The notes under the pieces are model-generated. The model had not been told where the DNA came from. It saw only the letters and a list, made by a program, of their open reading frames with translations, and made no database searches. Source: a phage. Taken from it: a stretch of 64,000 nt of DNA. Where the stretch lies: NCBI GenBank assembly GCA_020241125.1, contig GCA_020241125.1_4708.1; one strand, given 5' to 3'. Below, piece after piece: positions 1-64,000 of this stretch (within the stretch, counting starts at the first letter, position 1; the number at the start of each line of letters is the position of its first letter). The translations under genes and the position numbers were made by a program.

Positions 1-243
1 CCAAGTGTTCTGTCCGTACTGGTATTCAATCCCCGTCGTTAGTCGGGACGGTTTCGCATCTTTGATAACCAACGCTTGGCTAAGATGTCCACCAAACATC
101 GCAGCGCGCTGTGCTGAGTTATAATGCAATAGCCCGTTAAGTCCAGTCCCTACGCCAGTATACTCCTGTTTAATGGGAATGATTTTACCTTCAGCGATTG
201 CCTGCTTCACAGATTCATAAAGAGGTTTTTCTTTATAATGCAT
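1..243 (-). CDS. hypothetical protein, 5' complete, 3' end beyond window edge
   Basis: ATG at 241-243 preceded by AGGAAG; frame stays open to position 1 (81 codons, MHYKEKPLYESVKQAIAEGK...). Not in the ORF track because no stop falls in the window. Confidence 0.4.
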   Translation of the reverse strand, partial: MHYKEKPLYESVKQAIAEGKIIPIKQEYTGVGTGLNGLLHYNSAQRAAMFGGHLSQALVIKDAKPSRLTTGIEYQYGQNTW

Positions 244-274
244 AGGACTTCCTATTATCGAATTGAGGTACGTC

Positions 275-628
275 ATGTCTAACACGCCCCTGAACGACTT
301 TCTTAAGACAAACCCCGATGACCTCATCCACGATCTTGATTTCAGGAACGTTGTTGAGATGCATCTGGAATATTTCAAAAATGCCGGACTGGTCTCTACG
401 ATAGACATACCACCCGAACGCGCCTACGAATTCGATGGTAACTTTTATGGATTGTGTCGTGTTCTGCTTGGCGAGGGCAGTGAACCAATGCACTGGATAA
501 CCATGAGACTCAATGGTTATCGTGACCCTACGGAATACACCGCCGATGTTCTAACCATGAAGATTGTCGATACAAGCGCAATCAACACATTAAAACAACA
601 GTACCGCACAATCCACTACAGCGCTTAA
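275..628 (+). CDS. hypothetical protein
   Basis: Track ORF 263-628 (TTG start); more likely ATG at 275 with GAGG 6 nt upstream; followed by hairpin 634-662. Confidence 0.45.
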   Translation: MSNTPLNDFLKTNPDDLIHDLDFRNVVEMHLEYFKNAGLVSTIDIPPERAYEFDGNFYGLCRVLLGEGSEPMHWITMRLNGYRDPTEYTADVLTMKIVDTSAINTLKQQYRTIHYSA

Positions 629-633
629 GATAA

Positions 634-662
634 CCCTCCCACAGCGTAAAGCGTAGGGAGGG
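634..662. terminator. putative stem-loop terminator between convergent genes
   Basis: CCCTCCC (634-640) pairs with GGGAGGG (656-662); 15 nt loop. Confidence 0.35.
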
Positions 663-693
663 CATTTATACCGTCGTTCGATGACTTAATACA

Positions 694-1974
694 TCAGAAA
701 CGATTTACAGTACGTCCTGTCCACGCGCTCAGGATGTTGTTACGTTCCATCTCAGCACGACGACGTAAACCGTTTGGCGACTGCGGTGCTGGCGGCATCC
801 CCCATCCAGCAGGTTGCATGCCCATGCCTGGCCAAGCAGCATTATTGAACATCGTACCGTTACGTTCCGCAACACGGTTCATCAACGCATCAAACGTGCT
901 ATTACCTGCCGGTTGGTTACCACCACTTTCCCACTGATTAGGTTGGACAGGTGCGGTTTTACCTAACAGGTTATCGATCACACTGCCTGTTGAAGCAGGA
1001 CGCGGTTGCATACCTTCATGTGCAGCTGCTGATGGATTTGGCTTAACCGTCGGCTGCGGACGACTGTTCAGCGTTACACCCATGTTGTATTTCGCTGGCG
1101 GAATCTGACCACGATGTTGATTGATCGGTTCAAAATCCTCAACCCAAGTAACATCACAGTAGCCGTTCTCTTTACCGTCGTACTTATCACCAAACAGTTT
1201 GATGAGATTGTTCAGCGGTTCCATCAGCTTAGCGAAGCTGTGGATAAGACAATCGAAATACGGAGCATGAGGATCGCTTGACCCAGCGTTGTACGTTTCA
1301 CTTACCTCACCCGCGTGCGGGATAACGTACTCAACCAGGTTTCTCAGCATGTTAAGATCTTTCTTGGAAATCTCAACACCACACCAATACGTTTTCTTAT
1401 CTTTCGTGCTGATATGTTCTTCTTCCATGAACGGGAAAGTAACGACCGCAACGCGGGTCATCTTCTTACCCATGTAGGTTGCGCCGGTACGACGAAGATA
1501 AATTTTGGACAGCGTATACGGTGTGTCGCGTTTCAGCCAAACGGTGACCAGTTTACCCAGGGTCGTTAATGTTTTATCGCTGGCGTCCGCAAGGATGTTG
1601 AAGAACTCTTTTTGCTTCGGTCCGAAACGTTTTGCTTCTTTAGGATTGATTGCGGTTTCAACCATCCAAATCAGCATGGAGCATAGCGTGGCGTTAAAAC
1701 GAACAACCATCGCACGACGCAGGAACTGAAGTACTTCCGATTCGCCGTTCATCACGTCTTCACTTAGCGGATGGAACAGCACACGTTCAGCCAGCTGATT
1801 TCCGGTACGAACTTCAGAAACCGGCATCAGCAACGGCATGCTTTCCACGGTAGCGGCAACTGCAACAACTTTACCATCCCCATCCGTAAAACGATATTCT
1901 AATTCGTGGGCGTCATTCTCAAAATAGTTAACGCTCTGTAGTGCTTTGCGATAAGCTTCGATAAGCTTCGACAT
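694..1974 (-). CDS. hypothetical protein with P/Q/G/N-rich C-terminal third
   Basis: 426 aa track ORF; low-complexity C-terminal region. Confidence 0.6.
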   Translation of the reverse strand: MSKLIEAYRKALQSVNYFENDAHELEYRFTDGDGKVVAVAATVESMPLLMPVSEVRTGNQLAERVLFHPLSEDVMNGESEVLQFLRRAMVVRFNATLCSMLIWMVETAINPKEAKRFGPKQKEFFNILADASDKTLTTLGKLVTVWLKRDTPYTLSKIYLRRTGATYMGKKMTRVAVVTFPFMEEEHISTKDKKTYWCGVEISKKDLNMLRNLVEYVIPHAGEVSETYNAGSSDPHAPYFDCLIHSFAKLMEPLNNLIKLFGDKYDGKENGYCDVTWVEDFEPINQHRGQIPPAKYNMGVTLNSRPQPTVKPNPSAAAHEGMQPRPASTGSVIDNLLGKTAPVQPNQWESGGNQPAGNSTFDALMNRVAERNGTMFNNAAWPGMGMQPAGWGMPPAPQSPNGLRRRAEMERNNILSAWTGRTVNRF

Positions 1975-2001
1975 ATTGTATTTCCTTTTCTTTACGTCAA
2001 C

Positions 2002-2023
2002 GGTCCCCCTACAACAGGGGACC
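2002..2023. other. intergenic stem-loop
   Basis: GGTCCCC / GGGGACC inverted repeat with 8 nt loop between two minus-strand genes; no U-tract on either side. Confidence 0.3.
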
Positions 2024-2029
2024 TATGGA

Positions 2030-3616
2030 TTAGAAGTTGCCTTTGGTAGTTACCGCATCCACCAGGTTAAACAAATCAACGCTCAGCTTATACACCTCCT
2101 GCTGGCTACGGTTGAGCAGCGGGCTGTATGCGGATGGGTTGATGTTCGGCATGGTGTACGGAATCGGTGCAGAGCCGTCAACGCTGATCTTGAACTGGCT
2201 GTCCAGGAACAGGTTAATCGCGCCGCTCACCATAACCGCATTCGGGTTGTTACCCAACATGGAGGGTAGGATATTGGTAATCATGTCAGAACGCATTTGT
2301 TCAGCAGCACGGTTACAATCGTATCCTTTAATGAACGGTACAGCGTCGGTAACCGCAACCGCCCACTGACCAGGCATGATACCGAGTTCTGGGTGACCAT
2401 GGTTGTCAGCAATGAAACGGAACGACTCCAACATGCGATACGTCATCGCAGCAGGCATCATTGCAGCAAGCGATGAGCAATACAGCGTTGGATAATCGAT
2501 CACGTCCCAGCTCTGGCTGTCGGTCGGCATCCAACCAAACTCGGTGGTTGCTGATGTACCACGACGAGCTTCCACATACGGGAATAACGTTAAGACGTCA
2601 CGGATATGTTCACCGAACATCCGTTTCATGTCAGCCCAACTCAGGCTACCGCTGAAAGCGAACCCTTCATCACGCATAATCGCACCGAATACCGGATGTG
2701 CAACCAGCGGTTCTTCACGAACAGCTTGAGCGGCTTCTACGTAAATATCCTCGTTCTCTGCGCTACCTGGATGAGACCCGCTTTCGTACGTCTGACGAAT
2801 AGCGCCAACATTATCGAAGGCTTTTCTCAGATAGATGGTTGGGATGTTCGTATCAGCACTAGCGGGTTTGATTTTCTCTGTTGCGAAACACATTGCTGCT
2901 TCCACACCACGGAAAACCGGTTCCGGTTGCGGTGGGTAGGATGTACGATGAACCACATCAGCGTAGGCTGGATCGAACTGTTGCATCACGTTCTGCATGG
3001 CTGGGTCCATGAACTGGTTATCAAAACCACCATTACCTACCCAACGTGCTGTTGATGCATAGGTCAGCGTATCCTGAACACGAGTACTGAACTGAACATC
3101 ACGATTAACGGGGTCGTATGCGCCGGTCAACAGGTTCGTTGCGTCCATCGGGGTTGCACGAACAATTTGCTTACCGAACATGTCCGTTGTGGTTGTTTCG
3201 GTTACCTGGATTACGTTCGTGAAGAAGAACACCAGTTCGTTCGGCAGATCGATAGCGCGCGTTGTAAACGCATCGAGGCTTACAGAATGGTCGGTGTATC
3301 CAGAAATGTAATGGACACGCTTGGTTCCTGGTGCGAGGGCCAAGGATTCTTCTACCGCCATCATGAAATGGAAACGACGTGTGCCCCAACCATTCGCAAT
3401 CTCCGAAACCCCCTCAGGTTCTGCAGACTGCTGCAACAAACCGGTTGCAAGCTTATTGATTGCTGATGGTGTTGTTGCCGTACCGAACCGCGTCGTGTTA
3501 ATGAAGTCTTCGATGCTACGCATGCTATCTGCGTGGAATCGTAGTGGACGACGTTGTACGTTGTTATACGGTGCGGTTTCAACCATCAGTATTTCACGAA
3601 CATTCATCGGGATCAT
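2030..3616 (-). CDS. hypothetical protein
   Basis: 528 aa track ORF; AAGAGGAAA upstream; start lies 1 nt after the stop of the upstream gene. Confidence 0.6.
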   Translation of the reverse strand: MIPMNVREILMVETAPYNNVQRRPLRFHADSMRSIEDFINTTRFGTATTPSAINKLATGLLQQSAEPEGVSEIANGWGTRRFHFMMAVEESLALAPGTKRVHYISGYTDHSVSLDAFTTRAIDLPNELVFFFTNVIQVTETTTTDMFGKQIVRATPMDATNLLTGAYDPVNRDVQFSTRVQDTLTYASTARWVGNGGFDNQFMDPAMQNVMQQFDPAYADVVHRTSYPPQPEPVFRGVEAAMCFATEKIKPASADTNIPTIYLRKAFDNVGAIRQTYESGSHPGSAENEDIYVEAAQAVREEPLVAHPVFGAIMRDEGFAFSGSLSWADMKRMFGEHIRDVLTLFPYVEARRGTSATTEFGWMPTDSQSWDVIDYPTLYCSSLAAMMPAAMTYRMLESFRFIADNHGHPELGIMPGQWAVAVTDAVPFIKGYDCNRAAEQMRSDMITNILPSMLGNNPNAVMVSGAINLFLDSQFKISVDGSAPIPYTMPNINPSAYSPLLNRSQQEVYKLSVDLFNLVDAVTTKGNF

Positions 3617-3617
3617 T

Positions 3618-5204
3618 TTATTTTTTTCCTCTTAAATTTACTACGTGTTCATTTAATCGAACAACTAATTGCACAAGCTGCTGACGGATATCTGCTGGAC
3701 AAAGCATCAATCCTTTACGGTCAGCTGGGACTTTCTCAAGGATTTCCGGGCCTGCTGCTGAAACATCCCAGTCCCATTCACAAAACGCATCGGCCACCAT
3801 GTTAATACCGACAACCGGTAAAGTTGTACGTTCATCTTCATACATGGCGTGTGGATACAATTTATTGACAGTAATGATCTCCTGTGGTTTTAATTGGTGG
3901 ATAATCTGATAAACATCGTCGCGTTTGACCTGGATACCTACGGTCAGCGCGGCCAGTTGAGGAAAACCCCAATGGTCTAACAAACAAGCTGCGATCGCTA
4001 ACGCTTTTGCCTGATGCACGGCTTCAATCGGTGCCAGACTTCTCGCCGGAAGATGGCTATCAAGCAACCATTGCGCCAGTGCTCGGCATCCGCGGTTAAT
4101 TGGTTTTAACTCAACGGTGTCATCGTGTTTAGCGTACGTGTATCCGTCGTAACGTTTTGCGATACGCGCATACATGTCTTCAACTTTACCGTAAGGTGCC
4201 GTTTCGTCGACGTCGTGCAACACACGTTCCATCTGGGTAAGATACGCAATGTCGAGAATGAGTACACGTGGTGAACGTTTATCTTTCACCATCAACGCAT
4301 CAATCACGCCTTGACTGTCTTCATCTTGCGCATTCCCTCGCGGCGTTTTCTCGCGAATCGGTCCGCTGAAACGTCGTTCCGTACAAAGGTTATTCACATA
4401 GCTGAAGATCAGTGTTACTAGATGCGTACAACTCACTAACACCCCATCTTTAACGACAGGCTGTACAGCTTGGTCCAAGTCGCGTACGGCGAGACGGCGG
4501 ACGATGGCTTGTGAACGCAACCAGCCGGGCACTTTCTCCGTCGACATGTAATCCACGGTCATCGACAGCGTGATCTTTTTATCACCCGTCTGTGCGCGGA
4601 TATAGTCTTCCAGTCGGTCGTAAGCGGCGATATCATGAATGCGTGTTTTATACATCAACGACATAGCCACTTCTTCTTTACGAACCGTTCCGTACGTTTT
4701 CCCTGCGTCAATCAGAAACTCTGCCCAAATCGGCACCATCAGACGGACGTAGATCGCTAACGCCGTTAACTCAACGTAATCATTTCGTAAATAGGTTTTC
4801 TCAGGTATGTCATCCTCACCTAATGTTGTTTTCATGTCCGGTGGTAATTTTACCCAACCTGGGGTATTACACAATGCCAGAATCTCTTCGTACACAACCG
4901 GTTTGTAAATTTCACCAACAGCGCGACTCAACTCCTCCATTTGTTGTTGTGGAGCAATGTAGTTATCCATCGCTTCACGTGCTTTAACGAACCCTTCGAA
5001 GATGTCGTCAATTCGACGTGGGTTCTTTTGTTCTATCCAGGCGAGATACTTGTTAATCTCCCGCATCTGATTGCTAGCCATATCCCCATCAATCTTGATG
5101 TAACCCTGACCTGAAAATTCCACAGTACGTCCATCACGGTGTTTGATGAGATAGTGATCCAGCTTTTCTTTTCCTTGCGTCGTAATGACGGGCACTATGT
5201 GCAT
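3618..5204 (-). CDS. hypothetical protein
   Basis: Track ORF runs to 5339 with a GTG start and an Arg-rich N-terminal extension that overlaps a promoter-like motif; probable true start is internal Met 46 (MHIVPVITTQ...) with GAGG upstream. Start coordinate is approximate. Confidence 0.55.
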   Translation of the reverse strand: MHIVPVITTQGKEKLDHYLIKHRDGRTVEFSGQGYIKIDGDMASNQMREINKYLAWIEQKNPRRIDDIFEGFVKAREAMDNYIAPQQQMEELSRAVGEIYKPVVYEEILALCNTPGWVKLPPDMKTTLGEDDIPEKTYLRNDYVELTALAIYVRLMVPIWAEFLIDAGKTYGTVRKEEVAMSLMYKTRIHDIAAYDRLEDYIRAQTGDKKITLSMTVDYMSTEKVPGWLRSQAIVRRLAVRDLDQAVQPVVKDGVLVSCTHLVTLIFSYVNNLCTERRFSGPIREKTPRGNAQDEDSQGVIDALMVKDKRSPRVLILDIAYLTQMERVLHDVDETAPYGKVEDMYARIAKRYDGYTYAKHDDTVELKPINRGCRALAQWLLDSHLPARSLAPIEAVHQAKALAIAACLLDHWGFPQLAALTVGIQVKRDDVYQIIHQLKPQEIITVNKLYPHAMYEDERTTLPVVGINMVADAFCEWDWDVSAAGPEILEKVPADRKGLMLCPADIRQQLVQLVVRLNEHVVNLRGKK

Positions 5205-5254
5205 AACAACCTCTTTTCGCGGTTCCCTGTTAAAACGTCTTCTGTGACGTCTAC

Positions 5255-5295
5255 CACAAAGGTAATATAAGCGTGAATAATTTTGGATTCCGGCT
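5255..5295 (-). promoter_or_regulatory. early-promoter-like motif, copy A
   Basis: Plus-strand AGGTAATATAAGCGTGAATAATTTTGG; minus-strand reads TATATTACC after an A/T-rich block. Confidence 0.4.
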
Positions 5296-5408
5296 GAGTT
5301 ATCGCTCAGCATGCAAGGCATCCCGCCGAAGCGAGACACCTTGCACTAACGGAAAATATTCGCGTTACCTTCTGAATCGAGGACTCAGAATGCGATGCTA
5401 AAGCATGA

Positions 5409-6200
5409 TTAGAACGCTAAGCCATCAAAGGCTACGGACGGATCATCGTCGTCATTTGCGCTTGGCGCATCCCAACGGGTATCAGGGGCCGCTGAAGCCG
5501 AACTTGATGCGTTAGAGTTACCGTTGTACTGGCCGTTACCAGCATTACGGTTACCGCCGCCGTTGTTATTGTTACGGTTATAGCTATTGTTGCCACCATT
5601 ACTTACGCTACGGCTTTCACCGTCGAAATTGGTTGCGAGGATGCTCGGCAACACTGCGCGATGAATACGTACAAATTCCAACGCACAAAGCGGAGAAACA
5701 ACCCCGATCTGTAAAGGTTGCCCAGACTCATCAACCAGAGCGTGGAAACGCGGTGGCTTGAATACGAATTGGATGTTCGGTTTTTGGTACGCGGTTACAG
5801 CGATATATACCGAACCATCATCGTTCTTACCAACCCATGTTGTACTTTCGGTAATCTGTTTCTTCTTACCTGGATTATTGCGATCGTCGATAACCTTTTC
5901 GTTCTTCATCGCAAAACGTTGGCCTGGCTTACCCTTAGCAACCTGCTCGAGGATCGCAAGCAGGTTATAGAACGCGTATGAACTCATGCGTGCCCAAATG
6001 CTTTCGGCGCGACCCTGCTGGTCTTTACGACCTGTATAAACCGTGATGCGCGGTTGATTCTTAGCAACGCTAATTTTCAATGAGGGGATTGAATTACCGC
6101 CCTCAACCTTTTCGTCCGCCCACAGTTTCCAGTTGTTGTCGTCATACGCTGTAGGAATAATGTTTCCTTGTGGTTTACTGCCCGAATTCCAATTGCTCAT
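5409..6200 (-). CDS. hypothetical protein with SSB-like architecture
   Basis: 263 aa: about 190 aa globular part, then a G/N-rich linker (NGGNNSYNRNNNNGGGNRNAGNGQYNGN), ending in an acidic tip DDDDPSVAFDGLAF. Confidence 0.5.
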   Translation of the reverse strand: MSNWNSGSKPQGNIIPTAYDDNNWKLWADEKVEGGNSIPSLKISVAKNQPRITVYTGRKDQQGRAESIWARMSSYAFYNLLAILEQVAKGKPGQRFAMKNEKVIDDRNNPGKKKQITESTTWVGKNDDGSVYIAVTAYQKPNIQFVFKPPRFHALVDESGQPLQIGVVSPLCALEFVRIHRAVLPSILATNFDGESRSVSNGGNNSYNRNNNNGGGNRNAGNGQYNGNSNASSSASAAPDTRWDAPSANDDDDPSVAFDGLAF

Positions 6201-6273
6201 TTTCAGCCTCGTTACGTAGTGTGAATCAATTTCTGGTTCAGATGATAGTCAATATTAGTTAAAAATTACAGCC

Positions 6274-7071
6274 TCAGCGGAACATGTCCAACAGAAAACG
6301 TTTTGCGAAGGGGTCACGTAACTGGTTGACACCAAAGCGTGTACGGTCTTCCGTTGTTAATGGATTCCACTGACTCTGTTTCGCAAGATCTAACAGCATC
6401 CTTTTTATTTTCACCGGCCCGCTATTGAACTGTACGGCTTGGTCACCGAACGTTCCCAATGTCATCTTTGTAAATGGAAGGTTCGCAACCTCTGGACGAT
6501 CCCCACCAGTAAGTTTGGTCGACCACTGATGTTTTCGTTTCAAGGTTCCGGTATGGCTCTCCACCAAAATAAGTTCACCAAAACCGGTTCTTGCCAACAA
6601 GTCAGAAACATAGTGCGTGGTGATATACGATGTCTTGGTTATCGTGGGTAATTTACAATCCATCGATTCGATATTAGGGAGTCGATCTACAGACGCCATC
6701 AACCCACGATAAAGTGTAGCGAGTCCTTTTTGTTTTTCGGTGTGTGGCTCCTTATGTATAGCGTGCGGATAAACACGCTTTATTGACGCATAGGTTGGCG
6801 CATATATCCGCAAACGAATATGGGGAATGAGTTCATTCACCAACTGCCTTAGCTGCAGTAACTCGTTTTGAAAATCCCCTGTTATCATCGATAACGGTAA
6901 TTTATGTTGTTCAACGTCTTCAAAGCTTTCAACGAAATTGCGTGCTAAAGTACGCAGGTTGAACAACCAATCCATCGGTGTTTCTGGCTGTTGCTGTACT
7001 GCTGATAGTGTTGCTGACGTCCCTACCGATAAAGGATAATCACCTAACGTGCGGGCGTACATATTGCTCAT
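6274..7071 (-). CDS. hypothetical protein
   Basis: Track ORF 6274-7107; likely start at internal Met (MSNMYARTLG...) preceded by AAGAAGGAG. Confidence 0.5.
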   Translation of the reverse strand: MSNMYARTLGDYPLSVGTSATLSAVQQQPETPMDWLFNLRTLARNFVESFEDVEQHKLPLSMITGDFQNELLQLRQLVNELIPHIRLRIYAPTYASIKRVYPHAIHKEPHTEKQKGLATLYRGLMASVDRLPNIESMDCKLPTITKTSYITTHYVSDLLARTGFGELILVESHTGTLKRKHQWSTKLTGGDRPEVANLPFTKMTLGTFGDQAVQFNSGPVKIKRMLLDLAKQSQWNPLTTEDRTRFGVNQLRDPFAKRFLLDMFR

Positions 7072-7090
7072 ACCCCACAACTCCTTCTTA

Positions 7091-8233
7091 TCATGGCAAC
7101 GTATCAAGCCAAGCAGAAACCTTTAAGGCATCAACGTTCGGGTATTTATTACGAATGCGTTCGACCAACAAACGCTTAACGTTGTCCTTTGTCAAGTCTC
7201 CACCTTTCTCGATAACGTTATTGACAAAACTGTTCTTTAATAGCGACTGGTTGTTCTTGGCGTCCGTTTTAATTGACCAAACGAAGCCTGGATACAAAGA
7301 AGGGATAGAACGAAACGTTTTCGCCGCATCGTCTTCCTTATCGCAGCGTATTCGGATATGATCACCCTTCTTCAATGGAGCCAATTCCCGTTCCAACACA
7401 CGGACAATTTCATCTCCAACAAGACCATGCAGTTTTATCGTCTTGTAGACATCTGCTTTCTTGTTTTCAACAAATTCCCACTGGTCGTTAAACGTTTCCG
7501 TTAACATATAACGGAGATACCCTTTTGGACCTTCTTCACCGTGCGCCAAGCGACCGAACGAACCGCCAACCATGATACGTCCTTTCTGGGATTGTAAGTG
7601 AATATGTCCGCTCACGATCCATCCCTGGGTCTTCTCCACCATTGCGTTATACGCATCGCTGCTATGAACACATGTCGCTTTTAACGCTTCTGGTGGAAGC
7701 TGATATTCAAACGCACCGTGCATCAGAATGAAGCCCGGCGATCCCTTCTCATCAATAAGTCGGTTCACGGCTGACAACGTCACATCCGGGTCGTGGCTGT
7801 AGTTATCTGGAAGATAAAGTACTTTTAAACCAAAGTCTTCATCAACCATGCAGAGGTCATCGTAATAACGAACTTTCGCTCCTATCTCCATGACCTCGTT
7901 CTGTTCAACGAACCACTGACTTTGCTTCTGGTCGTGTAAGTTGGTACCCTCAAGAAAGATCAACGTAATATCGTGTTTTCTTGCATACCGTAACAACCAG
8001 GTACCCCAGGCACGAACAGCAACCACGTCACTCGTCACAAACGTCGTGATACGATCGAAGACATCACCACTGAACGTAATCACATCAAGCAGCGCAGGAT
8101 CTTCTTTTGTAATGTAATAACGCAGCTGGCTAATCAGGTTTACTGTCGGTGTTTGACGATGGATAAAGTGAATATCCGACAAGTTGATTCCACGTAATAC
8201 CCCAGGCGTTTTATTTCGACTGAAGTCTCGCAT
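7091..8233 (-). CDS. calcineurin-like metallophosphoesterase, possibly SbcD/Mre11-type nuclease
   Basis: Ordered motifs LSDIHFIH (D-x-H), SGDVFDR (GD-x-x-DR), EGTNLHD (GNHD-like), MHGAF, GHIH (GH-x-H). Confidence 0.6.
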   Translation of the reverse strand: MRDFSRNKTPGVLRGINLSDIHFIHRQTPTVNLISQLRYYITKEDPALLDVITFSGDVFDRITTFVTSDVVAVRAWGTWLLRYARKHDITLIFLEGTNLHDQKQSQWFVEQNEVMEIGAKVRYYDDLCMVDEDFGLKVLYLPDNYSHDPDVTLSAVNRLIDEKGSPGFILMHGAFEYQLPPEALKATCVHSSDAYNAMVEKTQGWIVSGHIHLQSQKGRIMVGGSFGRLAHGEEGPKGYLRYMLTETFNDQWEFVENKKADVYKTIKLHGLVGDEIVRVLERELAPLKKGDHIRIRCDKEDDAAKTFRSIPSLYPGFVWSIKTDAKNNQSLLKNSFVNNVIEKGGDLTKDNVKRLLVERIRNKYPNVDALKVSAWLDTLP

Positions 8234-9015
8234 CAGAATTCCTCTAAGTTGCTGCTGCTAATAGTCCCCGTCGTAGACGGCATGTTTCTACTACCCACCG
8301 ACGCAGTTGTTGAAGAGGTTCTGGCTAGATTCAATCCGTTTAATAACCCACACTCTTTTACCGTACGACGTGAACCATCACGAACGTCATAAAGAGGTAC
8401 GTTATAATGGTCAAAAATCCGAAGCCATTGCACGTAATCAGCAACAACATGGTCTTTGCTTTCATTCGGGGCAAAGCGATCAAGCTGATGGTCGACGTAA
8501 GCTTTAGCGCTTTCAGGATTGAAGTTATACTGTCGACGTGCTTTGTCCACCATCGCGAGGAAACATGTATTGGGGTCACGATTGATGTATGAACGCGTCC
8601 GGATAAAGATAGCCGGTACCGTAAACAGAACCTTGTTGTTATTCCCATCAGCAACGATGTTAACCGCACGATGCGGTTGGCCTGCTATCTTACACCAATC
8701 GTGAACAATGGTGCTATTACTCAGCATCTCCGCGTATTCAGGATCCTGGGAAAACATTCCTGCGAACGGATACAAGAAATGTTTAACGAACAGCGATTCA
8801 GGCAGGATGTTGGGACGCGTCATCTCCTGTAAACCTTTTCGTAGAAGCTCGCTATTGTCTACCAGCTCCTGCCACATGTCCGGTCGTGTTTTCGGGATGG
8901 ACGGATCCTGAGCGCGGCGAATGCGCTCTTCCTCATTTACAACCACTACCCCAGCCGGATACCCCAATAAATCCGTTCCTTCGCTAACGTTGCTGTTAGT
9001 TTGGCGCGCCTTCAT
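8233..9015 (-). CDS. hypothetical protein
   Basis: 260 aa track ORF. Confidence 0.5.
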   Translation of the reverse strand: MKARQTNSNVSEGTDLLGYPAGVVVVNEEERIRRAQDPSIPKTRPDMWQELVDNSELLRKGLQEMTRPNILPESLFVKHFLYPFAGMFSQDPEYAEMLSNSTIVHDWCKIAGQPHRAVNIVADGNNNKVLFTVPAIFIRTRSYINRDPNTCFLAMVDKARRQYNFNPESAKAYVDHQLDRFAPNESKDHVVADYVQWLRIFDHYNVPLYDVRDGSRRTVKECGLLNGLNLARTSSTTASVGSRNMPSTTGTISSSNLEEF

Positions 9016-9403
9016 TTACTTCCTCCTGCCACTTGATAAAATTACCACGCTCGGATCGCAGAACACCACCCAGATCGTACGATATACCTTTCTCTGTGAC
9101 AATCCCCCCAATCTGGAGATCAACACGTTCCGTCGTCGGATCGATATACTTGACACGGACTTTCAATTCCACGCGATCGTAATAACGCATTAAATAATCA
9201 TACAACATCCGGTACGTCGCATCTTCCAATTTGGGTGCGCTATACTGCGACGTTGCAATGAGGTACGGTAGTGAAACGATGGAACCTTGATAGCAATACG
9301 ACTGGGAATAATTCGATATTGCGAAATTGGTCATTAACCCATCCAGCTTTTTACCCGACGCGGTTAAAAAGCTCGACAGTCCCGGTAACGGATTCGATGC
9401 CAT
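8996..9403 (-). CDS. hypothetical protein
   Basis: 135 aa ORF with AAGAGGAG 6 nt upstream of ATG. Confidence 0.5.
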   Translation of the reverse strand: MASNPLPGLSSFLTASGKKLDGLMTNFAISNYSQSYCYQGSIVSLPYLIATSQYSAPKLEDATYRMLYDYLMRYYDRVELKVRVKYIDPTTERVDLQIGGIVTEKGISYDLGGVLRSERGNFIKWQEEVNEGAPN

Positions 9404-9416
9404 GAGGAACTCCTCT

Positions 9417-9890
9417 TTAAGCGTAATTCATTCCAACCAATCTATCGTAGTTAGGCATATGCCCTAACTCCAGTTCGACGGGCATGGATACATTGGTGCG
9501 TGGTGCGTAAAATGTTCGCGTATGCATATCGATATACCCACAGTCCAAATAAACAATATCGGACAACTCCGCTGGATGTTTAGGTGCGGGAATCTTTAAG
9601 CGATTGTAACACTCAAGCTGCCACCAGGCATGAAAAAAGTTATTGTAAGCGTACGATTTACTGTTAGCAACTTTAAGTCCGTAGATCACCCATAACGCCG
9701 CCATGAAGTTGGTCGCGTTAATTCGCATCGGTTGTTCATTATTGAGCATGTACGTGTAGGTAAACAACGGTGTGTTACCATCACCGAAACGTCCGACCAA
9801 GGTATTGTTTGTGCGTTCGACCTCAAAGGAAAAATGCTGGCTGCTATTGCCATCAAAATGGATCATTCCGTTCTCCTCAAGCTTTTTCAT
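9417..9890 (-). CDS. hypothetical protein
   Basis: Track ORF 9417-9956, but the first 22 codons overlap the hairpin and U-tract at 9923-9971; internal Met start (9890 or 9866, the latter with GAGGAG) more likely. Confidence 0.45.
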   Translation of the reverse strand: MKKLEENGMIHFDGNSSQHFSFEVERTNNTLVGRFGDGNTPLFTYTYMLNNEQPMRINATNFMAALWVIYGLKVANSKSYAYNNFFHAWWQLECYNRLKIPAPKHPAELSDIVYLDCGYIDMHTRTFYAPRTNVSMPVELELGHMPNYDRLVGMNYA

Positions 9891-9922
9891 TTCATAGAGT
9901 GGTGGAAATTCGTAGAAAGTTA

Positions 9923-9971
9923 CAAAAATAAAAAAGAATGGGCAGCCCCTCCCCACCCGAAGGTAGGGAGA
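9923..9971 (-). terminator. intrinsic terminator with UUCG tetraloop
   Basis: Minus-strand RNA folds CUCCCUACC-UUCG-GGUGGGGAG (9 bp), followed by a U-run (UUCUUUUUUAUUUUU). Confidence 0.5.
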
Positions 9972-9985
9972 GACCGCAAATATAC

Positions 9986-10450
9986 TTAAACCAAAGCTGC
10001 GATAACGTCGTTAACATTACGGCCTCGCAACTCTGCCGCTAAACGAATAACTTCATCCAGGGAACGGTTTGTACGAATCTTGGCCACTTTCCAATTTTCA
10101 GGATACTGTTCGAAGTTAAGCAACCAAGTCATTACCTTTGCTTGTTCCATACCGTTGAGTTTGATTGTCGTGCGCGGATTGGCTTTGAACCACTTCTTGC
10201 TCAGCTGCGCCATACGGCGAACAGGGTAAGCGTAAGCGCGAGTCCAGTCTTTGGACAGATTGTCGAGTAATTCACAGTAGCTGTTGTCGTAGTCTTTGTT
10301 GATACGACGTAATAACCAGTTGGCGGTCATCTGATAAAGTTTATCATCTTCACGTAACCGCATACCCGCTACTGCTAAATAAATGATAAGACCTGCGCCC
10401 AGGATGAGAGACAGGATAAACAGAATTTGGGTTTCTTGTGCTAAAGTCAT
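9986..10450 (-). CDS. membrane-anchored protein with single N-terminal TM helix
   Basis: N-terminus ILFILSLILGAGLIIYLAVAG is hydrophobic; early-promoter-like motif B upstream. Confidence 0.5.
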   Translation of the reverse strand: MTLAQETQILFILSLILGAGLIIYLAVAGMRLREDDKLYQMTANWLLRRINKDYDNSYCELLDNLSKDWTRAYAYPVRRMAQLSKKWFKANPRTTIKLNGMEQAKVMTWLLNFEQYPENWKVAKIRTNRSLDEVIRLAAELRGRNVNDVIAALV

Positions 10451-10535
10451 TTTACTATCCTCGGATTTCGTTAGGATTTAATTTCCAATATAAGGGCAAT
10501 GTGATATGCCTTATACAGTCGATTGATGTTGTACA

Positions 10536-10572
10536 TCACTTAAGTAATATAGCCGTGAAAAATGTTGGATTA
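10536..10572 (-). promoter_or_regulatory. early-promoter-like motif, copy B
   Basis: Plus-strand TAAGTAATATAGCCGTGAAAAATGTTGG; minus-strand TATATTAC core about 95 nt upstream of the 10450 start. Confidence 0.45.
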
Positions 10573-11406
10573 ACGTGTTCTCCTATCACGATGCGTATAC
10601 GACTGAAGACCGATGTCCATATGCGGTAACGTCAGCGTCTGCCAGATCTGTCGTGCGTAGCGATCGAGCGTATGATCGTCAGTAACACAATCGACGGGTT
10701 CGATGAGGTGGGTCGTATACTGGCTTTTCTCAGAGAAAGGTTCGATGTTAGCTGTATCGCCTAATCCGCTTTTCACGGTGAAGACAAGACGTGTGACGAT
10801 CATCGCCTTATGCTGCTGTTCATTATAACGAAGGCTGCGGTATACGGCATAGCTTCCTCCCTTTAAGCTTCGGGTATAACGAAGGTCGGAGGTCGTCTCG
10901 GAAATCTGATACAGCATCCAGTCCAACGTATCACGCCAGTACGCATCATCCACATCAGGAACTGTAATACCATACCGCGTAGGTAGCAGTTCTAAAAGCA
11001 ATTTATAAAGTCCGCGACGCAGACCATGCTCTTCTGTTTCCGATAAACCGTTTCCAACGTAACGTGAAATACGTGTACGTAAATACGTACGGATGAACAT
11101 ATTCGCCATCAGTGTTTTCACTCTGCTACTGGTATCCTCAAAGCGATCAACGCTGAAACTCGTTTCAATCAGCCGTCCATTAAAATACAATGCGGCAACA
11201 TACATCGCGTTATTGCTATCACGTTCAATGTTTAAACGACCGCAGATATTAGCCGCGTCGTTCATGGTAAATTCTAATTTATCGTGTTCGATACGATAGA
11301 TAATATCCTCTTGGGTTGCCAGGCTCGCAATGCGACGGTAGCCCGGAGAAGTACGTTTTACACTCATGATTGTCCTCGTTTTCAATTTTAAGATTGCATG
11401 CGGCAT
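10570..11406 (-). CDS. hypothetical protein
   Basis: 278 aa track ORF; TTTATGCCG element and hairpin upstream. Confidence 0.5.
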   Translation of the reverse strand: MPHAILKLKTRTIMSVKRTSPGYRRIASLATQEDIIYRIEHDKLEFTMNDAANICGRLNIERDSNNAMYVAALYFNGRLIETSFSVDRFEDTSSRVKTLMANMFIRTYLRTRISRYVGNGLSETEEHGLRRGLYKLLLELLPTRYGITVPDVDDAYWRDTLDWMLYQISETTSDLRYTRSLKGGSYAVYRSLRYNEQQHKAMIVTRLVFTVKSGLGDTANIEPFSEKSQYTTHLIEPVDCVTDDHTLDRYARQIWQTLTLPHMDIGLQSYTHRDRRTR

Positions 11407-11409
11407 AAA
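11395..11409 (-). promoter_or_regulatory. TATGCCG element downstream of hairpin
   Basis: Minus-strand TTTATGCCGCATG about 45 nt upstream of the 11406 ATG. Confidence 0.3.
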
Positions 11410-11434
11410 CCCTCCCCGCCTTATGCGGGGAGGG
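11410..11434 (-). terminator. stem-loop terminator
   Basis: Perfect 10 bp stem CCCTCCCCGC / GCGGGGAGGG with 5 nt loop; short U-run after it on the minus strand. Confidence 0.5.
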
Positions 11435-11449
11435 CAGCCATTAAATGGA

Positions 11450-12088
11450 TTAACCTAATTTACCACCGGCGATATTGGTGAAATCTTCGCCATCAGGAAC
11501 TTGCAGTAGGATACGTGCCATGTCCCAGTTGGTTAATGTAATTGCTTTATCATCGATACTCAGTTCTGGTAGGTCGAGTTCATGATCATCAAACTCGTAG
11601 GAAATACTCCACGTTTCATCTGTTTTAGGATCGGTTATCAACACACCGTCTGTTACACGCATGTAGTCCGGGTGCAGTTCATTACTGAACGTGCCGAACG
11701 GATCGGTGTAACATTCAGCATACCCCTCGATCTGCTGACGCTGTGCCTTCGTACGTAATTCAGGGCACGCCATGATCAGTTGTCGAGATATGCCGTTTGC
11801 AGCTCGGAAATCCTCCACGGTGTTACATGGCATAACCACATCGTCATGGAAGATGTTCTCCGATTGTCTCAGCAAAGTCTTACGGAGTTCAGCATAGTTT
11901 ATCTGATTGAATGCGTCGAACGTTGCTAACGATTCAGCGTAAAAATGCTTTACGTGTTCGCTTGCGCCGCCGAGGCTATTCATCAGCTTGTGGCCGTACT
12001 CCATAAAGCTTTTATCGAGACCGGAGGACATTTCTCCGAACCTCAGTGCACGATAACTGTCTCGTCCACCTGTAAATATTTGCGCCAT
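11450..12088 (-). CDS. hypothetical protein; possible RNA polymerase beta-prime region F / bridge-helix fragment
   Basis: 212 aa ORF with AGGAGGA 8 nt upstream, starting 15 nt after the exon 2 stop. N-terminus GGRDSYRALRFGEMSSGL loosely resembles beta-prime DSGARGS...AGMRGL; weak similarity only. Confidence 0.45.
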   Translation of the reverse strand: MAQIFTGGRDSYRALRFGEMSSGLDKSFMEYGHKLMNSLGGASEHVKHFYAESLATFDAFNQINYAELRKTLLRQSENIFHDDVVMPCNTVEDFRAANGISRQLIMACPELRTKAQRQQIEGYAECYTDPFGTFSNELHPDYMRVTDGVLITDPKTDETWSISYEFDDHELDLPELSIDDKAITLTNWDMARILLQVPDGEDFTNIAGGKLG

Positions 12089-12103
12089 TACAGGCGTCCT
12101 CCT

Positions 12104-12346
12104 TTAGCAATGGTTGTTAGTTGCTTCTATTTCGTCAAGATAAGGTTCTACGTCATCGCCCTCCACGAATTCGTTGAACCAACAGTCAATAGTGGAAATA
12201 ACCGGTGACTGGTGTTCACATTTCTTAGATACCTTAAAAGGTACGTTATTATCCATCATGCCGAGTTCGGGTCGAAAACGCCCGAAATGTTTCGCAGTCC
12301 AAATGTCTGGGACGATATGGTTGTTCATTGCGTCGCCGTCAAAGTC
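12104..12346 (-). CDS. non-virion-type RNA polymerase beta-prime-like subunit, exon 2
   Basis: Begins DFDGDAMNNH...MMDNN, matching the beta-prime NADFDGDQMAVH and LMMSTNN motifs; track ORF 12104-12349. Confidence 0.65.
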   Translation of the reverse strand, partial: DFDGDAMNNHIVPDIWTAKHFGRFRPELGMMDNNVPFKVSKKCEHQSPVISTIDCWFNEFVEGDDVEPYLDEIEATNNHC

Positions 12347-12696
12347 CACATATCTTCAGTATGAATCGCTACTTCATACCCGCAGCATTACCTGCAGCTC
12401 CTGGTGTTACCAGGACGGAGAGATCATCTCATCACCCACGAAGGGTGTTCCGCGCTACCCTCAGCGAATTCGAGGGACATGATCGTTGAACCTTCCACCG
12501 ATAATCGGTGGCTAGGCTGCTGATTAAACATTGTACGTTGGGGTGGCATCCTGGTTCAGGACTGTCGTTGAAGCCTCCCAACATCCACTCACTTATTTCC
12601 GCCTTATCGGCTCCCATAAGGGCAGAGTGGCTTTAGCCCGTCTCAGCAATTCACGGAATTCAAGCTCTTCCTTTCAGAAGGCAGGGCCTCATCTGA
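12347..12696 (-). other. putative group I self-splicing intron (no ORF) in beta-prime gene
   Basis: About 350 nt between GYNA (exon 1) and DFDGD (exon 2); read-through hits a stop. Exon 1 ends in U, insert ends in G. Contains GGUUCAACGAUCAUG with complementary AGAUGAUC downstream and several compact hairpins including a UUCG tetraloop. Confidence 0.55.
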
Positions 12697-13947
12697 AGCA
12701 TTGTATCCCTTAAGGATCATCACGCTTAACCCGATGGTATTATCCTGCGGATCGCGTTTAACCTTGGTGATTTCAAGACATTGGTTACTGCTTCGGTCAA
12801 GTGATGGGTTTCGAACAAAACCGCACACAATCCCATCGAACGGTGTATCAGCAATAAGCTCATCGTGCAGCTCACTCATCATCGGATGATAATTACGGAC
12901 ATGTTCCGCAACGAACGCACGTGCTGCTCTCGGTGAATAACCACGATGGAATAACTTGGATTGGATATGTTCTTTATTGGTTAAAGTAAATGGTGCGTAT
13001 GGGAAATGCAGATGATAATAACGATGGTTCGCTGTTATCGAACTGATTACAGTACGCGTGGTGAATGGATGTAATGTACCTAATATGTTTTTACGTGTGA
13101 TACCTTTCTTCTTACCGATGAACTCATCGAAAATCGCCGCATGGTATTGCAGTAGCTTCAATTGCACTTTCGCCATCCAGTTTTCTTTCTTTCTGGCGCT
13201 CAAAGGTGTTGTTGGGTGATAGATACTATTCAACGTACCGATAGCATCGATCGCACCTTCCATTTTGCTATCCGCATAACGACCGGTTGGCGTATTCTCG
13301 ATAACGAACATCATGGCCGCAGGAAAGCTGATATACTGACTGAAGAACTTATCACGATGGATACGGATGAATTCTCGTAGCGTATCAACTTTCTCCGTGT
13401 TCTTCGGTCCGCGTAACGTCGGTCCTTTATACAAGATCTCCATGATGCGATCGAAGTTCTGTATAAAACTATTTACACCGCGACGTATCCCGAATACATC
13501 GAATTGCTGCTCCAGATAGTTCTTGAGTTCGATGGGTCGTTTTACATTTGGACGGTAACTGGCATCAATGAGCCACGTCATCGTTTCAAAGCTTTTGATA
13601 TTCAACTCGCTTGCCAGCACGAGATGGACCAACGGGTTAATGAACGCATCAATTCCTTCAGGAACACGCGCCCAAACCGTCGAACGAATCTCTTGTTCTG
13701 CTGGATAGGTTACAACCGTTTTACAGTTCGGACACACCGTGCCGAGCAGCTCACCACGATTGTAGAAACCACAACCACATTGTGGCGTGATATCCAACGT
13801 ATCGCTGGAGTAAACACGGGTGATAAAACTGTTTAATTTCTTCTTCTCTTCGACGACTTTTGTATCGTAATCATTCAACAAAATCGGCGTGAAAGGAAGT
13901 TCTGCGAGCTGTCTATCGAAACTCACGATATCGAGCATGATGGCCAT
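12697..13947 (-). CDS. non-virion-type RNA polymerase beta-prime-like subunit, exon 1
   Basis: Zn-finger CGCGFYNRGELLGTVCPNC; RKNILG...TRTVISS (beta-prime RQNLLGKR..SGRSVI); GFVRNPSLDRSS (NRAPTLHR); ends GYNA. Track ORF 12643-13947 includes intron read-through. Confidence 0.65.
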
Positions 13948-13989
13948 GGGGTATCTCCTACAAATGAAAAAGAACGTTAGGACGTATAA

Positions 13990-14013
13990 GGGAGGGAGGT
14001 TGCCCTCCCTCCC
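13990..14013 (-). terminator. stem-loop, terminator or processing site
   Basis: 10 bp perfect stem GGGAGGGAGG / CCTCCCTCCC with 4 nt loop, between the 631 aa gene stop and the beta-prime gene RBS. Confidence 0.5.
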
Positions 14014-14039
14014 GTCAGATTACATCGAACGTTCTTCCA

Positions 14040-15935
14040 TTAGAACAGGTTGAATGCCCCACCCATGTTGTTAACGCCAACATTCGGACGATCGCTACGT
14101 GCGTAGATGTTACCGGAGATGTTACCCAGACCACGAGCACGTGCTGCCATGTTACCACGAACAGCGGTACCTGCCAGATGCTGGATGTTCTCAGGACGGA
14201 TGGTGAAGCCAGCATCAGCAGCGGCCTCGATCAGCGCCTGCAGTGCTAACGGATCGAAGTCGTAACGCATTGCCCAGCCGGTTTGTTCCCAGCTACCAGA
14301 CAGAACACGATCAATGATTTCGTGACGAGCGACAACACGCTGAGACATCGTCATATCGGTACGGTCGAAGCTGTCTTCCCAAGCTTCTACGGTATCCGGG
14401 TTAGTGATGTTCATCATGTACAGATCGTCCATATCACGAATATCGTGACGGTGACCATCCTGGTGGTTATAATGACCCAGCGGGATACGGTTACCGGTAG
14501 CGTAGACCAGTGGTGCGCCGTACTGATATTTCTTGCTGAAGCAACCCAGGGTAGTATCATCGAAGGCACGGAAGAGTGCTTTGTAACCTTCGGAGATTTC
14601 CCGGACTTCACCTTCAACTTTGCCCGTATAGATCTTCTCAGCCGCCGGGATCATACGCAGCAGCCAGCTGTATTCGCCTTCTTCCGGTACGTCGATAGAA
14701 ATCAGCAGAGACGGATACAGTACCTGTTGCAGGAACTTGTAAATCTGCTCGTTGGTTTGAGTAGACAGATCCAGCGGTGCGGTAACTTCCGGATCCAGTA
14801 CCATCGCCAGAGCACCCGGGTTATGCGGACCAATACCACGAGCAGCGTTGCTGATTAAAGACTGTGCCCACGCCATACCGCTGTTCAGCGTAGCGATGGT
14901 GCCAATCAGACCCAACACGAAAGTGTTCGGCGTGAACGCATCCAGCTCCAGCGGGTAAGCGCTGGTCATCACGTAACGCGGTTGGTATTGTACAGTCGGC
15001 GGTACCGGATAACCGTTAACCAGAACAGGGCCTTGGTTGAAGGTCGGGTTCTGCGGGCTGTAGGTCAGGTCAATGTAACCGGTGGTTGCGACCAGACGCT
15101 GCTGACTATCGTAATCGCTCATCGCTTGACGGATGCGGTTAGAGATAGTTACAGTGATGTCAGAACGCACAGGGTTACCAACAATATCGCTGTCCTGCAT
15201 ACCGCTGGTGTTGTACTGAACGCTGCTGATTGGCTGATCGCTTGCCATCATGCCCAGGTTGAACTGCGGCAGACCCAGTTTATCGCCGAGACGGATTTCG
15301 ATCGCGGTTTGGATTGCGTTATCTGCAGCAGACAGCAGGGTGGTTGCCAGATGCGCAGATTCAGCGGTGATTTCATTGGTCACCACAGCCAGACCAGCGA
15401 TACGAGCAGTACCATTAGACTTACCACCGATAGCTGCATACATTGCCGCCATGACTTCGTTGATGAACGTACCGTTCAGGTTATCAACCCAGGTACGCGG
15501 CACCAGAATGTTACCATGCGGGCCTTGTTCTTCACGACGCGGCAGCGGAGCCAAACCGGCAACCAGTGGAAGCACATAACCGAAGAAGTGGTTATGGTCA
15601 CCAACTTTTGCACCGCTCATAACAACCAGGGTCGGATACGGTACACTGTATTGGTTAGGATCGACGGTCACCATGATGAAGTCGTCTTTGAATCCTTTAT
15701 CTTCCAGTTCTTTTTCCATCAGACGACGGAGATTCAGTACCTGCTCGGAGCCAGTATTACGGCTAATACGACGGCTCAGTGTACGGTTGATCGTACGCAT
15801 CGTATGAGTTACTTTAGGCTGGCCAGCAAAATCTGCAGCGGTTTCCAGCGCCTCATCAGCACGTTGTGCGGTGCGGGTTTCAGCTGCACGAATTTCTACA
15901 TTATCGTTACCGTTATTACGTACGTCTAAGCCCAT
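14040..15935 (-). CDS. hypothetical protein; candidate phage-nucleus shell protein (chimallin-like)
   Basis: 631 aa; AGAGGA RBS; early-promoter-like motif C upstream; sits directly upstream of the beta-prime gene, the arrangement recalled for phiKZ gp54-gp55. No sequence motif verified. Confidence 0.4.
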   Translation of the reverse strand: MGLDVRNNGNDNVEIRAAETRTAQRADEALETAADFAGQPKVTHTMRTINRTLSRRISRNTGSEQVLNLRRLMEKELEDKGFKDDFIMVTVDPNQYSVPYPTLVVMSGAKVGDHNHFFGYVLPLVAGLAPLPRREEQGPHGNILVPRTWVDNLNGTFINEVMAAMYAAIGGKSNGTARIAGLAVVTNEITAESAHLATTLLSAADNAIQTAIEIRLGDKLGLPQFNLGMMASDQPISSVQYNTSGMQDSDIVGNPVRSDITVTISNRIRQAMSDYDSQQRLVATTGYIDLTYSPQNPTFNQGPVLVNGYPVPPTVQYQPRYVMTSAYPLELDAFTPNTFVLGLIGTIATLNSGMAWAQSLISNAARGIGPHNPGALAMVLDPEVTAPLDLSTQTNEQIYKFLQQVLYPSLLISIDVPEEGEYSWLLRMIPAAEKIYTGKVEGEVREISEGYKALFRAFDDTTLGCFSKKYQYGAPLVYATGNRIPLGHYNHQDGHRHDIRDMDDLYMMNITNPDTVEAWEDSFDRTDMTMSQRVVARHEIIDRVLSGSWEQTGWAMRYDFDPLALQALIEAAADAGFTIRPENIQHLAGTAVRGNMAARARGLGNISGNIYARSDRPNVGVNNMGGAFNLF

Positions 15936-16000
15936 TTGGGATTCCTCTTTTCTTAAACTTTATTAAATGACGTCATTGAATCAGCTTCTACTCGCTCATT

Positions 16001-16045
16001 CACCTAGGTAATATAACCCTGAAATTTTTTTCAATATTGGTGTAA
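16001..16045 (-). promoter_or_regulatory. early-promoter-like motif, copy C
   Basis: Plus-strand CACCTAGGTAATATAACCCTGAAATTTTTTTCAATATTGG; minus-strand TATATTACC about 70 nt upstream of the 15935 start. Confidence 0.5.
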
Positions 16046-16189
16046 CCACATTGAACGATATAAACCCCTAGGCGAACGCTGCCGAGAAGCAACATTCTTT
16101 CTACATATAATCAGGATATGTCTGTAAACTTTTACTTCTCTTATTGAGAGTAATGTCATATCCGTTTACCATCTTCTTACGGAGTTCGT

Positions 16190-17284
16190 ATGTTTCGTGT
16201 TTTAAATAACCTCCCGCGAACATCATCGGGTGTGCAACCCGTCCCTCAGAAAGACTATCTAATACGCGAAGTTCAAAGAAACCTACAGACAATCCAGAAC
16301 CACTATCAAGGTTTTACCTTCGCGGTTCAGAGCGATCACATCCTTGCGTTGCTGCTCGCACAGCTCCCTATGAGATACGACATCTCAGTACAAACTTACT
16401 ACGACATGATTCTCGATCTTACTCCAGAATTGGGTAATCGTGTTAAGTTGACAACATCAAGATACGCGGGTAAGTTATTCGACGGTGCTTTCTATCCGGG
16501 ATTGCACGAAGCTATTATCGCAACCGGTGAAAGTCGTCTTATTTCACGTGACGTTCTTGACAACTGGCGTAATTGGTCACCGGTTAGAATCGTGACGCAC
16601 CCATACGCAAATCTTCGTTACATTCCTCTTCACCGAAAGCCGGTTGAAGAAGGACGAGGTTTTGCGGTCATTATGGTTGATGTACCTTTATTAGCGCTAC
16701 AGTATCGAATGTGGTCTTTGGTCATGGGTCATAACGTCGACGGCAAATGGGTGGTTAAAGAACCGGTTACAAGCTTCCTTGCGAGTTTTCCGTTGGTTAA
16801 CGCATTATACTCACACAACGATGTTGTTATACGCAATCGTTGTTTGTGGGTATCTCCGGCTAAGAATCCACTCAAATCACCAATTTACGTTAACGACCTT
16901 GATAACGTATTCAGTCAAGTCGTTCTGTCCGTACAGCATCATTTATTACGAAGAAGACGAAGCTACACCGACATGCTTAAACAGATACCGAGTTTATACG
17001 GGGATCAGTACCAAGCAACCCGAATGGGTTACACCGTCGATCTTCGGCAAACGCGATGGGCAAGGGATCTGGGTTGTCTGTCATTATGGCAACAACTCGT
17101 CACGTTGCAAAACGTATCTGAAAGCGTCGGGTTCAGCAGTCAAATCGATAATGACCTGTACCGTGCTGCCGACCGGAGTCTAAAAGAAGGTAACTGGGAG
17201 TCCTCTCCGTTACCTGGCGATTTAAGACGTGAAGTTATCGCACAGGTTGCCGACCTCTTAAAAATTCTTCCCGCTGGTGCATAA
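16190..17284 (+). CDS. hypothetical protein
   Basis: 364 aa ORF; ACGGAG RBS; followed by hairpin 17305-17334. Confidence 0.55.
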   Translation: MFRVLNNLPRTSSGVQPVPQKDYLIREVQRNLQTIQNHYQGFTFAVQSDHILALLLAQLPMRYDISVQTYYDMILDLTPELGNRVKLTTSRYAGKLFDGAFYPGLHEAIIATGESRLISRDVLDNWRNWSPVRIVTHPYANLRYIPLHRKPVEEGRGFAVIMVDVPLLALQYRMWSLVMGHNVDGKWVVKEPVTSFLASFPLVNALYSHNDVVIRNRCLWVSPAKNPLKSPIYVNDLDNVFSQVVLSVQHHLLRRRRSYTDMLKQIPSLYGDQYQATRMGYTVDLRQTRWARDLGCLSLWQQLVTLQNVSESVGFSSQIDNDLYRAADRSLKEGNWESSPLPGDLRREVIAQVADLLKILPAGA

Positions 17285-17304
17285 TAACCTCCCTCCTCCC
17301 TTGC

Positions 17305-17334
17305 ATCCTCCCAACCCGTAAGGGAAGGGAGGAT
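17305..17334. terminator. bidirectional stem-loop terminator between convergent genes
   Basis: ATCCTCCC / GGGAGGAT 8 bp stem enclosing inner CCC-GTAA-GGG; pyrimidine run upstream. Confidence 0.5.
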
Positions 17335-17350
17335 GGGGTGGTGGGTTATG

Positions 17351-19504
17351 TTACTCTGCGGTTTCTTGCTTCGGTAAATAACTTGCTGCGATGTCTTGGG
17401 CTAACAATGTATTGTTTTTATTCGAGATGAAAATACCATAACTTTCCATTAACGCGTAATACGAACGCACGAGCGTAGAGATCAATCGACGAATATCCAT
17501 ACCTTGAATAAAGATATCAGGAAGCCCGGAGGCTTCGATCACCGGTAATGGTATCGTTAAGTTGCTTATCGTTTTCTTATCGTTACGTACAATCCAATCA
17601 CGGAAACGTTGTTGTAACCCTTTATCCTCCCAGGAATCAATCCAATCGTTAAGAAGCGTTTTGTTCTTCGTCGCCAACGGCACACGAACCCCAACATAGG
17701 GTGGTTCCTGGCAATGGCCGTACGATTGAGCAAACACCTCTTCCCACATATCGTAAGACTGTTTCGTTACTGCAACATGCGGTTTCACTTTAACACGTGT
17801 TAAGAAATCAGGATCACCACGTTTCATGGACTCAACGATTTCGTTTTCTAACGAGATAATATCGTCAAGAACCAATCGAATGCTGATCTTCTCGTTACGT
17901 AACAGCTTATCCATGATACCACACATCATGCGTTCAACACGTTTGACGATCATTTTTGGTGCTGACGCATCGCGCATAACCGGACCTTTCAATTCCAGCT
18001 TCGGTGGATTGATAGGAACCCCTTCACGCATGGTCATGTAACCGTAATAGTTTTTACCCATCGAGGTTAACGACAGAATCAAGAACATATATTCGTTCTT
18101 CATTTCCATCACGTACATATGCTCTTTCGCCACACCGATATTACCAGAACACATCGCCATCAGATGAACCGTAATCTGCGTAACCAGATAGATAAGCGTG
18201 TTTGCTAAGCGCGTCGAAACTGGATTGATCTCCATATTTCCAAATCGCCACTGAACCCACTCCTGGCAGGTAAACACCGTCGAGTCGGTATCAGACAACA
18301 CACCCACTTCACGGATTGCTGATGGGAAAGCATAAACACCAGCCGGTTGGTTCTCGGTACGCCAGAACGCCATAATCAAATCAGCATAGCTTTGAATACG
18401 CTGTAGCATTAATTTTGTCGTTGCTGCAGTAAGACGATAACCAAGCTCATTTCCTTTTTCTAGCGCTACGTAAATCGCTTCCCCATTCAAGAACTCCGTA
18501 CATTGTGCTGTAATCCAAGCGACCGTGTTGTTATCCATGGAAGCAATAATGGCTTTAGCCTCTTCCATCGTTTCAACAGGTTCGGATGCCAGCTCGCATA
18601 ACGAATCAAGAAAATCTCGAACAAATTCAGGATTAAGCTCACGTAACGAGTACAGGTTATTGCTATACATGTAGCAGGCGCGTTCCAGTGGGGTTAAACC
18701 GGTAATTAACTCCCGGATAGTCAGTTCTTTCTCTGGGTCGAAAGTATATCGATGCAAGCATTTCGATACGTTAGCCCAAACCTCTTCCGGCGTAGGGTAA
18801 TGTAGTTTGTATTTTACCATTACCTGTTCAATGGCTTTACGATCGCTGTTGCGGACAATACTCACGATGTTTTCAATTGCGATATCACAATCGTAATAAT
18901 GGAAATTGCCCGCAAGGAAGCGTTCGTTGTTCGCATTGGCTGAACCTGAAGCACAGCGACACGTTGTCGTTAAACTTGGATGCGCAATTGGATTATAAAA
19001 AGGGTTAAACTTGGACGCCTGGGTTCCTGACAAACTGTTGTTATCTAACTTGGTGTTGGTTTGTCGTTTATCGTGTAACTCAGCTTCATCTTTACGTCCG
19101 TGTGCTTGCGCTATCGACATTTGTTTCTTTTGTTTCTTACGCAACTTACCGTTTTCAACCGCAAAGTCGCTTAGCACACTGGAACGTGTTTCACGTGGAT
19201 AACAGTTAGCCCACACCGGCGTGATAATTAAATTATTTTCTTTAATATCATTGAAGTATTGGCTGAACTTGATGACTTCTTTTTCTCGATTTCCTTCGGT
19301 GCGCTGTGTTAATACAAGGCAGTCGGGATCAACCATCCCGTATTTTCCACCAGGACGAACCGTATCAAGGACAAACTGCAACGCTTCCTGCTGTGATATC
19401 CCACGCATGCGCATTAAGAACAGGGTATAATCCTGTACCGCTTCTTTGGTCATATCCAACGTACGGCCATATCCGTTTTCATCGTAAAAGAACGGATTTT
19501 CCAT
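17351..19504 (-). CDS. hypothetical protein; candidate divergent family-B DNA polymerase palm domain
   Basis: 717 aa; LSDTDSTVF (motif C-like YGDTDS), YSNNLYS about 120 aa upstream (motif B-like NSLYG), DNNSLSG further upstream (weak motif A-like); GGAGG RBS. Confidence 0.45.
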   Translation of the reverse strand: MENPFFYDENGYGRTLDMTKEAVQDYTLFLMRMRGISQQEALQFVLDTVRPGGKYGMVDPDCLVLTQRTEGNREKEVIKFSQYFNDIKENNLIITPVWANCYPRETRSSVLSDFAVENGKLRKKQKKQMSIAQAHGRKDEAELHDKRQTNTKLDNNSLSGTQASKFNPFYNPIAHPSLTTTCRCASGSANANNERFLAGNFHYYDCDIAIENIVSIVRNSDRKAIEQVMVKYKLHYPTPEEVWANVSKCLHRYTFDPEKELTIRELITGLTPLERACYMYSNNLYSLRELNPEFVRDFLDSLCELASEPVETMEEAKAIIASMDNNTVAWITAQCTEFLNGEAIYVALEKGNELGYRLTAATTKLMLQRIQSYADLIMAFWRTENQPAGVYAFPSAIREVGVLSDTDSTVFTCQEWVQWRFGNMEINPVSTRLANTLIYLVTQITVHLMAMCSGNIGVAKEHMYVMEMKNEYMFLILSLTSMGKNYYGYMTMREGVPINPPKLELKGPVMRDASAPKMIVKRVERMMCGIMDKLLRNEKISIRLVLDDIISLENEIVESMKRGDPDFLTRVKVKPHVAVTKQSYDMWEEVFAQSYGHCQEPPYVGVRVPLATKNKTLLNDWIDSWEDKGLQQRFRDWIVRNDKKTISNLTIPLPVIEASGLPDIFIQGMDIRRLISTLVRSYYALMESYGIFISNKNNTLLAQDIAASYLPKQETAE

Positions 19505-19562
19505 AAATCCTCCAAAAGTTATTTAGTCTGTCTACATCATCTCGTATATCTGTTAAAAAAGA

Positions 19563-19578
19563 AGGACGGCATAAAAAA
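19563..19578 (-). promoter_or_regulatory. TATGCCG element downstream of terminator
   Basis: Minus-strand CTTTTTTATGCCGTCC about 55 nt upstream of the 19504 ATG. Confidence 0.3.
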
Positions 19579-19607
19579 GAACCGATCCAGCCGAAGCCAG
19601 ATCGGTT
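19579..19607 (-). terminator. intrinsic terminator with UUCG tetraloop
   Basis: Minus-strand AACCGAUCUGGC-UUCG-GCUGGAUCGGUU (12 bp incl. 2 G-U pairs) then CUUUUUU. Confidence 0.6.
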
Positions 19608-19643
19608 AAAAAGGATAATAACTGACAGAAAGATATCGATGAT

Positions 19644-19745
19644 GTTCGTGAAACAAGATCTTCTCTCGTGTACAATGATGCTAGATCAGAGGGAGGTTGT
19701 AACACGAGAGGTGGTCCGCCAAAGAAGGAATAAAAAACACGAACC
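19644..19745 (-). ncRNA. structured intergenic RNA element of unknown function
   Basis: Nested inverted repeats: outer GTTCGTG / CACGAAC (19644-19650 with 19739-19745), inner CTCTCGTGT / ACACGAGAG (19664-19672 with 19703-19711) around a 30 nt loop whose minus-strand RNA contains CCUCCCUC. Confidence 0.3.
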
Positions 19746-19803
19746 TATCTTATTTCACTGATGGCACTAACCACTCAAAATATATAGTACCGTATGTAAA
19801 AGT

Positions 19804-20217
19804 TTACTGATTAATCAAGTCGTTAGCAACAATCTTGGTGTAACCCGCCTGATTAAGAATTTGATTAATTTTCGTCACGTCGGTCGCATCCTCAATAACG
19901 ATGCTGGGTTTATAGATCAGCGTCTTGGTAACGACGATTGTACTCTCCTTAATCCAAGGAATCCCTAGAATCACATACTCACCATCGGCTGTAATGACCT
20001 CGACGTAATTGTATTTCGTCGGATCGTTCGGTACACTAGACGGGAGCCGGGAATAAATCTGTTGGTGAATGGCGTCTACATCACGACCGTTACGTACAGC
20101 TGTGCGATAATTGTACACAGCGCTAATTTCTACTCCGTTGAAGTTAACCCCAAGTTCTGGGGCGTACACATCAAAACTCACAACAGAGCCAATCTTTTCT
20201 AAATCAGAAGCTGGCAT
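19804..20217 (-). CDS. hypothetical protein
   Basis: 137 aa track ORF. Confidence 0.5.
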   Translation of the reverse strand: MPASDLEKIGSVVSFDVYAPELGVNFNGVEISAVYNYRTAVRNGRDVDAIHQQIYSRLPSSVPNDPTKYNYVEVITADGEYVILGIPWIKESTIVVTKTLIYKPSIVIEDATDVTKINQILNQAGYTKIVANDLINQ

Positions 20218-20749
20218 AATAGCATCCTTTATTTAAAATGTATTCATATCCGAAAGTCGTCGCTGACCAGACCCGGATAGATGATAGTGTTCCGCCACGA
20301 TAAAACGTTTTTGTGAATTCCATATCCTGGACAACACGATAATAAACACGTCCGATAATACGCACGATAAGGTTTCGTGATAACGATCTCTCCTCGCAGT
20401 ATTCATCGATAAAGTCATCGTCGATATCCGATAAGACAACATCCGCAATTTCTTGCAGTAGATTCCTCATCAGCATCTGCCTTCCTTCGGTACCCCACCC
20501 AGACAAACAGTAATCGTCTTCTGCCTGACTATAGATGTCGTTAACCGCCTGTTCGAGCAGTTGCTCAAGATAGTAGTCATCGCGTTTTATAACGTGGCGA
20601 CGGCGCTCAGTGGCGTATTTTTCCATCCTGTGTTTCTCTTGTTCGGCGTATGTATTAACGACGCCACAGTCTTTTCTGGATCGTCCCACAATGCGCGACG
20701 AAAACTGGATACTACCATAACGGTAGGATAGATTTGTACAACCTCCCAT
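20204..20749 (-). CDS. hypothetical protein, start uncertain
   Basis: 181 aa track ORF; N-terminal part overlaps the upstream ORF in another frame, so an internal start is likely. Confidence 0.4.
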   Translation of the reverse strand: MGGCTNLSYRYGSIQFSSRIVGRSRKDCGVVNTYAEQEKHRMEKYATERRRHVIKRDDYYLEQLLEQAVNDIYSQAEDDYCLSGWGTEGRQMLMRNLLQEIADVVLSDIDDDFIDEYCEERSLSRNLIVRIIGRVYYRVVQDMEFTKTFYRGGTLSSIRVWSATTFGYEYILNKGCYYASF

Positions 20750-21075
20750 CCGTAACGATGTGCGTTAGTCGTACGTCCGACATTGAACAGACATAACTGA
20801 TTTAAGAAACAGAGCTGCATCTTCGTAAACAACACCATATCTTCACGTTTAACGTATCCGAGGATATATGCATTCTCGAACGCCTCGCGTGACAAGACGG
20901 GACGATTAAGATACCGTAACGCTAATACCAACAACGTTGTTATGCGCAACGGATCTTCTGGGTCATTCATGGTGCTCAGCTCTGCTTGTAACCAGTCAGG
21001 GATAGTAACCGTCAGACGATAGGTATCTGTTCCACGATCAACCACATTCAATGTTGAAAAAGGCAACATATCCAT
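20587..21075 (-). CDS. hypothetical protein
   Basis: 162 aa track ORF. Confidence 0.45.
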   Translation of the reverse strand: MDMLPFSTLNVVDRGTDTYRLTVTIPDWLQAELSTMNDPEDPLRITTLLVLALRYLNRPVLSREAFENAYILGYVKREDMVLFTKMQLCFLNQLCLFNVGRTTNAHRYGWEVVQIYPTVMVVSSFRRALWDDPEKTVASLIHTPNKRNTGWKNTPLSAVATL

Positions 21076-21613
21076 GAATTCCTTCTAGCTCGAGGTTGTT
21101 CTCGCCGGTCTTCGGTAATAACCCACTGGCCGTTAACATCTGTGTCATCGAGTAGTCAAAGCACGGGAATATCAGGTTAACGGTTTCCTGGATCGCGTCA
21201 ACATAACTATAAATGGCTTCATAATACTCACCGTCATGATCTACGCTAACCAGTTCCTGACACAGTTCTTCGCTTATCATTTCATATACCGGCGGATACC
21301 ACGATTGAAATGGTCGCTGCATACGTAACGACCAATACTCGTACGTCGTATACTGAAGCACGTCGTAAGCCGATACGTTAATGCGGTCGAAGAAAGCATA
21401 CTTGTCCATATGCTGATACAACATCGCCAGCACGGTTTCCAAGCACACCGATATCCGCACGCCGTCATCTTTCCCGTTAAGAAAATTAGGTTTCTGCCGA
21501 TAACGCACAAATGCCGACGGCTTTGATTGCATTATTCCACCACCAACCATAACGTCATACTCGTATCTAACGTAAAATTGAAATGCCACCAATCTTCTAC
21601 ACGTGGAATCCAC
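21038..21613 (-). CDS. hypothetical protein, start uncertain
   Basis: 191 aa track ORF; probable start at an internal Met near 21532-21550. Confidence 0.45.
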   Translation of the reverse strand: MDSTCRRLVAFQFYVRYEYDVMVGGGIMQSKPSAFVRYRQKPNFLNGKDDGVRISVCLETVLAMLYQHMDKYAFFDRINVSAYDVLQYTTYEYWSLRMQRPFQSWYPPVYEMISEELCQELVSVDHDGEYYEAIYSYVDAIQETVNLIFPCFDYSMTQMLTASGLLPKTGENNLELEGIHGYVAFFNIECG

Positions 21614-22215
21614 GTACGAAGGATTTGGTTAACTTCGCTTCGCATCACCGATAAACGACAACGAAAATCGAACTTCTCATCGTGGCCGTAGTCTTCATGC
21701 ATGAAAACTTCATCCAAAACGAACTCAAGTTGCATGTCGACATCACGGCCAGAGATATTCCGTTTGTACAGATACAGTTCAATCGTGTCGTAAAGCAACG
21801 TGTGAATATCATAATTTCCGTTCGGTGAGAAATAAGGTAATCGCTCATCGAGCATCGTAAACAGATATTCGCTGTAGTTTAATAACGGGATGATGTACCG
21901 ACGCCCTGTCTGTGGTGTGCGAATATGTATCGAAACCTGACTTGGGCGCGGAATAACCGACGGCTTAGAATCGTCTCTCTGAAATTGCTCTAAAGATCGC
22001 AACAAAGGTGGCCGCATTGTAACTCTCCAACGCCCAATTGTAAGGCCCTTCCAACATGTGTTCCCATACGTGAATAAACTCACTACCGAAGACAGGCTCC
22101 AGCGCCATGGTGAGATTCGTAAGTTCTGACGCAGCCGCATGGTAAGCATCAACATGTCTTTCCATTGACGGATCGTCTTCATTGAAAATACGTTCTGTGT
22201 CGCCAGCCCGCTCAA
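21532..22215 (-). CDS. hypothetical protein, start uncertain
   Basis: 227 aa track ORF; N-terminal about 85 codons overlap the next ORF in another frame; possibly one gene with 21965-22594 through a +1 shift. Confidence 0.3.
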   Translation of the reverse strand: MSGLATQNVFSMKTIRQWKDMLMLTMRLRQNLRISPWRWSLSSVVSLFTYGNTCWKGLTIGRWRVTMRPPLLRSLEQFQRDDSKPSVIPRPSQVSIHIRTPQTGRRYIIPLLNYSEYLFTMLDERLPYFSPNGNYDIHTLLYDTIELYLYKRNISGRDVDMQLEFVLDEVFMHEDYGHDEKFDFRCRLSVMRSEVNQILRTWIPRVEDWWHFNFTLDTSMTLWLVVE

Positions 22216-22594
22216 TAAGTTCGGTAATGAGATCTGTCCATGTCTCGTGACACGTCATCATTTCCTGTTCTCGACTTAGTATGCCGATGTCTGCGTGGAC
22301 GCTGGACTCGAACCGGTCTAAAAGGACCCGAAGAACGTGCACCTTGTCGATGTATTTCACCGTTATCCAGGAAAGCGGTTGCCACCGACTCAGCATCCAT
22401 CCGGTACTCGGGAACCCCAAACTCATATAGTACGGGTTGCACCGGACCGAAGACGGAGCGACGTTGTTTAAATCGCTCCTTAAGGGCAAGGCCTTGTTTA
22501 ATATAAACGGGTTCATTGGCGAGTTGTTCCGCTTTTCGTTTTGCGTGAGCCAATCGAAGTTCTTCCAATTGCCCAAGCCATTCAAATTGTTCAT
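21965..22594 (-). CDS. hypothetical protein, start uncertain
   Basis: 209 aa track ORF overlapping 22212-23189 by about 380 nt; plausible coding only from about 22355 or the Met at 22261. Confidence 0.3.
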   Translation of the reverse strand: MNNLNGLGNWKNFDWLTQNEKRNNSPMNPFILNKALPLRSDLNNVAPSSVRCNPYYMSLGFPSTGWMLSRWQPLSWITVKYIDKVHVLRVLLDRFESSVHADIGILSREQEMMTCHETWTDLITELIERAGDTERIFNEDDPSMERHVDAYHAAASELTNLTMALEPVFGSEFIHVWEHMLEGPYNWALESYNAATFVAIFRAISERRF

Positions 22595-23189
22595 CTGTTA
22601 GCTCCTGGGGACGTTCAACAATCGCGCCAGACGGGCAGATATTGATCGTAATGTTAATTGACGGCATCGCCATCACTCGAGGATTACTATTACGTACGCG
22701 GACAACATGTTCGGTTGCTGATTTACGATCGACGCAATACTCTGTTTCTTGGAACTCAAATGCTTTTAACGGTGTTGGTTTTATTTGACGTTTAGGAACG
22801 CGGCCAAGATCAACAATATAGGCATAATCGCACACACGTTCTATTCCGTAAATACGGTTATCCGACCAGTTCTTACCAAACAGCTTATTGTGGTGATAAG
22901 ACAGATATTCGGTTACCATACCCTGGACAACATCGAAGTCTTCTCGAAATTCAGGTTGGTACCAAATCGGACCGAGAATATCTGCGAACGATTCATGACG
23001 ATATCGAGGATCATGTCGAGTCCAGGTCATTCTCTGATTAAGATCGAAATCCACCAACAACTCGGTTAATTGCAATTTTTCCTTCGGAGAAAGCTGGCGT
23101 TGATGATGCAAACTCAGGCAATCGATAAGCGGTAATGAAACCCACGATGCTAATGTGTACAAATCGATCCTGGCTAATCTCTTGGTCAT
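22212..23189 (-). CDS. hypothetical protein
   Basis: 325 aa track ORF; last about 45 residues are Arg-rich and look out-of-frame. Confidence 0.5.
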   Translation of the reverse strand: MTKRLARIDLYTLASWVSLPLIDCLSLHHQRQLSPKEKLQLTELLVDFDLNQRMTWTRHDPRYRHESFADILGPIWYQPEFREDFDVVQGMVTEYLSYHHNKLFGKNWSDNRIYGIERVCDYAYIVDLGRVPKRQIKPTPLKAFEFQETEYCVDRKSATEHVVRVRNSNPRVMAMPSINITINICPSGAIVERPQELTDEQFEWLGQLEELRLAHAKRKAEQLANEPVYIKQGLALKERFKQRRSVFGPVQPVLYEFGVPEYRMDAESVATAFLDNGEIHRQGARSSGPFRPVRVQRPRRHRHTKSRTGNDDVSRDMDRSHYRTY

Positions 23190-23280
23190 ACTCTTTTCCT
23201 AAGTCCCCATTGTTTATACACACGATATCTGGGAATAGTTAAAATATACGGCGTAAAACGAAGCAGGAGAGTTTCTGACG

Positions 23281-23601
23281 TCATTTTCTCCCTCTTCGAA
23301 TACTACCGATACCTCTTTCGTCTAAGACGTCCCAGGCACGCTTTATTTCATCCTCCGTTGCTCTGGTATCTGGAGGGACAACCATAACACAGTCGTGGAA
23401 CGGCCAATGTGTAGGTCTGGGGTTAGCGAACAAATCATCCCATTCAAATGTCCATTCTTTCTTTGAGCGATTGTAGTAGAGCGTAAGGTACGTGTTGGTA
23501 TACGCCGGATAACCGCGCATAACTTCAATATCCTTACGATCTTGCCGTTCCTGATTCCAATCGTTAAACCGCTTTCTTATTTTCTCCCACCACTTTCCCA
23601 T
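23281..23601 (-). CDS. hypothetical protein
   Basis: 106 aa ORF; GGAG RBS. Confidence 0.5.
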   Translation of the reverse strand: MGKWWEKIRKRFNDWNQERQDRKDIEVMRGYPAYTNTYLTLYYNRSKKEWTFEWDDLFANPRPTHWPFHDCVMVVPPDTRATEDEIKRAWDVLDERGIGSIRRGRK

Positions 23602-23610
23602 GCTTTCTCC

Positions 23611-23623
23611 TACACGGCATAAA
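23611..23623 (-). promoter_or_regulatory. TATGCCG element downstream of terminator
   Basis: Minus-strand TTTTATGCCGTG about 20 nt upstream of the 23601 ATG. Confidence 0.3.
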
Positions 23624-23645
23624 AGCCTGCCCCGAAGGACAGGCT
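23624..23645 (-). terminator. intrinsic terminator with UUCG tetraloop
   Basis: Minus-strand AGCCUGUCC-UUCG-GGGCAGGCU (9 bp incl. one G-U) followed by UUUUAUG. Confidence 0.55.
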
Positions 23646-23654
23646 CGATAGAAC

Positions 23655-23855
23655 TTAACGACCATCCAATTTCAATGAAGGATGGTTGACGATATGTGCG
23701 TGTTTTGCTGGGTCATATAGCTGATATGGAAAATAGCCATGCCATTGACGGCCTTGGCATTTCGTACACAGGAACTGACCAACACCTTGTCGATTCTCGT
23801 AAGCGAGTTCGGTACTATCAACATGACCGCAACGTTCGCAGATAAACAGCGACAT
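23655..23855 (-). CDS. small zinc-ribbon protein
   Basis: 66 aa with CERCGH ... CTKCQG (two C-x-x-C pairs). Confidence 0.5.
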   Translation of the reverse strand: MSLFICERCGHVDSTELAYENRQGVGQFLCTKCQGRQWHGYFPYQLYDPAKHAHIVNHPSLKLDGR

Positions 23856-23892
23856 AGCGCATCCCCATTCACTTGAACCTTTTGGTTCGGCA

Positions 23893-24873
23893 TTAGAAAA
23901 GCAAGAAACCGCTATTCTTCGCTTCCGCTACAGTTTCGTCACCAACTTTCGGCGCTTGTTGACGTGCGTTACGATGTTCGATGTAACGTTTCGCTTCGTC
24001 CGCGATCTGTTTGATAATACCCCCTAAACGATCGGTACTTAAAACAAACGACGTCGCTTCACGAATTGGGCTGCTTTCAGGCACAAAACCATCGCAGCTG
24101 TAAATAGCGCTAACGCCCATGACTTTTGTCGCGTCTTTCGGATAAAGCGTACAGAAAGCAATCGGGCTATCGTTCTCTTTCGTCCAATCGTATCCCATGA
24201 ACGTATTCAGTTCGGTGATCGTTGGTTCCAAACCGGTAACACGTGGATGGTTTAAGAAGTTTTCCAGGTCGGCGCTGTCAAGACGACGGTTCTCGCCAGA
24301 AAACAGAACACAAAGCTGGCTAATAACAACCTGCACGTCCAGGTTGACATCCTGCTCCGATTTCCCATTTTCGCCATTCATGTGATAGCTAACAATCACT
24401 GGACGTTTCAACCCTTCTGCAGCCGCCATCAGTCCTTTGAAGGTGCGATCGGCGTTGATCGTTTGACGCTCGTCATCGAACGAGGCAACGATGCAACACA
24501 CCACACGTTCACCACGTTCCAGCAGGTTAGCAACCAACGCAGGACCTGCAACAGAACCTGAACCACCGCTCAGACTAAAGACCACGATATTAAATTTACC
24601 TGGCGTATGCTTATTCAGAATACCCGGGATTTGTGAACAGATCAGTTCAGCGTTCTCATCACGCTTCTTACCAGAACCGTCTAACTCACGACCGGCTACA
24701 TCTTTAAAGATGTAAATATGATCGTCACCCAGTGTGCTATCGCGTAGGTTAGCGCGGCTGGTATCGACATACGTCATGCTGTGTAATCCTTTCGCGACTT
24801 CGCCTTCAAATGCTGAGCCGATTTCGCCACCACAACCACCGACAGCCCAAATATGTACTTGGTTCTCTTGCAT
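23893..24873 (-). CDS. phuZ: tubulin/FtsZ-like protein (PhuZ-type spindle tubulin)
   Basis: 326 aa; N-terminal IWAVGGCGGEIGSAF (FtsZ GGGGGN / tubulin GQCGNQIG loop) and FSLSGGSGSVAGPALVA (tubulin signature GGGTG(S/T)G). Confidence 0.7.
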   Translation of the reverse strand: MQENQVHIWAVGGCGGEIGSAFEGEVAKGLHSMTYVDTSRANLRDSTLGDDHIYIFKDVAGRELDGSGKKRDENAELICSQIPGILNKHTPGKFNIVVFSLSGGSGSVAGPALVANLLERGERVVCCIVASFDDERQTINADRTFKGLMAAAEGLKRPVIVSYHMNGENGKSEQDVNLDVQVVISQLCVLFSGENRRLDSADLENFLNHPRVTGLEPTITELNTFMGYDWTKENDSPIAFCTLYPKDATKVMGVSAIYSCDGFVPESSPIREATSFVLSTDRLGGIIKQIADEAKRYIEHRNARQQAPKVGDETVAEAKNSGFLLF

Positions 24874-24937
24874 GTGAACTCCTAACTTAATATGTATTTA
24901 ACGTACAATGAATCTTTCTTTGCTAAAGGGGTGACCC

Positions 24938-25780
24938 ATGGGTGCTATTGACTACAGTGTAGATCGTATCTGTCGTACAATACCGGCAGATATCCTACAG
25001 TATTGCTATATCGATCGTTACGACTGGCGTAATCGCTATCCTCGTTCCGTAGAAGACATCATTACCGATTGGGTAATCCGTAAACGGGTTATCGGCGACA
25101 TCGATATCTACGGGGGACTACAAACCGTTATTCCCCTTGATGATGCAGGTGTCACAATCGAAGAAGTCACCATTAACTGTTATGTTTTCCACATTCCGTT
25201 GGAAGCCACACAGGGACGTTATATCACGTCCGCATTATCCATTATTTCAGGGAGCGTGAACAACTACGGAATAAACTATAACGGGCAATGGGGCGCTTTC
25301 AACCAAACCCAATTTCAACGTCAGCTTTGTGGGTGGAACCCCGCAAGCAACACGTTACAGCAAGGGATGAACGCGTTCGGTCCCATGAACGTTCTTAGTA
25401 CAGCCAACGTTGATATCATCGCCCCTAACACCATCATGGTGAACAACGTCACGCCTGTACAATTTCCCCTGAGCCTACGCTGTTTCCTTGCCCACGATCC
25501 GGAACTTACCAACCTCAGCATGGAGGTTTGGAACGACTTCTACAAACTCTGTTTATACGCCACGCAAAGTGACATCTACAACAGAACCGTTATCCGTCTC
25601 GATAGAGGTGTTACAGCACAAGGACAAGAAGTCGGTGCATTCAAGGAATACATCGATCGCTTTGCTGATGCTGAAAACACATATCAGGAATTCCTGAACG
25701 AAACGTGGGCTGGCGTTGCTGCCTGGAACGATCCACAAACTAAACGTCGCGCCATTCGACTACAAACCGGTTACTTCTGA
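24938..25780 (+). CDS. hypothetical protein
   Basis: 280 aa ORF; AAGGGG RBS; followed by terminator 25794-25818. Confidence 0.55.
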   Translation: MGAIDYSVDRICRTIPADILQYCYIDRYDWRNRYPRSVEDIITDWVIRKRVIGDIDIYGGLQTVIPLDDAGVTIEEVTINCYVFHIPLEATQGRYITSALSIISGSVNNYGINYNGQWGAFNQTQFQRQLCGWNPASNTLQQGMNAFGPMNVLSTANVDIIAPNTIMVNNVTPVQFPLSLRCFLAHDPELTNLSMEVWNDFYKLCLYATQSDIYNRTVIRLDRGVTAQGQEVGAFKEYIDRFADAENTYQEFLNETWAGVAAWNDPQTKRRAIRLQTGYF

Positions 25781-26307
25781 TTAACGACAGCTTCCTCCCT
25801 CGGTGTTTTCGAGGGAGGTATTTGCCGTTTAAACACTTTCAGCACGTTCGCAAATTCAGCGGCAATAATACAGGCCGAGGTTGATAGCTTATTACTGAAA
25901 ATGAGATCGTCCGGTAAACAATCGAACTGAATACCGTATTGCGTCTTTGTCTCATCAACGATCAATGACGGTGTCGATCTTGTCTTCGCGATGTCGGTGA
26001 TATACAAACGTAGAAATAATTCACCGTCTTCGCTATCCATAAAACGATAGGCGTTACCAGAAAACGCAACACATGGCGTAACGATAAATTGAACACGATC
26101 GTCGGTCGGATGGATATTTAACCAACGTTCGATATCATTACTACTCACATTTCGCATATTTACTACGGTAAAAGCAAATAGCGTATCGTGATGTTTGGAA
26201 TAATGCAGCACGTACGCCGCACCTTTCTTTCTGTGAATCCCTTCAATGTATTCTATTGTCGTATAGCCGGATTTATATAGCTTTACTTGCGGTTTATCAC
26301 TCATCAT
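25771..26307 (-). CDS. hypothetical protein
   Basis: Track ORF 25771-26388; probable start at Met 28 (MMSDKPQ...) where ATG overlaps the upstream stop as ATGA. Confidence 0.5.
   Translation of the reverse strand: MMSDKPQVKLYKSGYTTIEYIEGIHRKKGAAYVLHYSKHHDTLFAFTVVNMRNVSSNDIERWLNIHPTDDRVQFIVTPCVAFSGNAYRFMDSEDGELFLRLYITDIAKTRSTPSLIVDETKTQYGIQFDCLPDDLIFSNKLSTSACIIAAEFANVLKVFKRQIPPSKTPREEAVVNQK
25794..25818 (+). terminator. intrinsic terminator
   Basis: CCTCCCTCG / CGAGGGAGG stem with 7-8 nt loop followed by TATTTGCCGTTT; overlaps the 3' end of the convergent minus-strand gene. Confidence 0.5.
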
Positions 26308-26603
26308 AACAACCCTTCCCGTTTCATCGCAGCACGCATACTTGCGTAAAGCGCATTCTTCATCGCACCTGGACGCAACGGATAACAAATCTCATATCGA
26401 CGTCCTTGTTTTACAGCAATTTTCCTTCCATTCAGAAACAACGTGCCATTATCCAGCAACAACTCACCTTGTAGTACCATGAGTCCTGCTTTAACATGAC
26501 GTCCTTCTTCTTTCGTTAAGACCTTATAGCCGTGTTTATCCAATAACCACAATTCGTAGATACCATGCGCAGCCTTCGGCATTACTTTCTTCTTCGTCGT
26601 CAT
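26304..26603 (-). CDS. hypothetical protein
   Basis: 99 aa track ORF; stop overlaps downstream start. Confidence 0.5.
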   Translation of the reverse strand: MTTKKKVMPKAAHGIYELWLLDKHGYKVLTKEEGRHVKAGLMVLQGELLLDNGTLFLNGRKIAVKQGRRYEICYPLRPGAMKNALYASMRAAMKREGLL

Positions 26604-26615
26604 GGAAGATCCTCC

Positions 26616-26990
26616 TTAAACTCCTTGTCGGATCATCACCAACCGGAGCATGTTGTATTCCAATGTAGCGCTTTCTAATTCGAATTCATATCGATACCAG
26701 AAATTCGGCTCTAATTGACCTACAACACATTTACGAACATCTGTCTGCACCTTCCTCGACAACACCTGTAACAGTTGTGTTATCTCCGGCTTGAAGTAAT
26801 GCGCCAAACCTAACTGATCAGAATAAAACAGGCCACAATCAAAGATGGCCTGTAAAATAACATATTCAACCATCAGGTGACGCGCATCGGGGTCAGGGAA
26901 TGGCGAACGTAAAGCGAGATCTAACACATCGACGATTGGGCCGACATAAATGGCGGCACGGTACTCACGAATAACACTGATGTTATCCAT
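26616..26990 (-). CDS. hypothetical protein
   Basis: 124 aa track ORF. Confidence 0.5.
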   Translation of the reverse strand: MDNISVIREYRAAIYVGPIVDVLDLALRSPFPDPDARHLMVEYVILQAIFDCGLFYSDQLGLAHYFKPEITQLLQVLSRKVQTDVRKCVVGQLEPNFWYRYEFELESATLEYNMLRLVMIRQGV

Positions 26991-27003
26991 GATAACCTAT
27001 TCG

Positions 27004-27828
27004 TTAACTATCGCTTTCTGACGTATCGACGTAGTTGAAAATACGATCCCGTAAACACTCGTAACGAGGCAACGCGCTAAGAATGATCATCTTCAACTGC
27101 ATCGCGATCGATACACGTTCTTCATTCGATGCATCGTCTCCCCATTTACCCGGCTTAACCTGAATGGGTTCGTGCGGATCCTGCGGGAATATAAAACTTA
27201 ACAACAGATAATCTGTGCGGAACTCCCACACTTCTCGACCGTCGTTATCGGTTTCCTTACGCAACGTGAAGAGTTGACGTTCGGTGGTTGGATCCAACAT
27301 CAGCGGTCGGCCACGAACAATCTCCAGTTTACGTGGGCTGACGAACGTCGTACGTTCAGGAAGGTATTTTTCAACATCATCCGTATCCAACAAGAACAAA
27401 ATGATGTCGTCGAAATACTTCGGTGCGTACGTGTGTATCGGTTCACCGTCGCTATACGAAGAGATCTCTTGAAGTATTGGTGTCTTACACGAAAAGTTCT
27501 GGCATGAGCCGCGGGTGATCGGTAAGGTGGTCCATTGATGTTCTGTAGACAATTCAACAGGCACTAACGGATAGTCATCAATGAAAACCACACACGTTGT
27601 ACTAATGGGTATTCTTCCATCATTACCGGGTTCAAAAACCAAACGTATCTTACCGGTAATCAACGCCATCTCATCTGGCATTAAATGGCTTGCTGAACGG
27701 GCAAGTCTGAAACCGCTCGCCTGTTTATAAGGTTCGGGTTTATAGCCACGGACAATAAGAGACACATCCGCAAGTTCAACGCTCACGAATGCATCTTTGA
27801 TGTCTTCATTGTTCGTCGTTAACGTCAT
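27004..27828 (-). CDS. hypothetical protein
   Basis: 274 aa track ORF. Confidence 0.5.
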   Translation of the reverse strand: MTLTTNNEDIKDAFVSVELADVSLIVRGYKPEPYKQASGFRLARSASHLMPDEMALITGKIRLVFEPGNDGRIPISTTCVVFIDDYPLVPVELSTEHQWTTLPITRGSCQNFSCKTPILQEISSYSDGEPIHTYAPKYFDDIILFLLDTDDVEKYLPERTTFVSPRKLEIVRGRPLMLDPTTERQLFTLRKETDNDGREVWEFRTDYLLLSFIFPQDPHEPIQVKPGKWGDDASNEERVSIAMQLKMIILSALPRYECLRDRIFNYVDTSESDS

Positions 27829-28843
27829 TGTTCATTTTCTCCATTGCAACGAATCGTTCAAGCTCGCGTAATAAACGCTCTTTTAACGCAGGATCAACTT
27901 CCGGAGCATGTTTATCACGATACCACTCTGTCCCGTTGTATTGCAGGCTAACATGCCATGTTCCTAACGGGCTTTCCTCTGCAGCGGCGATGAAATTCTT
28001 AACGCCGGTTTTGGTAGGATACTCCATGATAGGAATAGCCTGCTTCAGATCCATTACGGTAAGATCCTGGAAGTTATAATCCAGGAGCGTTAATGCACGT
28101 TTGTCGCGTAACAGTAACCCGCAATCCAAGATAGTGAAATCGATACCCCAAAATTGTAGCTTACCGCCCGTACTGATAGGAATATGACCGCGATAAACCG
28201 CGAGATAAATCTCACCTTTATCGGTTTCTTTATTGTATCCTGCGATGAATGCTGCGGTAATTAACGGCTGATCGCCTTTCGCAAAGAAAACAGGATGCGT
28301 ACGATAAAGCCAATCATTACGGATTAAATCGGATACCTGACCTAAACGTGCCGTGGGCACCATTGTCGATCCTAAGTCACTATTACTAACTTCGAATTGG
28401 TAATATTCAAACAGAACACCGTCGACTTCTTCTTTAGCGTATGGTTCACGATCCGGATTAGCGAGTATATAACGCAACTTATTATCGATTTCGGCTACGC
28501 GTTCCTCATGGGTATCCATAAGGCTAGTGACGACGAAAGCAGCCAGATTACGTACGCTAAGGAACACGTCGTCTTTCTCCTGGTCGCTTAGTCCTTCTTC
28601 ATCTGCTAGCGTTGTCCAATGCAGTGGTCCCTCCACCATTTTCAACCATTTGTCTTCACGCTCTGGGTAAACAAAGGGCTTGTGTACAGGAACGCTGGTA
28701 TGCTGCACACGCAATAGTAACGAACAAGGGGATTGCATTATCGACTCCCATGGCACTATACCACTCGTGACAGCGATGACGTGACGATTAAGAACAAGAG
28801 AAGCTGAATAAGTAATGTTATCTAATCCTGGTAATTGATCCAT
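27806..28843 (-). CDS. hypothetical protein
   Basis: 345 aa ORF; AAGGA RBS; 308 nt AT-rich region with small palindromes upstream. Confidence 0.55.
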   Translation of the reverse strand: MDQLPGLDNITYSASLVLNRHVIAVTSGIVPWESIMQSPCSLLLRVQHTSVPVHKPFVYPEREDKWLKMVEGPLHWTTLADEEGLSDQEKDDVFLSVRNLAAFVVTSLMDTHEERVAEIDNKLRYILANPDREPYAKEEVDGVLFEYYQFEVSNSDLGSTMVPTARLGQVSDLIRNDWLYRTHPVFFAKGDQPLITAAFIAGYNKETDKGEIYLAVYRGHIPISTGGKLQFWGIDFTILDCGLLLRDKRALTLLDYNFQDLTVMDLKQAIPIMEYPTKTGVKNFIAAAEESPLGTWHVSLQYNGTEWYRDKHAPEVDPALKERLLRELERFVAMEKMNNDVNDEQ

Positions 28844-29098
28844 GATAGAAATCCTTAGTATGTTTGATATGTTGTTTAATTAACATATTAAGTTTAAAAG
28901 AGGTTATGTTTTACGTATTGTTAATAACGTATTCTTATCTCTATTAAGTTATGTTCTATCTAAAGATAGTAAACAGATATAATGCTCCCCACCTCCCCAT
29001 TCTCCCAAGTAATACTGGCCTACCGGCCCTCTCCTTTTTAAGGGAGAGAGTAAGCATTCAGTATTGCTCAAATGAATAAGCAAAACAGTATAAACTTA

Positions 29099-29122
29099 CC
29101 GTCTCGAGATAACTCGAGACGG
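29099..29122 (-). terminator. stem-loop terminator
   Basis: Perfect 10 bp stem CCGTCTCGAG / CTCGAGACGG with 4 nt loop, about 30 nt after the stop of 29152-29505. Confidence 0.45.
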
Positions 29123-29151
29123 CGTAGTAGTATCTGTTTATCTCTTTTATG

Positions 29152-29505
29152 CTAACAGCCTATTTCTGCATGAACCTTTAACGATTCGAATACATCTTGC
29201 TTCTTTATCATCGTCTTGTATAAACGTGATTGAGCAATGATCTTTATCCATTGTTGTGGATCGCGTAAATTCACATTTTCAAAACGGGGTGGGGTATTAT
29301 CTCCGTCGAGTCGGATATACCCTAAGAGCAATCCTTCATGGTCTCCTCGACGGATTTCGATATGCGGTTTGAGGAAGACATGATTGTCTGGTGGATACCA
29401 GCTTACGGTGTAGTAATGGTTTCCTGAAACAACGAATTCGTGAACGGCTTTTGTCTCATCGTCAATGACCGCATTTACGCTGGGAATCATTAATTTTTGA
29501 AGCAT
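29152..29505 (-). CDS. hypothetical protein
   Basis: 117 aa track ORF. Confidence 0.5.
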   Translation of the reverse strand: MLQKLMIPSVNAVIDDETKAVHEFVVSGNHYYTVSWYPPDNHVFLKPHIEIRRGDHEGLLLGYIRLDGDNTPPRFENVNLRDPQQWIKIIAQSRLYKTMIKKQDVFESLKVHAEIGC

Positions 29506-30089
29506 GGGACATAAACCTCCATCAACATCGCATAAAGCGCACCAAGCCCATGCAGGACTTGGTTAGGTGCAAAGGTCGGAGTGTAGCATACTTGTTCGGT
29601 TGGTGCTTGTTGACGTAAGTCTAACGGATCTCCGTTGATAAGCATCTGCAGGAGATCAGCATCATCTTGCAATGTGTCTTCATCGATATACGCATCAACA
29701 CAAAGCAGTCGGTGTAACTGTTCTGGTTTAATTGAAATACCTACAACCATGCAGTTGTTGTAGGTGGCGTTGTCCAGAAAGAAGTGAATGACGCCCGCTT
29801 GAGGATCGCCACCGTAGTGGAGCCAACGCGTAAAACCAGCCGACATCATCCATAGCGGGTTGTGTTGTAACGCACTGACGACGCGGGTCTCGAAATCCAA
29901 ACCAAACTTCTGGAAGATTGCGCCCATCTGGAAACGATCTTCATCGAGACGGTAACGGAATATACAGGCATCCGATCCCGTTGAGTTATCATACACCGAA
30001 AGATACCCACGATGGATTTCCACGGTAACATTGTTGTCGTCAAGCGTGGCGCTCGCAACGCCGTTAGAAAAGGTTGGAACAAAGCTCAT
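29490..30089 (-). CDS. hypothetical protein
   Basis: 199 aa track ORF. Confidence 0.5.
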   Translation of the reverse strand: MSFVPTFSNGVASATLDDNNVTVEIHRGYLSVYDNSTGSDACIFRYRLDEDRFQMGAIFQKFGLDFETRVVSALQHNPLWMMSAGFTRWLHYGGDPQAGVIHFFLDNATYNNCMVVGISIKPEQLHRLLCVDAYIDEDTLQDDADLLQMLINGDPLDLRQQAPTEQVCYTPTFAPNQVLHGLGALYAMLMEVYVPCFKN

Positions 30090-30637
30090 CTTGTAATCCT
30101 TAATTTACCTGAATGAATTATCGTTGATGGGTCCACGACGCGACCGTATTTCGCGTTACGTAATACACGATGCCCAAAGAAGTCAGCGGTTTCCAAAACA
30201 ACCGTGTAACAACCCAGCTGATGTTGATGTCCCCAAAACCGTTCAATGGGAATCCAGCAGGGCGACATGCCTTTGTGTCGCCAATCCGTAACACAGCCGA
30301 ATTCAGCAAACTGTTCAGTAAACCACTCGTCAATGTCGGTATCCGTAAAGAGAAACACGTGGTTTTTAACCAGATAAGCGAACCCAGGATAAAAAAGCTG
30401 AGGGTCATCTGGGTCACGGAGATAAACACGAAGTTTGTCTAGCGTACCCTCGACAACGATTGTATCGGGTAATCCTGGCGGCGTGAACCGAAGTTGGAAG
30501 TTATCCTCGTTTGCCGAGGCGTTAACCAAATACCCCAGTTGAAGGGGTCGATGCAATTCGAAAAGGTTAAACGTTAATGCATATTCGATATACTCTAATC
30601 CTATATTCATGTCTGACCTATGTGGTATGGACGGCAT
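30086..30637 (-). CDS. hypothetical protein
   Basis: 183 aa track ORF; start overlaps upstream stop. Confidence 0.5.
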   Translation of the reverse strand: MPSIPHRSDMNIGLEYIEYALTFNLFELHRPLQLGYLVNASANEDNFQLRFTPPGLPDTIVVEGTLDKLRVYLRDPDDPQLFYPGFAYLVKNHVFLFTDTDIDEWFTEQFAEFGCVTDWRHKGMSPCWIPIERFWGHQHQLGCYTVVLETADFFGHRVLRNAKYGRVVDPSTIIHSGKLRITR

Positions 30638-30742
30638 TGCATTGCCTTCCGCGAGTGTAATCAGGAAGGTAATGTAGGTTTATTTTAATCTCCATTTCGC
30701 GATGATATGACAGTCTTTATTACGTTTACCATCTGAGGGAGC

Positions 30743-31987
30743 ATGCTCATGTCTTCTATTTTACAGGTGTTTAATGCGCATGCGGAAGGCATTGACATCG
30801 ACGAGTATTTTGTTAATCAGGTTATCCGTTACGCGACACGCTTCCGTACGCAAGACCAAGAACACATGCGTTTTTTCGGTGGGGTTCTGTTAGGTGTACA
30901 GAAAATCCGATTCACAACAAGACATAACGATACATGGTTTTCCGACGTCTTGATGATGGATGAAGAAAGCTTACGGCGCGATTTGAGTAAACTACCCTTC
31001 TACAATACGCAGACCAACCGTGTTGCCTCAAACGCCTTTAACCTAAGTTGCTGTTGGTTGCTTTATGCGATCTTCCACAGCAAACAAATCAAAAAAGAAA
31101 AGGTTCGTGAAGCCGGGATGCTTGCAGCAATGCAAGTCCTCCATTATAAATTCATTTGCGGTCTGGTAGCACGACGTTATCCTTATAACGCCGATCCGGC
31201 TATCGCCATTAAGGCGTACGATGAGTTAACCCTCAAATCAGGCATCAAGCGCATGAATAGCTGGAATGAGTACATCGACGAACGCTGTAACGCCATCATT
31301 GCGCGCAATAGCACGCATCTCAGTCGCTGGTCAACCCTGGAACCAGATAGTGTCGCCGAACGTTTTGTGCGTGATGTGAATACCGGAATCCGTAAGGTTA
31401 TCAACCGTATCACCGATACGTACTATGCGATGTATGAAGAGGGTAAGAAGATAGGCACGTCCTCTCAAACTGTAGAATTAGACGACGGCCTCGCTGTTCG
31501 CGATATCAAACGCAACGAAACCACTTATCGTCAATATCTGTTCGAAATCGCTTATGACCGAACAAGTTTCGTTAAACGTGAACTCATGGTCGTCATCCTC
31601 GACGTGCATCATACTACCAATCTTTTATCCCTTGAGCGAGCGTTAAGCTATATCAGCGCTAACGTAGAACGACCGACAAGAGACGGAAAACAGGTCTCTC
31701 AGATGTTGCGGCTTGTAATGGAGCATGCTATCGAGTATATCATCTTGAATAAGGTCGATATGCGCGATCTTACGTTCTTATTCTACATGCGTAACGTGTA
31801 CACGTCCAACCGTACCAGCAACCCGAAACTGTTAGAACTGCGTAAACTTGGCTCTGAAGTCATTAAGAAAGCAACCAACGCGAGAAACGACGCTGAAGCT
31901 GCAGCGACACGTACCGGTGTCTTTCTGTATATCCTGCTTCGTGTGTTTAGCCGTAACTATTACGTTCGACGTGCGATGTCACGTTAA
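30743..31987 (+). CDS. hypothetical protein
   Basis: 414 aa ORF; GAGGGA upstream (start may be the second ATG at 30749). Confidence 0.55.
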   Translation: MLMSSILQVFNAHAEGIDIDEYFVNQVIRYATRFRTQDQEHMRFFGGVLLGVQKIRFTTRHNDTWFSDVLMMDEESLRRDLSKLPFYNTQTNRVASNAFNLSCCWLLYAIFHSKQIKKEKVREAGMLAAMQVLHYKFICGLVARRYPYNADPAIAIKAYDELTLKSGIKRMNSWNEYIDERCNAIIARNSTHLSRWSTLEPDSVAERFVRDVNTGIRKVINRITDTYYAMYEEGKKIGTSSQTVELDDGLAVRDIKRNETTYRQYLFEIAYDRTSFVKRELMVVILDVHHTTNLLSLERALSYISANVERPTRDGKQVSQMLRLVMEHAIEYIILNKVDMRDLTFLFYMRNVYTSNRTSNPKLLELRKLGSEVIKKATNARNDAEAAATRTGVFLYILLRVFSRNYYVRRAMSR

Positions 31988-32139
31988 CAATGTAACGGTA
32001 AAACTTTACTGACGTTGGTTATTATTTGAAGCATAGGGCTTCACCCAGGAGTACCATCCCTTTAAGTCGTTTGTCCTCTCCTGGTTAACTGTCGTTCTCT
32101 CACAGTGCTCGACAGACCAAAAATGCTCAGGCCTCATAG

Positions 32140-32168
32140 CCTCCTCTGGGAATGGAACCCAGAGGAGG
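32140..32168. terminator. bidirectional stem-loop terminator between convergent genes
   Basis: Perfect 11 bp stem CCTCCTCTGGG / CCCAGAGGAGG with 7 nt loop. Confidence 0.55.
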
Positions 32169-32180
32169 ACTATGTTTGCC

Positions 32181-32489
32181 TTAAAATTCAACGCGACCTT
32201 TTGTCGTAAACAATACACCTCTTTGCCAACAGAAAAGATCCTCCGATTGAGCGCAAACACGAATACCCGCATCGAATAGATGTTTTGTTCTAGCGCTTAA
32301 ACAATCAGGATCTTCTACATACAACAGAAGACGTTGGCATTTATTTTGAATGCGTTCGACAAGGATGTTCTTATCGCTTAAAATAAAATGCGCGTTATCT
32401 GTTAAGTTATCGTCGGTTTCCAGCTGCTTGACAAGTTTGATTAAAATACGTAATTGCTCAAGTGTGTCATGATCAAGTGAATCACCCAT
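32181..32489 (-). CDS. hypothetical protein
   Basis: Track ORF 32181-32501 (TTG start); likely ATG at 32489 with GAGG upstream. Confidence 0.45.
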   Translation of the reverse strand: MGDSLDHDTLEQLRILIKLVKQLETDDNLTDNAHFILSDKNILVERIQNKCQRLLLYVEDPDCLSARTKHLFDAGIRVCAQSEDLFCWQRGVLFTTKGRVEF

Positions 32490-32536
32490 GGCGTACCTCA
32501 ACGTTATACGTCGTTTGTATTATAATACGCTATCGT

Positions 32537-32560
32537 CTCCCCGCCAGTATTAACGGGGAG
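32537..32560 (-). other. stem-loop downstream of terminase gene
   Basis: CTCCCCG / CGGGGAG stem with 10 nt loop; no clear U-tract. Confidence 0.3.
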
Positions 32561-32574
32561 TCTGCAGACTACTC

Positions 32575-34806
32575 TTAGAAAAAACCGCCCGGGCGGTATT
32601 GGCCCATCGTCATCCACGCATTACGAGAAATATTCCGTTCATTCGAAGAGCGGCTTATTTGACGATAAGTATTCGCTCGTTCCTCCCTTGCTTTCGTGAT
32701 CATCGCATCAATAGAAACAGCCGCTGAATCCTCCCCACGTATTTTTCCTTTATACGTAAGAAGCTCTGCCTCCAATCGATCCAAGATAAGGCCGTTGGTT
32801 TCGGTCTTAAGCAACTCATAGATTTCAGCAACGCGTTGACGTAGCTTCGCCTGCTGTTGGTTAAGATACGCTTCATACGGATCGATTTCACCCGTTACAG
32901 ATGCTGGTAAACGACTCATGACTTTAAGTGGATCGATACCGTAATGGATCTGTTTCTTAGCACGCTTGATGAACCACATCGCTAACATCCATGCGAACGT
33001 CATGTCATCGTGCATTCCATCCTGGTGATCGACACGCCCATCTTTGATAACCAATCCGAGGATCTCGGAACACAGCATCTTGTCACGTAACTGCCCGCGG
33101 GTTTCTACAATACCTTCCATCAAGATGTCGGAATACAACTCCATACGTTTGCGCGCATCCGTTGTGAAGCCTAAATGCCGTTTACGTTGAGCATACCAAC
33201 TTTCATCACGCATGCTCAATGGTAATTTCAGGTCTTCGAACATCGCTGGATTATCAGCATGCCTGTCTACAATCGTGTTGTATACGCGTTTGAACACGTC
33301 GATGCCCGCTTGCCGCAAGAACTCTTCAATTGCGTCTAACAGCATGATTGCACTGCTTTTACGTTCAGGAATCAACGTAACGTTCTTAAAACGCATCATG
33401 AAGTTGGCCATCCAACGAGCAAAAGAAAGCAGACTCAGTTTATTAAAACGTCCTGTCGCAACAACTTCTGCTGTTTCTACATCCACCATCACCAAACCGA
33501 TAGCGTCACGACCTATTGCATCGCTGGTGTCTAAACCAGCAACCACCTTATTGTTCTGCATGTATGTCTCGATTTTACCTCGAGGTATATACCAGTTAAT
33601 GCAGTAGCCTTCAGGTGAGATCTCGATATGGTCGATTTCACGTTGTCCCGCCATGATCATCTCAACCATCTCAGCGGTTAACGGGCTTTCTGCTGAACCG
33701 TTGGTCCAGATGTTCATGTAGTCGCGGTCTTTCTGAAGTTTATCACCTTCCGTTTCGTTCATGGTTTTTGCTAACCATTCATCACTGAAGCCCAGCTGAG
33801 CGTGGTTCCATTGTGCCCCGATCCTGACGGTTGCTTTGCTGAGCTCGCACGGCACGTTGTTCAATACCGTCTGATGCAGATGCTTTTCATTACGGCAGTC
33901 AAAGAAACTTTCAGAGAACGGCGCTGAACGCATGAAAACTTCATAAGCCCATTTGCCTTCGCGTTTATCCAATTCACCTGCTGTTGTCGTATAGATGATA
34001 CTCGTCAGGTCGCCGTTGCTTAATGCTTCATCGCGTGCCGCACCCATCGCACCGATACCAGCAGGAACAATGATTTCGATGTATTTCGTAAACGCGGTTT
34101 CGTCGCTATGGAATAGCGGGGTTGTTAGACCACGGCCGATGTTTGTTGCTTGTTTCTTATCCGAACGTGGAATCTTTACCGATAACTTGTTCTTGAAACG
34201 TGTGTAGGTTACGTTCTCTTTGTTCGATGAATCACGGCTATCCAGCGTCCAGAGATACGCAGGCAGCAGATCACGTATACTACGCACATCTTCTACTGTT
34301 TTCGTACGGGCATCACCGTCTTTTGTTAACTGAATAACCTCGGTGTTTCGACTACGAACATAGGTTAGATAGCAGAACAATCCTAACATGGTCATGGATT
34401 TACCCGTCTGACGTATCTGTATCTGATACCAGTTCGTTCGGGTAAATATTCCCCAGAGCATCGGAATGTTACCGCGGTTAGCACGGAATGAAATTTTGTT
34501 ATCACCCGCTTTAGCCGGAACACGCATCACTTCACGGAAGAAGTACCATGGATTAAGATAGCATTCCGCACTGATCATCTGAATCTGTTCTGACGTCAAA
34601 TTCGGTGCATGAGGATCAACACCAATCAATCTTGGGTTTAATAACGCCATGAAAAACGCAGAGTTTCGGACACCGAATTCACGACGATACAAGATCGCTA
34701 AATCACGCCAACTTGTGTTTGTTGTTTCCCAGTGTGGAACAGCCTGAGGAAAATAATCCCAATCTTCCTCAAACAGGATGATTTTCTTCGGATCGACAAT
34801 CGACAT
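32575..34806 (-). CDS. terL: terminase large subunit
   Basis: 743 aa; terminase-type deviant Walker A IRQTGKSMT (compare T4 gp17 SRQLGKT); C-terminal nuclease-like region with DGMHDD; GGAGGAG RBS. Confidence 0.75.
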   Translation of the reverse strand: MSIVDPKKIILFEEDWDYFPQAVPHWETTNTSWRDLAILYRREFGVRNSAFFMALLNPRLIGVDPHAPNLTSEQIQMISAECYLNPWYFFREVMRVPAKAGDNKISFRANRGNIPMLWGIFTRTNWYQIQIRQTGKSMTMLGLFCYLTYVRSRNTEVIQLTKDGDARTKTVEDVRSIRDLLPAYLWTLDSRDSSNKENVTYTRFKNKLSVKIPRSDKKQATNIGRGLTTPLFHSDETAFTKYIEIIVPAGIGAMGAARDEALSNGDLTSIIYTTTAGELDKREGKWAYEVFMRSAPFSESFFDCRNEKHLHQTVLNNVPCELSKATVRIGAQWNHAQLGFSDEWLAKTMNETEGDKLQKDRDYMNIWTNGSAESPLTAEMVEMIMAGQREIDHIEISPEGYCINWYIPRGKIETYMQNNKVVAGLDTSDAIGRDAIGLVMVDVETAEVVATGRFNKLSLLSFARWMANFMMRFKNVTLIPERKSSAIMLLDAIEEFLRQAGIDVFKRVYNTIVDRHADNPAMFEDLKLPLSMRDESWYAQRKRHLGFTTDARKRMELYSDILMEGIVETRGQLRDKMLCSEILGLVIKDGRVDHQDGMHDDMTFAWMLAMWFIKRAKKQIHYGIDPLKVMSRLPASVTGEIDPYEAYLNQQQAKLRQRVAEIYELLKTETNGLILDRLEAELLTYKGKIRGEDSAAVSIDAMITKAREERANTYRQISRSSNERNISRNAWMTMGQYRPGGFF

Positions 34807-34818
34807 ATAAACTCCTCC

Positions 34819-34845
34819 GATGGAGGGTGCCGAGCACCCTCCATC
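34819..34845 (-). other. stable hairpin immediately upstream of terminase RBS
   Basis: Perfect 11 bp stem GATGGAGGGTG / CACCCTCCATC with 5 nt loop; no U-tract; abuts GGAGGAG before the terL ATG. Confidence 0.4.
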
Positions 34846-34856
34846 GTTGTATTACC

Positions 34857-36596
34857 TTATGCGACTTTACTAATAACGACTGCTGTGATACCGAGATGTA
34901 GGTCGACGCCATTCTGTACTTTAATCCAGCGGATATACAGGTTAGCGTTATCCTGTCCCGTACCACCTGGGACGTTATTGTTCCTATTCCATTGCGAGAT
35001 TTCGAAACGTTTCTGCACGTTAGGACCAACCATGATTTCAAAGTGGGTCGGTTCTGGTGCTTTCGATTCCGTTTTCTCAAGATAGAGCGGATGTGTCGCG
35101 TAGTAAAGTTGGTTCAACCATTCACCCAGATCTGAGTGTTTGTTCGTCAAGTCAACATACGCGTTACCAGCAACATCGTAAGTAAACAACGCTTTCGTGT
35201 TACGACCGTACACATCCGTTGTCGTCGGCGTTGTTTGCGAGCTGAACGTTACTGTCCAGTAATCACCGGATGTTGCCGAACCTGCTTGCAATAGCGTCAT
35301 TCGAATAGTCTGCGTATGACGTACGCGTTTGTAAACGGTAGGATCGACTTCATCTAACCAGATGTTGTACGCAAATTCCTGAGGTTGTCCGTATTTCTTC
35401 GGATTAAACTCAGGGCTGTTCAGCGCCAATTGTACTTTATCGGTTACGTTGTAGTAACGTTCACGGTCGACGTTGTACAACCAGAACACCAGCTCGTATC
35501 CCACAGCATCAGATACCCATTGCGGATAGCAGAACAGTTTAACACTGTAAGCCCCTTTCGCTTCTTTAGAAACGACGGTATAAGGCACACTGATGTGTTT
35601 CACCGCTCCTGGTAACGCGTAGGATGTGTCCTCATCGTCGTCCAGGTAGTAGTGTAACGCCAGCGGATGTTTGCTGTTGATGACCTGGGACGTGAAGACG
35701 TTAAGGCCGTCCAACACAACCTTGTTACCAGTAACCGGCCAATGTTTAATGGAACCATCACTGTAAGTGACTTCAGCCTGAAGGTCGACGGAATCCAGGT
35801 TGACGTTGATCGGTAACTCAAGCAGTTTGGTATCGCTGCTGCTCAGCCACGTTGATTTCAGTCGTACCCCGTCTTCCAGAATATATTTAATACCCTGGTC
35901 TGGGGTGCGTACATAGTCAGTGATACGAACGATCATGCGTTTCATGGATAGCGGCTGCGGACCGTCACCATAACCTACTACCATCACCTGCTCAAAATCT
36001 TCGACAGGCTTAATGCAGTAACCTTCACGAGGTGCCCAGATAGCTTTATTCGTTCCGTCTTTGTAAGCGATAAGCTGACACGGAATGAAATCGCTGATCT
36101 TATTCCCGCTGTTGTCATACATCGCACTGATGATTTCGCCTTTGGCGCTGATATCAGAACCGCGGAACACTGCGATACGTCGAATATCCGAGCCATGCAG
36201 ATGGAAACGACGATCGATGTTCATTGTAGCAGGGATCGTGTTCGTATTAATCAATACACGCCATGTATCGTACGACCACGTCGGGTCAATACCTTCAAAG
36301 GTTGTCGTCCCATCGCCCTGACCATCGAACGGAGCAGACAGCTGACCGATAAGTTTAAGGGTACTTAGTTTTGTGCGATCGTCTACGGCGATAACACGGT
36401 ACACCGCATTCGTATCCCAGTCTTCAACTTTATCGTCCACGTTGGGGACGTAAAGTTTCCAGTCTTCTTCAACGCCATTATAGATCTCTTTATACGCATA
36501 GGTGGTATAGCGTCTGTCGAGATCCTGAATAGCGAGTTTATCCGGATGCTGTTGTGCATAAAGCACCGGATTGGTAATCTCTCTTCCCATTATCAC
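34857..36596 (-). CDS. hypothetical protein, possibly virion-associated
   Basis: 579 aa track ORF in the block upstream of terL. Confidence 0.55.
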   Translation of the reverse strand: MIMGREITNPVLYAQQHPDKLAIQDLDRRYTTYAYKEIYNGVEEDWKLYVPNVDDKVEDWDTNAVYRVIAVDDRTKLSTLKLIGQLSAPFDGQGDGTTTFEGIDPTWSYDTWRVLINTNTIPATMNIDRRFHLHGSDIRRIAVFRGSDISAKGEIISAMYDNSGNKISDFIPCQLIAYKDGTNKAIWAPREGYCIKPVEDFEQVMVVGYGDGPQPLSMKRMIVRITDYVRTPDQGIKYILEDGVRLKSTWLSSSDTKLLELPINVNLDSVDLQAEVTYSDGSIKHWPVTGNKVVLDGLNVFTSQVINSKHPLALHYYLDDDEDTSYALPGAVKHISVPYTVVSKEAKGAYSVKLFCYPQWVSDAVGYELVFWLYNVDRERYYNVTDKVQLALNSPEFNPKKYGQPQEFAYNIWLDEVDPTVYKRVRHTQTIRMTLLQAGSATSGDYWTVTFSSQTTPTTTDVYGRNTKALFTYDVAGNAYVDLTNKHSDLGEWLNQLYYATHPLYLEKTESKAPEPTHFEIMVGPNVQKRFEISQWNRNNNVPGGTGQDNANLYIRWIKVQNGVDLHLGITAVVISKVA

Positions 36597-39187
36597 TCAC
36601 CTTTGATTGTGTAAAACTTCGTGAAGTCCACGCGATCTTTCAAGAACTCACGACTGACGCGTTCTAAGAACCGCAGTTGTTTAACCGTAACTTCAAGCGG
36701 CGTCCAACTGTCGTGTGGATGAATAGAGACCATCCGCCAATCGTAATTACGTAACGCAGGATCGTAGTCATAGAACCATTTATACGGCTCCATGAAATCC
36801 ATCAGTTTAACGTCCTGCATATCAGGATCGGGATCGATAACACCATTGATAAGATCGTACGTTACCGCCATCAACGTTGGGCTGATAAGCTGGTATTTGT
36901 TTTCAATCGTTACCGGCGTATCGTACTTCACACGAGGGAAATACAAGGACATATAGTCTTCAACGCGTTTATCGGTTTCAAGACTTTTGTCGCGTAGATA
37001 ATACGTGTCTGTGTTCACGAGACCACGGATAGGGGCAATAACATGGTAAATCGCATAAGGCACCCCATCGTTGACTTTGATGTCGGCAGGGTATTGCGTG
37101 TCCTCTGCGGTAACCACTTCGCTACGATCGTAAATACGTCCACCAACCACAATACGAACAACATGGTCGTCACGAACATTAAACACGTCGTCGTAAGAAA
37201 GCTGATTATGCATCGTCCAACCGGTATCGTAAACGGTTTCACCGGTTAAGTCCGTACGTGGAAAACCAGTACATCTCACGGTAACCGTGTGCGTGTTCCC
37301 TTCACTGAAATACCGTTTCGCGTTGATCATGATCGTTGGCCATTTTACGATATAATCGATATCGCGTACCAAGCTGTAGCTTTTGGTTGCTCGCTCGTCA
37401 CCTAACCATACTTCGATTTGACCAGGTTCGAAAGGCAGCGGATATTCAACATCAATACCCGTCGTAACATCCAACCATACGGTGTGGTTACGATGTTGTA
37501 TTGTGGTCTTATACGCTAAGAAGTAGGTGTCGAACAATACTAAACCGGTTTGCTTTCTTCCATCCAACGACCATTTTATTACCCCGTTCTCTTCCGTTAC
37601 CACAGAAGCATCGTCGGTAACATCCTTCCATGTGTTCGCGACAGGTTGTCCGTTACGAAGATTTACGCTATAACAGCGGTAACTCGCCCATTCACGGATT
37701 GGGACGTCGGCAACACCCATCACGTAATCAAGCGTTCTCCCACCAACACCCGATCGACCCTCAACATAGGACGTGGTTTCATATTGCGGATAAAAATGTC
37801 GGCCTGCCGGATGTTGCGTGATACCCAATAATAGACCGTCACTGTCGTACTCAAAGAACGTCGCATTTGCACGTAAACCCCATGGTACTTCAGCGGTAGG
37901 GGTACCCATATCGTCAGTAACGCGTTGTGGACTATCTGCAACCAGTTTTGCCATCGCGTTATACCCGTAAGCGGAGGTCACCATGTCGATCGTGATATTG
38001 CTTTCCTTATTACGCATGATGCGTGTATAATCACTGGCTTCAAGCGTGCGTGCAAAGAACTCGGGTATATTAGCGTTCTGTTCTAACATCGCACCGACGA
38101 TGACGTCGTCTGGAAGTTTATACAGTTCGTGGATGCGGTTATGTTCGAAGGTTAACTGCGTTTTCAAACCGCTATCACGGACAACCACTTCCAGGGTTAA
38201 ATCACGAAGCGATTCTGCTCCATCAACCCGTTCAACGAAGTAGCTGACATAATCAACAGGAATCCCGTAATCACGATGCGTGAGCATGCGGATACTATTT
38301 TCCTGGTTGGTATGGTAATAACGTCCTTTTCCGTTAGGCCCTTTCACGTAGATATCAACGTCATCACGATACCGGATTTTAGTATCCGCTTCATCTTTCG
38401 GCGGATGAATAAGATACTTCACTTTTTTGTCCAGATCGCTGTTGTACGTTTTAAGATCTTCTACACGGAAGCTGTACCGATGAACAACGGTACCGTCATA
38501 GACGACCTGAATGCTATCACCGATCTTAAAACTTGTCGGCGGAATGTCTTCAACCGCTTCACCATTGATACTGCAGTGCGTCCAGCCGATACCGGTTTCC
38601 TGAATCTTTTTACGCCAGGCGTATAGCTGACGCTGCCACTGTAGAACCTGTGTCGAGCTGGTTACAATCCCCCCAAGGACATGCACTTCACGCCCCGTCG
38701 GTTTCGTGTATGACGGATAGCCTTCTGCGAAGTCGGCGTTGAGATAGGTGCGCCAGTAATAATCACCAACGCCAAGGTCAGCGATATTCGGTTGGTCGAG
38801 CACACAGACCAGCATCGTTTCGTTTTCCAGATTACCCGTCCACGTTAATGTCAACGGGAATTCTTTACCGTCCTCGGTATAGATATTGTAATACGATCCC
38901 TTCACCTCACAGAACTTGCTGAGTTCTCGCCACCACAACCGACCCGCCCCGACATTAAAATCCTCCCCCATATGTCGTCCAATAACAAACACATGGAACG
39001 TATTGGTATCATCAGGAAGATTGAATGTACGATGCCAAGCCGTAAAGTTTTTTACTGCGCCGGTCTTTCCGGTAATACGACGCATCTTGATACGATGCTG
39101 GTTGTCCATTAATGGACGGCAGTTCACATTCAGCGCAGCATGATTTATCAAGTATTGCGCTGTAGGATTAGAAGCGTTCAACACCAC
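36593..39187 (-). CDS. hypothetical protein, possibly virion-associated
   Basis: 864 aa track ORF; start overlaps upstream stop. Confidence 0.55.
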   Translation of the reverse strand: MVLNASNPTAQYLINHAALNVNCRPLMDNQHRIKMRRITGKTGAVKNFTAWHRTFNLPDDTNTFHVFVIGRHMGEDFNVGAGRLWWRELSKFCEVKGSYYNIYTEDGKEFPLTLTWTGNLENETMLVCVLDQPNIADLGVGDYYWRTYLNADFAEGYPSYTKPTGREVHVLGGIVTSSTQVLQWQRQLYAWRKKIQETGIGWTHCSINGEAVEDIPPTSFKIGDSIQVVYDGTVVHRYSFRVEDLKTYNSDLDKKVKYLIHPPKDEADTKIRYRDDVDIYVKGPNGKGRYYHTNQENSIRMLTHRDYGIPVDYVSYFVERVDGAESLRDLTLEVVVRDSGLKTQLTFEHNRIHELYKLPDDVIVGAMLEQNANIPEFFARTLEASDYTRIMRNKESNITIDMVTSAYGYNAMAKLVADSPQRVTDDMGTPTAEVPWGLRANATFFEYDSDGLLLGITQHPAGRHFYPQYETTSYVEGRSGVGGRTLDYVMGVADVPIREWASYRCYSVNLRNGQPVANTWKDVTDDASVVTEENGVIKWSLDGRKQTGLVLFDTYFLAYKTTIQHRNHTVWLDVTTGIDVEYPLPFEPGQIEVWLGDERATKSYSLVRDIDYIVKWPTIMINAKRYFSEGNTHTVTVRCTGFPRTDLTGETVYDTGWTMHNQLSYDDVFNVRDDHVVRIVVGGRIYDRSEVVTAEDTQYPADIKVNDGVPYAIYHVIAPIRGLVNTDTYYLRDKSLETDKRVEDYMSLYFPRVKYDTPVTIENKYQLISPTLMAVTYDLINGVIDPDPDMQDVKLMDFMEPYKWFYDYDPALRNYDWRMVSIHPHDSWTPLEVTVKQLRFLERVSREFLKDRVDFTKFYTIKGE

Positions 39188-40115
39188 GGCATGCCTCCAG
39201 GAGGTATTTCATGTTGGCTTGGAAATCATTGACGTCACGCGCCATACGACGCTGATCCGCCATGAGACGAGCCAACACGGTATCACGGTAACCACGATCG
39301 TGGTCAGCAGCAGAGCATAAAAGAATAAATGTTGGTGGATGCTCTAAAGCAATCCCAGCAACTTCTTTACTATAACCCCCAACCCAGCTGTAAGCGGTGA
39401 TTTCAAACAACAACGCTTGGGTTAACGTGTTCAAACGGGGACTAATATTACTTTCTTTTAATGCTGTTACGAAAGCTGCCATGTTAGGGATATAACCCAG
39501 GTTTTCGGTTACGATACCGATGCTCGCAAAATCGTAACGAAGCGTTGTCTGGATGGTGCGCACCATAGTTAGTCTTTCATTATTTGTAAGGCTATCTTTA
39601 AACAGGCAAAGATAATACCATGCTGTTATGGTGGCAACATCACGACGTTGTTGAAGGTCCAGCCCTAAACGTTGTGTGATTTGTCCGCTAATCCAATCAC
39701 AAAAGACACGCATCGGGATAGGGCCAAGACGTTCAAAAGGACGTGTGCCCAAGGATTCCCATCCTACCTGAAGATACGCACGTGATTGAAGAAAGTTATA
39801 TTCACGTTCGTTAACAACGGTAGTACGCGATCCTGGGCGTGAAGTATCTGTTGGGGTGCGCGCGTAAGCGCGTTGGTCGATAACAACGCGCTGTCCGTCC
39901 ATCACTGTTTTAATGACCAACGGATGACCAAAAGAAGGGATATCGTCCAACGTATTTTTGTTGCCGATGACTTCGAGAACGGGAGTGTTTACGCCACTTT
40001 CTTCACCGGGTGCACTTAACAATCCGCCGACGTAAGCAACTTCGATAGCGGTTCGGATACGGTCAATGCCTTTTAGTTTTGTTCCAACAGTTGTGTCGTA
40101 AGGAGAGATGAACAT
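39168..40115 (-). CDS. hypothetical protein
   Basis: 315 aa ORF; AAAGGAA RBS; TATGCCG element about 22 nt upstream. Confidence 0.55.
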   Translation of the reverse strand: MFISPYDTTVGTKLKGIDRIRTAIEVAYVGGLLSAPGEESGVNTPVLEVIGNKNTLDDIPSFGHPLVIKTVMDGQRVVIDQRAYARTPTDTSRPGSRTTVVNEREYNFLQSRAYLQVGWESLGTRPFERLGPIPMRVFCDWISGQITQRLGLDLQQRRDVATITAWYYLCLFKDSLTNNERLTMVRTIQTTLRYDFASIGIVTENLGYIPNMAAFVTALKESNISPRLNTLTQALLFEITAYSWVGGYSKEVAGIALEHPPTFILLCSAADHDRGYRDTVLARLMADQRRMARDVNDFQANMKYLLEACRGVERF

Positions 40116-40125
40116 ATGTAATTCC

Positions 40126-40142
40126 TTTATTACGGCATATAA
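40126..40142 (-). promoter_or_regulatory. TATGCCG element
   Basis: Minus-strand TTATATGCCGTAATAAAGG just upstream of the 40115 ATG. Confidence 0.3.
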
Positions 40143-40190
40143 GAAAACGGGTTAAGCACACAGATTTACGCATAATTGTAATATTTTACG

Positions 40191-40203
40191 TTATGCCTAT
40201 GAC
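40191..40203 (+). promoter_or_regulatory. TATG-type promoter-like element upstream of tail-sheath candidate
   Basis: Plus-strand TTATGCCTATGAC about 60 nt upstream of the 40259 ATG; second TATG (AATTATGTCATAC) about 35 nt upstream. Confidence 0.3.
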
Positions 40204-40258
40204 ATTGTGTCACGTGTGCAATTATGTCATACAATTTCCTTAAATTAAGGAGAGTTCC

Positions 40259-42331
40259 ATGAGGCTTAAGAATAGCACGCCTCGCGCGATTTTTACGGGC
40301 TTTAAAGAGGGTCTTACCACGGATCCGGTTACAGCCCCAGAGATCACGCCCATTCACCTCCCGTATGTTTTCATTCAGGGTGGTCGTGGTAAAGAGGACA
40401 CCTTGCTGTTAACAGGGGACGCCCTGTCTACAGTCTACGGTGAAGATATGCTGAACTACCGCAGTAAGTACGCTTCTCCAGCAACACTGATTGCTCGCCA
40501 GGCGGCTTCTACAGGTAGCGCGATCTTCACAAAACGTTTGGTTGCGCCGGATGCAACGGCAGCACGCATCCGTATCGGTGTTGAAGTGGTCGCCGATAAA
40601 CTGGTCGTTTACCAGCGTAACGCTGACGGGTCCTTTATGAAGGACACCGACGGCAACAAAATCCCTGACGGCGATAAAACCGTTGACGGGGTGAAAATGC
40701 GTTGGATTGTTAACCACGACAAAGATGCCGTAGCGCCTAACGCCTTCGGTAAAGATGAAGTGGTTATCGGACAAATGACCGCAGCTGATGGTACCCAGAG
40801 CAACTACTATCCTATTCTGGATGGAATGGTGAGCTGGCGTGGTGCTGAAGGGGACAACATCGGCTTACGTCTGGAAGCACCGACCGCGCTGAGCAGCAAC
40901 CCTACCCGTACCGATATCATCGAACGTATCGGTGCTTTCCTGTACCGCATTCAGTTCGTGGAACGTAAGTCTTCACGAACTGCGCCGACGGTCATTCGTA
41001 CGATCAGCGGTATGGAACAAGAAACCTTCGCGTTGCAGGAAGGTGTTATCCAGCCTGATGACGAAACCGATCTGTCCTTCGGTAAAGTGGTCGTTGATGC
41101 CTACGAGTATAATGAAACGGGTAACACCCCGATCTTTGCTCCGATGGATCAGATGCATCTTTATCAGAAGAACATCGATGAAGTCGTCAAGAAGCTGTAC
41201 GAATCTGAAAGCAAAGTTAACAAAGATCTGTTAACCGACGTTGAATTCGTCGAAGGTCAGATGAACATCTTCACCGGTGTCGATTACAACGGCATCCCGT
41301 ATCAAACCATCGAAGTTCTCGATGCAGATCAGGGCGGCGTCATCTTTGATGGTACCAGCACCTTCTACGCAATTGATGGTAGCGACGGTGACGTCGACTG
41401 GGATACCTTCGACGCGTTAGCGAAACAGCAGTTCGAATCGTTCGGCAGAATGGGCGAAGATCTGGAAGACATGGCTTTCTATCCGTTCTCCATCGTGTAT
41501 GATATTGGTTACAAAGTCGACACGAAGAAAGCGATGGCAAACGTCTTGTCTCTGCGTCCGGATGTCATGATCATTGCGTCAACCCATACCTGGAAGGGTG
41601 TGGAACTGAATGTCGATGAAGAAAGCTCCATGGGCGCGATGCTGCGTAACTACTATCGTCTGCATCCAGAAAGCGTGCTTTACAATACCCCAGCTTGCCG
41701 TGCTGCGGTATTCATGCAATACGGTGAAAGCATCGAAGCGCCAAGCCTGGGTAAAGTTCCGTTGACGCTGGAAGTTGCTAATAAACTTGCAACTTACATG
41801 GGTGCTTCGGATGGTGTTATCCGCGGTACCCGCATCGATAACAACCCTGGTAACGTTGTCACAACGATGCGTAAAATCAACAAGACGTATCGTAACGCAA
41901 CGGTCCGCGATCGTGATTGGGAAAACGGCTTGAACTATGTTCAGACCTACAACCGTAATTCCAACTTCTTCCCGGCTTGGGGCACGATCTACAATAACGA
42001 CCGTTCGGTATGGCGTTCGTTGATCAACGTGATCATCGGTTGCGATCTGACTCGCGTGTGCTATCGTCTCTGGGCAGAAACCACCGGTACTACAGGAATG
42101 GATGAAACCCTGTTCCTGAAACTGATGGGCGAACGCTTCCTGGAATACACCACGGGCCGTTACAACGACCATGTGACTGTTAAGGGACGTTTCTACCTGG
42201 ATAAAGAAGACGGTTACAACGGCTTCAGCTATCACGGCGATATCAGCCTGATCGGCGATCCAGGCATGACCGTGGGTACGTTTACCATCACCGGGCTGCG
42301 TCGTAACACCGAAGCAGCAGAAGCGGCGTAA
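40259..42331 (+). CDS. major virion structural protein; candidate contractile tail sheath
   Basis: 690 aa; strongest RBS in window (TAAGGAGAG); followed 15 nt later by a 296 aa gene and a bidirectional terminator. Assigned by size and gene order only. Confidence 0.45.
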   Translation: MRLKNSTPRAIFTGFKEGLTTDPVTAPEITPIHLPYVFIQGGRGKEDTLLLTGDALSTVYGEDMLNYRSKYASPATLIARQAASTGSAIFTKRLVAPDATAARIRIGVEVVADKLVVYQRNADGSFMKDTDGNKIPDGDKTVDGVKMRWIVNHDKDAVAPNAFGKDEVVIGQMTAADGTQSNYYPILDGMVSWRGAEGDNIGLRLEAPTALSSNPTRTDIIERIGAFLYRIQFVERKSSRTAPTVIRTISGMEQETFALQEGVIQPDDETDLSFGKVVVDAYEYNETGNTPIFAPMDQMHLYQKNIDEVVKKLYESESKVNKDLLTDVEFVEGQMNIFTGVDYNGIPYQTIEVLDADQGGVIFDGTSTFYAIDGSDGDVDWDTFDALAKQQFESFGRMGEDLEDMAFYPFSIVYDIGYKVDTKKAMANVLSLRPDVMIIASTHTWKGVELNVDEESSMGAMLRNYYRLHPESVLYNTPACRAAVFMQYGESIEAPSLGKVPLTLEVANKLATYMGASDGVIRGTRIDNNPGNVVTTMRKINKTYRNATVRDRDWENGLNYVQTYNRNSNFFPAWGTIYNNDRSVWRSLINVIIGCDLTRVCYRLWAETTGTTGMDETLFLKLMGERFLEYTTGRYNDHVTVKGRFYLDKEDGYNGFSYHGDISLIGDPGMTVGTFTITGLRRNTEAAEAA

Positions 42332-42346
42332 TGAGAGGAGTCCATA

Positions 42347-43237
42347 ATGCGTCCTGATAATACCCTACTCGGTGAACAGGGTGTTGGTGCTCTTAGCAAC
42401 GCGGCTATGGTCGATATTCGTGCAGGTGCCCAAAACGGGTACATCAGCAATATCGGTACGTACGTTGCTAACGCCAACTACATTCCGAACCAAATGTTCT
42501 GTCTCCTGCTGGAGGCACCACGTGGTTTCAACTATCTACCTAACCCGGATGTACAGATTGGTTATCTGAAGGCGTTGGTAGAAGAAGTTGCGCATTCGAT
42601 TACCGGTCTGCAACGCGGATTGGAAGTTGAATTCGTTAGCGTCCCGGTTTCTGGTTCCGGTGAAATCCAGGAAGAAGTCTCTGACGTTAAACGTCCTCGC
42701 TCTAACCCGACTTTCGGGATCTATGAGAAAGAAGGTCGTTCCGTTAGTTACTTCCTGGAACAATGGATCACGTATCTGTTGATGGATCCGGATGCCAAAT
42801 ACCCGATGTTGTCGTCTATCGTATCCACTGGTGGTCCAACCGACCTGCTGGCGGATTATCGTAGCGCAACAATGCTGTTCGTTGAGCCAGACCGCCAACA
42901 CAAAAAAGTGGTTAACGCCTGGCTGTGCACGAACATGATGCCTCACGGTACCGGTGACTGGACATCACGTCGTAACAAGAACGATGCGCCAAACGTGGTA
43001 GAATTGAGCATTCAGTTCACAGCGTTAACACAGACCAACTACGGCGTGCGTGCTTTTGCACAACGTCTGCTGGATAAGATGAACCTGCTCAAAGTGAACC
43101 CGGATTTCCGTCCGGCTTATCTGAGCGACATCGATCCGGCTGTGGCAGCGCAGAAGGTTGGCTACACCTTCGACTTTGATAACAACGATACCTTTGAGGT
43201 ACCGAATACTTATCAAAACGTAACACCTCGCGTGTAA
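42347..43237 (+). CDS. virion structural protein; candidate tail tube
   Basis: 296 aa; GAGAGGAG RBS; immediately after the sheath candidate. No motif verified. Confidence 0.4.
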   Translation: MRPDNTLLGEQGVGALSNAAMVDIRAGAQNGYISNIGTYVANANYIPNQMFCLLLEAPRGFNYLPNPDVQIGYLKALVEEVAHSITGLQRGLEVEFVSVPVSGSGEIQEEVSDVKRPRSNPTFGIYEKEGRSVSYFLEQWITYLLMDPDAKYPMLSSIVSTGGPTDLLADYRSATMLFVEPDRQHKKVVNAWLCTNMMPHGTGDWTSRRNKNDAPNVVELSIQFTALTQTNYGVRAFAQRLLDKMNLLKVNPDFRPAYLSDIDPAVAAQKVGYTFDFDNNDTFEVPNTYQNVTPRV

Positions 43238-43263
43238 CGTAAAAAAAAAAGCATATTAACCTC

Positions 43264-43300
43264 CCTTCCTTCCCCGGCCTTGACGGCTAGGGAAGGAAGG
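43264..43300. terminator. bidirectional intrinsic terminator
   Basis: 11 bp stem CCTTCCTTCCC / GGGAAGGAAGG with inner GCC/GGC; A10 run upstream and TTTATGGTTTATTT downstream. Confidence 0.7.
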
Positions 43301-43312
43301 TTTATGGTTTAT

Positions 43313-43852
43313 TTACTGTTTGTTCGTGGCTTCACGAATGAAAATGACATCAGGATATTCTTGAGATTCAATGAATTCAGGATTACGATAACGACGAATA
43401 TGACGCATCGTTGTACAAGCAAGTTTGTAAAGATGTTCCTCCTCACGTTGTGTTAATAACATCAGTTGCGCGTCTGGAATCACGAATGGGAGTCTTTCAT
43501 TCACGTATTCCCGAAGGTCATCGAGATCATCGTGATGAATGCCCTCTGAGAGCTTATATAACGCTTCCAGCAATTCTAATCCACCGAACTGGTAACTTCC
43601 TATTGTCGTCTTAAACAATGCGCCAGAACGCGTGGTGGATGCTCTATCGGCGACATCGTATTGTTCTAACATATATCCGTAGACCATGCTACGTCGATCC
43701 AGTGTATCCGTAACGAGATTACGCCACCGTTCCAGTCTTTCGAGCGCTTTGTCGATAGAGTAAACGATCATGCCATGTTCATCCAACTCTTCCGCAATAC
43801 CCAATAGTTCATTGTTGTTAGGTTTTGCTGCACCGATAAGAAAAACACTCAT
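43313..43852 (-). CDS. hypothetical protein
   Basis: 179 aa track ORF. Confidence 0.5.
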   Translation of the reverse strand: MSVFLIGAAKPNNNELLGIAEELDEHGMIVYSIDKALERLERWRNLVTDTLDRRSMVYGYMLEQYDVADRASTTRSGALFKTTIGSYQFGGLELLEALYKLSEGIHHDDLDDLREYVNERLPFVIPDAQLMLLTQREEEHLYKLACTTMRHIRRYRNPEFIESQEYPDVIFIREATNKQ

Positions 43853-44313
43853 TACTCAAACTCCTTATTCCAAAACTCGATTAATGAATCGAGCTGTTCC
43901 TTACTGGTTATCTCACCTCCCCTAACAAAATGAAATCGTTCTTGAATGGCGATCTTTTCAAGGATATCGGTAAGCAAATGACGGTGACAGAAATTTCCTG
44001 CAGGACAATAACACCCTAACACCACAACCGGATGGGAGAATAAAGCCAACCATTCCGGTGTATGATCAACAAAGCTTTTGCGCATAAGCGCGTAGTAGCC
44101 TATGGTATATTCATCCTCGGTTAACGTTTTTGATTTGATTCCTGTAACAAGTTCCCATGAAGGTGCGAAGAGTGGGTTACCTGTTTTCACCGTCGTGTCC
44201 AGTAGAAACGCTCGTGTGTCTGAAAGCCAACGATATTTGGCTAATTGAAGGGTGTATAAAAACACAGCGCTAACCCCAAAGGATAAAAAATAAAACCTTG
44301 ACATAACCACCAC
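43852..44313 (-). CDS. hypothetical protein
   Basis: 153 aa track ORF with hydrophobic N-terminal stretch; start uncertain. Confidence 0.45.
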   Translation of the reverse strand: MVVMSRFYFLSFGVSAVFLYTLQLAKYRWLSDTRAFLLDTTVKTGNPLFAPSWELVTGIKSKTLTEDEYTIGYYALMRKSFVDHTPEWLALFSHPVVVLGCYCPAGNFCHRHLLTDILEKIAIQERFHFVRGGEITSKEQLDSLIEFWNKEFE

Positions 44314-44369
44314 CGCAACCCCATACAGGGCTACGGTGGGGTCATACAGAGAGACGTGTTAAGTTACAA

Positions 44370-44849
44370 TCAGTCTTTCAGCAGCTCAGCTGCATACGCA
44401 CTGATGTTGTCGCGAATATGCTTAACCTGAGTTGTTGGGAAAGATTTCTTATACGCGGTGGTCAGGCGTCCGTAAACCTGTTTCTTCTCGTTAGAGCCGA
44501 AACCAACTTCAGCGCTACGTTGAACCGTTGCGGACACAACGTCTTTGCCTAGCGGCAGGGTTACAGAAACAACGTCAACCTGCTTGTTATCCGCCATGAA
44601 CTGCGCGCCAACGCGACCTACCGCCAGACCATGAGCCAGACCGATATCGGTGGTCAGTTTCTGTGCTTTTTCCAGGATTTCTTTTTCTTCCGGCGTTACC
44701 AGAGTACCCAGGAAATCACTGCCTAACTTCTGGCTACCAGATTCGTCCAGTTTAATACCAGCGGCGATTTTATCAGAAAGAGCCTGAACTTCCGGACGTA
44801 CGTTAGAAGTGGTTTCAGTCGCTACGGTGGTTTCTACAGCTTCAGACAT
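44370..44849 (-). CDS. hypothetical protein
   Basis: 159 aa; GGAG RBS; early-promoter-like motif D upstream. Confidence 0.55.
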   Translation of the reverse strand: MSEAVETTVATETTSNVRPEVQALSDKIAAGIKLDESGSQKLGSDFLGTLVTPEEKEILEKAQKLTTDIGLAHGLAVGRVGAQFMADNKQVDVVSVTLPLGKDVVSATVQRSAEVGFGSNEKKQVYGRLTTAYKKSFPTTQVKHIRDNISAYAAELLKD

Positions 44850-44964
44850 GTTAATACTCCAATTAGTTTTTTCGATCGATCAAAAGGATAAAATCAGAAG
44901 ATTCTTTCTTCATAGGGAAAACACAAGTCGGTTAAGGTTTACTTCTTAAACTCCTTGCGTTCTA

Positions 44965-45010
44965 TCAGTTAGGTAATATAGACCTCAACTTTTTTCCAAT
45001 AATACTGCAA
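44965..45010 (-). promoter_or_regulatory. early-promoter-like motif, copy D
   Basis: Plus-strand GTTAGGTAATATAGACCTCAACTTTTTTCCAATAATACTG; minus-strand TATATTACC about 120 nt upstream of the 44849 start. Confidence 0.45.
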
Positions 45011-45785
45011 CGTTCCGCGCGAAACGAATTACCTTGTAATTGCGGGTCTGTTTGATATCTTCTTCCCCATCACTGTCACCTTCAGACGGATCTTCCCACA
45101 TGAAGTCTTGTTCGTCCGCTTTCTGTAAGTAGCGGTATAACTGCACCATGCTGCGTGCGGTCGGAGAGATAGCGCGAAGCTCATCCAATTCTTCATCCGT
45201 GAGCAGAACATGCGGTGAACGCAGTGGTTCCATTGTTGTATTACACAACAGACGAATCAGCAGATCGACGCACGGAATAACCGAACCTGGTGAGGCGATT
45301 TCTGGGTGTAATGTATAACCCCAATATACGGTGTTAAAATACGTCAAAACAGCAGGTAGTGACGGATGTTCCATCGCACGGCCAATTTGCTGTCTTACGA
45401 TAGATGCACGATCGTTCAATACATCGAAAGTAATCTGCTGCGGTTCCATAACCGCAAGTGAAATACCGTATGCGTCAGCCACACCCAGGATTTCATGAAG
45501 GGCCGAACGTTCTTCTTCGGTGGATATTGTCCCGATTGCCTTACGCCCTGCAAGGTCAATCAGCATCGGTGAAACAGCTTCTTTAACCGCATTAAAAGAA
45601 GCCTGGTAAGCATGTTTGTGAATATACAGTGTCCACGCTAATGCGCGCTCAGCCGCATGAAGTAGATCGACATAAGACAGTTCTTGATGGCATGGGCCAT
45701 ACACACTCACAGCAAGCTTGGTGGCTTTCTCAGAGGCTTGCATAATAACATCTGGTGATTTAGGCATATCGCGTTCTTCTTGCAT
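44985..45785 (-). CDS. hypothetical protein
   Basis: 266 aa track ORF. Confidence 0.55.
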   Translation of the reverse strand: MQEERDMPKSPDVIMQASEKATKLAVSVYGPCHQELSYVDLLHAAERALAWTLYIHKHAYQASFNAVKEAVSPMLIDLAGRKAIGTISTEEERSALHEILGVADAYGISLAVMEPQQITFDVLNDRASIVRQQIGRAMEHPSLPAVLTYFNTVYWGYTLHPEIASPGSVIPCVDLLIRLLCNTTMEPLRSPHVLLTDEELDELRAISPTARSMVQLYRYLQKADEQDFMWEDPSEGDSDGEEDIKQTRNYKVIRFARNVAVLLEKS

Positions 45786-45870
45786 CTTTTAAATTCCTAC
45801 TTAACAATAAAGTTCATATACGGCGTATGTATCCGTAGAATAATGGGTTCTGGTAAGATCTTACATCAAA

Positions 45871-45885
45871 ATGACGGCATAAAAA
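45871..45885 (-). promoter_or_regulatory. TATGCCG element downstream of terminator
   Basis: Minus-strand ACTTTTTATGCCGTCA about 90 nt upstream of the 45785 ATG. Confidence 0.3.
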
Positions 45886-45887
45886 GT

Positions 45888-45915
45888 ACCTCCTTACCCA
45901 CATGGGTAAGGAGGT
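45888..45915 (-). terminator. intrinsic terminator
   Basis: 12 bp perfect stem ACCTCCTTACCC / GGGTAAGGAGGT with 4 nt loop; U-run follows on minus strand. Confidence 0.6.
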
Positions 45916-46039
45916 TCGTCCATCACGACGAAAGGACGTTATGTGACGCGGTGTCCATAACGGCCCTGGTAGCAGGCATCAAAGATAACAAAAAGGATGT
46001 AAGTTGAGCTAAACCACCTAAATACGGTAACGATTACTT

Positions 46040-46078
46040 CCGTACACAATATAACGCAACATCTTTTTTACCAATGAT
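46040..46078 (-). promoter_or_regulatory. early-promoter-like motif, degenerate copy E
   Basis: Plus-strand CACAATATAACGCAACATCTTTTTTACCAAT resembles copies A-D, but overlaps the 3' end of gene 46068-46877 and lies upstream of a terminator. Confidence 0.25.
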
Positions 46079-46877
46079 TAAAGCTGCCCGCTTTAACGAC
46101 ATCACAACGTAGGTGGTTACGTAACTGATCCAGGAAGACAACCGGACTGTCGCCAGACAACATAGCCAGCGCGTGTTGGCCACCGGAACGAACAACAAGC
46201 TCATCGACCATTGGTGCTGTAATCGGGAGATCATACGCATCCATGATTGCTTTGGCTTCCTGTTCTACGTCTTTCTGGAACCCTTCCATCGTCGGAGAGT
46301 CATATTTGGTTGCAAACTCGATCCCAGGCAAGTTAACGTAATCGTAAGTCATGACACGGGTCATAACACGACGGCGCTCACGTTGCCAGATCTGAGGATC
46401 GGTTAACGCGCGAACCGAAAAACACACGTTCACCAACGGCGTTTCAAAATCTTTACGTAATGGATCACCGTACGGCCCGCAAGGAATAACATCCCCCATC
46501 ACCATCACGACAGGACGACCACGACGATCGCGTCCCGCTTCTTCTAACCAAATCTTAGAAAAGCAATGGCTTACCTTCGTTTCTTCGATTCGTAACGCTC
46601 GCTGCAAAAAGCTGGTTGCATCCTGACCGATCTCTGGTTTAGGGTGACCGTATTCACCTTTCAACGAACGATTGCGTGCGTTTGTTTGCAGTAAGCTGTT
46701 TTCCAGAAACAGCGGTTTCGAACGCTCAAGTTCGTAATATTCTTCGGTATTGTTAAAACAGTTAAATCCGCCGATAACACAGGTGTAGGCACCGTCAGCA
46801 TTAGGACGGATAATACCTTTCTTATTCACACCAAGATAACTGGTGCAAACAAGATTACTAATTGGTGGTTGCATCAT
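46068..46877 (-). CDS. hypothetical protein
   Basis: 269 aa ORF; AAAGGGG upstream. Confidence 0.5.
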   Translation of the reverse strand: MMQPPISNLVCTSYLGVNKKGIIRPNADGAYTCVIGGFNCFNNTEEYYELERSKPLFLENSLLQTNARNRSLKGEYGHPKPEIGQDATSFLQRALRIEETKVSHCFSKIWLEEAGRDRRGRPVVMVMGDVIPCGPYGDPLRKDFETPLVNVCFSVRALTDPQIWQRERRRVMTRVMTYDYVNLPGIEFATKYDSPTMEGFQKDVEQEAKAIMDAYDLPITAPMVDELVVRSGGQHALAMLSGDSPVVFLDQLRNHLRCDVVKAGSFNHW

Positions 46878-46955
46878 AACCCCTTTATAAGCAACTGAAT
46901 GAAAAAAGCGTTACATTCCCGCTTTTACGTCAGAAGGTGACGCGTAAGCGTTATA

Positions 46956-47687
46956 TCACCATTCATACGATCCGGCGCACTGATGCCCCAACAGTACCAA
47001 CGCGTCGTCTTTGGCAGCTAGGTATTTCTCTAACGTTATCCGTGAAACAGACACATTAGAGAAATCCATCACACCTAAGCGATGATCGTAATGGTTAATT
47101 TGCATCCGGTAATAACCTTTCTTTACCACCAGAAACTCGCCTTGACGCAACCATAGCGGAACGTTATCAACCTCCGCATGGATATAAAACACCGGACATT
47201 CTGTCGTAACGGAGTTTTCCTTCCCATCGCTATCTGTAATCTTCCCTTTGGGAACAGCCGCGATAAAACATTCTCCGATACGCTCGGTTTGATACCCGTT
47301 TGGATAGCGCGGATCGTGAAATAACCAGTGCTCATCGCTAATATCAACATCGGATAATAACGTACGATGTGGACGTAAGGCGATATCAAACGGAACACGA
47401 TAAATAACGTACCCGCCTAACCAATGGGCTAAGTGACCGCCAGAAAAATACTGCTTGATTGCGGTACTGTAACCGTATATACAACCCATCAAACTGCTGG
47501 ACACACAGATCCTTGGAAACGACCCGTCTTCCATACGCAAGGTACGTTGAGGGATACGTGGCATCATCGTTTTCAGTTCGGTATCGGTGCTAATATGCAA
47601 TAAACCGAAAGGAAGCGTTTTGCTCGGCACCCACGCACAACGTTCCATAATCGCTCTTGGGACAATAGTCTCGATAGACGATAACAT
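46956..47687 (-). CDS. hypothetical protein
   Basis: 243 aa track ORF. Confidence 0.5.
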   Translation of the reverse strand: MLSSIETIVPRAIMERCAWVPSKTLPFGLLHISTDTELKTMMPRIPQRTLRMEDGSFPRICVSSSLMGCIYGYSTAIKQYFSGGHLAHWLGGYVIYRVPFDIALRPHRTLLSDVDISDEHWLFHDPRYPNGYQTERIGECFIAAVPKGKITDSDGKENSVTTECPVFYIHAEVDNVPLWLRQGEFLVVKKGYYRMQINHYDHRLGVMDFSNVSVSRITLEKYLAAKDDALVLLGHQCAGSYEW

Positions 47688-47688
47688 A

Positions 47689-48399
47689 TCACCCCCTCAG
47701 AATCGCTTCTGTTTCGCTGATCGTATCCGCAGGATAAACCAAACTACTATCGATTGCGTTATTCACGTAACCACCCATTAAGTTGGTGATGGTGTTTGTA
47801 CCACTATCGATAATGTTTCGTAATCCGATATCGATGGCTTTTAACGTGCTGCGTTCCTCATCCGAAAGCAAACGCCATGCTCGACGACGATCGTTGGGGT
47901 CACGTGTGGTGATAGAAGCCAGAACAGAATAGATGCTGCTATCCGCATTCAGTTTAACGCCTGCCAATTTCGCTGACGTGTAGAGCAGCTGATATTTTTC
48001 TTTCTCAGTGTACCACCATGGCACTTTACCGAGCGTATAGATCTCGTTATACATCAGCCATGGGAAAGAGTTTCGCATCACGACATCGGTTGACACCAAC
48101 ACCGTGTCACCGGGAAGAAACACAAACTCATAAAACGGCTGGCCATCCATGGTAATTTCACGGATGTCAGACGGGTCGATATGGAGCTGGGTCAATGCGT
48201 GGCTGACACCATACTGACCATCGGGAAGAATAATCGGGCAGCACGCACAAACCCGGTTCTCACTCCCGATGATAGATAAACCCAATCCCTCGTAACGGAC
48301 GGGTGTCAGAATCGAACACCCGCCACGAGTAACAACAGATTTATCTTCTTGTATGTCCCAGTCCGCAAGCACCGCAGCACCGTTGCGGACAAGCGCCAT
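47689..48399 (-). CDS. hypothetical protein
   Basis: 236 aa track ORF; abuts neighbours with 0-1 nt spacing. Confidence 0.5.
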   Translation of the reverse strand: MALVRNGAAVLADWDIQEDKSVVTRGGCSILTPVRYEGLGLSIIGSENRVCACCPIILPDGQYGVSHALTQLHIDPSDIREITMDGQPFYEFVFLPGDTVLVSTDVVMRNSFPWLMYNEIYTLGKVPWWYTEKEKYQLLYTSAKLAGVKLNADSSIYSVLASITTRDPNDRRRAWRLLSDEERSTLKAIDIGLRNIIDSGTNTITNLMGGYVNNAIDSSLVYPADTISETEAILRG

Positions 48400-49923
48400 T
48401 TACACCTCGCTAATCTGGATAACGTAAAGCTGCTGGGCCACGTAATCGGTGGTCAGATGCATCGTTGCGATGGTCGCTGCTTCGAACACCGTGAGTTCAG
48501 GACGTTCACGCATAATCAAATCGATCTCATCGATGAGACGGTTAACGCCTTGAGCGTCTTCGTGATGCATGGTTTTCACGTACAGCGTACGGAAATACTG
48601 CTGGAAGTTAGCTACGTCGGTATCGGTAAGGGTAGCAACTTCACCACGTACGATTTCCATAACCTTCTTACGGGTATCTTCATCGAGGTCCACTGTAATC
48701 AGGTCAGCAAATACGCCCTGCAATGCCAACGCGTATGCACGTAAGCGGTTTGCGGCCTGCTGACTGGCTTTCATGTTGATGTAGTTACGGTAATGCTGCA
48801 TGAAGCCTGCACCGTTAGCCAACAGCTCATCTTTACTGATGAGTTCACGTTCTAACAGGACAGCTGCGGTCAGTGCTTCCGGCGAACCACCTTCTTGCAG
48901 ATAACCCATGTAGACATCTGCGTTAACGAAAATCGTCATCGTTGACGCATCTTCAGCACGTTGAATCTGAGAAGCCGACGGTGCAGAAAGAATCAGCTCA
49001 CCACGCTCCATACGCAGGATACGATCACGACCGACGCGGGCCATCCCGTTGATCGCCGCAGCGCGAGCTTGTTGCATTTTAGCGCGGTAGTTTTCAAGCA
49101 TCATGTCGTTGCCGTCCTGGATATCTTCCAGCAGGTTAACGGCCCACATATAGCAGAGGAATGCAGGAGTTGCCGCAGCGCGGGAACCGTGGAATGCAAC
49201 GTTATCGCTATCCGGATATATAATCAGATAAGCGGTGTTGTTCGAAGAAGGAGCGGAACCACGGAAGAAATAGTTGTAGATGTCTTCCAGCGCCTGATCG
49301 CTCATCCCTTCCGTTGCTTGCTGTACAAAACGATCCAGGTTTTCATTACCGGTATACAGCAACGTACGCAGCTTATCACCGGTGATAAACGCAAGCTTTC
49401 CGGTTGGAGTGAAATCGTTATTAATCGAAATCAAGCCATTGAGGTCATAATCGCTAACTAAGGCCTGGTACTCTTCGGAGTTATAAAACTCAGGATAGTA
49501 ACTCAGACTTACTGTCGGGATCAGTTTCGGTGCCAGGATGATCGAATCGATGCGTTTTTCCAGTTCCGGGTACAGCGCACGGCATTTCGGCAGGATGGTA
49601 TTACGCGCCAACTCTTTGGCATACACCACTTTTTCCACCACGTCTTGAACTGCGGTCTGTAAAACTTCATCGTGGATATAAACCTCGCGTTCGCTGGCAG
49701 GTGCTACAACGCCATCTTCGGTTTCATCAAGTGTTTCAGCAACAACCATACGTTCAGCACTAAGCTGCACCAACGCATCCGCGTCTTCCGGCGGCTGGTT
49801 CCAGTGCATGGTTTCACAAACCGCGGCTAACGGCGTGCCCGGAATGGCTGCGACGATTTGGTTACGTTTGATAAACCCTTCGACAATAGGCTCAACAGCA
49901 TAAACGGTTTTATTGGTGATCAT
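48400..49923 (-). CDS. hypothetical protein, possibly virion-associated
   Basis: 507 aa track ORF. Confidence 0.55.
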   Translation of the reverse strand: MITNKTVYAVEPIVEGFIKRNQIVAAIPGTPLAAVCETMHWNQPPEDADALVQLSAERMVVAETLDETEDGVVAPASEREVYIHDEVLQTAVQDVVEKVVYAKELARNTILPKCRALYPELEKRIDSIILAPKLIPTVSLSYYPEFYNSEEYQALVSDYDLNGLISINNDFTPTGKLAFITGDKLRTLLYTGNENLDRFVQQATEGMSDQALEDIYNYFFRGSAPSSNNTAYLIIYPDSDNVAFHGSRAAATPAFLCYMWAVNLLEDIQDGNDMMLENYRAKMQQARAAAINGMARVGRDRILRMERGELILSAPSASQIQRAEDASTMTIFVNADVYMGYLQEGGSPEALTAAVLLERELISKDELLANGAGFMQHYRNYINMKASQQAANRLRAYALALQGVFADLITVDLDEDTRKKVMEIVRGEVATLTDTDVANFQQYFRTLYVKTMHHEDAQGVNRLIDEIDLIMRERPELTVFEAATIATMHLTTDYVAQQLYVIQISEV

Positions 49924-50156
49924 TACTGCGCTCCCTCCAACGCATTACTACCTACGGGTTCTTTGGTTTCCAGACGGCTGTTTAAGCGCGCAGCAACCGC
50001 ATCTTCCAATCCCAACGGCATAACCTTTTTGTTCACGTCAGGATCGGCGGCATCATTACCAACGGTTTGACGTACGACCTCAGCAACCAACGTTACCGCG
50101 TTCGTCAGCGCAACAAAGCTCGCTGCCCGAGCCGTGTTAAGTTGTTCTTGGTTCAT
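49923..50156 (-). CDS. hypothetical small protein
   Basis: 77 aa track ORF. Confidence 0.4.
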   Translation of the reverse strand: MNQEQLNTARAASFVALTNAVTLVAEVVRQTVGNDAADPDVNKKVMPLGLEDAVAARLNSRLETKEPVGSNALEGAQ

Positions 50157-50230
50157 TCACTTTTCCTTTTAATGTCAGAGCATCGCATTCTTGACGTACG
50201 TCAAGAAGGTACTGCGTTCAGCGAAATAAA

Positions 50231-50256
50231 CGAGCAGGGGCATGAAGCCCCCTGCT
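50231..50256. terminator. bidirectional intrinsic terminator
   Basis: 9 bp stem GAGCAGGGG / CCCCTGCTC with 8 nt loop; T-rich on both flanks; directly after the stop of the beta-like gene. Confidence 0.55.
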
Positions 50257-50257
50257 C

Positions 50258-53200
50258 TTATTTGGCGTCGTTAAAATAAATATCAACAGCTCGTTCCGTT
50301 GCGTAGAGGAGACCAAGATTCACAGTCCCAACCACTTCCGGTGAACCGATGATACGGTTAGCGATACTGGTGCCACTGAAGATAGCATCAAGGGTGTGCC
50401 CGTCTTCGGTTTTGTTCACACCATGACCCACGGAAGAGACAACGGATTTCGCTTGAGCTGCGAAGGTACCTTTATCGCCCATCCCCGCACCAAGGTCGTA
50501 ACGCATGAAAATACGGATTGCGATCTGGTTCTCGCCTAACGGATTACCGTCTATTCTCACGTTACTGTTATTGATACGCCCCGTAGTTGCTTCGTTGAGT
50601 TTCAGTTCCTTAACGCGTTTAGCTCGCGCTTTATCTGCATCACCGACGAGCGCCGCCATGGTTTCACTCATATCCTCAATCTGAGCGCGGTACAGCACAT
50701 CGATCTGTACAACTTCACCATGAACGTCAGCACGTGGGTTATACTGACTCATACGACGTAATGCTTCAACGGCTTCCTGACTCTCATCACTCAGATCGGT
50801 CGCAATCGGTTCTTCCAGTGTTGCAAGGATCGTTCGTGGTTCAACATGATCGCCGATTTTCACGAGACCACGAATGTTGAGATGGGCGTCAACGATGAGC
50901 GTACGGCTCTTAATCGATGGTGTTACGAGACGATCGGCAAGATTGTCGAAGATATACGAACTGTCCTCGTGAGTCTCTGGAATATCCAGAATACCGACAA
51001 GAGACAGAACACCTGCGCGCCAAACAACCTGACCTGGGTTCCACCAATCGCGTTTAAAATAAAGACGATGGAAGACCACCACATCCTGATCCTTAACGCG
51101 ATCCCCGACTTTATAATCGGTAATGAGATCGTGAGGATAATACTTACCTGGTCCTTTCCCGATTATCGTACCGAGCTGGAAAACCTCTTCCCCTAACTCT
51201 GGATCGTCGTATTGTATCGTCAGCGCAGTTTTGGTGACCTTCTTAACAACACCGTCACCTTGGGCGGCAGCTGCAAAGAGTTTACCAACACGATGCGCGA
51301 TGACAGTCTCACCGCCGGTGCGCCACGGTTGTACATCGTAACCCTCAGCGGCAATCATGCGGTTGTGTTGGATCCCGACGAAGACCAGACGTTTTCCATC
51401 ATCACGGTCTACAGCCGGAACAGCTAACGCTGACGTACTCATTACCGATGAGATGCCGTCTGTCTTTTCATCGAATGGTCGTGTTTCACCATACACCGAC
51501 ACGATATTAGCATTAGGTGCAAGGTAAGCAGAGATACCCACATCCCCACTATCTTTCGTACCCTCTGACACAATACCAACATCGGACTTGTCGTATTCAC
51601 GATCACGTGCGCGTCGAAGCGATGTCTTTGAACGACCCCCGATACCGGTCATCGTTGCTTCTTCACCCTGCTTGATATCCAGCATCGGGTTGGTTTCATC
51701 GATCACGATGGACGCGCTGTCGTCGAGAATTTGGTTCCAGACACTTACCGGACTGATTGAGATTTTCTGGCGGTTTCCTTGACTGCTGTTCTCATTCTGA
51801 CGAATAGCGCCAACCAGATCCTTATACACCAATTCAGCGAACTTATCGTACGTTTTAAAACGTTGGTAGTTCACATCGTTCGTGTTAGGTGCCCAATCAT
51901 CCAGAAGCAGTTCAACAGCACGCAGTAACAACATGGCGAAATCGGTAGGTTCTCCCATGTTCTGTAGCAACGTACGGCTTACCGGATCAACGAAAAGACG
52001 CTCCATGAGTTCAAGTTCGCGTAAATGGCGAACCTTAAGTCCGGCACCATCGACAACGTTAAAATAGATATCTCGATTGTCGAAAGCACCGCGAGCGTAA
52101 CCGATGTAGTTACGGTACTCGTTAAATCCGCCCAGCAACAACGTCGTCATGCGATCGTCTTTACTGAAGATCAAACTTTCGTCATCAAAGCTCACCGCGA
52201 ATTCATCGGGTGCTAGACCCATACGAGAACCGCGAGGTACCGTACGATAGTTCGCTTTAAGATGTTCTAATAACGGGGTAAGTCCACCCAGATAACTTAG
52301 AACAACACCAACCGGAATACGTACACCCATGAATTCAAGATCGGCGGCTTCGATCGGCATCTTAGCCGCATTGATACCGAAGAAATCAGGGAACGTCCCT
52401 ACAGGTGTTGGTGTTTGTCCTGACTGACAGATATAGAGCTGATTGCGTTTATCGATTGCTAAGAATTCACCCAGCGTGTTACGCGCAAACGTCAGGAGCC
52501 CTTCGGCTAACTGTTCGTTGAACCGATCTTCCCCGATGAACTCCGGTAGCGTTTTTATATCGAGACGTATATCCCAATCAGCAAATTGGATTTGGGTATA
52601 GTTGCGTGCAAGCACAGCGAAGTAATACGGGACTTTGACGGCCGGATCAAAGACGTTACCACGTTTTAACGTGGTTAAGGGTGAGGACTTATCGTAATAC
52701 ATCGCTGTAAGTTGGCGTGTTAACCAACGACCGGCGTTATTAACGACACGCTCTGAACGTTTAACAAACACCTTACCGTAGGCGGTACTCAACGCAACTT
52801 CGGATGATGATACCTTTCTAATAGGTTTATCAACACGTTGTTTACGCATCCGGTATTTGATGCCGTTAACGACATAAATGCCGTCCTTACGAACCTTCGG
52901 CAACATCACCGGGAACGTGGTTGGGACACCGCCTACAGGGGCCAGTTTAATCGTGATGACTTGATAATCCCCCATCACGTCAACAACATCTTCAACTTTA
53001 TATCCCGTGACAGGGTAACCTGCCTGTTGTACGGCAACAACAGCGGCTGCGATGTCCTTTTGCATCACGTGTTCAACGTAATGTTTATCCCACACCGCAA
53101 GCGTCGATTTACATAGGCTCTTATCGACGATAACATCCGCTTCCGGCATAACCTTTGCTGGCGCTAATTTCGCGGCTTTTGGTTTAACTTCAACATACTC

Positions 53201-54604
53201 AGCAAGTGTTAATCCAGAACCGTCGGGTGCTTCGATTTCATGGATGGCGTCAGCATTACGCATCGCTGCTTTATATTGGACGCCGCTTAACTGACCCGCA
53301 TCAGCCAGATCGCTCGCGCGTACCAACACCGCATCCGATAACGACTGAATATATTCACCGTGCGTTTTTGGTAACGTTGCCGCGTCAAAGACATCAACCT
53401 TTTCTTCTTCGGTATCGTCGGTAACGACTTCGAAGAGATCGTCGGTAATGTCCTGATCTTCATCGGGTTGGAAATCTGGTTGTACTTCTACCCCGGGTAC
53501 TTCACGGACATCTTCGAACGAGCGTTCTACAATGGCGTTCCACGCATCAGCGTCATCGTCTTCATCCGACCCACCAACCAACTCCGCTTCTAACTCATCG
53601 GGATCAAGAACAGTGGCCAGATCCTCACCGTTAGGAAGCACGACGTCGCGATCATCGTACTCTGCATCCGGGCTGTCCGCAAGAATATCTCGCTCTTGAC
53701 GAAGAACCTGTTCCTCTTCTTGTTTCTGTTCTTCTTCATTCGCGCTCTGCGACCATAGACGTGTTACCGCCATCATCCAACGACGCTGGAAGGTTTCGAG
53801 TGTCGTTTTATCGAGTTCTTCCCCTTCCTTTACAAGCCCGGTACGCCATTCTTCCAACAGGCCGAGATTCAGCGTAAAGAAGTACACACCGTCTGTAAAT
53901 ACAACGTTAAGCTTATCCAGCGTGGCTCTGTCTAACGAAGCCATTGTGCTGTTCTCACGATCGGTTCCCAACCAGCGGAAGAAGTCAAAGAACGACAGCT
54001 CCTCCGGCGTGGCGAAATTCATGAGGTTGTTACGGGTCGGTGCCTGTTGCGTGGTACGCATCAACGAAATCTTCGGCAATGTTGACGGTATACGGAACAA
54101 CAAAAAGTGTTGGCGATCGCTTTGCTGCGCGATTTCGTTGGCTTTCGACCAAATTGTTTTACGTACGTTGAACCATTCATCATACCAACGGGTGAGCGTT
54201 GGACGATAGATGTACATGTGGTTAAGATGTGCGTAGTTAGCAACGATCTGAGCGTTGATGTTTTTCTCCACCGTACTTAGATCGGTAACCAAACGAAAAC
54301 GACGATGTGACGCACGATAATCCAATTTCGCTCGTGGGAGCTGGAATCGCTGATCACGTCGAGGTGCACCCTGTTTGGTTGCGAGATCATCAGCAAACGA
54401 AATCCATAGTTGAGCACTTTCTTTACTCAACATGTATTCGTTTTCTGGAGGACCTATCAATGAAGGATCCGTTGCGGTGTAATGATAGACAGCATAACGT
54501 GGCAGCTGCAATAGCTGCACTAAACGTAATCTCGGTGACAATAGCTCTTGGTATCGTCTGACGCCAAACTGTCGGTAGTAATCAAGGTATTTAAGTTTTG
54601 CCAT
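50258..54604 (-). CDS. virion-type RNA polymerase beta-like subunit, N-terminal fragment
   Basis: 1448 aa; DVGIVSEGTKDSGDVGISAYLA resembles beta ICPIETPEGPNIGLI; near C-terminus GMGDKGTFAAQAKSVVS (GDK..RHGNKGV-like) and EDGHTLDAIFSGTSIANRIIG (DGTPVDIV..PSRMNIGQ-like); ends before the GEMEVWALE region. Confidence 0.55.
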   Translation of the reverse strand: MAKLKYLDYYRQFGVRRYQELLSPRLRLVQLLQLPRYAVYHYTATDPSLIGPPENEYMLSKESAQLWISFADDLATKQGAPRRDQRFQLPRAKLDYRASHRRFRLVTDLSTVEKNINAQIVANYAHLNHMYIYRPTLTRWYDEWFNVRKTIWSKANEIAQQSDRQHFLLFRIPSTLPKISLMRTTQQAPTRNNLMNFATPEELSFFDFFRWLGTDRENSTMASLDRATLDKLNVVFTDGVYFFTLNLGLLEEWRTGLVKEGEELDKTTLETFQRRWMMAVTRLWSQSANEEEQKQEEEQVLRQERDILADSPDAEYDDRDVVLPNGEDLATVLDPDELEAELVGGSDEDDDADAWNAIVERSFEDVREVPGVEVQPDFQPDEDQDITDDLFEVVTDDTEEEKVDVFDAATLPKTHGEYIQSLSDAVLVRASDLADAGQLSGVQYKAAMRNADAIHEIEAPDGSGLTLAEYVEVKPKAAKLAPAKVMPEADVIVDKSLCKSTLAVWDKHYVEHVMQKDIAAAVVAVQQAGYPVTGYKVEDVVDVMGDYQVITIKLAPVGGVPTTFPVMLPKVRKDGIYVVNGIKYRMRKQRVDKPIRKVSSSEVALSTAYGKVFVKRSERVVNNAGRWLTRQLTAMYYDKSSPLTTLKRGNVFDPAVKVPYYFAVLARNYTQIQFADWDIRLDIKTLPEFIGEDRFNEQLAEGLLTFARNTLGEFLAIDKRNQLYICQSGQTPTPVGTFPDFFGINAAKMPIEAADLEFMGVRIPVGVVLSYLGGLTPLLEHLKANYRTVPRGSRMGLAPDEFAVSFDDESLIFSKDDRMTTLLLGGFNEYRNYIGYARGAFDNRDIYFNVVDGAGLKVRHLRELELMERLFVDPVSRTLLQNMGEPTDFAMLLLRAVELLLDDWAPNTNDVNYQRFKTYDKFAELVYKDLVGAIRQNENSSQGNRQKISISPVSVWNQILDDSASIVIDETNPMLDIKQGEEATMTGIGGRSKTSLRRARDREYDKSDVGIVSEGTKDSGDVGISAYLAPNANIVSVYGETRPFDEKTDGISSVMSTSALAVPAVDRDDGKRLVFVGIQHNRMIAAEGYDVQPWRTGGETVIAHRVGKLFAAAAQGDGVVKKVTKTALTIQYDDPELGEEVFQLGTIIGKGPGKYYPHDLITDYKVGDRVKDQDVVVFHRLYFKRDWWNPGQVVWRAGVLSLVGILDIPETHEDSSYIFDNLADRLVTPSIKSRTLIVDAHLNIRGLVKIGDHVEPRTILATLEEPIATDLSDESQEAVEALRRMSQYNPRADVHGEVVQIDVLYRAQIEDMSETMAALVGDADKARAKRVKELKLNEATTGRINNSNVRIDGNPLGENQIAIRIFMRYDLGAGMGDKGTFAAQAKSVVSSVGHGVNKTEDGHTLDAIFSGTSIANRIIGSPEVVGTVNLGLLYATERAVDIYFNDAK

Positions 54605-54607
54605 GGG

Positions 54608-56254
54608 TTAGGCTCCACGAGGTCCCGTTAAGTTGCGTAATAGGAACGCAACCGTATCGTAACCAATATCGATGTTGAATTTATTTTTACCACTTACCCA
54701 GAAAGCTCGCTTCTTGTGCGAGTTGGTAATTTCGTCAATAGCTTCCATGGAATAAAGAACGTTAACCGAGACCGTATCACCATCAAAGTCCCCACCAAGT
54801 CCGGCGAGGTATGGCGCAGGGACAATAGTCGTTTCTACGAACGAAGCATTAGGTAACCAGTCGGGGTATTCCCATGCGATAAATCGTTCATCCGTTATTG
54901 GTTCCCAGTTACTATCCAGTTCGGTTTTCGGTTTTGCGGCGACGGTTGTACGTGCGTAACAGGTTAACGGGATAACGGATTGCATACCTGATACCGGATA
55001 ACGTGTTACCATCGCAGCCAGGTTATTCCAGTACTTATATCCGGCAATATAGATAAGCTCGGTGTAAGTAATGGGGTGAACATCCGCGCCAGGTTTATTC
55101 AACATCTCCGGGGGTAATTCACTCATGTCACGGAATAACCGAAACGAATCGTTGTTCACATAGACGAGGCAAAGATATCGTCCATTGACCATGATAGGCT
55201 CGTTACGCACGCCAGGATCGCTTAAGGTGTTCAGTAAACGTTCTATTCCGTCCCATGTTGTAAAGTCATCGATGGTGTCTGGATCAAGCGTGACGCGCTC
55301 ACGTTCCATCGTTTCGGTATCAATAAGTTCAACTTCTGTAACATCACGGACAAATATTTCCTGCAAAATACCTGTACGTAACGCATGTTGCGTTACTGGG
55401 AGAGCGGCTTTACTCATCTGGTATAACCCTAACTGAACCGCGGTACAGGAAGGCTGGTTAGGCGACCCTAATACCTCCGTTGTGGGGTTAATTGCCGAAA
55501 TAACGTTACGGGTTGAGTTCCAAACGCGACGTGAACCAAACTTACCTTGGAAGATCCCTTTCTTACCCTGGAACATATCCAACAGTAAAGCGTAGATATC
55601 GTTGAATGTTCTCTGTAAGCTCCAGCGCTGGCCGTCGTAAACGGGATCGGAATAATCTTTTAATCCATCAGGGACGGTGTTAGAAATTGCAAGGAAACGA
55701 CGATACAACTCCGTGATTTCTTGCTCGCTTTCATACCCACCTTCTTTTACTTCTATTTCACGTAAGCCTGCAGGCAATACCAGTAAGTGACGGGTCATCG
55801 CTTTGAACATGTTCTCTTCGACAACTTTAATTCGTAGCTCTCGTTGAGCTGAACCCGTTGAAACGAACTTGATATCCGCGACGTGTTGTGCAAAGAACCC
55901 GTATCCTGTTTGTCCTGTTAATGCATCAGACGCAACGAAGTCGCGTTGTTCGGGATCCCACCGAGCGTACGCCTTCCCCGACATGATATCGCCATAGAGG
56001 TGTTTTAATCGAATGAGACGGTCGTAAATGACAGGATGCAGGATTTCAACCTTGCATTCAATCACCGCAAATCGACGGTCTCGATCTTCACTACCCGCAC
56101 TACCAAAGATGGTGTAAGAATAGAAACCATCATCGTGGAAATTACCGGTGCTTGGGTCACGAATGCTCATGCTCGTGATCTTGGGGAGAAAACGTAACTG
56201 CTGTTTATCGAGGTGTAAAATACTAATATTAAACGGCTCTCTGACTTTAGCCAT
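54608..56254 (-). CDS. virion-type RNA polymerase beta-prime-like subunit, N-terminal fragment
   Basis: Track ORF 54608-56296; likely start at Met 15 with AAGAGGAG. Motifs LLVLPAGLREI (VLPPDLRP), ITELYRRF (DLNDLYRR), GGDFDGDTVSVNVLYSMEA (NADFDGDQMAVH). Confidence 0.7.
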   Translation of the reverse strand: MAKVREPFNISILHLDKQQLRFLPKITSMSIRDPSTGNFHDDGFYSYTIFGSAGSEDRDRRFAVIECKVEILHPVIYDRLIRLKHLYGDIMSGKAYARWDPEQRDFVASDALTGQTGYGFFAQHVADIKFVSTGSAQRELRIKVVEENMFKAMTRHLLVLPAGLREIEVKEGGYESEQEITELYRRFLAISNTVPDGLKDYSDPVYDGQRWSLQRTFNDIYALLLDMFQGKKGIFQGKFGSRRVWNSTRNVISAINPTTEVLGSPNQPSCTAVQLGLYQMSKAALPVTQHALRTGILQEIFVRDVTEVELIDTETMERERVTLDPDTIDDFTTWDGIERLLNTLSDPGVRNEPIMVNGRYLCLVYVNNDSFRLFRDMSELPPEMLNKPGADVHPITYTELIYIAGYKYWNNLAAMVTRYPVSGMQSVIPLTCYARTTVAAKPKTELDSNWEPITDERFIAWEYPDWLPNASFVETTIVPAPYLAGLGGDFDGDTVSVNVLYSMEAIDEITNSHKKRAFWVSGKNKFNIDIGYDTVAFLLRNLTGPRGA

Positions 56255-56499
56255 GGAGACACTCCTCTTTACCACCACCGGCTGCGGCGGTATCATCTGA
56301 ACACACGAGAGACGTAATGGGTGATGGCGTCACCCATCGCTTCCTTGCTTGAGGCGAGGAAGTTATTAGGTTACGTACCTGCCTGATTTTATCAGGTGGG
56401 CGATGTGTGAAGTTACGCTTCAACATTATCAATGCCGAAGGTAAACTTCGTGCATCACGTTCCAACGTAACATGGGAACGTATCGAACTGGAGGTATAC

Positions 56500-59400
56500 A
56501 TGGTAGATAAAACCCGTGTTGAGGGTGATGATAATTGGGACAACTGGGATGAAGACTTCTCCCTGGATCTCGATTTTAACGAACCCAAAGACGATCGTAA
56601 ACCGATAACACGCTTTGCGATAGGAGCGGTTAAAGGTGCTGCTGAGGATCTTACTTCCTACGAAAGAATGAAGGAGATCGCCAGAAACGCATTGCCTAAG
56701 GGCTACAGCGACGGTATGGATCTTATTGATTCCGCCGTCGGATCCACGAAGGAACTATACAATGAAGCCGTTCGTGACGTTCTTCCTAAGGTCCAAAGCT
56801 CAAAACGGTTAGCCGCACAACTGACCAAGAAATACCGTGCGAGCATGCCCGATTTCTCGAAGAAAATTCTTGAGCAATGGGAGCGAGAAGCCAAGGAAGA
56901 AGACGAACGTAAACAAGCTGAAGAAACCCTTCGTCAACGCATGGCGAGCGCGGGGGACGATGAGATCGCCCGCAAGGTTGCCGAGGCATTAGGCGAATCA
57001 GCAAACCAAAGCGCGGATCAGTTCGCTGAACAGCAAGCGAAAGAGAGTATCCGTGACGATATCGCTGACAAACGGTACGCTGTAACCAACAAACAAATGA
57101 GCGCGATGCAAGAAGGCGTCGCCAAGATGGTTGGTTTCAACAACGAATTCGCTGCACGCTACATGCGTAAAAGCCTGGAACTGAAATATCGTTCCTTAGC
57201 GATTCAACGTGCAAGTTTTGATCAGCATAAAAAGTTAGCCGAAGTCTATATCGGTTTATTACAAAACATCCAGAAGAATACGGCTTTACCTGATGCGGCT
57301 AAAGCAAAAATGTCGGAAGAATTCCGCCGTAGCGCGTACCAACGTTTCTTTGGTAATGCGTTAGATGCGATGAGTTCTTTCGAGAACCGTTTCTTTGCCG
57401 ATGTTAAGAAGAACCTTGCCACCAACGCATTAGGCGCTTTAAAAGGTGTCGTGTCCGGCGCAAACGATGCGTTATACGGTTTAAACGAAGCGCGTGACTC
57501 GATGTCCATGATGGACGGGATGGGGTCAGAAGGCGATATTAAGGAAATGCAAGGAAAGATGTTGGGTCAGTTCATTGGCTCAACTGTCGCGCCGTGGATG
57601 GCTAATAAAGGCAGGATGGCGTTACGCGATTTAGCAAAACGTCACCCCAATGCTAAATTCGCTAGCGCGTTAAAAGCCGTGGATCAAGGTGGTGAGGCTG
57701 CCGCTTACACGACGCGTAATCTCGGTAAACTGCTCCAGGAAGATATTCGTAAAAACGAATTCAATCTTAGCGATCCGTTTTACAAGCAATTGTTACGCGG
57801 TGCAGGGCGTTGGGCGTTCAACATGGACAGCGGACGTAACTTCCGCGTGATGAACGACACCGCTGAAACACTGGCGGAGCAAACATCTTTCGACGGTTTA
57901 ACTTACCGCAGTATCAATGAAGTTATTCCTGGTTTTCTTGCACGCATTCTGAAAAGCAGTGAAGGTATCCGCACCGGAAACAGCGATCCTGACTACGAGG
58001 TCTATGACGGCATCAGCGGACAATTCGTGTCTCAGCGCACGCGTGAACAAAGCGTCAATGACACGCTGTTTAACAAACGTACATTTGGTTATTACGCCAG
58101 CCGTTTCAACGAGGTTATCTCGGTCATCGATCCCGATAAGCAATTATCGGAAAAAGCCAGAAAGGCGCTGGCCAAGCAGTTGGCGCGAGATAGCGACGCG
58201 AACATCGCATTCGACCCGGCTCGTTTTACGGATGAAAGCAACTTCGATCGTAGTATTGACCGCGACGCTATTAAGGAACTTTCCACGTACTTTCGTGACC
58301 GTTACGGTATTCGTGATGATGTCAACGATAAGGGCGAACGTCATCAGGTCATTGGAAACCGCGGGCAATATTACACGGAACGTAACCGAGCCGATCTTCG
58401 TTACGGTCATCTGAAATCTTTACAACCGGATATCCAGCGTAACCTTAACCTGCTGAAACGTACTGGTGACGTCCAATATCTGGAACGGATTGGGATTGTA
58501 ACGAGAAATAGCGACGGAAGCTACTCGGTTAATCACGATCGGTATTTCTCTGAAATCGATCAATACATCGACCGACCGGAGTACGCTGACCGCGGCGATG
58601 TCAATACGCGATTAACCGCTCAGGAAACAAGAGCGCTGGCGCTGGGTTATCGTGACGCAAAACCATCAGCTGGTGACGTCCAAAATGTCGGCCTGCCGAA
58701 CATCGGTCGTAAGGCTGCTGGAACAGTAACCGTTGATGAAAACATCGGCTACGATAAATGGTGGAACGACACAGGTGTTATCACCACATCGCTTGAAGAA
58801 CAGAATCGAGCGTGGCAAGAGCTTTATCTCGAGGCGTTGTCCGAAGCATCCGAACAACGTGTTGAAATGCTTGCGCTGCTGAAAGCCATTTCTGAGAAAG
58901 ACTGGTCTAATAACGTTTCGCTGGATGGTGAAGATGTACCTGAAGGTACAGCACCCATTTCATTTATCGATCGTGCCAAACAAAAACTCGGCGGACGCAA
59001 CCTGTTTAAAGGCGGCCGCAATCTCCTCTGGAAAGGAATTAAAAATACCGCACGTTTAGGTGTTAAAGGCGCACGCTGGGGTGCAGAACGCACGTTGGGT
59101 AGTTTGGTAAATTCTGGCCGACGCATTATCAATTTCAACCGCTTCGTGTTCGGCGCATTATCCAAGGTTGATCAGGTTCCGTTTGACATTTACGTTAAAG
59201 GGGAATCCCAACCACGCATACTGGCTGCCAAACTTCGTCAGGGGTTATACTTCGACGAAGCGACAGGAAAAGCCGTAAAACGGATGAAGGATATCAAAGG
59301 CCCACTCGTTGATGCGGATGGAAACATCGTAATCAGCAACGAGGATATCGAGAAAGGGTTGGTCACTCGCGCTGGTCGTGCCTTTGAGAATTCAGGACTT

Positions 59401-62400
59401 AAAGCATGGGCACGTGAAGGTCTTAATGGAATAACGACGGCATTAAGTCTCCCACGGATGTTAAAACGCGGTGCGGTTGAGATCTACAAACAGCTTGACA
59501 AAACACCCGACGTTTACGTCAAGGGAGAATCAACGCCTCGTCTGTTGTCCATGGTGTTAGCAGCGGGTGGGTATTTCCGTCGCTCGGATGGACAAGTCAT
59601 CAAAAATCTTGAAGACATCGATGGTGATGTTGTTGATGCACAAGGTAACGTCGTACTTACGCTTGCCGACATGCAGAAAGGACTTGTCGATAAATACGGT
59701 AAAGCGATTCGTCGTTTAAAAGAAAAGCTCATCAACTTCGGTGTAAAAGCTTTTACGTTACCGTTAACGTTGCTACGTAAGACAAAGGACATCCTTAAAG
59801 CCCTTCCAGGTAAAACCGTTAACGGTCTACGGCGGATGGGATTAAATTTCCAATCACCCGACGCATTACTGGTGGGAACAACGTCGAGCATGGTAGATCG
59901 CCTCGATGCTATTTACCAGCTTCTTGACCAGCGTATGCCGGGAGGTGATAAGGATTACCGCGATTGGAATGGCGATGGTGTTCGAGAAGGATCGTTGGAA
60001 GACCTGAAACGTAAGCGTGAAGCCAAGGAAAACGGTAAGGATGACATCGGCAAAGATTCCAATAAAGGAGAAGAAAAGGAGAAGAAACGAGGGTTACTCG
60101 GAAGCCTTTTCGATATGCTCGGTGATACCGCAATAGGTAAACGTCTCATGGCGAGTCCGCTTGGAAAAATTCTGGGTGGTCTTGGGGCGGTGTTAAGCGG
60201 CGGTGCGTCGTTAACTGGGTTGTTGGGCAAAGGTCTCATTAGAGGAACCGGCGCGCTGGTCAAGGGAGGACTAAGTGCGGCAGGATGGTTAGGACGTGGT
60301 GCGTTAATGGCGGGTGGGGCCGCGTTGAACGCCGTTGGTGGGTTATCGGGATTAGGTGCATTCCTCATCTCACCTGTTGGGCTTGCTATCGCTGGCGGTG
60401 CGTTGGCTGCTTATGCTGGATGGAAGATCTATCAGCATTTCGCCGAGAAGCCTGACCCGATGCAGAAGCTCCGTCTTATTGCATACGGTGCAAAAGGGGA
60501 TGATAAAGACTTCAATAAGAAGCTGCTTGCGACAGAAACATACCTCACCGACCATGTGGTCATGACCGGGGATACCATCGGATTCGATCCGAAAGCCGAT
60601 TCTGAAAAGATTCTCGAAATCTGGGAATTGTCTCTGGAAGATTCCGACCGAATGAACGAATGGAAACGCTGGTATCTGCATCGTTTTATTCCTGTTTTCG
60701 CTCGTGCGTACAAACTCTGGAAAGAGCATATGCCGGACGAGAAGAAATACATGGAAATGGATAAATATCCGAACGGTGAGAACAAAGTGAAATGGTCGGA
60801 AGCGTTTATCTGGCCTTCCGATAGTCCTGATGGTCCGTATTACGTCGAAGCTAACCCGTTGGGTTCTTCTGGTGCGACGCGTTATATTGCTGGTCAAGAC
60901 GTCAAAACCTTGATGCTGAAACAGCTCGAAGCCATCAAGAAAGAGTACCAGAATCAGATTAAGCAATACACTCATGATGAGGCTATTGCTGATTGGTCAC
61001 GGATGTCTGACACACAACGTAAATCCGTTGCGCCTAACGCATTACGTGGTCAGAAAGCGTCATTACGTTTTAACGATAAACGTTACAACAGCGCTGGTGC
61101 TAAAGGACGACAGAAACTGGATGCAACCGCGGTTATTGAAAGCGTAGACCGTCGTGGTAGAAAATGGGTTGCCGGTGGATACATCGATGAACTCACCAGT
61201 CTCCGTGTTCGTGCGTACGGTATTAAGGTTCCGTTGTTAAGTCAGATAAAAGTGCTGATGGAACTCGAAGACGCTGTAGAACCTGGCGTTGTCGCTGAAG
61301 GTAAAGGTGTTAAATACGGTGGCGATCTTGTCGCGCTCTACAAGAAATTCGCGACGAAGTTCGGAAGAGACGTTAACAGCAAGCATGATCAGGATATCTG
61401 GTTTGCTTGGATGAACAACCGTTTCCTGCCCGTCTTTTTAACCTATTACCAACAAGTTAGCGACATGGGCGGTCAAGGACTTCTGTCCGACGTGGTACAG
61501 AACCTGAAAGACAGCCAACGTTGGGAAATCGGTGAAGAACTTGTCGCAGCGCAATACCGTGATGAGAAAGGTACACTGCAGCCCGTATGGTCGTGGAACA
61601 GTTGTGGTTTCTCCGGTACTGAAGCTAACACCACCAGCAGTTCAACAAAGAGTCAGCTCGATCTGTTAAAAGAATATGCGGATAAAGAGAAGGTTCGTGA
61701 GAAGAACGCGGAAGCATCGCAAGAGGATACCGATAAATTATCGAAGATCCAAGAGCTGATGATGAAGCAGGCTGGGTACGAGAAGAAAGACGGTGTCTGG
61801 CAGAAGAAATCTCGCATTACCGGCGGGATGAGTAACTCCGAAGCGAATTACAACCCCAATGGGAATAAGGTCGGTGCAAGCAGCTTTACTGCTTCAGCTA
61901 CTTCCAGTGCGGGATTGGGGTCAACCGGCGATCTTACCGGATTGCCTAACATGGGCTTACAGAAACCTGCAACGGGGCCAGGTCCCGAAGCTGGACGTCG
62001 TGCGCTTGTTAAATCCGCTGTGAAACGCGGTATTACCGATCCAATGGAAATGGCGATGTTCCTTGCAAACATCGAACATGAATCGGGGAACTACACTCAC
62101 GTACGTGAGGGGAACTATAAGACACCAGAGCGTCTTAAACAGGTCTTCCCTTACAAATTCCGTGACGTGCAGGATGCAGCGCAGACGATTAGCATGGGGC
62201 CGGAAGCGGTGTTCGAACGCGTGTACGGTAATCGTAAAGACTTAGGGAACACGCAGAAAGGAGACGGGGCGAAGTATTTAGGACGTGGCTTCATTCAGGT
62301 TACCGGTAAAGCTAACTACGCTCGTCTGTCCAAGACCTTGAATAAAGATCTTGTCAGCGATCCATCATACCTGGAAACGCCGGAAGGTGCGGCGGAAGGT

Positions 62401-63165
62401 AGTGTCGCGTGGTGGCTCAACCGAGGCAATGTGTTACGCGATCCTGCGAAACGGGGTGATGTGCGCCAAGTTCGTTATCTGGTTAACGGTGGCTATAATG
62501 GATTACGTGACGTTGAACAGCGCTCTGCTTATTGGATTCAGGCGGCTAAGAATGGCACCCTGAAGAAAATGATGGATGAGTTATCGGGATCAACATCAGG
62601 CGATCAAGCTGAAGGACCGACTACCGCCGAGCAGGTGAAGAATGAAGCAGCCCAAGAGGCAAACGGAACGCCAACTGTAAGCAACGATCCGCAAGCCCCA
62701 GCACCTTCAACCACCCCTGAAGCTAAACCGTCTGCGGCTGCCGGTACGGCTCCAGCACCCGGAGAAGCATCACCAGCGCCTGGAAGTTTCGAAACAGCGA
62801 AAGCTGCGGCAGGACAACCGACATCAACGCCAGCACTTAGCGATTTGCCGTCAAACCCTGGCGCAAATCGAGGGATATCGGTTCCGAATACGCCTGCACA
62901 GGTCGCGCAGTCTGCGACACAAACATCGGCCGCGAGTGAGAACTTCTACGGTAGCGCAGGTGAAATTCTCCGACAGCAGCTGACCACGCAGCAGAACATC
63001 GAGAAGAACACCGGTAGAACGAATGAACTTATTTCGGAATTAATCCAAGCCGTTAAGGGTTCTTCTATCGGTAAGGGTTCTGCAAGTCCTTCTCAACAAC
63101 AGGCGATGTCGCTACCTAATCGTCCGCAAGGAATCTCTCCAACACGGACAAGGTACGCGCAGTAG
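56500..63165 (+). CDS. giant virion protein with GH19 lysozyme-like domain
   Basis: Track ORF from 56407; likely ATG at 56500 after GGAGG. About 2220 aa: coiled-coil-like N-terminus, 108-codon tandem duplication, Gly-zipper hydrophobic segment, GH19-like block (NIEHESGN ... YLGRGFIQVTGKANY), P/A/T-rich C-terminus. Confidence 0.7.
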   Translation: MVDKTRVEGDDNWDNWDEDFSLDLDFNEPKDDRKPITRFAIGAVKGAAEDLTSYERMKEIARNALPKGYSDGMDLIDSAVGSTKELYNEAVRDVLPKVQSSKRLAAQLTKKYRASMPDFSKKILEQWEREAKEEDERKQAEETLRQRMASAGDDEIARKVAEALGESANQSADQFAEQQAKESIRDDIADKRYAVTNKQMSAMQEGVAKMVGFNNEFAARYMRKSLELKYRSLAIQRASFDQHKKLAEVYIGLLQNIQKNTALPDAAKAKMSEEFRRSAYQRFFGNALDAMSSFENRFFADVKKNLATNALGALKGVVSGANDALYGLNEARDSMSMMDGMGSEGDIKEMQGKMLGQFIGSTVAPWMANKGRMALRDLAKRHPNAKFASALKAVDQGGEAAAYTTRNLGKLLQEDIRKNEFNLSDPFYKQLLRGAGRWAFNMDSGRNFRVMNDTAETLAEQTSFDGLTYRSINEVIPGFLARILKSSEGIRTGNSDPDYEVYDGISGQFVSQRTREQSVNDTLFNKRTFGYYASRFNEVISVIDPDKQLSEKARKALAKQLARDSDANIAFDPARFTDESNFDRSIDRDAIKELSTYFRDRYGIRDDVNDKGERHQVIGNRGQYYTERNRADLRYGHLKSLQPDIQRNLNLLKRTGDVQYLERIGIVTRNSDGSYSVNHDRYFSEIDQYIDRPEYADRGDVNTRLTAQETRALALGYRDAKPSAGDVQNVGLPNIGRKAAGTVTVDENIGYDKWWNDTGVITTSLEEQNRAWQELYLEALSEASEQRVEMLALLKAISEKDWSNNVSLDGEDVPEGTAPISFIDRAKQKLGGRNLFKGGRNLLWKGIKNTARLGVKGARWGAERTLGSLVNSGRRIINFNRFVFGALSKVDQVPFDIYVKGESQPRILAAKLRQGLYFDEATGKAVKRMKDIKGPLVDADGNIVISNEDIEKGLVTRAGRAFENSGLKAWAREGLNGITTALSLPRMLKRGAVEIYKQLDKTPDVYVKGESTPRLLSMVLAAGGYFRRSDGQVIKNLEDIDGDVVDAQGNVVLTLADMQKGLVDKYGKAIRRLKEKLINFGVKAFTLPLTLLRKTKDILKALPGKTVNGLRRMGLNFQSPDALLVGTTSSMVDRLDAIYQLLDQRMPGGDKDYRDWNGDGVREGSLEDLKRKREAKENGKDDIGKDSNKGEEKEKKRGLLGSLFDMLGDTAIGKRLMASPLGKILGGLGAVLSGGASLTGLLGKGLIRGTGALVKGGLSAAGWLGRGALMAGGAALNAVGGLSGLGAFLISPVGLAIAGGALAAYAGWKIYQHFAEKPDPMQKLRLIAYGAKGDDKDFNKKLLATETYLTDHVVMTGDTIGFDPKADSEKILEIWELSLEDSDRMNEWKRWYLHRFIPVFARAYKLWKEHMPDEKKYMEMDKYPNGENKVKWSEAFIWPSDSPDGPYYVEANPLGSSGATRYIAGQDVKTLMLKQLEAIKKEYQNQIKQYTHDEAIADWSRMSDTQRKSVAPNALRGQKASLRFNDKRYNSAGAKGRQKLDATAVIESVDRRGRKWVAGGYIDELTSLRVRAYGIKVPLLSQIKVLMELEDAVEPGVVAEGKGVKYGGDLVALYKKFATKFGRDVNSKHDQDIWFAWMNNRFLPVFLTYYQQVSDMGGQGLLSDVVQNLKDSQRWEIGEELVAAQYRDEKGTLQPVWSWNSCGFSGTEANTTSSSTKSQLDLLKEYADKEKVREKNAEASQEDTDKLSKIQELMMKQAGYEKKDGVWQKKSRITGGMSNSEANYNPNGNKVGASSFTASATSSAGLGSTGDLTGLPNMGLQKPATGPGPEAGRRALVKSAVKRGITDPMEMAMFLANIEHESGNYTHVREGNYKTPERLKQVFPYKFRDVQDAAQTISMGPEAVFERVYGNRKDLGNTQKGDGAKYLGRGFIQVTGKANYARLSKTLNKDLVSDPSYLETPEGAAEGSVAWWLNRGNVLRDPAKRGDVRQVRYLVNGGYNGLRDVEQRSAYWIQAAKNGTLKKMMDELSGSTSGDQAEGPTTAEQVKNEAAQEANGTPTVSNDPQAPAPSTTPEAKPSAAAGTAPAPGEASPAPGSFETAKAAAGQPTSTPALSDLPSNPGANRGISVPNTPAQVAQSATQTSAASENFYGSAGEILRQQLTTQQNIEKNTGRTNELISELIQAVKGSSIGKGSASPSQQQAMSLPNRPQGISPTRTRYAQ
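59185..59832 (+). repeat. in-frame tandem duplication of a 108-codon module inside the giant protein gene
   Basis: DIYVKGESQPRILAAKLRQGLYFDEATGKAV...DADGNIVISNEDIEKGLV (from 59185) against DVYVKGESTPRLLSMVLAAGGYFRRSDGQVI...DAQGNVVLTLADMQKGLV (from 59509). Confidence 0.6.
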
Positions 63166-63176
63166 TCATTAGTTAA

Positions 63177-63196
63177 GGGCGGGAATCTCCCGCCCT
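63177..63196 (+). terminator. stem-loop terminator or attenuator
   Basis: GGGCGGGA / TCCCGCCC 8 bp stem with 3 nt loop followed by TCTTCTT, then the RBS of the next gene. Confidence 0.45.
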
Positions 63197-63214
63197 CTTC
63201 TTGAGGAATGTTAC

Positions 63215-64000
63215 ATGGGTATTCTTGTTCAAAACGCCCTAATCACCAAACAGGCGTTTTTATTACCGGGCGATAGCAGCACGCTTAGTGCTGACATGAT
63301 TAAAGCGAGACATACACCGTATTCCTACGATAACGTCGATGATACCACCTTAGGCGGGAACTGGGTGCTTAACCCACCACCGCAATATACCAAATTTGCC
63401 GACATCAAGGAACGCCGACGTGCGGTTATGCCTGGATCAACGGGCATGGGCCGAGGCTATAGTGAAAGCATTAACAGCTTTAAAGAGGTCGTTACGTTAC
63501 GATTCGGTAAACCTCGCTTTACAGGCGCAAGTATCTTCTTTACTGATTTCTACGATGCCGATGTTGCCGTAACGGTTAAAACCGGTCGCGATCCCGGTAT
63601 TCTTTATTACGCAGCCAAAGCGTATACCACCGTTCTTTCTTACCTCACACCTCTACCCTACTTGTATATGGTTGGACGTATCGGTCGATATTTCCTGGGT
63701 AAGCCTACCAGTCAATATTACTATCAAGTACCAACCATGCACGTGTATTGGGCGTCTTTCCAAACGCTGGTAAACCAAACAGCGATAAACATGGGTCTTA
63801 TCGCCGGTGCCGGTAAAGATAAAGGCTATGTGGAAGAAGGGGGTACCGTACTCCACCAATATTCAATCGGTGGTCAGAACGTTGAAGAATTCATCAACTA
63901 CGCCTCTAAGACGCTACCGGGGATTTATAAGAAAGGTGGTGGGATCGATATCTACCAGATCGCAACACGACGTCAGCGCATACAGAACGCATGGGTACGT
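63215..64000 (+). CDS. hypothetical protein, 3' end beyond window edge
   Basis: ATG at 63215 with GAGGA 6 nt upstream; frame open for 262 codons to window end (MGILVQNALITKQAFLLPGD...); not in track because no stop in window. Confidence 0.5.
   Translation, partial: MGILVQNALITKQAFLLPGDSSTLSADMIKARHTPYSYDNVDDTTLGGNWVLNPPPQYTKFADIKERRRAVMPGSTGMGRGYSESINSFKEVVTLRFGKPRFTGASIFFTDFYDADVAVTVKTGRDPGILYYAAKAYTTVLSYLTPLPYLYMVGRIGRYFLGKPTSQYYYQVPTMHVYWASFQTLVNQTAINMGLIAGAGKDKGYVEEGGTVLHQYSIGGQNVEEFINYASKTLPGIYKKGGGIDIYQIATRRQRIQNAWVR

Follow-up and report, generated by a model that had tools for sequence, protein, structure and literature searches.

The question raised by this locus is whether the gene at positions 5409..6200 (minus strand) of the 64,000-nucleotide stretch of phage DNA analyzed here (the window) encodes an SSB, a protein that binds single-stranded DNA. 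A sequence-only reading had pointed in this direction on account of the layout of the product, namely, a globular domain, then a linker rich in G/N, then an acidic tip whose last residue is phenylalanine. The gene turns out to be already known: it encodes an ortholog of the characterized protein ChmC/Imp6. The ORF (263 aa in the ORF listing, with the ATG start at 6198-6200 and the stop codon at 5409-5411) specifies essentially the same protein as gp176 of Escherichia phage Goslar (also denoted Goslar_00176, HOV27_gp176 and YP_009820861.1), with the same gene neighborhood, a Whirly-like domain and an N/G-rich disordered tail. The two proteins are identical in 262 of 263 residues, one extra glycine in the N/G tract being the sole difference, and the nucleotide identity to Goslar is 97.6%. 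The Goslar protein listed as homologous to PhiPA3 gp61 is YP_009820861.1 (PMC10643120), and the name ChmC has been applied to Goslar gp176 (PMC11077065). The ORF matches phrog_3284 with an E-value of 1.6e-36 and, in a BLASTP search, PhiPA3 gp61 with an E-value of 1e-15; tblastn identifies matches in phiKZ (PHIKZ067), PhiPA3 (061) and 201phi2-1. The distant homologs are phiKZ gp67, PhiPA3 gp61 and 201phi2-1 gp123, the identity to the PhiPA3 and phiKZ orthologs being only ~28-32% (in the globular domain). A Pfam scan of the ORF detects no family at E<=1, comparison of the full-length protein to the PDB sequences yields only noise (WD40 matches at E 0.18), and no second ChmC paralog is found in Goslar. 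Altogether, the ORF is very probably chmC/imp6, carried by a Goslar-like member of the nucleus-forming jumbo phages (Chimalliviridae), and its product very probably has the published roles of this protein and, as we infer, an SSB-like tail.

Analysis of the genomic context reveals the gene order SbcD-like (7091-8233), gp66-like, ChmC, gp68-like and Imp1/PicA, which matches phiKZ gp65-gp69; the block is syntenic with Goslar as well, and the comparison with phiKZ covers gp65-gp70. The gene directly downstream of chmC (3618..5339, minus strand) encodes the homolog of phiKZ gp68 and Goslar gp175, an nvRNAP-associated subunit (phrog_3209, E 5.5e-68; the annotated start of the Goslar gene corresponds approximately to window position 5204), and the gene two positions downstream (2030..3616, minus strand) encodes the homolog of phiKZ gp69, Imp1/PicA, detected by BLASTP over the full length with an E-value of 2e-14; in Goslar, Imp1/PicA is gp174. 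The window also encodes a divergent PolB and chimallin (ChmA; 14040..15935, minus strand; PF25677, Chimallin_Phikzvirus, E 2.7e-26), the marker of nucleus-forming phages, and the same gene order is found beside chimallin on two metagenomic jumbo-phage contigs (L005 and L006). An Rfam scan of the whole window returned 0 matches.

In the AlphaFold2 model, the pLDDT is above 90 for residues ~10-190 and below 50 for residues 199-263, and the protein therefore consists of a globular domain and a disordered tail. The globular domain (5631..6173, minus strand; residues ~10-190) is predicted to bind single-stranded nucleic acids and, judging by the model, adopts the Whirly/PUR fold and not the OB fold that had been envisaged for residues 1-190; OB-fold proteins are absent among the top structural matches. 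The model contains the tandem repeats of a beta-sheet and a helix that are typical of the Whirly/PUR superfamily. According to the DSSP assignment, the first repeat (5934..6083, minus strand) is beta-beta-beta-alpha (strands 40-46, 49-59 and 65-71; helix 74-89), and the second one (5631..5918, minus strand) is beta-beta-beta-beta-alpha (strands 95-105, 113-125, 131-136 and 143-146; helix 165-190). The best structural neighbors of the model are the plant ssDNA-binding Whirly proteins, ahead of the RNA-binding MRP1/2. The structural alignments to plant Whirly proteins show 9-10% sequence identity, and the Pfam Whirly or PurA sequence families are not matched at E<=1; membership in the Whirly/PUR superfamily holds at the fold level only. 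The Rmut arginine positions are retained in the window protein as K42, R51 and R71. The plant proteins (StWhy1/PBF-2 p24, PDB 1l3a, and StWhy2, PDB 3n1h) lack the N/G linker and the acidic tip and contain four strands in the first repeat, whereas the window protein contains three; a three-stranded first repeat has likewise been described for PhiPA3 ChmC (PMC11077065). Neither MRP1/MRP2 of Trypanosoma brucei (PDB 2gia/2gid/2gje) nor Pur-alpha (3k44, 8cht) shows detectable sequence similarity to the window protein; MRP1/2 form a guide-RNA-binding heterotetramer that is involved in mitochondrial RNA editing and has no SSB-like tail.

The last 75 residues of the window protein, ATNFDGESRSVSNGGNNSYNRNNNNGGGNRNAGNGQYNGNSNASSSASAAPDTRWDAPSANDDDDPSVAFDGLAF, are of low complexity and rich in N, G and S, as originally described (N 16, S 11, A 10, G 10 and D 8). 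They comprise the disordered linker (5454..5630, minus strand; residues 191-249), which is delineated by composition and by the pLDDT below 50 from residue 199, and the acidic/hydrophobic C-terminal tip DDDDPSVAFDGLAF (5412..5453, minus strand; residues 250-263), which is read from the sequence. The pLDDT profile, the composition and the sequence agree on the three-part layout that had been proposed for this protein, with the phenylalanine at the very end. In tails of the ChmC type, an acidic segment comes after an N/G-rich one, and the counterpart of the linker in PhiPA3 ChmC is the N/G-rich region that drives formation of RNA condensates (PMC11077065). Across 120 relatives, glycine accounts for 33.5% and asparagine for 15.3% of the tail, and the G/N-rich tail is common to the ChmC family, beyond chance. 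Among the 960 six-frame ORFs from the Goslar genome and the window, only this protein combines a low-complexity linker with an acidic/hydrophobic tip.

Comparison of the C-termini shows that most ChmC relatives end in a motif of the bacterial SSB-Ct type. The pattern [DE][ILMVF]P[FWYMLI] forms the C-terminal end of 167 of the 256 relatives (consensus D-D-D-I/L-P-F/W), compared to 0.022 expected from the tail composition and 0 of 960 background ORFs, and the canonical tip is found in 22 of the 30 sequence clusters of relatives. Counted by position in 120 relatives, proline occurs at -2 in 95 (79%), F/W at -1 in 98 (82%), aspartate at -4 in 93 and I/L at -3 in 68%; the C-terminal residue is hydrophobic in 115/120 and 122/137 relatives, in two sets. 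The motif is always located at the free C-terminus, in a tail that is otherwise unalignable. Some relatives share 10 of the last 11 residues with Escherichia coli SSB, PPMDFDD(S/D)IPF, and when the tail of one relative was compared to PDB, only bacterial SSBs were matched, at their extreme C-terminus, with weak similarity (E 0.19). We considered whether true OB-fold SSBs had contaminated the set and rejected this possibility: the ChmC globular domain is present in each of the 259 sequences, and none has a precomputed Pfam SSB assignment. One 945 aa protein consisting of perfect repeats (P0135) was dropped from the relatives as a spurious match. No papers linking ChmC to SSB, or to a DDDIPF tip, were found in the searchable literature.

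The window protein itself lacks the SSB-Ct tip proper, its tip being a degenerate form of the family motif D-D-D-[IL]-P-[FW]. Compared to SSB-Ct, the terminal phenylalanine and the leucine at -3 are kept, alanine replaces proline at -2, glycine replaces aspartate at -4, and the run of aspartates is shifted 10 residues upstream. The C-terminal tip peptide of Goslar ChmC is WDAPSANDDDDPSVAFDGLAF, and the nearest relatives (P0002 and P0003) end in DDDDDDAAPAFQGLPL. Among the model phages, the tips are FDEDMPSF in phiKZ, FDDEIPNF in PhiPA3 and ELASFDW in 201phi2-1, as against VAFDGLAF in Goslar and the window; all of these are offset or degenerate versions of the motif. A search of PDB with the tail of the window protein retrieves no SSB, only a spurious match to scytovirin. 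The echo of the SSB peptide DDDIPF that had been noticed in this tip is borne out by the 167 relatives, whereas the tip that prompted the comparison is degenerate. The architectural reading is nevertheless stronger than originally presented, because most relatives end in D-D-D-[IL]-P-[FW].

ChmC is an abundant, early and essential protein (PMC11077065), and phiKZ orf67 tolerates zero transposon insertions (PMC12676376). The available biochemical data, i.e., affinities, oligomeric state and condensates, come only from the PhiPA3 ortholog, which is ~28% identical to the window protein: this ortholog binds ssRNA with a Kd of 58 nM and ssDNA with a Kd of 184 nM, the binding of DNA being more cooperative (Hill coefficient 2.4 vs 1.6 for RNA), and is a homotetramer by SEC-MALS; removal of its tail abolishes the condensates and leaves RNA binding and tetramerization intact (PMC11077065). 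The basic face of the beta-sheet is the nucleic acid-binding site of ChmC, and eCLIP shows that phage mRNAs are bound in cells (PMC11077065). Upon knockdown in Goslar, phage mRNA is retained in the nucleus, the nucleus is smaller and contains less DNA, and phage protein levels are reduced; tail-less Goslar ChmC supports growth of the nucleus but does not restore the titer, the deletion having removed the linker and the tip together (PMC11077065). PhiPA3 ChmC localizes to the nuclear shell and not to the DNA mass, and Goslar ChmC forms intranuclear puncta; the role in mRNA export is worded by its authors as 'potential' or 'likely' (PMC11077065). ChmC/Imp6 is tied to protein import as well, via the Imp1-Imp6 complex in which the import factor Imp1/PicA binds ChmC/Imp6 directly (bioRxiv 10.1101/2024.03.27.586873). 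Pulldowns of ChmC contained RNAP subunits, ChmB and ribosomal proteins, and replisome proteins were absent (PMC11077065). The protein was first detected by proximity labeling from the recombinase UvsX/RecA, in 1/3 trials only (PMC11077065, PMC10643120), and gp61 and its shell-localized neighbors were not detected in mature virions (PMC10643120). The roles that have been demonstrated for ChmC relate to phage mRNA and to the shell of the nucleus, not to the replisome.

Direct searches for SSB homologs gave no matches. A phmmer search with E. coli SSB (checked against 1eqq) against the 960 six-frame ORFs of Goslar and the window, and searches with T7 gp2.5 and T4 gp32 against all Goslar and window ORFs, detect nothing at E<=10; these searches are pairwise and of limited sensitivity, and therefore could miss a divergent OB-fold protein. 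The Goslar annotation names no SSB, and the OB-fold SSB has been described as a hallmark of the group 2 jumbo phages, with none named for the phiKZ-like group 1 (PMC7824862). Bacterial SSB (E. coli, PDB 1eqq/4mz9) is an OB-fold tetramer with a disordered linker and the C-terminal peptide MDFDDDIPF, whereas ChmC has the Whirly fold and shows no homology to it. Both are tetramers that act on single-stranded nucleic acid and possess a disordered G/N-rich linker (G/N/Q in SSB) and an acidic tip with an aromatic end, although the ChmC orthologs, unlike bacterial SSB, favor RNA. SSB-Ct is a hub motif with at least 17 partner proteins (PMC10018359, PMC5872125), and phase separation of E. coli SSB runs through its linker (bioRxiv 10.1101/797431). 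T7 gp2.5 ends in EADEDGDF, that is, like the window protein, in an acidic tail with a terminal phenylalanine, but gp2.5 and gp32 lack the long N/G-rich linker, have a different fold and show no sequence similarity to the window protein. In both gp2.5 and gp32, the acidic tail serves to recruit partners from the replisome and also competes for the binding cleft with DNA. Given that the gene is the known ChmC/Imp6 on a Whirly fold, the SSB reading holds as an analogy but fails as homology: the resemblance in layout stands, and descent from SSB, gp32 or gp2.5 does not. Of the two properties on which that reading had been staked, the OB fold is absent, whereas ssDNA binding has been measured for the PhiPA3 ortholog (PMC11077065).

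These observations are compatible with a mechanism in which the ChmC tetramer would coat nascent phage transcripts and pass them to export or import hubs associated with the shell. The tail may work in the manner of the bacterial SSB tail, the linker providing weak multivalent self-association and the acidic/hydrophobic tip serving as a putative short docking motif for partner proteins; the tip may also fold back onto the basic binding face. The SSB-Ct motif would then be present in most relatives and have diverged to DDDDPSVAFDGLAF in the window phage. A broader, tentative proposal is that ChmC is an SSB-equivalent hub, a Whirly tetramer with a convergent or captured SSB tail, in which the tip docks phage enzymes or host SSB-interacting proteins and so would bring them to single-stranded nucleic acid within the phage nucleus or at its surface. 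ChmC might then compete with host SSB for these proteins and could fill the place of the 'missing' SSB in phiKZ-like phages, with the Goslar-type tip as a lineage-specific re-tuning of the motif; we regard this combination of features as possible but somewhat doubtful.

Several other explanations have to be weighed against the assignment to ChmC/Imp6 with an SSB-like tail. The succession of domain, G/N linker and acidic tip with terminal phenylalanine, together with the similar end of T7 gp2.5, would suit a canonical SSB, i.e., an OB-fold ssDNA-binding homolog of bacterial SSB or T7 gp2.5 / T4 gp32 with a replisome-recruiting tip, but as homology this is refuted by the Whirly fold and is highly improbable. 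The chance that the gene encodes a virion or structural protein with a tail unrelated to nucleic acids, a family to which the low-complexity tail might have belonged, appears negligible: nothing other than that tail favors it, whereas the fold is a nucleic acid-binding one, binding has been measured for the PhiPA3 ortholog, gp61 is not found in mature virions, and the locus is an nvRNAP/import block, not a structural module. A functional analog of SSB is a more substantial alternative, although still an unlikely one. Under this scenario, ChmC would coat ssDNA during replication or recombination of chimalliviruses, beside or instead of the role in mRNA metabolism, the RNA phenotypes would be partly secondary, and the tip would recruit phage or imported host DNA-metabolism enzymes in the nucleus. 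The plant organellar ssDNA-binding Whirly proteins as the top structural neighbors, the cooperative binding of ssDNA by the PhiPA3 ortholog, the abundance and early appearance of ChmC, the puncta inside the Goslar nucleus, the smaller, DNA-poor nuclei upon knockdown and the labeling from UvsX/RecA are all consistent with such a role, as are the SSB-Ct-like family tip, the linker-dependent phase separation of E. coli SSB (bioRxiv 10.1101/797431) and the fact that an SSB is neither annotated nor detected in Goslar and none is named for group 1 (PMC7824862), an argument tempered by the sensitivity of the pairwise search. However, RNA is preferred threefold, eCLIP recovers phage mRNAs, PhiPA3 ChmC decorates the shell, the pulldowns contain no replisome proteins, and the nucleus still grows with tail-less Goslar ChmC, which implies that DNA replication proceeds without the tip.

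For the tail itself, the published view is that it consists of an N/G-rich driver of condensates and an 'electronegative cluster' of S/D/E residues that keeps ChmC soluble and damps non-specific RNA binding; there would be no docking motif, and the likeness to SSB-Ct would be coincidental or a convergence in charge. The effect of tail removal in PhiPA3, which ends condensate formation and spares RNA binding and tetramerization, fits this view, as do the non-canonical tips of phiKZ, PhiPA3, 201phi2-1 and Goslar/window, the failure of the window tail alone to retrieve an SSB from PDB and the roughly one third of relatives that lack the strict motif. Composition does not, however, predict position-specific conservation at -1, -2 and -3, nor 167 occurrences where 0.022 are expected, and the motif sits at the free C-terminus in every case and in some relatives coincides with E. 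coli SSB in 10 of 11 end residues. We consider that the published view may suffice, but that this is less likely than not.

The identification of the gene is routine, and ChmC/Imp6 belongs to the small number of non-structural proteins from nucleus-forming phages that have been studied by experiment. The possible importance lies in the tail, where the last 4-6 residues are conserved across the relatives (n=256) as a C-terminal motif identical to the SSB-Ct hub peptide of bacteria; in the published work, the tail is a condensate-forming N/G region with a generic acidic cluster, and the deletion removed both. The tip may provide a handle on how RNA binding by ChmC is connected to the nuclear shell and to the import that depends on Imp1/PicA. 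It bears, furthermore, on whether nucleus-forming phages tap the host SSB interactome and on which protein serves as the SSB in the phiKZ-like phages, for which none has been named so far.

The minus-strand ORF at 5409..6200 (263 aa; ATG at 6198-6200, stop at 5409-5411), reported without its strand in the sequence-only reading, is a real feature and an already known gene, chmC (imp6), which has been studied by experiment in an all but identical phage. The window shares 96-97.6% identity with the nucleus-forming jumbo phage Escherichia phage Goslar, and its ChmC is identical to Goslar_00176 (HOV27_gp176, YP_009820861.1) at 262/263 residues, the sole difference being an additional Gly within the N/G tract. 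Enustun et al. 2023 (PMC10643120) list YP_009820861.1 as the homolog that PhiPA3 gp61 has in Goslar; the name ChmC was given to Goslar gp176 by Enustun et al. 2024 (PMC11077065), and Imp6 is another name of the phiKZ ortholog gp67 (bioRxiv 10.1101/2024.03.27.586873). Across residues ~22-199, distant homologs from phiKZ, PhiPA3, 201phi2-1 and other jumbo phages are 27-33% identical to the window protein. No Pfam model exists for it, and its PHROGs family is phrog_3284 ('unknown function'). A 263-aa database sequence that is 99% identical (P0001; tip PSIAFDGLAF, V to I) comes from a 241-kb contig of an assembly labelled Salmonella enterica serovar Schwarzengrund, which suggests that sequencing data from Salmonella include Goslar-like phages.

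The chmC neighbourhood, on the minus strand, is a conserved chimallivirus block. An SbcD-like nuclease subunit (7091-8233; phrog_100, E 2.5e-38, and a weak Pfam Metallophos match) is encoded two genes upstream of chmC, as is phiKZ gp65, with a gp66-like gene (6274-7107) in between; chmC is followed by a gp68-like gene (3618-5339) and a homolog of the import factor Imp1/PicA (2030-3616; E 2e-14 to phiKZ gp69). Chimallin is the 631-aa minus-strand ORF at 14040-15935 (Goslar_00189; PF25677, E 2.7e-26), and a divergent family B DNA polymerase (17351-19504, minus strand; PF20286, E 2.4e-204) is encoded ~11 kb from chmC. Given the SbcD-like and polymerase genes, chmC has both DNA-metabolism and RNAP genes around it. 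The ChmC paper refers to Goslar ChmA as 'gp246', but the locus tag Goslar_00246 denotes a putative ribonuclease HI; the gene numbering there is apparently not uniform, with gp176 and gp41 agreeing with the locus tags (PMC11077065). The window aligns with Goslar in three collinear blocks, and two Goslar segments are precisely missing: MK327938 168195-169660 (NUMOD1/HNH endonuclease Goslar_00186 and group I intron Goslar_00187; window junction ~12689-12698) and 211748-213798 (group I intron Goslar_00229 and HNH-like Goslar_00230; junction ~54781-54789). Accordingly, the window RNAP-subunit genes are intron-less and uninterrupted (ORFs 12643-13947 and 54608-56296), and an Rfam search of the window detects no group I intron.

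The sequence-only reading gave the product the architecture of a single-strand DNA-binding protein (SSB): a globular domain, a G/N-rich linker and an acidic tip with Phe as its last residue. This architecture is described accurately: the last 75 residues are of low complexity (16 N, 11 S, 10 A, 10 G, 8 D) and end in DDDDPSVAFDGLAF, and AlphaFold2, given 118 homologs, models residues ~10-190 at pLDDT >90 and residues 199-263 at <50, in keeping with a disordered linker. The OB fold for which a check was proposed is absent from the model, which has a beta-beta-beta-alpha, then beta-beta-beta-beta-alpha topology; the best Foldseek matches are MRP1/2 and human PURA, and neither of two structural match lists has an OB-fold protein near its top. 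The predicted fold independently reproduces the assignment published for PhiPA3 ChmC. Residues R35/R44/R63 of the latter, mutation of which abolishes RNA and ssDNA binding (PMC11077065), align to K42/R51/R71 of the window protein.

According to the same study (PMC11077065), PhiPA3 ChmC is a homotetramer that binds ssRNA (Kd 58 nM) better than ssDNA (184 nM) and forms liquid-like condensates with RNA; the C-terminal disordered region is needed for condensation, and its removal abolishes shell localisation. Phage mRNAs crosslink to the PhiPA3 protein in infected cells, and ChmB, RNAP subunits and ribosomal proteins co-purify with it. Knockdown of Goslar gp176 by dCas13d reduces plaquing to ~4%, yields smaller nuclei containing less DNA, retains phage mRNAs in the nucleus and lowers phage protein levels; an RNA-binding mutant does not rescue, and a tail-less mutant supports nucleus growth, with the titre still not rescued. 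In phiKZ, gp67 is stably complexed with Imp1/PicA (bioRxiv 10.1101/2024.03.27.586873) and tolerates no transposon insertions (PMC12676376), and reviews credit ChmC with a putative function in mRNA export and an accessory one in import.

A profile search yields 120 relatives, and an exhaustive word-index-free search yields 612 cluster representatives, with 137 new sequences from the latter set examined; in almost all relatives the matched stretch ends before the last ~8-10 residues, so that the tip did not drive detection. The tails are G/N-rich and not alignable; nonetheless, the C-terminus is position-specifically conserved (among the 120, D at -4 in 93, I/L at -3 in 82, P at -2 in 95, F/W at -1 in 98). 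The pattern [DE][ILMVF]P[FWYMLI] terminates 167/256 ChmC members, against 0.022 expected from pooled tail composition and 0/960 background ORFs, and several members end in exactly DFDDDIPF. This motif is that of the bacterial SSB C-terminus (SSB-Ct), a hexapeptide/nonapeptide of high conservation to which at least 17 partners dock (PMC5872125, PMC10018359). A PDB search with the tail of the relative P0148 (ending in QPAVQPPMDFDDSIPF) retrieves only two matches, both bacterial SSBs, aligned through the last SSB residue (E 0.19 over a short segment). Members with the canonical tip are not misassigned SSBs, given that the ChmC globular domain is found in 259/259 sequences analysed; two of them, from contigs 213 and 254 kb long, occupy the orthologous locus adjoining chimallin. 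Five metagenomic relatives (P0012, P0145, P0148, P0197 and P0233; 419-481 aa) contain two tandem ChmC globular domains and a single Q/P/N-rich tail with an SSB-like tip (e.g., PPMDFDDSIPF), an arrangement reminiscent of Deinococcus and Thermus SSBs, which have two OB folds per chain. A further match, P0135 (945 aa; E 1.5e-21 to residues 134-183 of the query protein), was excluded: it consists of ~11 perfect repeats without the ChmC domain architecture and appears to be a translation artefact from repetitive DNA.

The canonical tip is present in 22/30 sequence clusters and missing from both clusters to which the cultured model phages belong (phiKZ FDEDMPSF; PhiPA3 FDDEIPNF; 201phi2-1 ELASFDW; Goslar and the window VAFDGLAF), which is probably why the ChmC paper speaks of an 'electronegative cluster' rich in S/D/E and makes no mention of SSB (PMC11077065). 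The window tip retains the terminal Phe, Leu at -3 and Phe at -6, but Pro at -2 is replaced by Ala and Asp at -4 by Gly, and the Asp run lies ten residues upstream; it falls outside the strict SSB-Ct definition, and a PDB search with the window tail retrieves no SSB. The closest relatives (63% identical) end in DDDDDDAAPAFQGLPL, and we take the window tip to be a degenerate derivative of the family motif.

No SSB is named in the deposited Goslar annotation, and phmmer searches with E. coli SSB (query sequence verified), T7 gp2.5 and T4 gp32 against the complete six-frame ORF set from Goslar plus the window, in which ChmC is single-copy, give no hits at E<=10. Iyer et al. 2021 (PMC7824862) give an OB-fold SSB as a distinguishing feature of group 2 jumbo phages; in their account of the phiKZ-like group 1, divergent PolB, divergent DnaB and RNase H1 are named, and no clamp, primase or SSB. 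These weak negatives are compatible with ChmC also filling the SSB niche. As a description of how the protein works, the SSB reading survives (a tetramer that binds single strands and carries a linker plus an acidic tip); as an identity it fails, given the lack of an OB fold, the preference for RNA and the demonstrated roles in mRNA handling and at the nuclear shell. Very probably, ChmC acts as published, with a tail that behaves in an SSB-like manner: the linker would provide multivalent self-association, and the tip might serve as a docking and/or autoinhibitory motif, a role that we infer; the only published tail mutant removes both together. A bolder and rather doubtful proposal is that nucleus-forming phages have in ChmC their SSB-equivalent hub, which would act via a genuine SSB-Ct-type motif. 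As annotation, the ChmC gene call is ordinary; the SSB-like tip, for which a literature search found no paper connecting ChmC and SSB in this context, is a specific and apparently unreported lead.

Follow-up and report, generated by a model that had tools for sequence, protein, structure and literature searches.

Polypurine/polypyrimidine hairpins at gene ends of a Goslar-like jumbo phage match the terminator motif mapped in phiKZ-like phages

Background

In the nucleus-forming jumbo phage phiKZ, ONT-cappable-seq of RNA 3' ends yielded the terminator motif 5'-BCCYCCCCHWWDGGGRRGGBYTTATKYYGT-3', which was recovered from the regions flanking the mapped ends (Putzeys et al. 2024, PMC10914365). Motif A of phage 201phi2-1 (n = 59) strongly resembles the phiKZ motif according to its authors, and eight selected 201phi2-1 terminators halted transcription in vivo in a plasmid reporter assay in uninfected host cells, without any phage factor (PMC11512511). 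The polymerase stopped in that assay was presumably that of the host. Here we describe hairpins in a 64,000-nt stretch of phage DNA (the window), which is 97.8% identical to vB_EcoM_Goslar and thus represents a Goslar-like, nucleus-forming Escherichia coli jumbo phage.

Hairpins with purine and pyrimidine arms

A first-pass annotation of the window had listed eight intergenic polypurine/polypyrimidine stems. All eight were found where it placed them (8/8), and they exceeded shuffle expectation. Folded as RNA on the transcribed strand or strands, they had dG values of -15.9 to -28.2 kcal/mol, with z from -4.2 to -6.9 relative to dinucleotide shuffles. The hexamer CCTCCC occurred 30 times in the window (14.0 ± 3.2 expected), a count reached in 0 of 100 shuffles. 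When perfect inverted repeats with arms of at least 6 nt and at least four G/C were counted, the window contained 13 homopurine/homopyrimidine repeats, whereas locally shuffled sequence had 2.9 on average and never more than 8, and 11 of the 13 lay in non-coding DNA, which makes up 6% of the window. Among RNALfold hairpins with dG ≤ -15, segregated arms (at least 75% purine or pyrimidine) were found in 10 of 27 intergenic but only 1 of 181 genic hairpins in the window, and in 33 of 94 versus 12 of 694 in the whole Goslar genome. Segregated stems are thus nearly confined to non-coding DNA. The stem at 25794-25818, listed earlier as intergenic, is not strictly so, as it falls within the final 50 nt of ORF 25771-26307 on the minus strand.

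Further members, absent from the earlier list, were found at 9942-9977, 29026-29051, 32537-32560, 45888-45915, 50232-50257, and 63176-63196 (Table 1). Most hairpins start 0-30 nt past a stop codon. The commonest arm order is a C/U-rich 5' arm followed by a G/A-rich 3' arm (Y>R), with a minority reversed (R>Y). Y>R hairpins occupy all five convergent junctions of the window and 15 of 19 in Goslar. Since the Y-then-R order reads identically on either strand, one such element can end both transcripts at a convergent junction.

Table 1 Hairpins of the window with their sites and tails (strand ".", both strands; paired dG values refer to the two strands)
Position	Strand	Element	dG (kcal/mol)	Site	Tail	Remarks
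634..662	.	Y>R, CCCTCCC...GGGAGGG	-16.8/-15.9	convergent junction of 275-628(+) and 694-1974(-)	+ CATTTATACCGT (Goslar: TTTATGCCGT); - TTATC	
9942..9977	-	canonical type, GCGGTCTCTCCCTACC-UUCG-GGTGGGGAGGGGCTGC	-30.4	8 nt past stop codon	true U-tract UUCUUUUUUAUUUUU	differs from Goslar only by a minus-strand U.G wobble
11410..11434 (with tail 11401..11434)	-	Y>R, CCCTCCCCGC-AUAAG-GCGGGGAGGG	-22.5	15 nt past stop codon	TTTATGCCG at 11401-11409	
13990..14013	-	R>Y, GGGAGGGAGG-GCAA-CCTCCCTCCC, within outer stem AAGAACGTT/AACGTTCTT	-22.4; whole spacer -41	26 nt past nuclear-shell (chmA) stop; 42 nt before nvRNAP beta' ATG	TTATACG	no variation among four Goslar-like phages
17287..17350	.	two-tier Y>R, outer arms CCTCCC/GGTGGG, core 17305-17334 ATCCTCCC-NN-CCC-GUAA/UUAC-GGG-NN-GGGAGGAT		convergent, 16190-17284(+) and DNA polymerase gene 17351-19504(-)	TTATG on either side	member of a near-identical Goslar repeat family
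19567..19607	-	ordinary UUCG-loop hairpin, arms not purine/pyrimidine-segregated			UCUUUUUUAUGCCGU	terminator annotation in Goslar record
23615..23646	-	ordinary, GAGCCTGTCC-UUCG-GGGCAGGCTT		8 nt past stop codon	TTATGCCGT	terminator annotation in Goslar record; AGGAG SD of next gene outside stem
25794..25818	.	Y>R, CCTCCCTCG...CGAGGGAGG	-18.1/-16.8	13 nt past stop of 24938-25780(+); inside 3' end of convergent ORF	+ TATTTGCCGT	
29026..29122	-	two hairpins: first CCGTCTCGAG...CTCGAGACGG; second Y>R, CTCTCTCCC...GGAGAGGG		308-nt spacer after 29152-29505	first: TAAGTTTATACTGT	
32140..32168	.	Y>R, CCTCCTCTGGG...CCCAGAGGAGG	-21.5/-22.0; extended -34/-35	convergent, 30749-31987(+) and 32181-32489(-)	CTATG on each strand	
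32537..32560	-	Y>R, CTCCCCG...CGGGGAG		14 nt past terL stop	no conserved tail	
34818..34846	-	R>Y, CGATGGAGGGTGC-UCG-GCACCCTCCATCG	-22.3 (z -6.9)	10 nt past virion-protein gene stop; adjoins terL SD (GGAGGAG-UUUAU-AUG)		sole difference from Goslar in loop
43264..43300	.	Y>R, CCTTCCTTCCC...GGGAAGGAAGG	-27.3/-28.2	convergent junction of 42347-43237(+) and 43313-43852(-)	+ TTTATGG	centre inverted relative to Goslar
44296..44352	-	long hairpin CCCCACCG.../...CGGTGGTGG, end GGTTATGTCA	-34.5	17 nt past stop codon	U-tract after stem	loop inverted relative to Goslar
45875..45915	-	Y>R, ACCTCCTTACCC-AUGU-GGGTAAGGAGGT	-21.8		ACUUUUUAUGCCGU	
50232..50257	-	R>Y, GAGCAGGGG...CCCCTGCTC		directly after stop of 1448-aa RNA polymerase subunit gene	GTTTATTTCG	terminator annotation in Goslar
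63176..63196	+	R>Y, AGGGCGGGA-AUC-TCCCGCCCT		10 nt past stop of 2252-aa tail-fibre gene	CUUCUUG	

A conserved tail in place of the U-tract

On the transcribed strand, many of the hairpins are followed by a conserved (Y)TTATGCYGT in place of a U-tract, and ordinary GC hairpins of the same phage (19581, 23623) carry this tail as well. Goslar contains 75 TTATGYYG sites, 28 of them in non-coding DNA (7% of the genome). A hairpin of dG ≤ -12 precedes 19 of these 28, versus 5 of the 47 genic sites. After 73 strong post-stop hairpins, TATG was present in 52% of cases (random intergenic windows, 12%; 5' flank of the hairpins, 7%) and TATGYYG in 26% (versus 2%), whereas a run of five T followed only 14%. 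A scan for U-tracts (at least five T in eight) at the strong intergenic hairpins of 13900-33899 matched only 32140 and 19607. The earlier remark that U-tracts are lacking is thus correct in the canonical sense, but a different conserved tail is present. No recognisable tail was found at 2002, 32537, 34818, or 63176, and these members may serve in RNA stability or processing instead of termination.

Two-sided compensating changes and strand-specific wobbles are evidence for an RNA structure. In a comparison of 17 paralogous copies, pairing was kept at 7 of 12 pairs even though both partners had changed, most often from C-G to U-A. At two positions where the window departs from Goslar, the transcribed strand has a U.G wobble, whereas the other strand would have an A-C mismatch.

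Relationship to the phiKZ terminator

The analysis shows the structure, placement, and enrichment of the hairpins, their conserved tail, and their identity with the published motif. They represent the Goslar-type form of a conserved terminator known from mapping in nucleus-forming jumbo phages related to phiKZ. Like the phiKZ motif and motif A of 201phi2-1, they combine a CCYCCCC / GGGRRGG stem-loop with a following YTTATKYYGT, lie in intergenic DNA just past genes with bidirectional copies at convergent genes, and replace the long U-tract by a short TTAT. At every position, the tail TTATGCYGT of the Goslar type agrees with the phiKZ consensus. Host and genus differ, the window phage being an E. 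coli Goslarvirus whose shell protein is ~25% identical to that of phiKZ. Unlike in phiKZ and 201phi2-1, the window stems have greater length and in many cases two tiers, with a CCC-GUAA/UUAC-GGG cap, and the purine arm comes first in a minority of them. The tail was also examined in regions of five other genera (phiKZ, Erwinia RAY, Klebsiella Eowyn, Ralstonia RSL2, and Xanthomonas LucasX). Each of the 12 TTATGCYGT sites in these regions comes directly after a strong hairpin (dG -21 to -32), and 11 of the 12 lie just past a same-strand gene end according to the gene tables. RAY and Eowyn also use GGAGGAGG/CCUCCUCC arms.

Canonical Rho-independent terminators likewise have a GC-rich hairpin shortly past the gene, and a few window members (9942, 19581, 44296) have true U-tracts; moreover, the 201phi2-1 versions were active in the plasmid reporter (PMC11512511). 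However, most window hairpins lack a U-tract of 7-9 nt, the tail is a specific sequence that includes G and C, and the arms are purine/pyrimidine-segregated.

We therefore consider it likely that this chimallivirus (phiKZ-like, nucleus-forming jumbo phage) uses the hairpins as factor-independent transcription terminators or as 3'-end hairpins. The termination role raised by the first-pass annotation is supported by stems just past stop codons and at every convergent junction, and by arms and a tail that match the motif mapped at phiKZ 3' ends. In the proposed mechanism, a GC-rich RNA stem followed by the short tail (Y)UUAUGCYGU, rather than a long U-tract, would halt the phage's own RNA polymerases at the ends of genes and operons. 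By homology, RNA 3' ends would be expected at these sites in this phage, with those enzymes as the putative polymerases that stop.

Alternative explanations

The most serious alternative, which we regard as possible but doubtful, is that a tandem hairpin closes the upstream transcript while the TATG of its tail serves as the start of a late-type promoter of the non-virion RNA polymerase (nvRNAP), with +1 at G. A promoter role at tandem sites is possible because the tail contains the core of phiKZ nvRNAP late promoters. Their consensus is TATG with +1 at G, which is necessary but not sufficient, and downstream sequence matters (PMC4666361), and the nvRNAP subunit gp123 has a dedicated pocket that binds the TATG element (PMC12809450). 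Transcripts that began there would have 5' UTRs of plausible length, namely 17 nt at 23623 (with AGGAG), ~37 nt at 11410, and ~38 nt at 13990. The separate start site reported in Goslar for the gene downstream of chmA also favours a promoter, and fits a transcript boundary at the 13990 hairpin. However, TATG is about as frequent after hairpins that face an opposite-strand gene (14/24) as after those with a same-strand gene next (23/47), which argues that the tail is part of the terminator and not of the downstream gene; a promoter facing an opposite-strand gene would yield antisense RNA only. Furthermore, the phiKZ motif was recovered around mapped 3' ends (PMC10914365).

It is less likely that the hairpin and tail form a binding or processing site unrelated to termination, such as a 3'-exonuclease block, an endonuclease cut site, or the target of an RNA-binding or mRNA-export protein of the phage that works at its nucleus. 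Sequence and structure are conserved over a 9-nt tail among genera whose shell proteins are only ~23-30% identical, Goslar copies are near-identical even in the internal loop and tetraloop, and tail-less members occur between co-oriented genes (34818, 32537), all of which would fit such a signal. In PhiPA3, the spacer that follows chmA, which has no annotation, contains a CLIP-seq (eCLIP) peak of ChmC, an RNA-binding protein of the phage nucleus, but the ChmC study gave no binding motif and its main enrichment lay 25-30 nt downstream of start codons (PMC11077065). The activity of 201phi2-1 terminators without any phage factor also argues against this explanation (PMC11512511).

Control of translation, in which a Shine-Dalgarno (SD)-like arm masked by an anti-SD-like arm gates ribosome access, couples neighbouring genes, or acts as a ribosome decoy, is very unlikely. 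In sequence, the arms do resemble SD and anti-SD elements: GGAGG or GGAG is present in most arms, and the 45888-45915 stem pairs ACCUCCUUA with UAAGGAGGU, which are exactly the 3'-terminal sequence of E. coli 16S rRNA and its perfect SD. However, this likeness follows from the G-rich homopurine arms and is a by-product rather than an RBS-control device. SD-sequestering hairpins (translational operators, RNA thermometers, coupling stems) similarly pair a GGAGG-like with a CCUCC-like arm, but the GGAGG masked in the window stems is not the SD of the downstream gene: none of the 13 tandem-junction hairpins contains a credible SD of the next gene, and these elements also occur at convergent junctions where no ORF lies downstream. 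The same tail is also found on hairpins without purine/pyrimidine arms. The suggestion that some hairpins sit immediately 5' of a strong RBS applies only to the terL hairpin (34818), which adjoins the SD, and not to 13990-14013, which is ~30 nt from AGGAG and 42 nt from the ATG; even the terL SD is predicted to be free, being largely unpaired in the MFE fold of the 34818 hairpin region.

Four genes in Goslar and one in the window have an annotated start codon that coincides with the tail's ATG, 3-4 nt past the GGGAGGG arm, as translation control would have it. An SD placed so close (3-4 nt) would not be efficient, which counts against this reading. In the window case, GGGGAGGG-TTT-ATG at 11410, the annotated ATG at 11406 lies within the conserved tail. 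A better explanation of the start is codon 14, an in-frame ATG located 13 codons further on and preceded, at a distance of 5 nt, by a normal GAGGA SD; the annotated start of gene 10570-11406 is probably a mis-called start codon.

Least probable of all is a DNA-level family of REP-like or cruciform-forming palindromes, spread by duplication or recombination and only incidentally transcribed: placement is strictly gene-end specific, the tail follows the transcribed strand and recurs, both here and in other genera, on stems of unrelated sequence, the wobbles are specific to one strand, and the motif coincides with mapped phiKZ RNA 3' ends (PMC10914365). Like REP/BIME palindromes, the hairpins include many near-identical, dispersed intergenic copies (~40 nt in Goslar) at gene ends, some between convergent genes, with a loop orientation that flips between close relatives; unlike them, they have a strand-oriented tail kept across genera, match a mapped terminator, and include unrelated stem sequences in one family. 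Four hairpin centres are inverted between the window and Goslar, as a DNA repeat would allow, showing recombination or template switching inside the palindromes.

Purine- and pyrimidine-rich hairpins in the window

The first-pass annotation had reported eight hairpins with GGGAGG/CCTCCC arms beside ribosome-binding sites, and all eight (634, 11410, 13990, 17305, 25794, 32140, 34818, and 43264, named by window start coordinate) were present, with free energies of -15.9 to -28.2 kcal/mol and z-scores of -4.2 to -6.9. Two placements needed correction: 25794-25818 falls within the final part of an ORF rather than between genes, and 13990-14013, at 42 nt from the next ATG, is not immediately beside a ribosome-binding site. 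Six further members (9942, 29026, 32537, 45888, 50232, and 63176) had been overlooked, and the pattern is stronger than originally stated. The window contains 30 copies of CCTCCC, compared with 14.0 ± 3.2 expected.

A 7-kb window probe showed 97.8% identity to Escherichia phage vB_EcoM_Goslar (Goslar), a nucleus-forming jumbo phage (genus Goslarvirus), and the coding sequences of Goslar are colinear with the window. Coding DNA makes up about 94% of the window and includes further RNA polymerase subunit genes besides the one in the table below. Perfect inverted repeats with strictly homopurine and homopyrimidine arms numbered 13 in the window (shuffled mean 2.9, maximum 8) and 49 in Goslar (10.4 expected by shuffling). 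Among RNALfold hairpins with dG ≤ -15, arms of at least 75% purine or pyrimidine occurred in 10 of 27 intergenic hairpins and 1 of 181 hairpins inside genes in the window, and in 33 of 94 and 12 of 694, respectively, across the whole Goslar genome. This excess outside genes indicates that the separation of purines and pyrimidines is not a by-product of GC-richness. A pyrimidine 5' arm followed by a purine 3' arm (Y>R) dominated over the reverse order (R>Y) among the strict repeats, by 10:3 in the window and 41:8 in Goslar, and the arm order is identical when either strand is read. Since a contiguous-stem finder missed most bulged stems and undercounted the sequences that follow them, RNALfold and motif-anchored folding were used instead.

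Coordinates of features in the window and in Goslar
Feature	Coordinates	Strand	Remark
chmA, nuclear shell protein	14040-15935	-	
nvRNAP (non-virion RNA polymerase) beta' subunit	12643-13947	-	
DNA polymerase	17351-19504	-	
PhuZ tubulin	23893-24873	-	
Large terminase (terL)	32575-34806	-	
Tail sheath	40259-42331	+	
Y>R hairpins at convergent junctions	634, 17305, 25794, 32140, 43264		
Hairpin and tail	11410		GGGGAGGG-TTTATGCCG
Hairpin and tail	23623		GGCAGGCTT-TTATGCCGT
Hairpin and tail	19581		...TCTTTTTTATGCCGT
Hairpin and tail	45888		...ACTTTTTATGCCGT
Annotated starts at a tail ATG after a GGGAGGG arm	window 11367-11406; Goslar gp047 (49584-49772), gp111 (start 117666), gp167 (152177-152272)		
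Goslar intron/endonuclease insertions	Goslar record 168195-169660, 211754-213798		~1.47 kb, ~2.05 kb; window sites ~12690-12698, ~54788-54789
TATATTAC copies	5262-5269, 10544-10551, 16008-16015, 44973-44980	-	

Position at gene ends and the conserved tail

The hairpins usually start 0-30 nt past a stop codon on the transcribed strand. A Y>R hairpin was found at all five convergent junctions in the window and at 15 of 19 in Goslar, while the R>Y hairpins outside genes (13990, 34818, 50232, and 63176) are all found between co-oriented genes.

Many hairpins are followed on the transcribed strand by a conserved (Y)TTATGCYGT stretch, which we denote the tail. The exact sequence TTATGCCG stands directly after four window hairpins (11410, 19581, 23623, and 45888), and near-matches follow 634, 13990, 17305, 25794, 29099, 32140, 43264, and 44296. 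The tail is missing from some members of the hairpin family and is also found after hairpins without purine/pyrimidine arms. Of the 75 TTATGYYG sites in Goslar, 28 are in the non-coding 7% of the genome; a hairpin with dG ≤ -12 precedes 19 of these 28, compared with 5 of the 47 genic sites. Of the strong Goslar hairpins past stop codons (n = 73), 52% are followed by TATG; the figure is 12% for random intergenic windows and 7% for the 5' side. TATGYYG follows 26%, versus 2%. These percentages come from presence/absence tests; a matrix anchored on the outermost G-C pair came out blurred because many stems extend into ATAA/TTAT flanks. TATG follows the hairpin in 14 of 24 cases where the next gene is on the opposite strand and in 23 of 47 where it is on the same strand, and the tail therefore belongs to the end of the upstream transcript.

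A run of five T follows only 14% of the same 73 hairpins. Among the strong intergenic hairpins of window region 13900-33899, only 32140 (plus strand) and 19607 (minus strand) are followed within 0-2 nt by a U-tract, defined as at least 5 U in 8 nt. The earlier remark that U-tracts are lacking was thus right: a generic terminator scan recovers two hairpins, and the conserved tail is present instead.

Comparison with known terminators

Like canonical intrinsic terminators, the window hairpins have a GC-rich stem of at least 5 bp and a short loop, but the U-tract is mostly absent. A closer counterpart is found in phage phiKZ, in which ONT-cappable-seq defined 133 termination regions, and the predicted intrinsic terminators have in common the sequence 5'-BCCYCCCCHWWDGGGRRGGBYTTATKYYGT-3', in which a stem-loop precedes TTAT (PMC10914365). 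The window Y>R hairpins and their tail match this consensus position by position. Its arms (CCYCCCC and GGGRRGG) fit hairpins 634, 11410, 17305, 25794, 32140, 43264, and 45888, whereas 13990, 34818, 50232, and 63176, with their arms in the opposite order, are only a loose fit. The gene-end, mostly intergenic position is likewise shared, as are bidirectional copies at convergent genes, of which phiKZ has six (PMC10914365). In phage 201phi2-1, motif A (n = 59) strongly resembles the phiKZ motif according to its authors, and eight chosen terminators halted transcription in an in vivo reporter assay (PMC11512511).

We searched the regions surrounding chmA in phiKZ, Erwinia RAY, Klebsiella Eowyn, Ralstonia RSL2, and Xanthomonas LucasX by motif search and folding. 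All 12 occurrences of TTATGCYGT directly followed a strong hairpin (dG -21 to -32), and gene tables placed 11 of the 12 just downstream of a gene end on the same strand. The GGAGGAGG/CCUCCUCC arms also occur in RAY and Eowyn. The shell proteins of these five phages are only ~23-30% identical to that of the window, so that conservation of the tail far exceeds that of the proteins. With Goslar-type phages included, hairpins with the same 9-nt tail are found in six chimallivirus genera infecting five or six host genera. Such conservation across genera and various hosts points to a putative terminator code that goes with the RNA polymerases of the phage and not with those of the host. A search for sigma-70 promoters gave no support for them (27 matches versus 34 ± 6 expected).

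We conclude that the window element belongs to the known phiKZ-type kind of terminator, and that what it adds is the invariance of the tail across genera and the overlap with the nvRNAP promoter core described below. The hairpins are probably chimallivirus-type phage terminators or 3'-end hairpins, whose strand-symmetric Y>R form serves both directions at convergent junctions and whose likeness to Shine-Dalgarno (SD) and anti-SD sequences is incidental. One Y>R element, the same on both strands, would then end both transcripts. For this particular phage, termination is proposed by homology. A Goslar RNA-seq preprint reports separate start sites for chmA and the downstream beta' gene (10.1101/2023.09.20.558163), which is the only direct hint of termination in this lineage.

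Ribosome-binding sites

The first-pass annotation had proposed that the hairpins act in translation control or mRNA processing as well as in termination. Termination is supported by the phiKZ motif match and the placement at gene ends, but translation control gains no support: with every intergenic spacer folded and the doubtful 11406 start excluded, none of the 13 stems at tandem junctions holds a credible SD of the next gene. The terL hairpin does adjoin GGAGGAG-UUUAU-AUG, but the predicted fold leaves this SD unpaired. One hairpin, 11410, looks like an exception in that its annotated start (11406) is the ATG of a TTTATG tail, 3-4 nt past GGGGAGGG. This start is probably a gene-caller artefact, since the in-frame ATG at 11367, 13 codons downstream, has GAGGA with a 5-nt spacer. 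Four annotated Goslar starts show the same pattern, including ORFs of 31 and 62 aa, and are likely to be artefacts too, as gene callers reward SD-like sequence. The GGGAGGG-YTT-ATG tail thus flags likely start-codon and mini-ORF artefacts. Hairpin plus TTATGCYGT also provides a usable annotation rule for the ends of transcription units in Goslar-type phages, of which the Goslar GenBank record marks only some of the terminators.

In the 45888-45915 stem, ACCUCCUUA, which is identical to the 3' end of E. coli 16S rRNA, is paired with UAAGGAGGU, a perfect SD. The AUG of the tail, 7 nt further downstream, would start a mini-ORF of 4 codons (AUG CCG UCA UUU UGA).

RNA structure and DNA rearrangement

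An alignment of 17 paralogous copies gave a two-tier consensus consisting of a lower stem, a 2x2 internal loop, and a CCC-tetraloop-GGG, with pairing kept through two-sided changes at 7 of 12 pairs. The dominant double change, C-G to U-A, leaves the 5' arm pyrimidine and the 3' arm purine. One possible origin of the homopurine/homopyrimidine arms is that this change passes through a tolerated U.G intermediate and keeps an ancestral bias. At 9942 and 11410 the window departs from Goslar by changes that give U.G wobbles on the minus strand, which is the transcribed one, and would be A-C mismatches on the plus strand. Rfam gave no matches for the whole window at the gathering threshold, and stem lengths were too variable for one covariance model to be informative. 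A scan of IMG/VR with the shell protein recovered only three Goslar-like contigs (96-99% identical), among which the chmA-beta' spacer is nearly invariant and gave no covariation signal.

The centres or loops of 43264-43300, 44296-44352, 45888-45915, and 56378-56400 are reverse-complemented between the window and Goslar, with identical outer arms. These inversions within palindromes indicate that the elements also recombine or template-switch as DNA and tolerate either orientation. Goslar has at least 8 copies of the CCCTCYYCC-TT-CCC-TTAC-GGG-TT-GGRRGAGGG type, as might be expected of a REP-like palindrome family; however, the terminator set includes unrelated stems too.

Possible roles of the tail

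TATG is the core of the phiKZ nvRNAP late promoter, with +1 at the G (PMC4666361), and the nvRNAP subunit gp123 binds the TATG element in a dedicated pocket (PMC12809450). The same element could therefore re-initiate transcription as a terminator-promoter module at tandem junctions, which we consider somewhat unlikely. Such a module and a promoter-like pause or stop function of the tail are not mutually exclusive. That the invariant tail, UUAUGCYGU in RNA, is itself a sequence-specific stop signal read by the phage multisubunit RNA polymerase is an unlikely reading: its length equals that of the RNA-DNA hybrid, it embeds TATG, which at late promoters is recognised by nvRNAP on the non-template strand, and it has Y-G at positions 7-8. 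With G(-10) given by the G-rich 3' arm, this arrangement would fit the general pause consensus G(-10)Y(-1)G(+1). A promoter-like or pause element plus hairpin would stand in for the U-tract and, if so, would also account for the purine-rich 3' arm on both strands of bidirectional sites. The idea is directly testable because in vitro transcription systems for phiKZ nvRNAP exist.

It is quite improbable that the hairpin and tail form a protein-binding or processing site. In PhiPA3, CLIP-seq (eCLIP) of the phage-nucleus RNA-binding protein ChmC shows a peak in the spacer that follows chmA, but the same study found no binding motif (PMC11077065). Two DNA structures were rejected: H-DNA or triplex formation requires mirror repeats, whereas the arms are inverted repeats, and a G-quadruplex requires more G-runs than the arms contain.

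Other features of the window and of Goslar

Two terminator hairpins lie 150-200 nt past the nearest upstream stop codon, and the long unannotated stretches thus left (19607-19803 and 45916-46067) might hold small genes or small RNAs or be 3' UTRs. Two Goslar insertions in RNA polymerase subunit genes, each an annotated group I intron with an HNH/NUMOD homing-endonuclease ORF, are absent from the window phage; the window gene 54608-56296 is consequently one uninterrupted 562-aa ORF. The minus-strand spacer 12350-12642, between the beta' gene and the next ORF, comprises 293 non-coding nt with a fold of -105 kcal/mol (z -2.86) and only ~81% identity to Goslar, compared with ~98% elsewhere. Rfam gave no matches for region 12050-12750 at E ≤ 1, and the spacer could be a structured non-coding RNA or a mobile-element remnant.

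The deposited Goslar sequence begins and finishes within one and the same terminator hairpin, after which come TTATGCCGTCAAGC and a poly-A run. Since the record ends within one hairpin with a short duplicated stretch, these ends reflect an arbitrary cut rather than physical termini. All four window copies of TATATTAC are intergenic, 58-124 nt upstream of minus-strand genes including chmA, and this motif is the top-enriched 7- or 8-mer upstream of Goslar genes. It resembles the AT-rich early promoter of phiKZ-like phages, which is read by the virion RNA polymerase (vRNAP).

Follow-up and report, generated by a model that had tools for sequence, protein, structure and literature searches.

Escherichia phage vB_EcoM_Goslar builds a phage nucleus that has been demonstrated by microscopy and tomography (PMC9891218, PMC9365700). 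Its chimallin (ChmA; gp189 in GenBank MK327938, gp246 in RefSeq NC_048170) forms the shell around the phage DNA, as GFP tagging and tomography have shown (PMC9891218, PMC9365700), and structures at 2.3-4.2 Å (PDB 7SQT, 7SQU and 7SQV) reveal an assembly mediated by the NTS and CTS tails (PMC9365700). A knockdown study reports chimallin to be essential (PMC10541120). The Goslar phage tubulin PhuZ (gp201 in GenBank, gp234 in RefSeq; PDB 9PM9 and 9PMK) forms a vortex that rotates the nucleus without positioning it at midcell, and D202A, a GTPase-defective mutant, blocks this rotation (PMC9891218). The founding solved members of the two families, 201phi2-1 gp105 and phiPA3 PhuN (PDB 8FNE) for chimallin and 201phi2-1 gp59 for PhuZ, are distant in sequence; their published identities to the Goslar proteins are near 21.5% (chimallin) and 27% (PhuZ) (PMC9891218).

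In phiKZ, the chimallin gene gp54 lies in a block comprising the DNA polymerase gene, gp52, gp54, gp55 (the beta-prime N-terminal subunit), the intron carrying the HNH endonuclease gp56, and gp56.1. Chimallivirus RNA polymerase genes are also known to harbor mobile group I introns with homing endonucleases, inserted in conserved catalytic codons and variably present among relatives (phiPA3 gp210; Birkholz et al. 2024, PMC11620839), and for phiPA3 and phiKZ the result of co-infection hinges on one such endonuclease, encoded in an intron of an RNA polymerase gene (PMC11620839).

Origin of the window and its chimallin gene

The window, which is the whole 64,000-nt stretch of phage DNA analyzed here, is 96-97.6% identical in DNA to Goslar from end to end, and over 7.9 kb it is 99.96% identical to a 238-kb contig of the public bacterial assembly GCA_020395325.1. 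Bacterial assemblies containing Goslarvirus relatives have already been reported by the hundreds (PMC12768965). The window is almost certainly part of the genome of a Goslarvirus, that is, of an enterobacteria-infecting, nucleus-forming jumbo phage of the Chimalliviridae, with positions 14040-24873 as a conserved core block for nucleus-based replication (Table 1). Nothing contradicts this identification, and the earlier note, working from the letters of the DNA, had correctly assigned the source to a nucleus-forming jumbo phage. The functions of the genes are carried over from Goslar, to which the window is about 97% identical in DNA.

Table 1. Features of the window discussed in the text, in order of position.
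Feature	Position	Strand	Basis
ChmC orthologue, nucleus-associated RNA-binding protein (outside 14040-24873)	5409-6200	-	99.6% identical to Goslar gp176
Beta-prime N-terminal subunit, exon 2 (DFDGDAMNNH...), including stop codon	12104-12346	-	Alignment of spliced product
ORF-less group I intron, 350 nt, splitting the catalytic NA/DFDGD codons	12347-12696	-	Splice-site signals, covarying core helices
Beta-prime N-terminal subunit (phiKZ gp55 type), exon 1, ending ...LKGYNA	12697-13947	-	phrog_2987, 4.1e-115
Chimallin (ChmA), major phage-nucleus shell protein, 631 aa	14040-15935	-	ATG start; PF25677, phrog_4795, PDB 7SQT
phiKZ-type early-promoter-like motif, TGAAAAAAATTTCAGGGTTATATTACCTAGGTGAAT	15998-16038	-	TATATTAC core at 16008-16015
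phiKZ gp52 homologue (annotated structural head protein)	16190-17284	+	phrog_3938, phrog_14481
Divergent family B DNA polymerase, 717 aa, phiKZ gp50 type	17351-19504	-	PF20286, 681 bits; phrog_2927, 2.5e-206
Terminator-like hairpin between SH3DP and DNA polymerase genes	19580-19607	-	12-bp stem, then CTTTTTT
SH3DP, SH3-fold protein associated with phage DNA polymerases	19804-20217	-	PF20287, 125 bits
PhuZ, phage tubulin/FtsZ-family GTPase, 326 aa	23893-24873	-	ATG start; phrog_4733, PDB 9PM9

The 631-aa protein matches the Pfam family PF25677 with 92.3 bits (2.7e-26; curated cut-off 27 bits) over residues 21-595 and the PHROG family phrog_4795, ‘nuclear shell protein’, at 4.9e-52. Goslar chimallin (PDB 7SQT) is matched collinearly at E=0, is of the same length and shares 623 of the 631 residues (98.7%); chimallins of the phiPA3 and 201phi2-1/phiKZ type are also matched. 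The earlier note had named this protein as a candidate chimallin while conceding that it might instead be a capsid or some other structural protein. The probability of a structural role in the virion, whether in the capsid, the tail or elsewhere, is close to nil: PF25677 and phrog_4795 are its only family matches, the Pfam and PHROG scans return no capsid or tail family, and the only structural-type gene nearby, the gp52 homologue, lies on the opposite strand. The matches to these two families and to PDB 7SQT refute a capsid or tail identity, and the protein is chimallin.

A comparison with the solved Goslar protein reveals eight substitutions (window residue, position, Goslar residue): E76Y, K80T, G81R, M88F, T90A, F455Y, T461V and A474L. 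Five are grouped at residues 76-90 and the other three fall at 455, 461 and 474, so that both tails, residues 1-75 and 475-631, whose segments build the lattice, are identical to those of the solved protein. By collinearity with PDB 7SQT, the protein is predicted to adopt the chimallin fold with NTS, CTS1 and CTS2 tail segments docking on neighboring protomers, and this variant would be expected to form a shell as its Goslar counterpart does. The genomic position of the gene and its neighbors are also those of Goslar, and a strong ribosome-binding site noted earlier is indeed present (GAGG, 8 nt before the ATG).

PhuZ, gene order and the motif upstream of chimallin

The 326-aa protein matches phrog_4733, ‘tubulin PhuZ’, over its full length (3.2e-68) and three solved phage tubulins, namely Goslar PhuZ (9PM9, 1.6e-219), phiKZ gp39 (3ZBP, 8.7e-29) and 201phi2-1 PhuZ (3R4V, 5.8e-15). 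The Pfam tubulin family PF00091 scores 29.6 bits, just below its 33-bit cut-off, and the assignment to PhuZ, which agrees with that of the earlier note, therefore draws on phrog_4733 and the solved phage tubulins rather than on Pfam. Both peptides previously quoted as GTP-binding signatures are found, VGGCGGEIGSAF at residues 11-22 and SGGSGSVAGPALVA at residues 102-115. They hold the glycine-rich nucleotide-binding loops GGCGGEIG (residues 12-19) and SGGSGS (102-107); the catalytic aspartate, Asp202, lies in RRLDSADLENF. These signatures and Asp202 are kept from Goslar PhuZ, from which the window protein differs at two of 326 residues, both conservatively (V59 for Ala, D229 for Glu).

A tubulin homologue of this kind might alternatively serve a plasmid or prophage in DNA segregation, as a TubZ-type protein, rather than being part of a phage-nucleus cytoskeleton; phiKZ gp39 was itself first described as ‘TubZ’ (PDB 3ZBP), and the Pfam score falls short. 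This possibility is extremely unlikely given the identity of 324 residues to the Goslar protein that makes the nucleus-rotating vortex (PMC9891218), the absence of matches when the plasmid collection and complete E. coli genomes were searched, and the surrounding genome, which is that of a lytic jumbo phage. As PhuZ, the protein would be expected to form GTP-dependent filaments and to move the nucleus, as shown for Goslar PhuZ. The role ascribed to it earlier, positioning of the nucleus, holds for the Pseudomonas phages, whose PhuZ spindles center the nucleus, but does not hold for Goslar, where the vortex only rotates it (PMC9891218).

The coordinates and strand first given for the chimallin and PhuZ genes are exact, and these two identifications are right but already known: the Goslar versions are among the best characterized phage-nucleus proteins, with structures, cell biology and knockdowns, and the finding itself is of little import. 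Its value is that of a positive control, in which system, shell gene and synteny were called correctly from raw sequence. Relative to Goslar, both genes and the DNA polymerase gene appear, on codon comparison, to be under purifying selection; synonymous and non-synonymous differences number 37 and 8 in chimallin and 20 and 2 in PhuZ, and the DNA polymerase has no amino-acid difference (100% identity).

Chimallin lies within a conserved block together with the genes for the non-virion RNA polymerase beta-prime subunit and the DNA polymerase. The next gene on the same strand, encoding the phiKZ gp55-type subunit, starts 92 nt after the chimallin stop codon, and the phiKZ order cited in the earlier note, gp54 followed by gp55, is correct. 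Gene order and strand pattern match phiKZ from gp50 to gp56.1 (gp50, gp52 on the opposite strand, gp54, gp55, intron, gp56.1), whereas the chimallin and gp52 homologues are only about 24-25% identical to their phiKZ counterparts (25%, E=3e-18 for gp54; 24%, E=3e-15 by BLASTP for gp52). Two details of the earlier description fail. First, the non-virion RNA polymerase gene, placed within 14040-24873, lies outside it at 12104-13947; the large 717-aa gene that does lie within it encodes the DNA polymerase. Second, the supposed single leftward block is broken by the plus-strand gp52 homologue and by the terminator-like hairpin, which has an annotated terminator at the equivalent place in Goslar. 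The ChmC orthologue lies further outside; its Goslar counterpart gp176 is ChmC (10.1101/2023.09.22.559000).

The early-promoter-like motif reported before the chimallin gene is present. TATATTAC, which we take to be the published phiKZ early-promoter consensus, stands 73 nt upstream of the start codon, and a nearly identical stretch precedes phiKZ gp54, again 73 nt from the start codon. The literature searched did not confirm TATATTAC as that consensus, describing only an AT-rich early consensus. In the window it occurs four times, each time intergenic, on the minus strand, 58-124 nt upstream of a gene and in the extended form TTSASNNNTATATTAC. Four matches against 2.2 expected, a count reached in 16 of 100 shuffles, are no enrichment, and the reading of the motif as a promoter thus draws on position, strand and conservation with phiKZ, which suggest that it may be active. 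Sigma-70-like promoters in the window show no excess (20 found, 23.5 expected), which fits transcription independent of the host polymerase.

Carried over from Goslar and phiKZ, these parts suggest the following course of infection. The injected virion RNA polymerase would probably transcribe chimallin, starting from the early promoter of phiKZ type. Chimallin would then self-assemble through its N- and C-terminal tails into a square lattice enclosing the phage DNA, as demonstrated for the Goslar protein. The genome would be replicated inside the shell by the divergent family B DNA polymerase with SH3DP as its partner, and middle and late genes would be transcribed by the non-virion RNA polymerase, whose beta-prime N-terminal subunit would have to be spliced from two exons. 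PhuZ and GTP would give filaments, which in Goslar form the vortex rotating the nucleus.

The non-virion beta-prime gene and its intron

The beta-prime gene is homologous to phiKZ gp55 (7OGP_A, phrog_2987) and is not the paralogue from the virion RNA polymerase, for which the window has its own gene at 54608-56296 (phrog_2986, 1.1e-180). As it stands in the genome, the reading frame (12643-13947) matches phiKZ gp55 in PDB 7OGP_A at 1.3e-60 (208.8 bits) and runs through ...YNASDEAL.... Removal of 350 nt gives ...YNADFDGDAMNNH, the only form in which the NADFDGD motif is intact, and a 497-aa product that matches 7OGP_A, the fused phiKZ gp55/gp56.1 chain, at 1.1e-74 (255.3 bits), continuously through NADFDGD. 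Cellular beta-prime subunits join the matches once the exons are spliced. The earlier note did not remark on an intron in this gene.

The 350 nt have the features of a group I intron. The splice-site context is ...AAUGCU/UCAG...AUGUG/GACUUU, with U preceding the 5' splice site and G ending the intron, and the proposed P1 pairs GCU/UC with GAGGC, with a compensatory change in its Goslar homologue, here called intron B (GCU/UA with UAGGC), which itself scores only 16.7 bits against Rfam RF00028. In an alignment limited to five sequences that fall into two lineages, the core helices P3-P9.2 and P7 comprise 89 pairs, with 97.7% of cells paired against 36-42% in slid controls; 27 pairs show compensatory changes against 1-2 in the controls, and P7 occurs in three different paired forms. 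The 3' end and the core are homologous to those of the phiKZ gp55/gp56 intron. These features suggest that the element is self-splicing. The beta-prime genes of the window and of phiKZ are both broken at the NADFDGD codons, and the two group I introns share a lineage; unlike the window's ORF-less intron, that of phiKZ is inserted 3 nt further upstream (N/ADFDGD) and carries the HNH endonuclease gp56.

It could be argued instead that 12643-13947 is a truncated or decayed pseudogene ending in ...NASDEALPSERKSLNSVNC and a stop codon, and that the 350 nt after it are junk rather than a functional intron. Rfam returns no group I intron match (RF00028) in the 350 nt, either at the gathering cut-off or with E relaxed to 1; in the Goslar annotation each exon is a gene of its own; and long-read transcriptomics did not detect splicing of the homologous phiKZ intron under the conditions tested (PMC10914365). 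Against this, once exactly 350 nt are excised, NA is followed in frame by DFDGD, with the gain in score described above; PDB 7OGP shows the phiKZ gp55/gp56.1 chain as a single polypeptide; and the compensatory changes include the three different P7 helices. Moreover, the flanking exons are strongly conserved, retaining 97.5% identity between phages in which intron identity drops to about 70%, and phiKZ-like phages cannot transcribe their middle and late genes without this enzyme. We consider a pseudogene very unlikely and regard the gene as an intron-split beta-prime gene.

Intron arrangements at the catalytic codons

The intron arrangement at this spot varies even among phages sharing about 97% of their DNA sequence. 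The window has its intron, termed W, alone at NA/DF. One IMG/VR contig has intron W, an 18-nt micro-exon (DFDGDA) and intron B; three other contigs have an ORF-less intron A, a 13-nt micro-exon and intron B; and Goslar has the latter order with an HNH endonuclease in intron A. Introns W and B share a lineage with the phiKZ gp55 intron; the three are inserted at NA/D, A/M and N/A, respectively, and the proposed P1 helix of each involves no more than three bases of the exon (GCU or GCC). On balance, the NADFDGDA catalytic-loop codons of the non-virion beta-prime gene appear, in Goslar-like phages, to be a hot spot of group I intron insertion, with three insertion points within 24 nt, three introns and at least four combinations. 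We found no description of such a mosaic at these codons in the literature searched.

If real, the mosaic could underlie intron-based competition between co-infecting Goslarviruses. The window's intron differs from those of the phiPA3 gp210 type in having no endonuclease gene. In the Goslar clade, alleles with and without the intron occur naturally, so that the co-infection question could be addressed in E. coli. The intron result could outweigh the main finding, with the magnesium-binding DFDGD codons of both phage RNA polymerases as repeated landing sites of putatively self-splicing introns: the virion RNA polymerase beta-prime gene of Goslar is also interrupted at its own DFDGD codons, by an intron together with gp206, and the window's copy of that gene is intron-less.

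Nucleus genes shared with phage Goslar

Both open reading frames that the earlier note had read as phage-nucleus genes have the ends, strand and length it gave them. The 631-aa protein scores 92.3 bits against the Pfam chimallin family PF25677 (curated cut-off 27) and, among the PHROG families, hits 'nuclear shell protein' (4.9e-52). Its best match among solved structures is PDB 7SQT, 'Chimallin' (E=0, all 631 residues collinear), followed by phiPA3 PhuN (8FNE) and then by 7SQQ and 8IGG, both chains named Chimallin. Homology to a capsid or tail protein, the alternative that had been allowed for, was not found, and this protein is identified by its sequence as chimallin. The 326-aa protein matches PHROG 'tubulin PhuZ' over its full length (3.2e-68), together with the structures PDB 9PM9 (1.6e-219), phiKZ gp39 (3ZBP, 8.7e-29) and 201phi2-1 PhuZ (3R4V, 5.8e-15); the Pfam tubulin domain reaches 29.6 bits, slightly under its 33-bit cut-off. 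The two glycine-rich peptides on which the earlier reading relied lie at residues 11-22 and 102-115, the tubulin fold is present, and on these homologies the protein is assigned as PhuZ.

By megablast, the only match of positions 12000-25000 is Escherichia phage vB_EcoM_Goslar (97.2% identity), and the entire window aligns collinearly to Goslar (96.0-97.6% identity), two large indels excepted. Chimallin differs from its Goslar counterpart at 8 of 631 residues (positions 76, 80, 81, 88, 90, 455, 461 and 474; 98.7% identity; 37 synonymous and 8 non-synonymous codon differences), and PhuZ at 2 of 326 (positions 59 and 229, Asp202 being retained; 99.4% identity; 20 synonymous and 2 non-synonymous). 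These differences are also the mismatches to 7SQT and 9PM9, so those entries hold the Goslar sequences. The chimallin and PhuZ described here are already known: they are Goslar genes in a near-identical relative.

In Goslar, GFP-tagged chimallin (gp189) forms a shell enclosing the phage DNA, PhuZ (gp201) forms a filament vortex that turns the nucleus, D202A impairs this rotation, and the nucleus is not placed at midcell (PMC9891218). Goslar chimallin structures at 2.3-4.2 Å display tail-mediated packing (NTS, CTS1, CTS2) as in 201phi2-1 chimallin (PMC9365700), and PMC10541120 reports chimallin to be essential by knockdown. A third nucleus component known from the literature is encoded in the window but outside the span 14040-24873 considered by the earlier note: an orthologue of Goslar gp176, described as ChmC, which binds RNA and associates with the nucleus.

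This exact chimallin sequence is encoded by 44 blocks in the contig collection, NCBI assemblies and ENA metagenomes among them. One of the 44, a 238-kb contig of a bacterial isolate assembly (L005; NCBI GCA_020395325.1, contig ABDDKD010000007.1), shares 99.96% identity with the window across 7.9 kb. Mining of bacterial assemblies, which contain lytic genomes, raised the number of Goslarvirus genomes from 1 to 237 (PMC12768965), and the contigs seen here fit those finds. When the window was compared by megablast with complete E. coli genomes and with a plasmid collection, nothing matched, so within those collections it occurs neither as a resident prophage nor as a plasmid.

Features of the window and intron arrangements at the non-virion beta-prime gene in related sequences
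Sequence	Feature	Position	Strand	Remark
Window	TATATTAC sites	5262-5269; 10544-10551; 16008-16015; 44973-44980	-
Window	ChmC orthologue	5409-6200	-	99.6% identical to Goslar gp176
Window	Non-virion RNA polymerase beta-prime gene	12104-13947	-	W alone
Window	Intron W	12347-12696	-	350 nt, ORF-less, between NA and DFDGD
Window	Unspliced ORF	12643-13947	-	terminates ...LKGYNASDEALPSERKSLNSVNC, then stop
Window	Chimallin	14040-15935	-	631 aa
Window	Opposite-strand gene	16190-17284	+	phiKZ gp52 homologue, E=3e-15
Window	Divergent family B DNA polymerase	17351-19504	-	PF20286, 681 bits
Window	Strong terminator-like hairpin	19580-19607
Window	SH3DP protein	19804-20217	-	PF20287
Window	Six small to medium genes	20228-23189	-	no Pfam or PHROG family
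Window	PhuZ	23893-24873	-	326 aa
Window	Virion RNA polymerase beta-prime gene	54608-56296	-	562 aa, intron-less; ...GGDFDGDT... at 54781-54789
L015 (IMG/VR contig, 237.5 kb)	Introns	4263-4990		W, 18-nt micro-exon encoding DFDGDA, then B
Three contigs with identical chimallin	Introns	~6240-6990 (L006, L007)		ORF-less A, 13-nt micro-exon, B
L002 (Goslar)	Introns	13863-15661		A with HNH endonuclease gp186, 13-nt micro-exon CGACGGTGACGCT, B
L008 (phiKZ)	Intron	8834-10198		W-lineage, at N|ADFDGD, 3 nt upstream of the window's site
L004 (ENA metagenome scaffold)	Beta-prime locus	~4900-6650		no gene called for exon 1

Gene order and a promoter-like motif

The order given in the earlier note, chimallin followed by the beta-prime gene, is borne out: the following minus-strand gene begins 92 nt past the chimallin stop codon and matches phiKZ gp55, the N-terminal beta-prime subunit of the non-virion RNA polymerase (7OGP_A, the fused phiKZ gp55/gp56.1 chain; 1.3e-60). 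The polymerase gene itself, named in the title of that note, falls just outside the span it gave. In phiKZ the common order comprises gp50 (DNA polymerase), gp52 on the opposite strand, gp54 (chimallin), gp55, gp56 and gp56.1, a layout that agrees with the one in the note. What had been called one leftward block thus stands as a conserved replication and transcription block, but not as a single operon of nucleus genes, since an opposite-strand gene and a strong hairpin interrupt it. The DNA polymerase has the same amino-acid sequence as that of Goslar. About eight small genes separate the SH3DP gene from PhuZ, none with a function known to Pfam or PHROG; only two belong to a PHROG family, in each case one without an assigned function, and there are a few further weak matches. 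The six genes at 20228-23189 appear to be Goslarvirus-specific.

Chimallin is preceded by the predicted ribosome-binding site (GAGG, 8-nt spacing) and, 73 nt upstream of its start codon, by the promoter-like motif that had been noticed, TATATTAC, which we take to be the published phiKZ early-promoter consensus. A literature search for this string returned unrelated papers only. The number of sites in the window is unremarkable by itself (4 against 2.2 expected, with 16 of 100 shuffles reaching 4). Sigma-70-like promoters are not enriched (20 found, 23.5 expected). All four TATATTAC sites are intergenic and share the orientation of a minus-strand gene 58-124 nt downstream, and all have in common an extended form, TTSASNNNTATATTAC, with an A/T-rich run before it; early promoters of phiKZ are described as AT-rich (PMC10914365). 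The region upstream of phiKZ gp54 (TGAAAAAAATTTGAGATTTATATTACTAAATTGAAT) is near-identical over about 36 nt to that of the window's chimallin (TGAAAAAAATTTCAGGGTTATATTACCTAGGTGAAT) and also lies 73 nt from the start codon; the two proteins share only about 25% identity over their aligned part. From the AT-rich phiKZ promoters, the presumed consensus and this upstream comparison, we infer that TATATTAC may serve the virion RNA polymerase as an early promoter.

A group I intron in the non-virion beta-prime gene

The unspliced beta-prime reading frame diverges, in alignment to 7OGP_A, where the phiKZ protein runs on as ...NADFDGD, and exon 2 starts 350 nt downstream with GAC TTT GAC GGC GAC. Excising intron W, the intervening 350 nt, joins AAT GCT to GAC TTT, gives a 497-aa protein and raises the 7OGP_A match from 208.8 to 255.3 bits, the alignment now passing through NADFDGD. 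The spliced product would read ...GYNADFDGDAMNNH across the exon junction, and splicing would restore the 497-aa beta-prime protein.

Rfam returned no match to intron W in searches of the whole window and of 12200-12850, so the intron was established by comparison and covariation. A U stands just before it and a G at its end, and it is homologous to a phage group I intron family to which the phiKZ gp55 intron belongs and whose canonical elements are AATTGCTGG, CAATCAGCAGC and GTTCAACGA, together with GCTGCAGGTAATGCTGCGGGTAT close to the 3' end. Five related intron sequences of two lineages gave a consensus structure, to which P7 was added manually. Of the cells in its 89 pairs, 97.7% are paired, against 36-42% with slid partners, and compensatory changes are seen in 27 pairs, compared with 1-2 in slid controls; from so small a two-lineage sample, these counts show a conserved structure rather than a probability. 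On four of five measures, no shuffle attains the observed values. P7 takes the forms GATCAT/ATGATC, GAATAC/GTATTC and GAGTA/TACTC. As judged from these comparisons, the intervening 350 nt are a group I intron. An initial assignment of 'GAAGATAT' at the 3' splice site as the J8/7-P7 element was dropped once the true P7 (GATCAT with ATGATC) had been located, and three IMG/VR matches to the 3' motif (L009, L011, L014) are coding sequence (AAGKAAGMKKGG...), not introns.

Intron arrangements at the DFDGD codons

Four intron arrangements, in which A and B denote the Goslar introns, occur in Goslar-like phages within a single 24-nt stretch of the beta-prime gene. Goslar intron A, placed after NADF, scores 46.9 bits against Rfam RF00028 (gathering score 50), and GAGUCGG, its guide sequence, pairs with CCGACUU in the exon; intron B lies between the micro-exon and MNNH. 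W might have been intron B shifted by 18 nt, but the two are only about 70% identical where the exons are 97.5-97.8% identical, and the IMG/VR contig L015 has both. Sliding is rejected on these grounds, and W and B are distinct relatives, not one recently moved intron.

The second large indel between window and Goslar has the same character. In Goslar a group I intron of about 2 kb, together with gp206, a predicted endonuclease, interrupts the beta-prime gene of the virion RNA polymerase at GGD|FDGD, whereas the window's gene is uninterrupted. The DFDGD codons of both phage RNA polymerases therefore serve as intron sites. Introns are known in phiKZ gp55 and gp180 and in phiPA3 RNA polymerase (PMC11512511, PMC11620839). 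A literature search found no description of the Goslar-clade arrangement, and the proposed mosaic of introns at the catalytic codons of the polymerases is the only part of these observations that may be new. In the metagenome scaffold L004, the end of exon 1 comes 155 nt later than at the remaining loci, pointing to an additional insertion or a frameshift in its beta-prime gene.

Follow-up and report, generated by a model that had tools for sequence, protein, structure and literature searches.

Putative early promoters of the virion RNA polymerase upstream of the nuclear shell gene and other genes of a Goslar-like jumbo phage

Shell, polymerase and neighboring genes in the window

The window, i.e. 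the whole 64,000-nucleotide stretch of phage DNA analyzed here, closely resembles Escherichia phage vB_EcoM_Goslar (NC_048170.1), a nucleus-forming jumbo phage (Chimalliviridae) with E. coli as its host: positions 14000-18000 were 97.8% identical to Goslar over their full length, and the window overall about 98%. The gene context was read from the annotation carried over from Goslar. The nuclear shell protein (chimallin) is encoded on the minus strand at 14040-15935 (98.7% amino-acid identity to Goslar gp246). Downstream of it, at 12643-13947 on the same strand, lies the gene for the beta' subunit of the non-virion RNA polymerase, which was identified by its match to phrog_2987 (RNA polymerase beta subunit, E = 4e-115) and by blastn against Goslar, and which is present as an intron-less allele. 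A separate start site for the gene after the shell gene, located in a 92-nt gap, has been reported by a Goslar paper. Between the shell and beta' genes the minus strand also carries a perfect G/C-rich hairpin at 13990-14013 (GGGAGGGAGGG-caac-CCTCCCTCCC) with no T-run, which could be an attenuator or a processing site. Another minus-strand gene, at 3618-5204, was recognized by tblastn as a homolog of phiKZ gp068 (match to PHIKZ068 over 94% of the query, E = 4e-27). The KTN4 copy of this PHIKZ068-type gene is annotated as a non-virion RNA polymerase subunit, and phiKZ gp068 is the sigma-like subunit required by the non-virion polymerase for promoter recognition (PMC13282480).

The window encodes a virion-packaged multisubunit RNA polymerase as well, in the form of homologs of Goslar gp205, gp207 and gp210. 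Two of the subunit genes lie on the minus strand at 50258-54604 (gp207 homolog, phrog_3148) and 54608-56296 (gp205 homolog, phrog_2986), both families being RNA polymerase beta subunits; the gene at 47689-48399 is the homolog of gp210, another subunit of this enzyme. All three proteins were detected in Goslar virions by mass spectrometry (bioRxiv 10.64898/2026.04.21.720040).

Goslar carries two group I introns with HNH or homing-endonuclease ORFs in its RNA polymerase genes, one in the non-virion beta' gene and the other in the virion beta gene (Goslar 168195-169660 and 211571-213755). Both are absent from the window, where the corresponding polymerase genes run uninterrupted (12643-13947 and 54604-54608; ORFs of 434 and 562 amino acids). 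Adjoining the empty intron site, the segment 11400-12689 was 89% identical to Goslar versus about 98% elsewhere, a divergence that may stem from co-conversion around the homing site or from a recombinant segment. Searches against Rfam at gathering thresholds returned no match in the window.

Anatomy, statistics and placement of the recurrent element

The window contains exactly four copies of the octamer TATATTAC, each of them on the minus strand, at 5262-5269, 10544-10551, 16008-16015 and 44973-44980. Each occurrence forms the core of an element of about 40 nt which consists of an A/T-rich block, TTTCACGGC or A7TTTCAGGGT, the core itself, five variable bases and TG. The coding-strand sequences of the four sites are ggaatccaaaattattcacgctTATATTACctttgTGg, ttaatccaacatttttcacggcTATATTACttaagTGa, atattgaaaaaaatttcagggtTATATTACctaggTGa and ttattggaaaaaagttgaggtcTATATTACctaacTGa. 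Numbered from a predicted start at the G of TG, the A/T-rich block lies around -30, the -20 block takes one of two forms (TTTCACGGC or A7-TTTCAGGGT), and the core, TA(T/C)ATTAC, spans about -14 to -7 and is followed by the five variable bases and the invariant TG. The upstream blocks are of the A7-TTT kind at the 16008 and 44973 sites, as they are at phiKZ gp054 and gp068, and read AAAATTATT or ATTTTT at the remaining two. An earlier note on this DNA had listed five copies of a recurrent motif; four of them are the sites just described, and its consensus string was only approximately right: the second site reads AGTAATATA instead of GGTAATATA, and the first lacks the T5 run.

Shuffled windows were used to judge how far chance accounts for these occurrences. 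The bare octamer is not significant in the window (four occurrences versus 2.2 expected; at least four in 16 of 100 shuffles); the evidence comes from the extended motif and its context. The pattern TAYATTAC-N5-TG matched five times in the window versus 0.24 expected, and none of 100 shuffles reached five. All four exact sites are intergenic and face the next minus-strand gene (P = 1.7e-5, given that only 6.4% of the equivalent Goslar region is without coding annotation). For a non-circular test, a weight matrix was trained solely on eight Goslar sites outside the window; it placed the four exact sites on top with 48.3, 38.3, 34.3 and 33.2 bits, the best of 200 shuffled windows scoring 22.1 bits. 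From the core to the start codon the distances are 58, 94, 73 and 124 nt for the starts at 5204, 10450, 15935 and 44849, respectively, close to the 60-130 nt given in the earlier note.

That fifth copy, at 46040-46078 on the minus strand (core TATATTGT at 46054-46047), scored -15.6 bits with the eight-site matrix and -1.2 bits with an earlier matrix built on four Goslar sites. Its spacer is 1 nt longer, it has only an ATTGG-A6 block in common with the other sites, and the next start codon, that of the gp213 homolog at 45785, is 262 nt away. A strong intrinsic terminator (45888-45915, minus strand; 12-bp stem and T5) lies between the two. Because of the negative score, the longer spacer and the terminator before the next gene, the fifth copy is not supported and not credible as a promoter. 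The 165-nt stretch 45876-46040 (minus strand) between the head-protease gene and the gp213 homolog, at whose end the terminator sits, folds with -59 kcal/mol (z = -4.8); compared with Goslar, the differences in the terminator are confined to the loop, and there is one further substitution elsewhere in the stretch. The stretch might represent a structured 3' UTR or, should the weak fifth copy fire, give rise to a short RNA.

Matches with one mismatch at 4230, 38066, 46727 and 63375 were discarded since they lie inside genes or antisense. Another, AATATTACAATTATG at 40171-40185 (minus strand), lies in a divergent gap upstream of the structural genes gp219-221. Because it contains TATG, the signature of phiKZ late promoters, it is nearer to a late promoter and may be one.

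A site absent from the earlier list, TACATTACCTTCCTG at 30662-30676 with the core TACATTAC at 30676-30669, is probably a variant promoter (30657-30698, minus strand). It is intergenic and ranked directly behind the four exact sites with 17.5 bits in the eight-site matrix, a level of 17 bits being reached anywhere in only 2.5% of the shuffled windows. Its predicted start at 30662 lies 24 nt upstream of the ATG at 30637 (gp225 homolog).

In phiKZ and phiR1-37 transcription starts 6 nt downstream of the element (PMC5312081). From this published geometry, the starts (G) were therefore placed at 5255, 10537, 16001 and 44966, and probably at 30662; the first four correspond to Goslar positions 160777, 166055, 172964 and 201930, and the last to 187625. 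By analogy with phiKZ and AR9, the G of the TG would be the first transcribed base.

The predicted promoter of the shell gene (15996-16037, minus strand; core 16015-16008, A7 tract 16031-16025; 38.3 bits) is near-identical to that of phiKZ gp054, and its putative start at 16001 lies 66 nt before the ATG at 15935, which makes the shell gene the first gene of the unit. The candidate at 5250-5291 (minus strand; core 5269-5262; 34.3 bits) precedes the gp068-like gene as the first gene of its unit, with a predicted start at 5255, 51 nt before the ATG at 5204. It is itself preceded by a hairpin at about 5342-5311, and the phiKZ gp068 promoter is likewise preceded by a hairpin. The highest-scoring site (10532-10573, minus strand; core 10551-10544; 48.3 bits) faces a gene for a 154-residue protein of unknown function, the Goslar gp182 homolog (9986-10450). 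A strong intrinsic terminator with a 16-bp stem and a T-run (9942-9977, minus strand) directly follows this gene, so that the unit from the predicted start at 10537 looks like a single gene closed by this terminator. The fourth putative promoter (44961-45002, minus strand; core 44980-44973; 33.2 bits) would start transcription at 44966, 117 nt before the ATG at 44849, and drive a three-gene unit of unknown function, the homologs of gp214-gp216 (44370-44849, 43852-44313 and 43313-43852).

The element in Goslar, phiKZ and other phages

In the Goslar genome, all ten exact copies of TATATTAC are on the minus strand. Eight of them lie between genes (P = 1.1e-8), are directed at the gene that follows and have the same flanks; they precede gp004, gp105, gp159, gp175, gp182, gp246, gp214 and gp200. 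The two copies inside genes (gp003 and gp201) lack the flanking motif. Enrichment in intergenic regions, the lack of which the earlier note had named as a refuting outcome, was found both in the window (4/4) and in Goslar (8/10). Together, exact and one-mismatch pattern searches gave about 13 such sites in the 237-kb Goslar genome.

The one-mismatch searches of Goslar brought up a second core class, TACATTACC-N4-TG, with the same -20 blocks. It has five copies, all on the minus strand, of which four are intergenic and one lies in a tiny annotated ORF. They are found at Goslar 15053-15067, 43252-43266, 49718-49732 and 86691-86705, the fifth being the counterpart of window 30662-30676. The tiny ORF is gp047, which may be a mis-call; another copy of the class lies in an 854-nt unannotated gap (Goslar 14972-15825).

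A block of about 40 nt, TTAATCCAACATTTTTCACGGCTATATTACTTAAGTGA, is common to the upstream regions of the gp182 homolog in the window and of Goslar gp004, gp105 and gp159, while the sequences on either side of it do not align; gp182 and gp004 encode unrelated proteins. Since the block precedes unrelated genes and similarity fades on both sides, the element is a discrete module and not a duplication. This bears on the reading that the copies are scars of recombination or duplication, or else operators for a phage or host DNA-binding protein, which we regard as most unlikely. Regarding a scar, the genes downstream are not paralogs. An operator would draw on the inverted repeat around the core in the TTTCACGGC class, where a TTCAC-N15-GTGAA dyad would suit a dimeric binder: its arms on either side of the core match perfectly over 5 bp at Goslar gp004 and gp105, and over 4 bp (TCAC/GTGA) at gp159 and at window 10532-10573, around the core at 10544-10551. 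The dyad is, however, missing from the A7 class and from phiKZ, and it is the asymmetric core and the TG that stay constant from genus to genus. In addition, every copy is oriented the same way with respect to the gene that follows it, which fits a promoter and not a symmetric operator.

Relatives found in IMG/VR were all at 96-99% identity, and footprinting of the region upstream of the shell gene with Goslar and two IMG/VR contigs gave no information, the intergenic region being 99% identical throughout. An exact 17-mer scan of IMG/VR returned Goslar-like contigs and one 515-kb contig; the latter match is due to chance, as the flanks are missing.

The earlier note took TATATTAC for the core of the phiKZ early promoters, and this was borne out. 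Positions 1-50000 of phiKZ contain seven exact copies. All seven lie on the plus strand, between genes and at a distance of 35-73 nt before a plus-strand gene, and each has A/T-rich blocks ahead of it and N5-TG behind it. One precedes PHIKZ054, the gene for the phiKZ nuclear shell protein (chimallin), for which differential RNA-seq had placed the early-promoter motif at the primary start site (PMC8244752). The two shell-gene promoters, ATTGAAAAAAATTTCAGGGTTATATTACCTAGGTGAA in the window and AATGAAAAAAATTTGAGATTTATATTACTAAATTGAA in phiKZ, are nearly superimposable, and the shell proteins themselves are only about 25% identical. A corresponding element, AAAAAAAATTTGAGATCTATATTAC, lies 33 nt upstream of phiKZ gp068. 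With the same element upstream of both the shell gene and gp068 in phiKZ, two of the four putative window promoters, those of the shell gene and the gp068-like gene, are positional orthologs of phiKZ early promoters.

Six other phages, all of different genera (phiKZ, PhiPA3, RAY, Noxifer, Eowyn and RSL2), likewise have the element before their shell gene. In Xanthomonas phage LucasX, inspection of 116 nt before the shell gene revealed no motif. When nine promoters were aligned without gaps, TATAT-AC was invariant, and so was the TG at positions 6-7 past the core. This TG, the G of which would be the predicted start, is the same throughout the window, Goslar and phiKZ sites.

Early promoters of phiKZ serve the virion polymerase, and 28-32 of them have been mapped (Ceyssens 2014 as cited in PMC8244752 and PMC10914365). 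They share with the window sites the core TATATTAC, N5-TG, the A-tract/TTT blocks around -30 and -20, and the intergenic, gene-facing placement. The Goslar-like phage differs in its host, E. coli, in its 47% G+C genome, in which the AT-rich element is consequently more conspicuous, and in its smaller number of copies, about 13 over 237 kb. Two of its features, the predominant -20 block TTTCACGGC and the core variant TACATTAC, did not turn up in those parts of phiKZ that were inspected. In AR9, which likewise has a virion-packaged multisubunit polymerase, early promoters read AAATATATATTAT-(6N)-G+1 (PMC5312081), i.e. a TATATTA-type AT-rich core, six bases and an initiating G; AR9 differs in that it is not nucleus-forming, has uracil-containing DNA and has a core that ends in T instead of C within a longer AT run. 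The early motif of 201phi2-1, determined by ONT-cappable-seq and likened here by its description, is AT-rich, lies about 10 bp upstream of the start and has conserved -10, -20 and -30 positions; it too has few copies (six detected) at conserved positions relative to homologous genes (PMC11512511). Coliphage N4 follows the same logic of an injected virion-borne polymerase that reads a small dedicated set of early promoters, but its enzyme has a single subunit and recognizes a DNA hairpin, and no comparable short hairpin is present at the window sites.

Candidate polymerases and early transcription

Early promoters of jumbo phages that encode their own polymerases are AT-rich, about 10 nt long and centered near -10, and they serve the injected virion polymerase (PMC7598289). 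The TATATTAC elements of the window are very probably of this kind, i.e. early promoters read by the injected multisubunit virion RNA polymerase of the phage. The motif with its statistics, position and orientation, as well as the orthology with phiKZ, are direct observations. We infer the enzyme that reads the element, the exact starts and the timing by homology. The earlier proposal of candidate early promoters is well supported for four of its five copies by motif statistics, genomic context and phiKZ orthology.

The host enzyme would be an obvious competitor, with TATATT acting as a sigma-70 -10 hexamer, TTGAAA as the -35 hexamer and the A-tract as an UP element for E. coli RNA polymerase. 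TATATT is indeed one position off TATAAT, and TTGAAA or TTGGAA is found upstream at three sites. The spacer between TTGAAA and TATATT, however, is constantly 13 nt instead of 16-18 nt, sites of the TTTCACGGC class lack any -35-like hexamer, and a consensus scan called no sigma-70 site at any of the five loci. Neither the conserved AC after TATATT nor the TG at +6/+7 after the core is a sigma-70 feature, and the same element works in phiKZ, whose genes are reportedly transcribed without the host polymerase (PMC10914365). We therefore consider recognition by the host enzyme extremely unlikely. Sigma-70-like matches were, if anything, fewer than in shuffled sequence (22 versus 33.5 +/- 6 in 1-20000; 8 versus 12.5 +/- 2.8 in 40000-50000), a scarcity that fits a genome not relying on the host polymerase.

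It is very unlikely, too, that the elements are middle or late promoters of the second, non-virion polymerase, or are shared by both phage polymerases. The idea draws on the shell gene of phiKZ, which has an early and a middle promoter (PMC8244752), and on 201phi2-1, where some genes of the non-virion polymerase are without early promoters. Yet the middle promoters of phiKZ are weak AT-rich/TACT motifs at about -22 (PMC7598289, PMC8244752), and its late promoters consist of TATG overlapping the start with little upstream conservation (PMC7598289); the element matches neither. TATG is missing from the predicted start of all four sites, whose upstream region is strongly conserved. Moreover, two of the sites drive genes of the non-virion polymerase itself, so that expression is needed before this enzyme exists.

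If the elements are read by the virion polymerase, this enzyme would upon injection start at these sites and transcribe leftward units. Early units would then comprise the shell gene together with the non-virion beta' gene, the sigma-like non-virion subunit, and several small genes of unknown function.

The start of the shell-gene transcript in Goslar has been mapped with RNA-seq at 5 min post infection (mpi; PMC10541120). In the figure legend of that study the displayed sequence begins 91 nt upstream of the shell-gene ATG, the underlying data being ordinary RNA-seq and ambiguous in this respect; no other publication comments on where this transcript begins. Position -91 lies inside the A-tract, about 25 nt upstream of the predicted +1 at -66. 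It is compatible with -66 if it is a choice of display, and in conflict with it if it is a true 5' end. A single-nucleotide start-site map for Goslar-like phages was not found in the searchable literature.

In the same Goslar data set, 175 of 249 genes were detected at 5 mpi (PMC10541120). About 13 promoters may be too few to account by themselves for this early expression unless the transcripts extend very far; read-through over long distances or a further class of early promoters may contribute. A related and rather doubtful idea is that Goslar-like phages have two or more functionally distinct sub-classes of virion-polymerase promoters. They would be distinguished by the -20 block (TTTCACGGC versus A7-TTT) and by the core (TATATTAC versus TACATTAC), and could set promoter strength or timing (immediate-early versus delayed-early); another possibility is that the -20 block is recognized by a specificity factor of its own, likewise injected. 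Most early expression would in this case come from very long read-through transcripts or from an undescribed class of early promoters.

The type of promoter described here is already known from phiKZ; the window sites are ordinary representatives of it, establish no new principle and will not surprise a specialist. Their reading as virion-polymerase promoters gives a map of expected early starts for a Goslar-type phage, with five sites in the window and about 13 across Goslar, which serves as the E. coli model for nucleus-forming phages. Such a map may be of use in genome annotation and in phage engineering, for example for early-expressed selection cassettes like those built on the phiKZ consensus promoter, and in reading RNA-seq and knock-down experiments. 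The putative promoter of the injected polymerase has been kept almost base for base between phages with shell proteins at only about 25% identity, and kept in the same place, before the shell gene and before the gene for the sigma-like subunit of the second polymerase.
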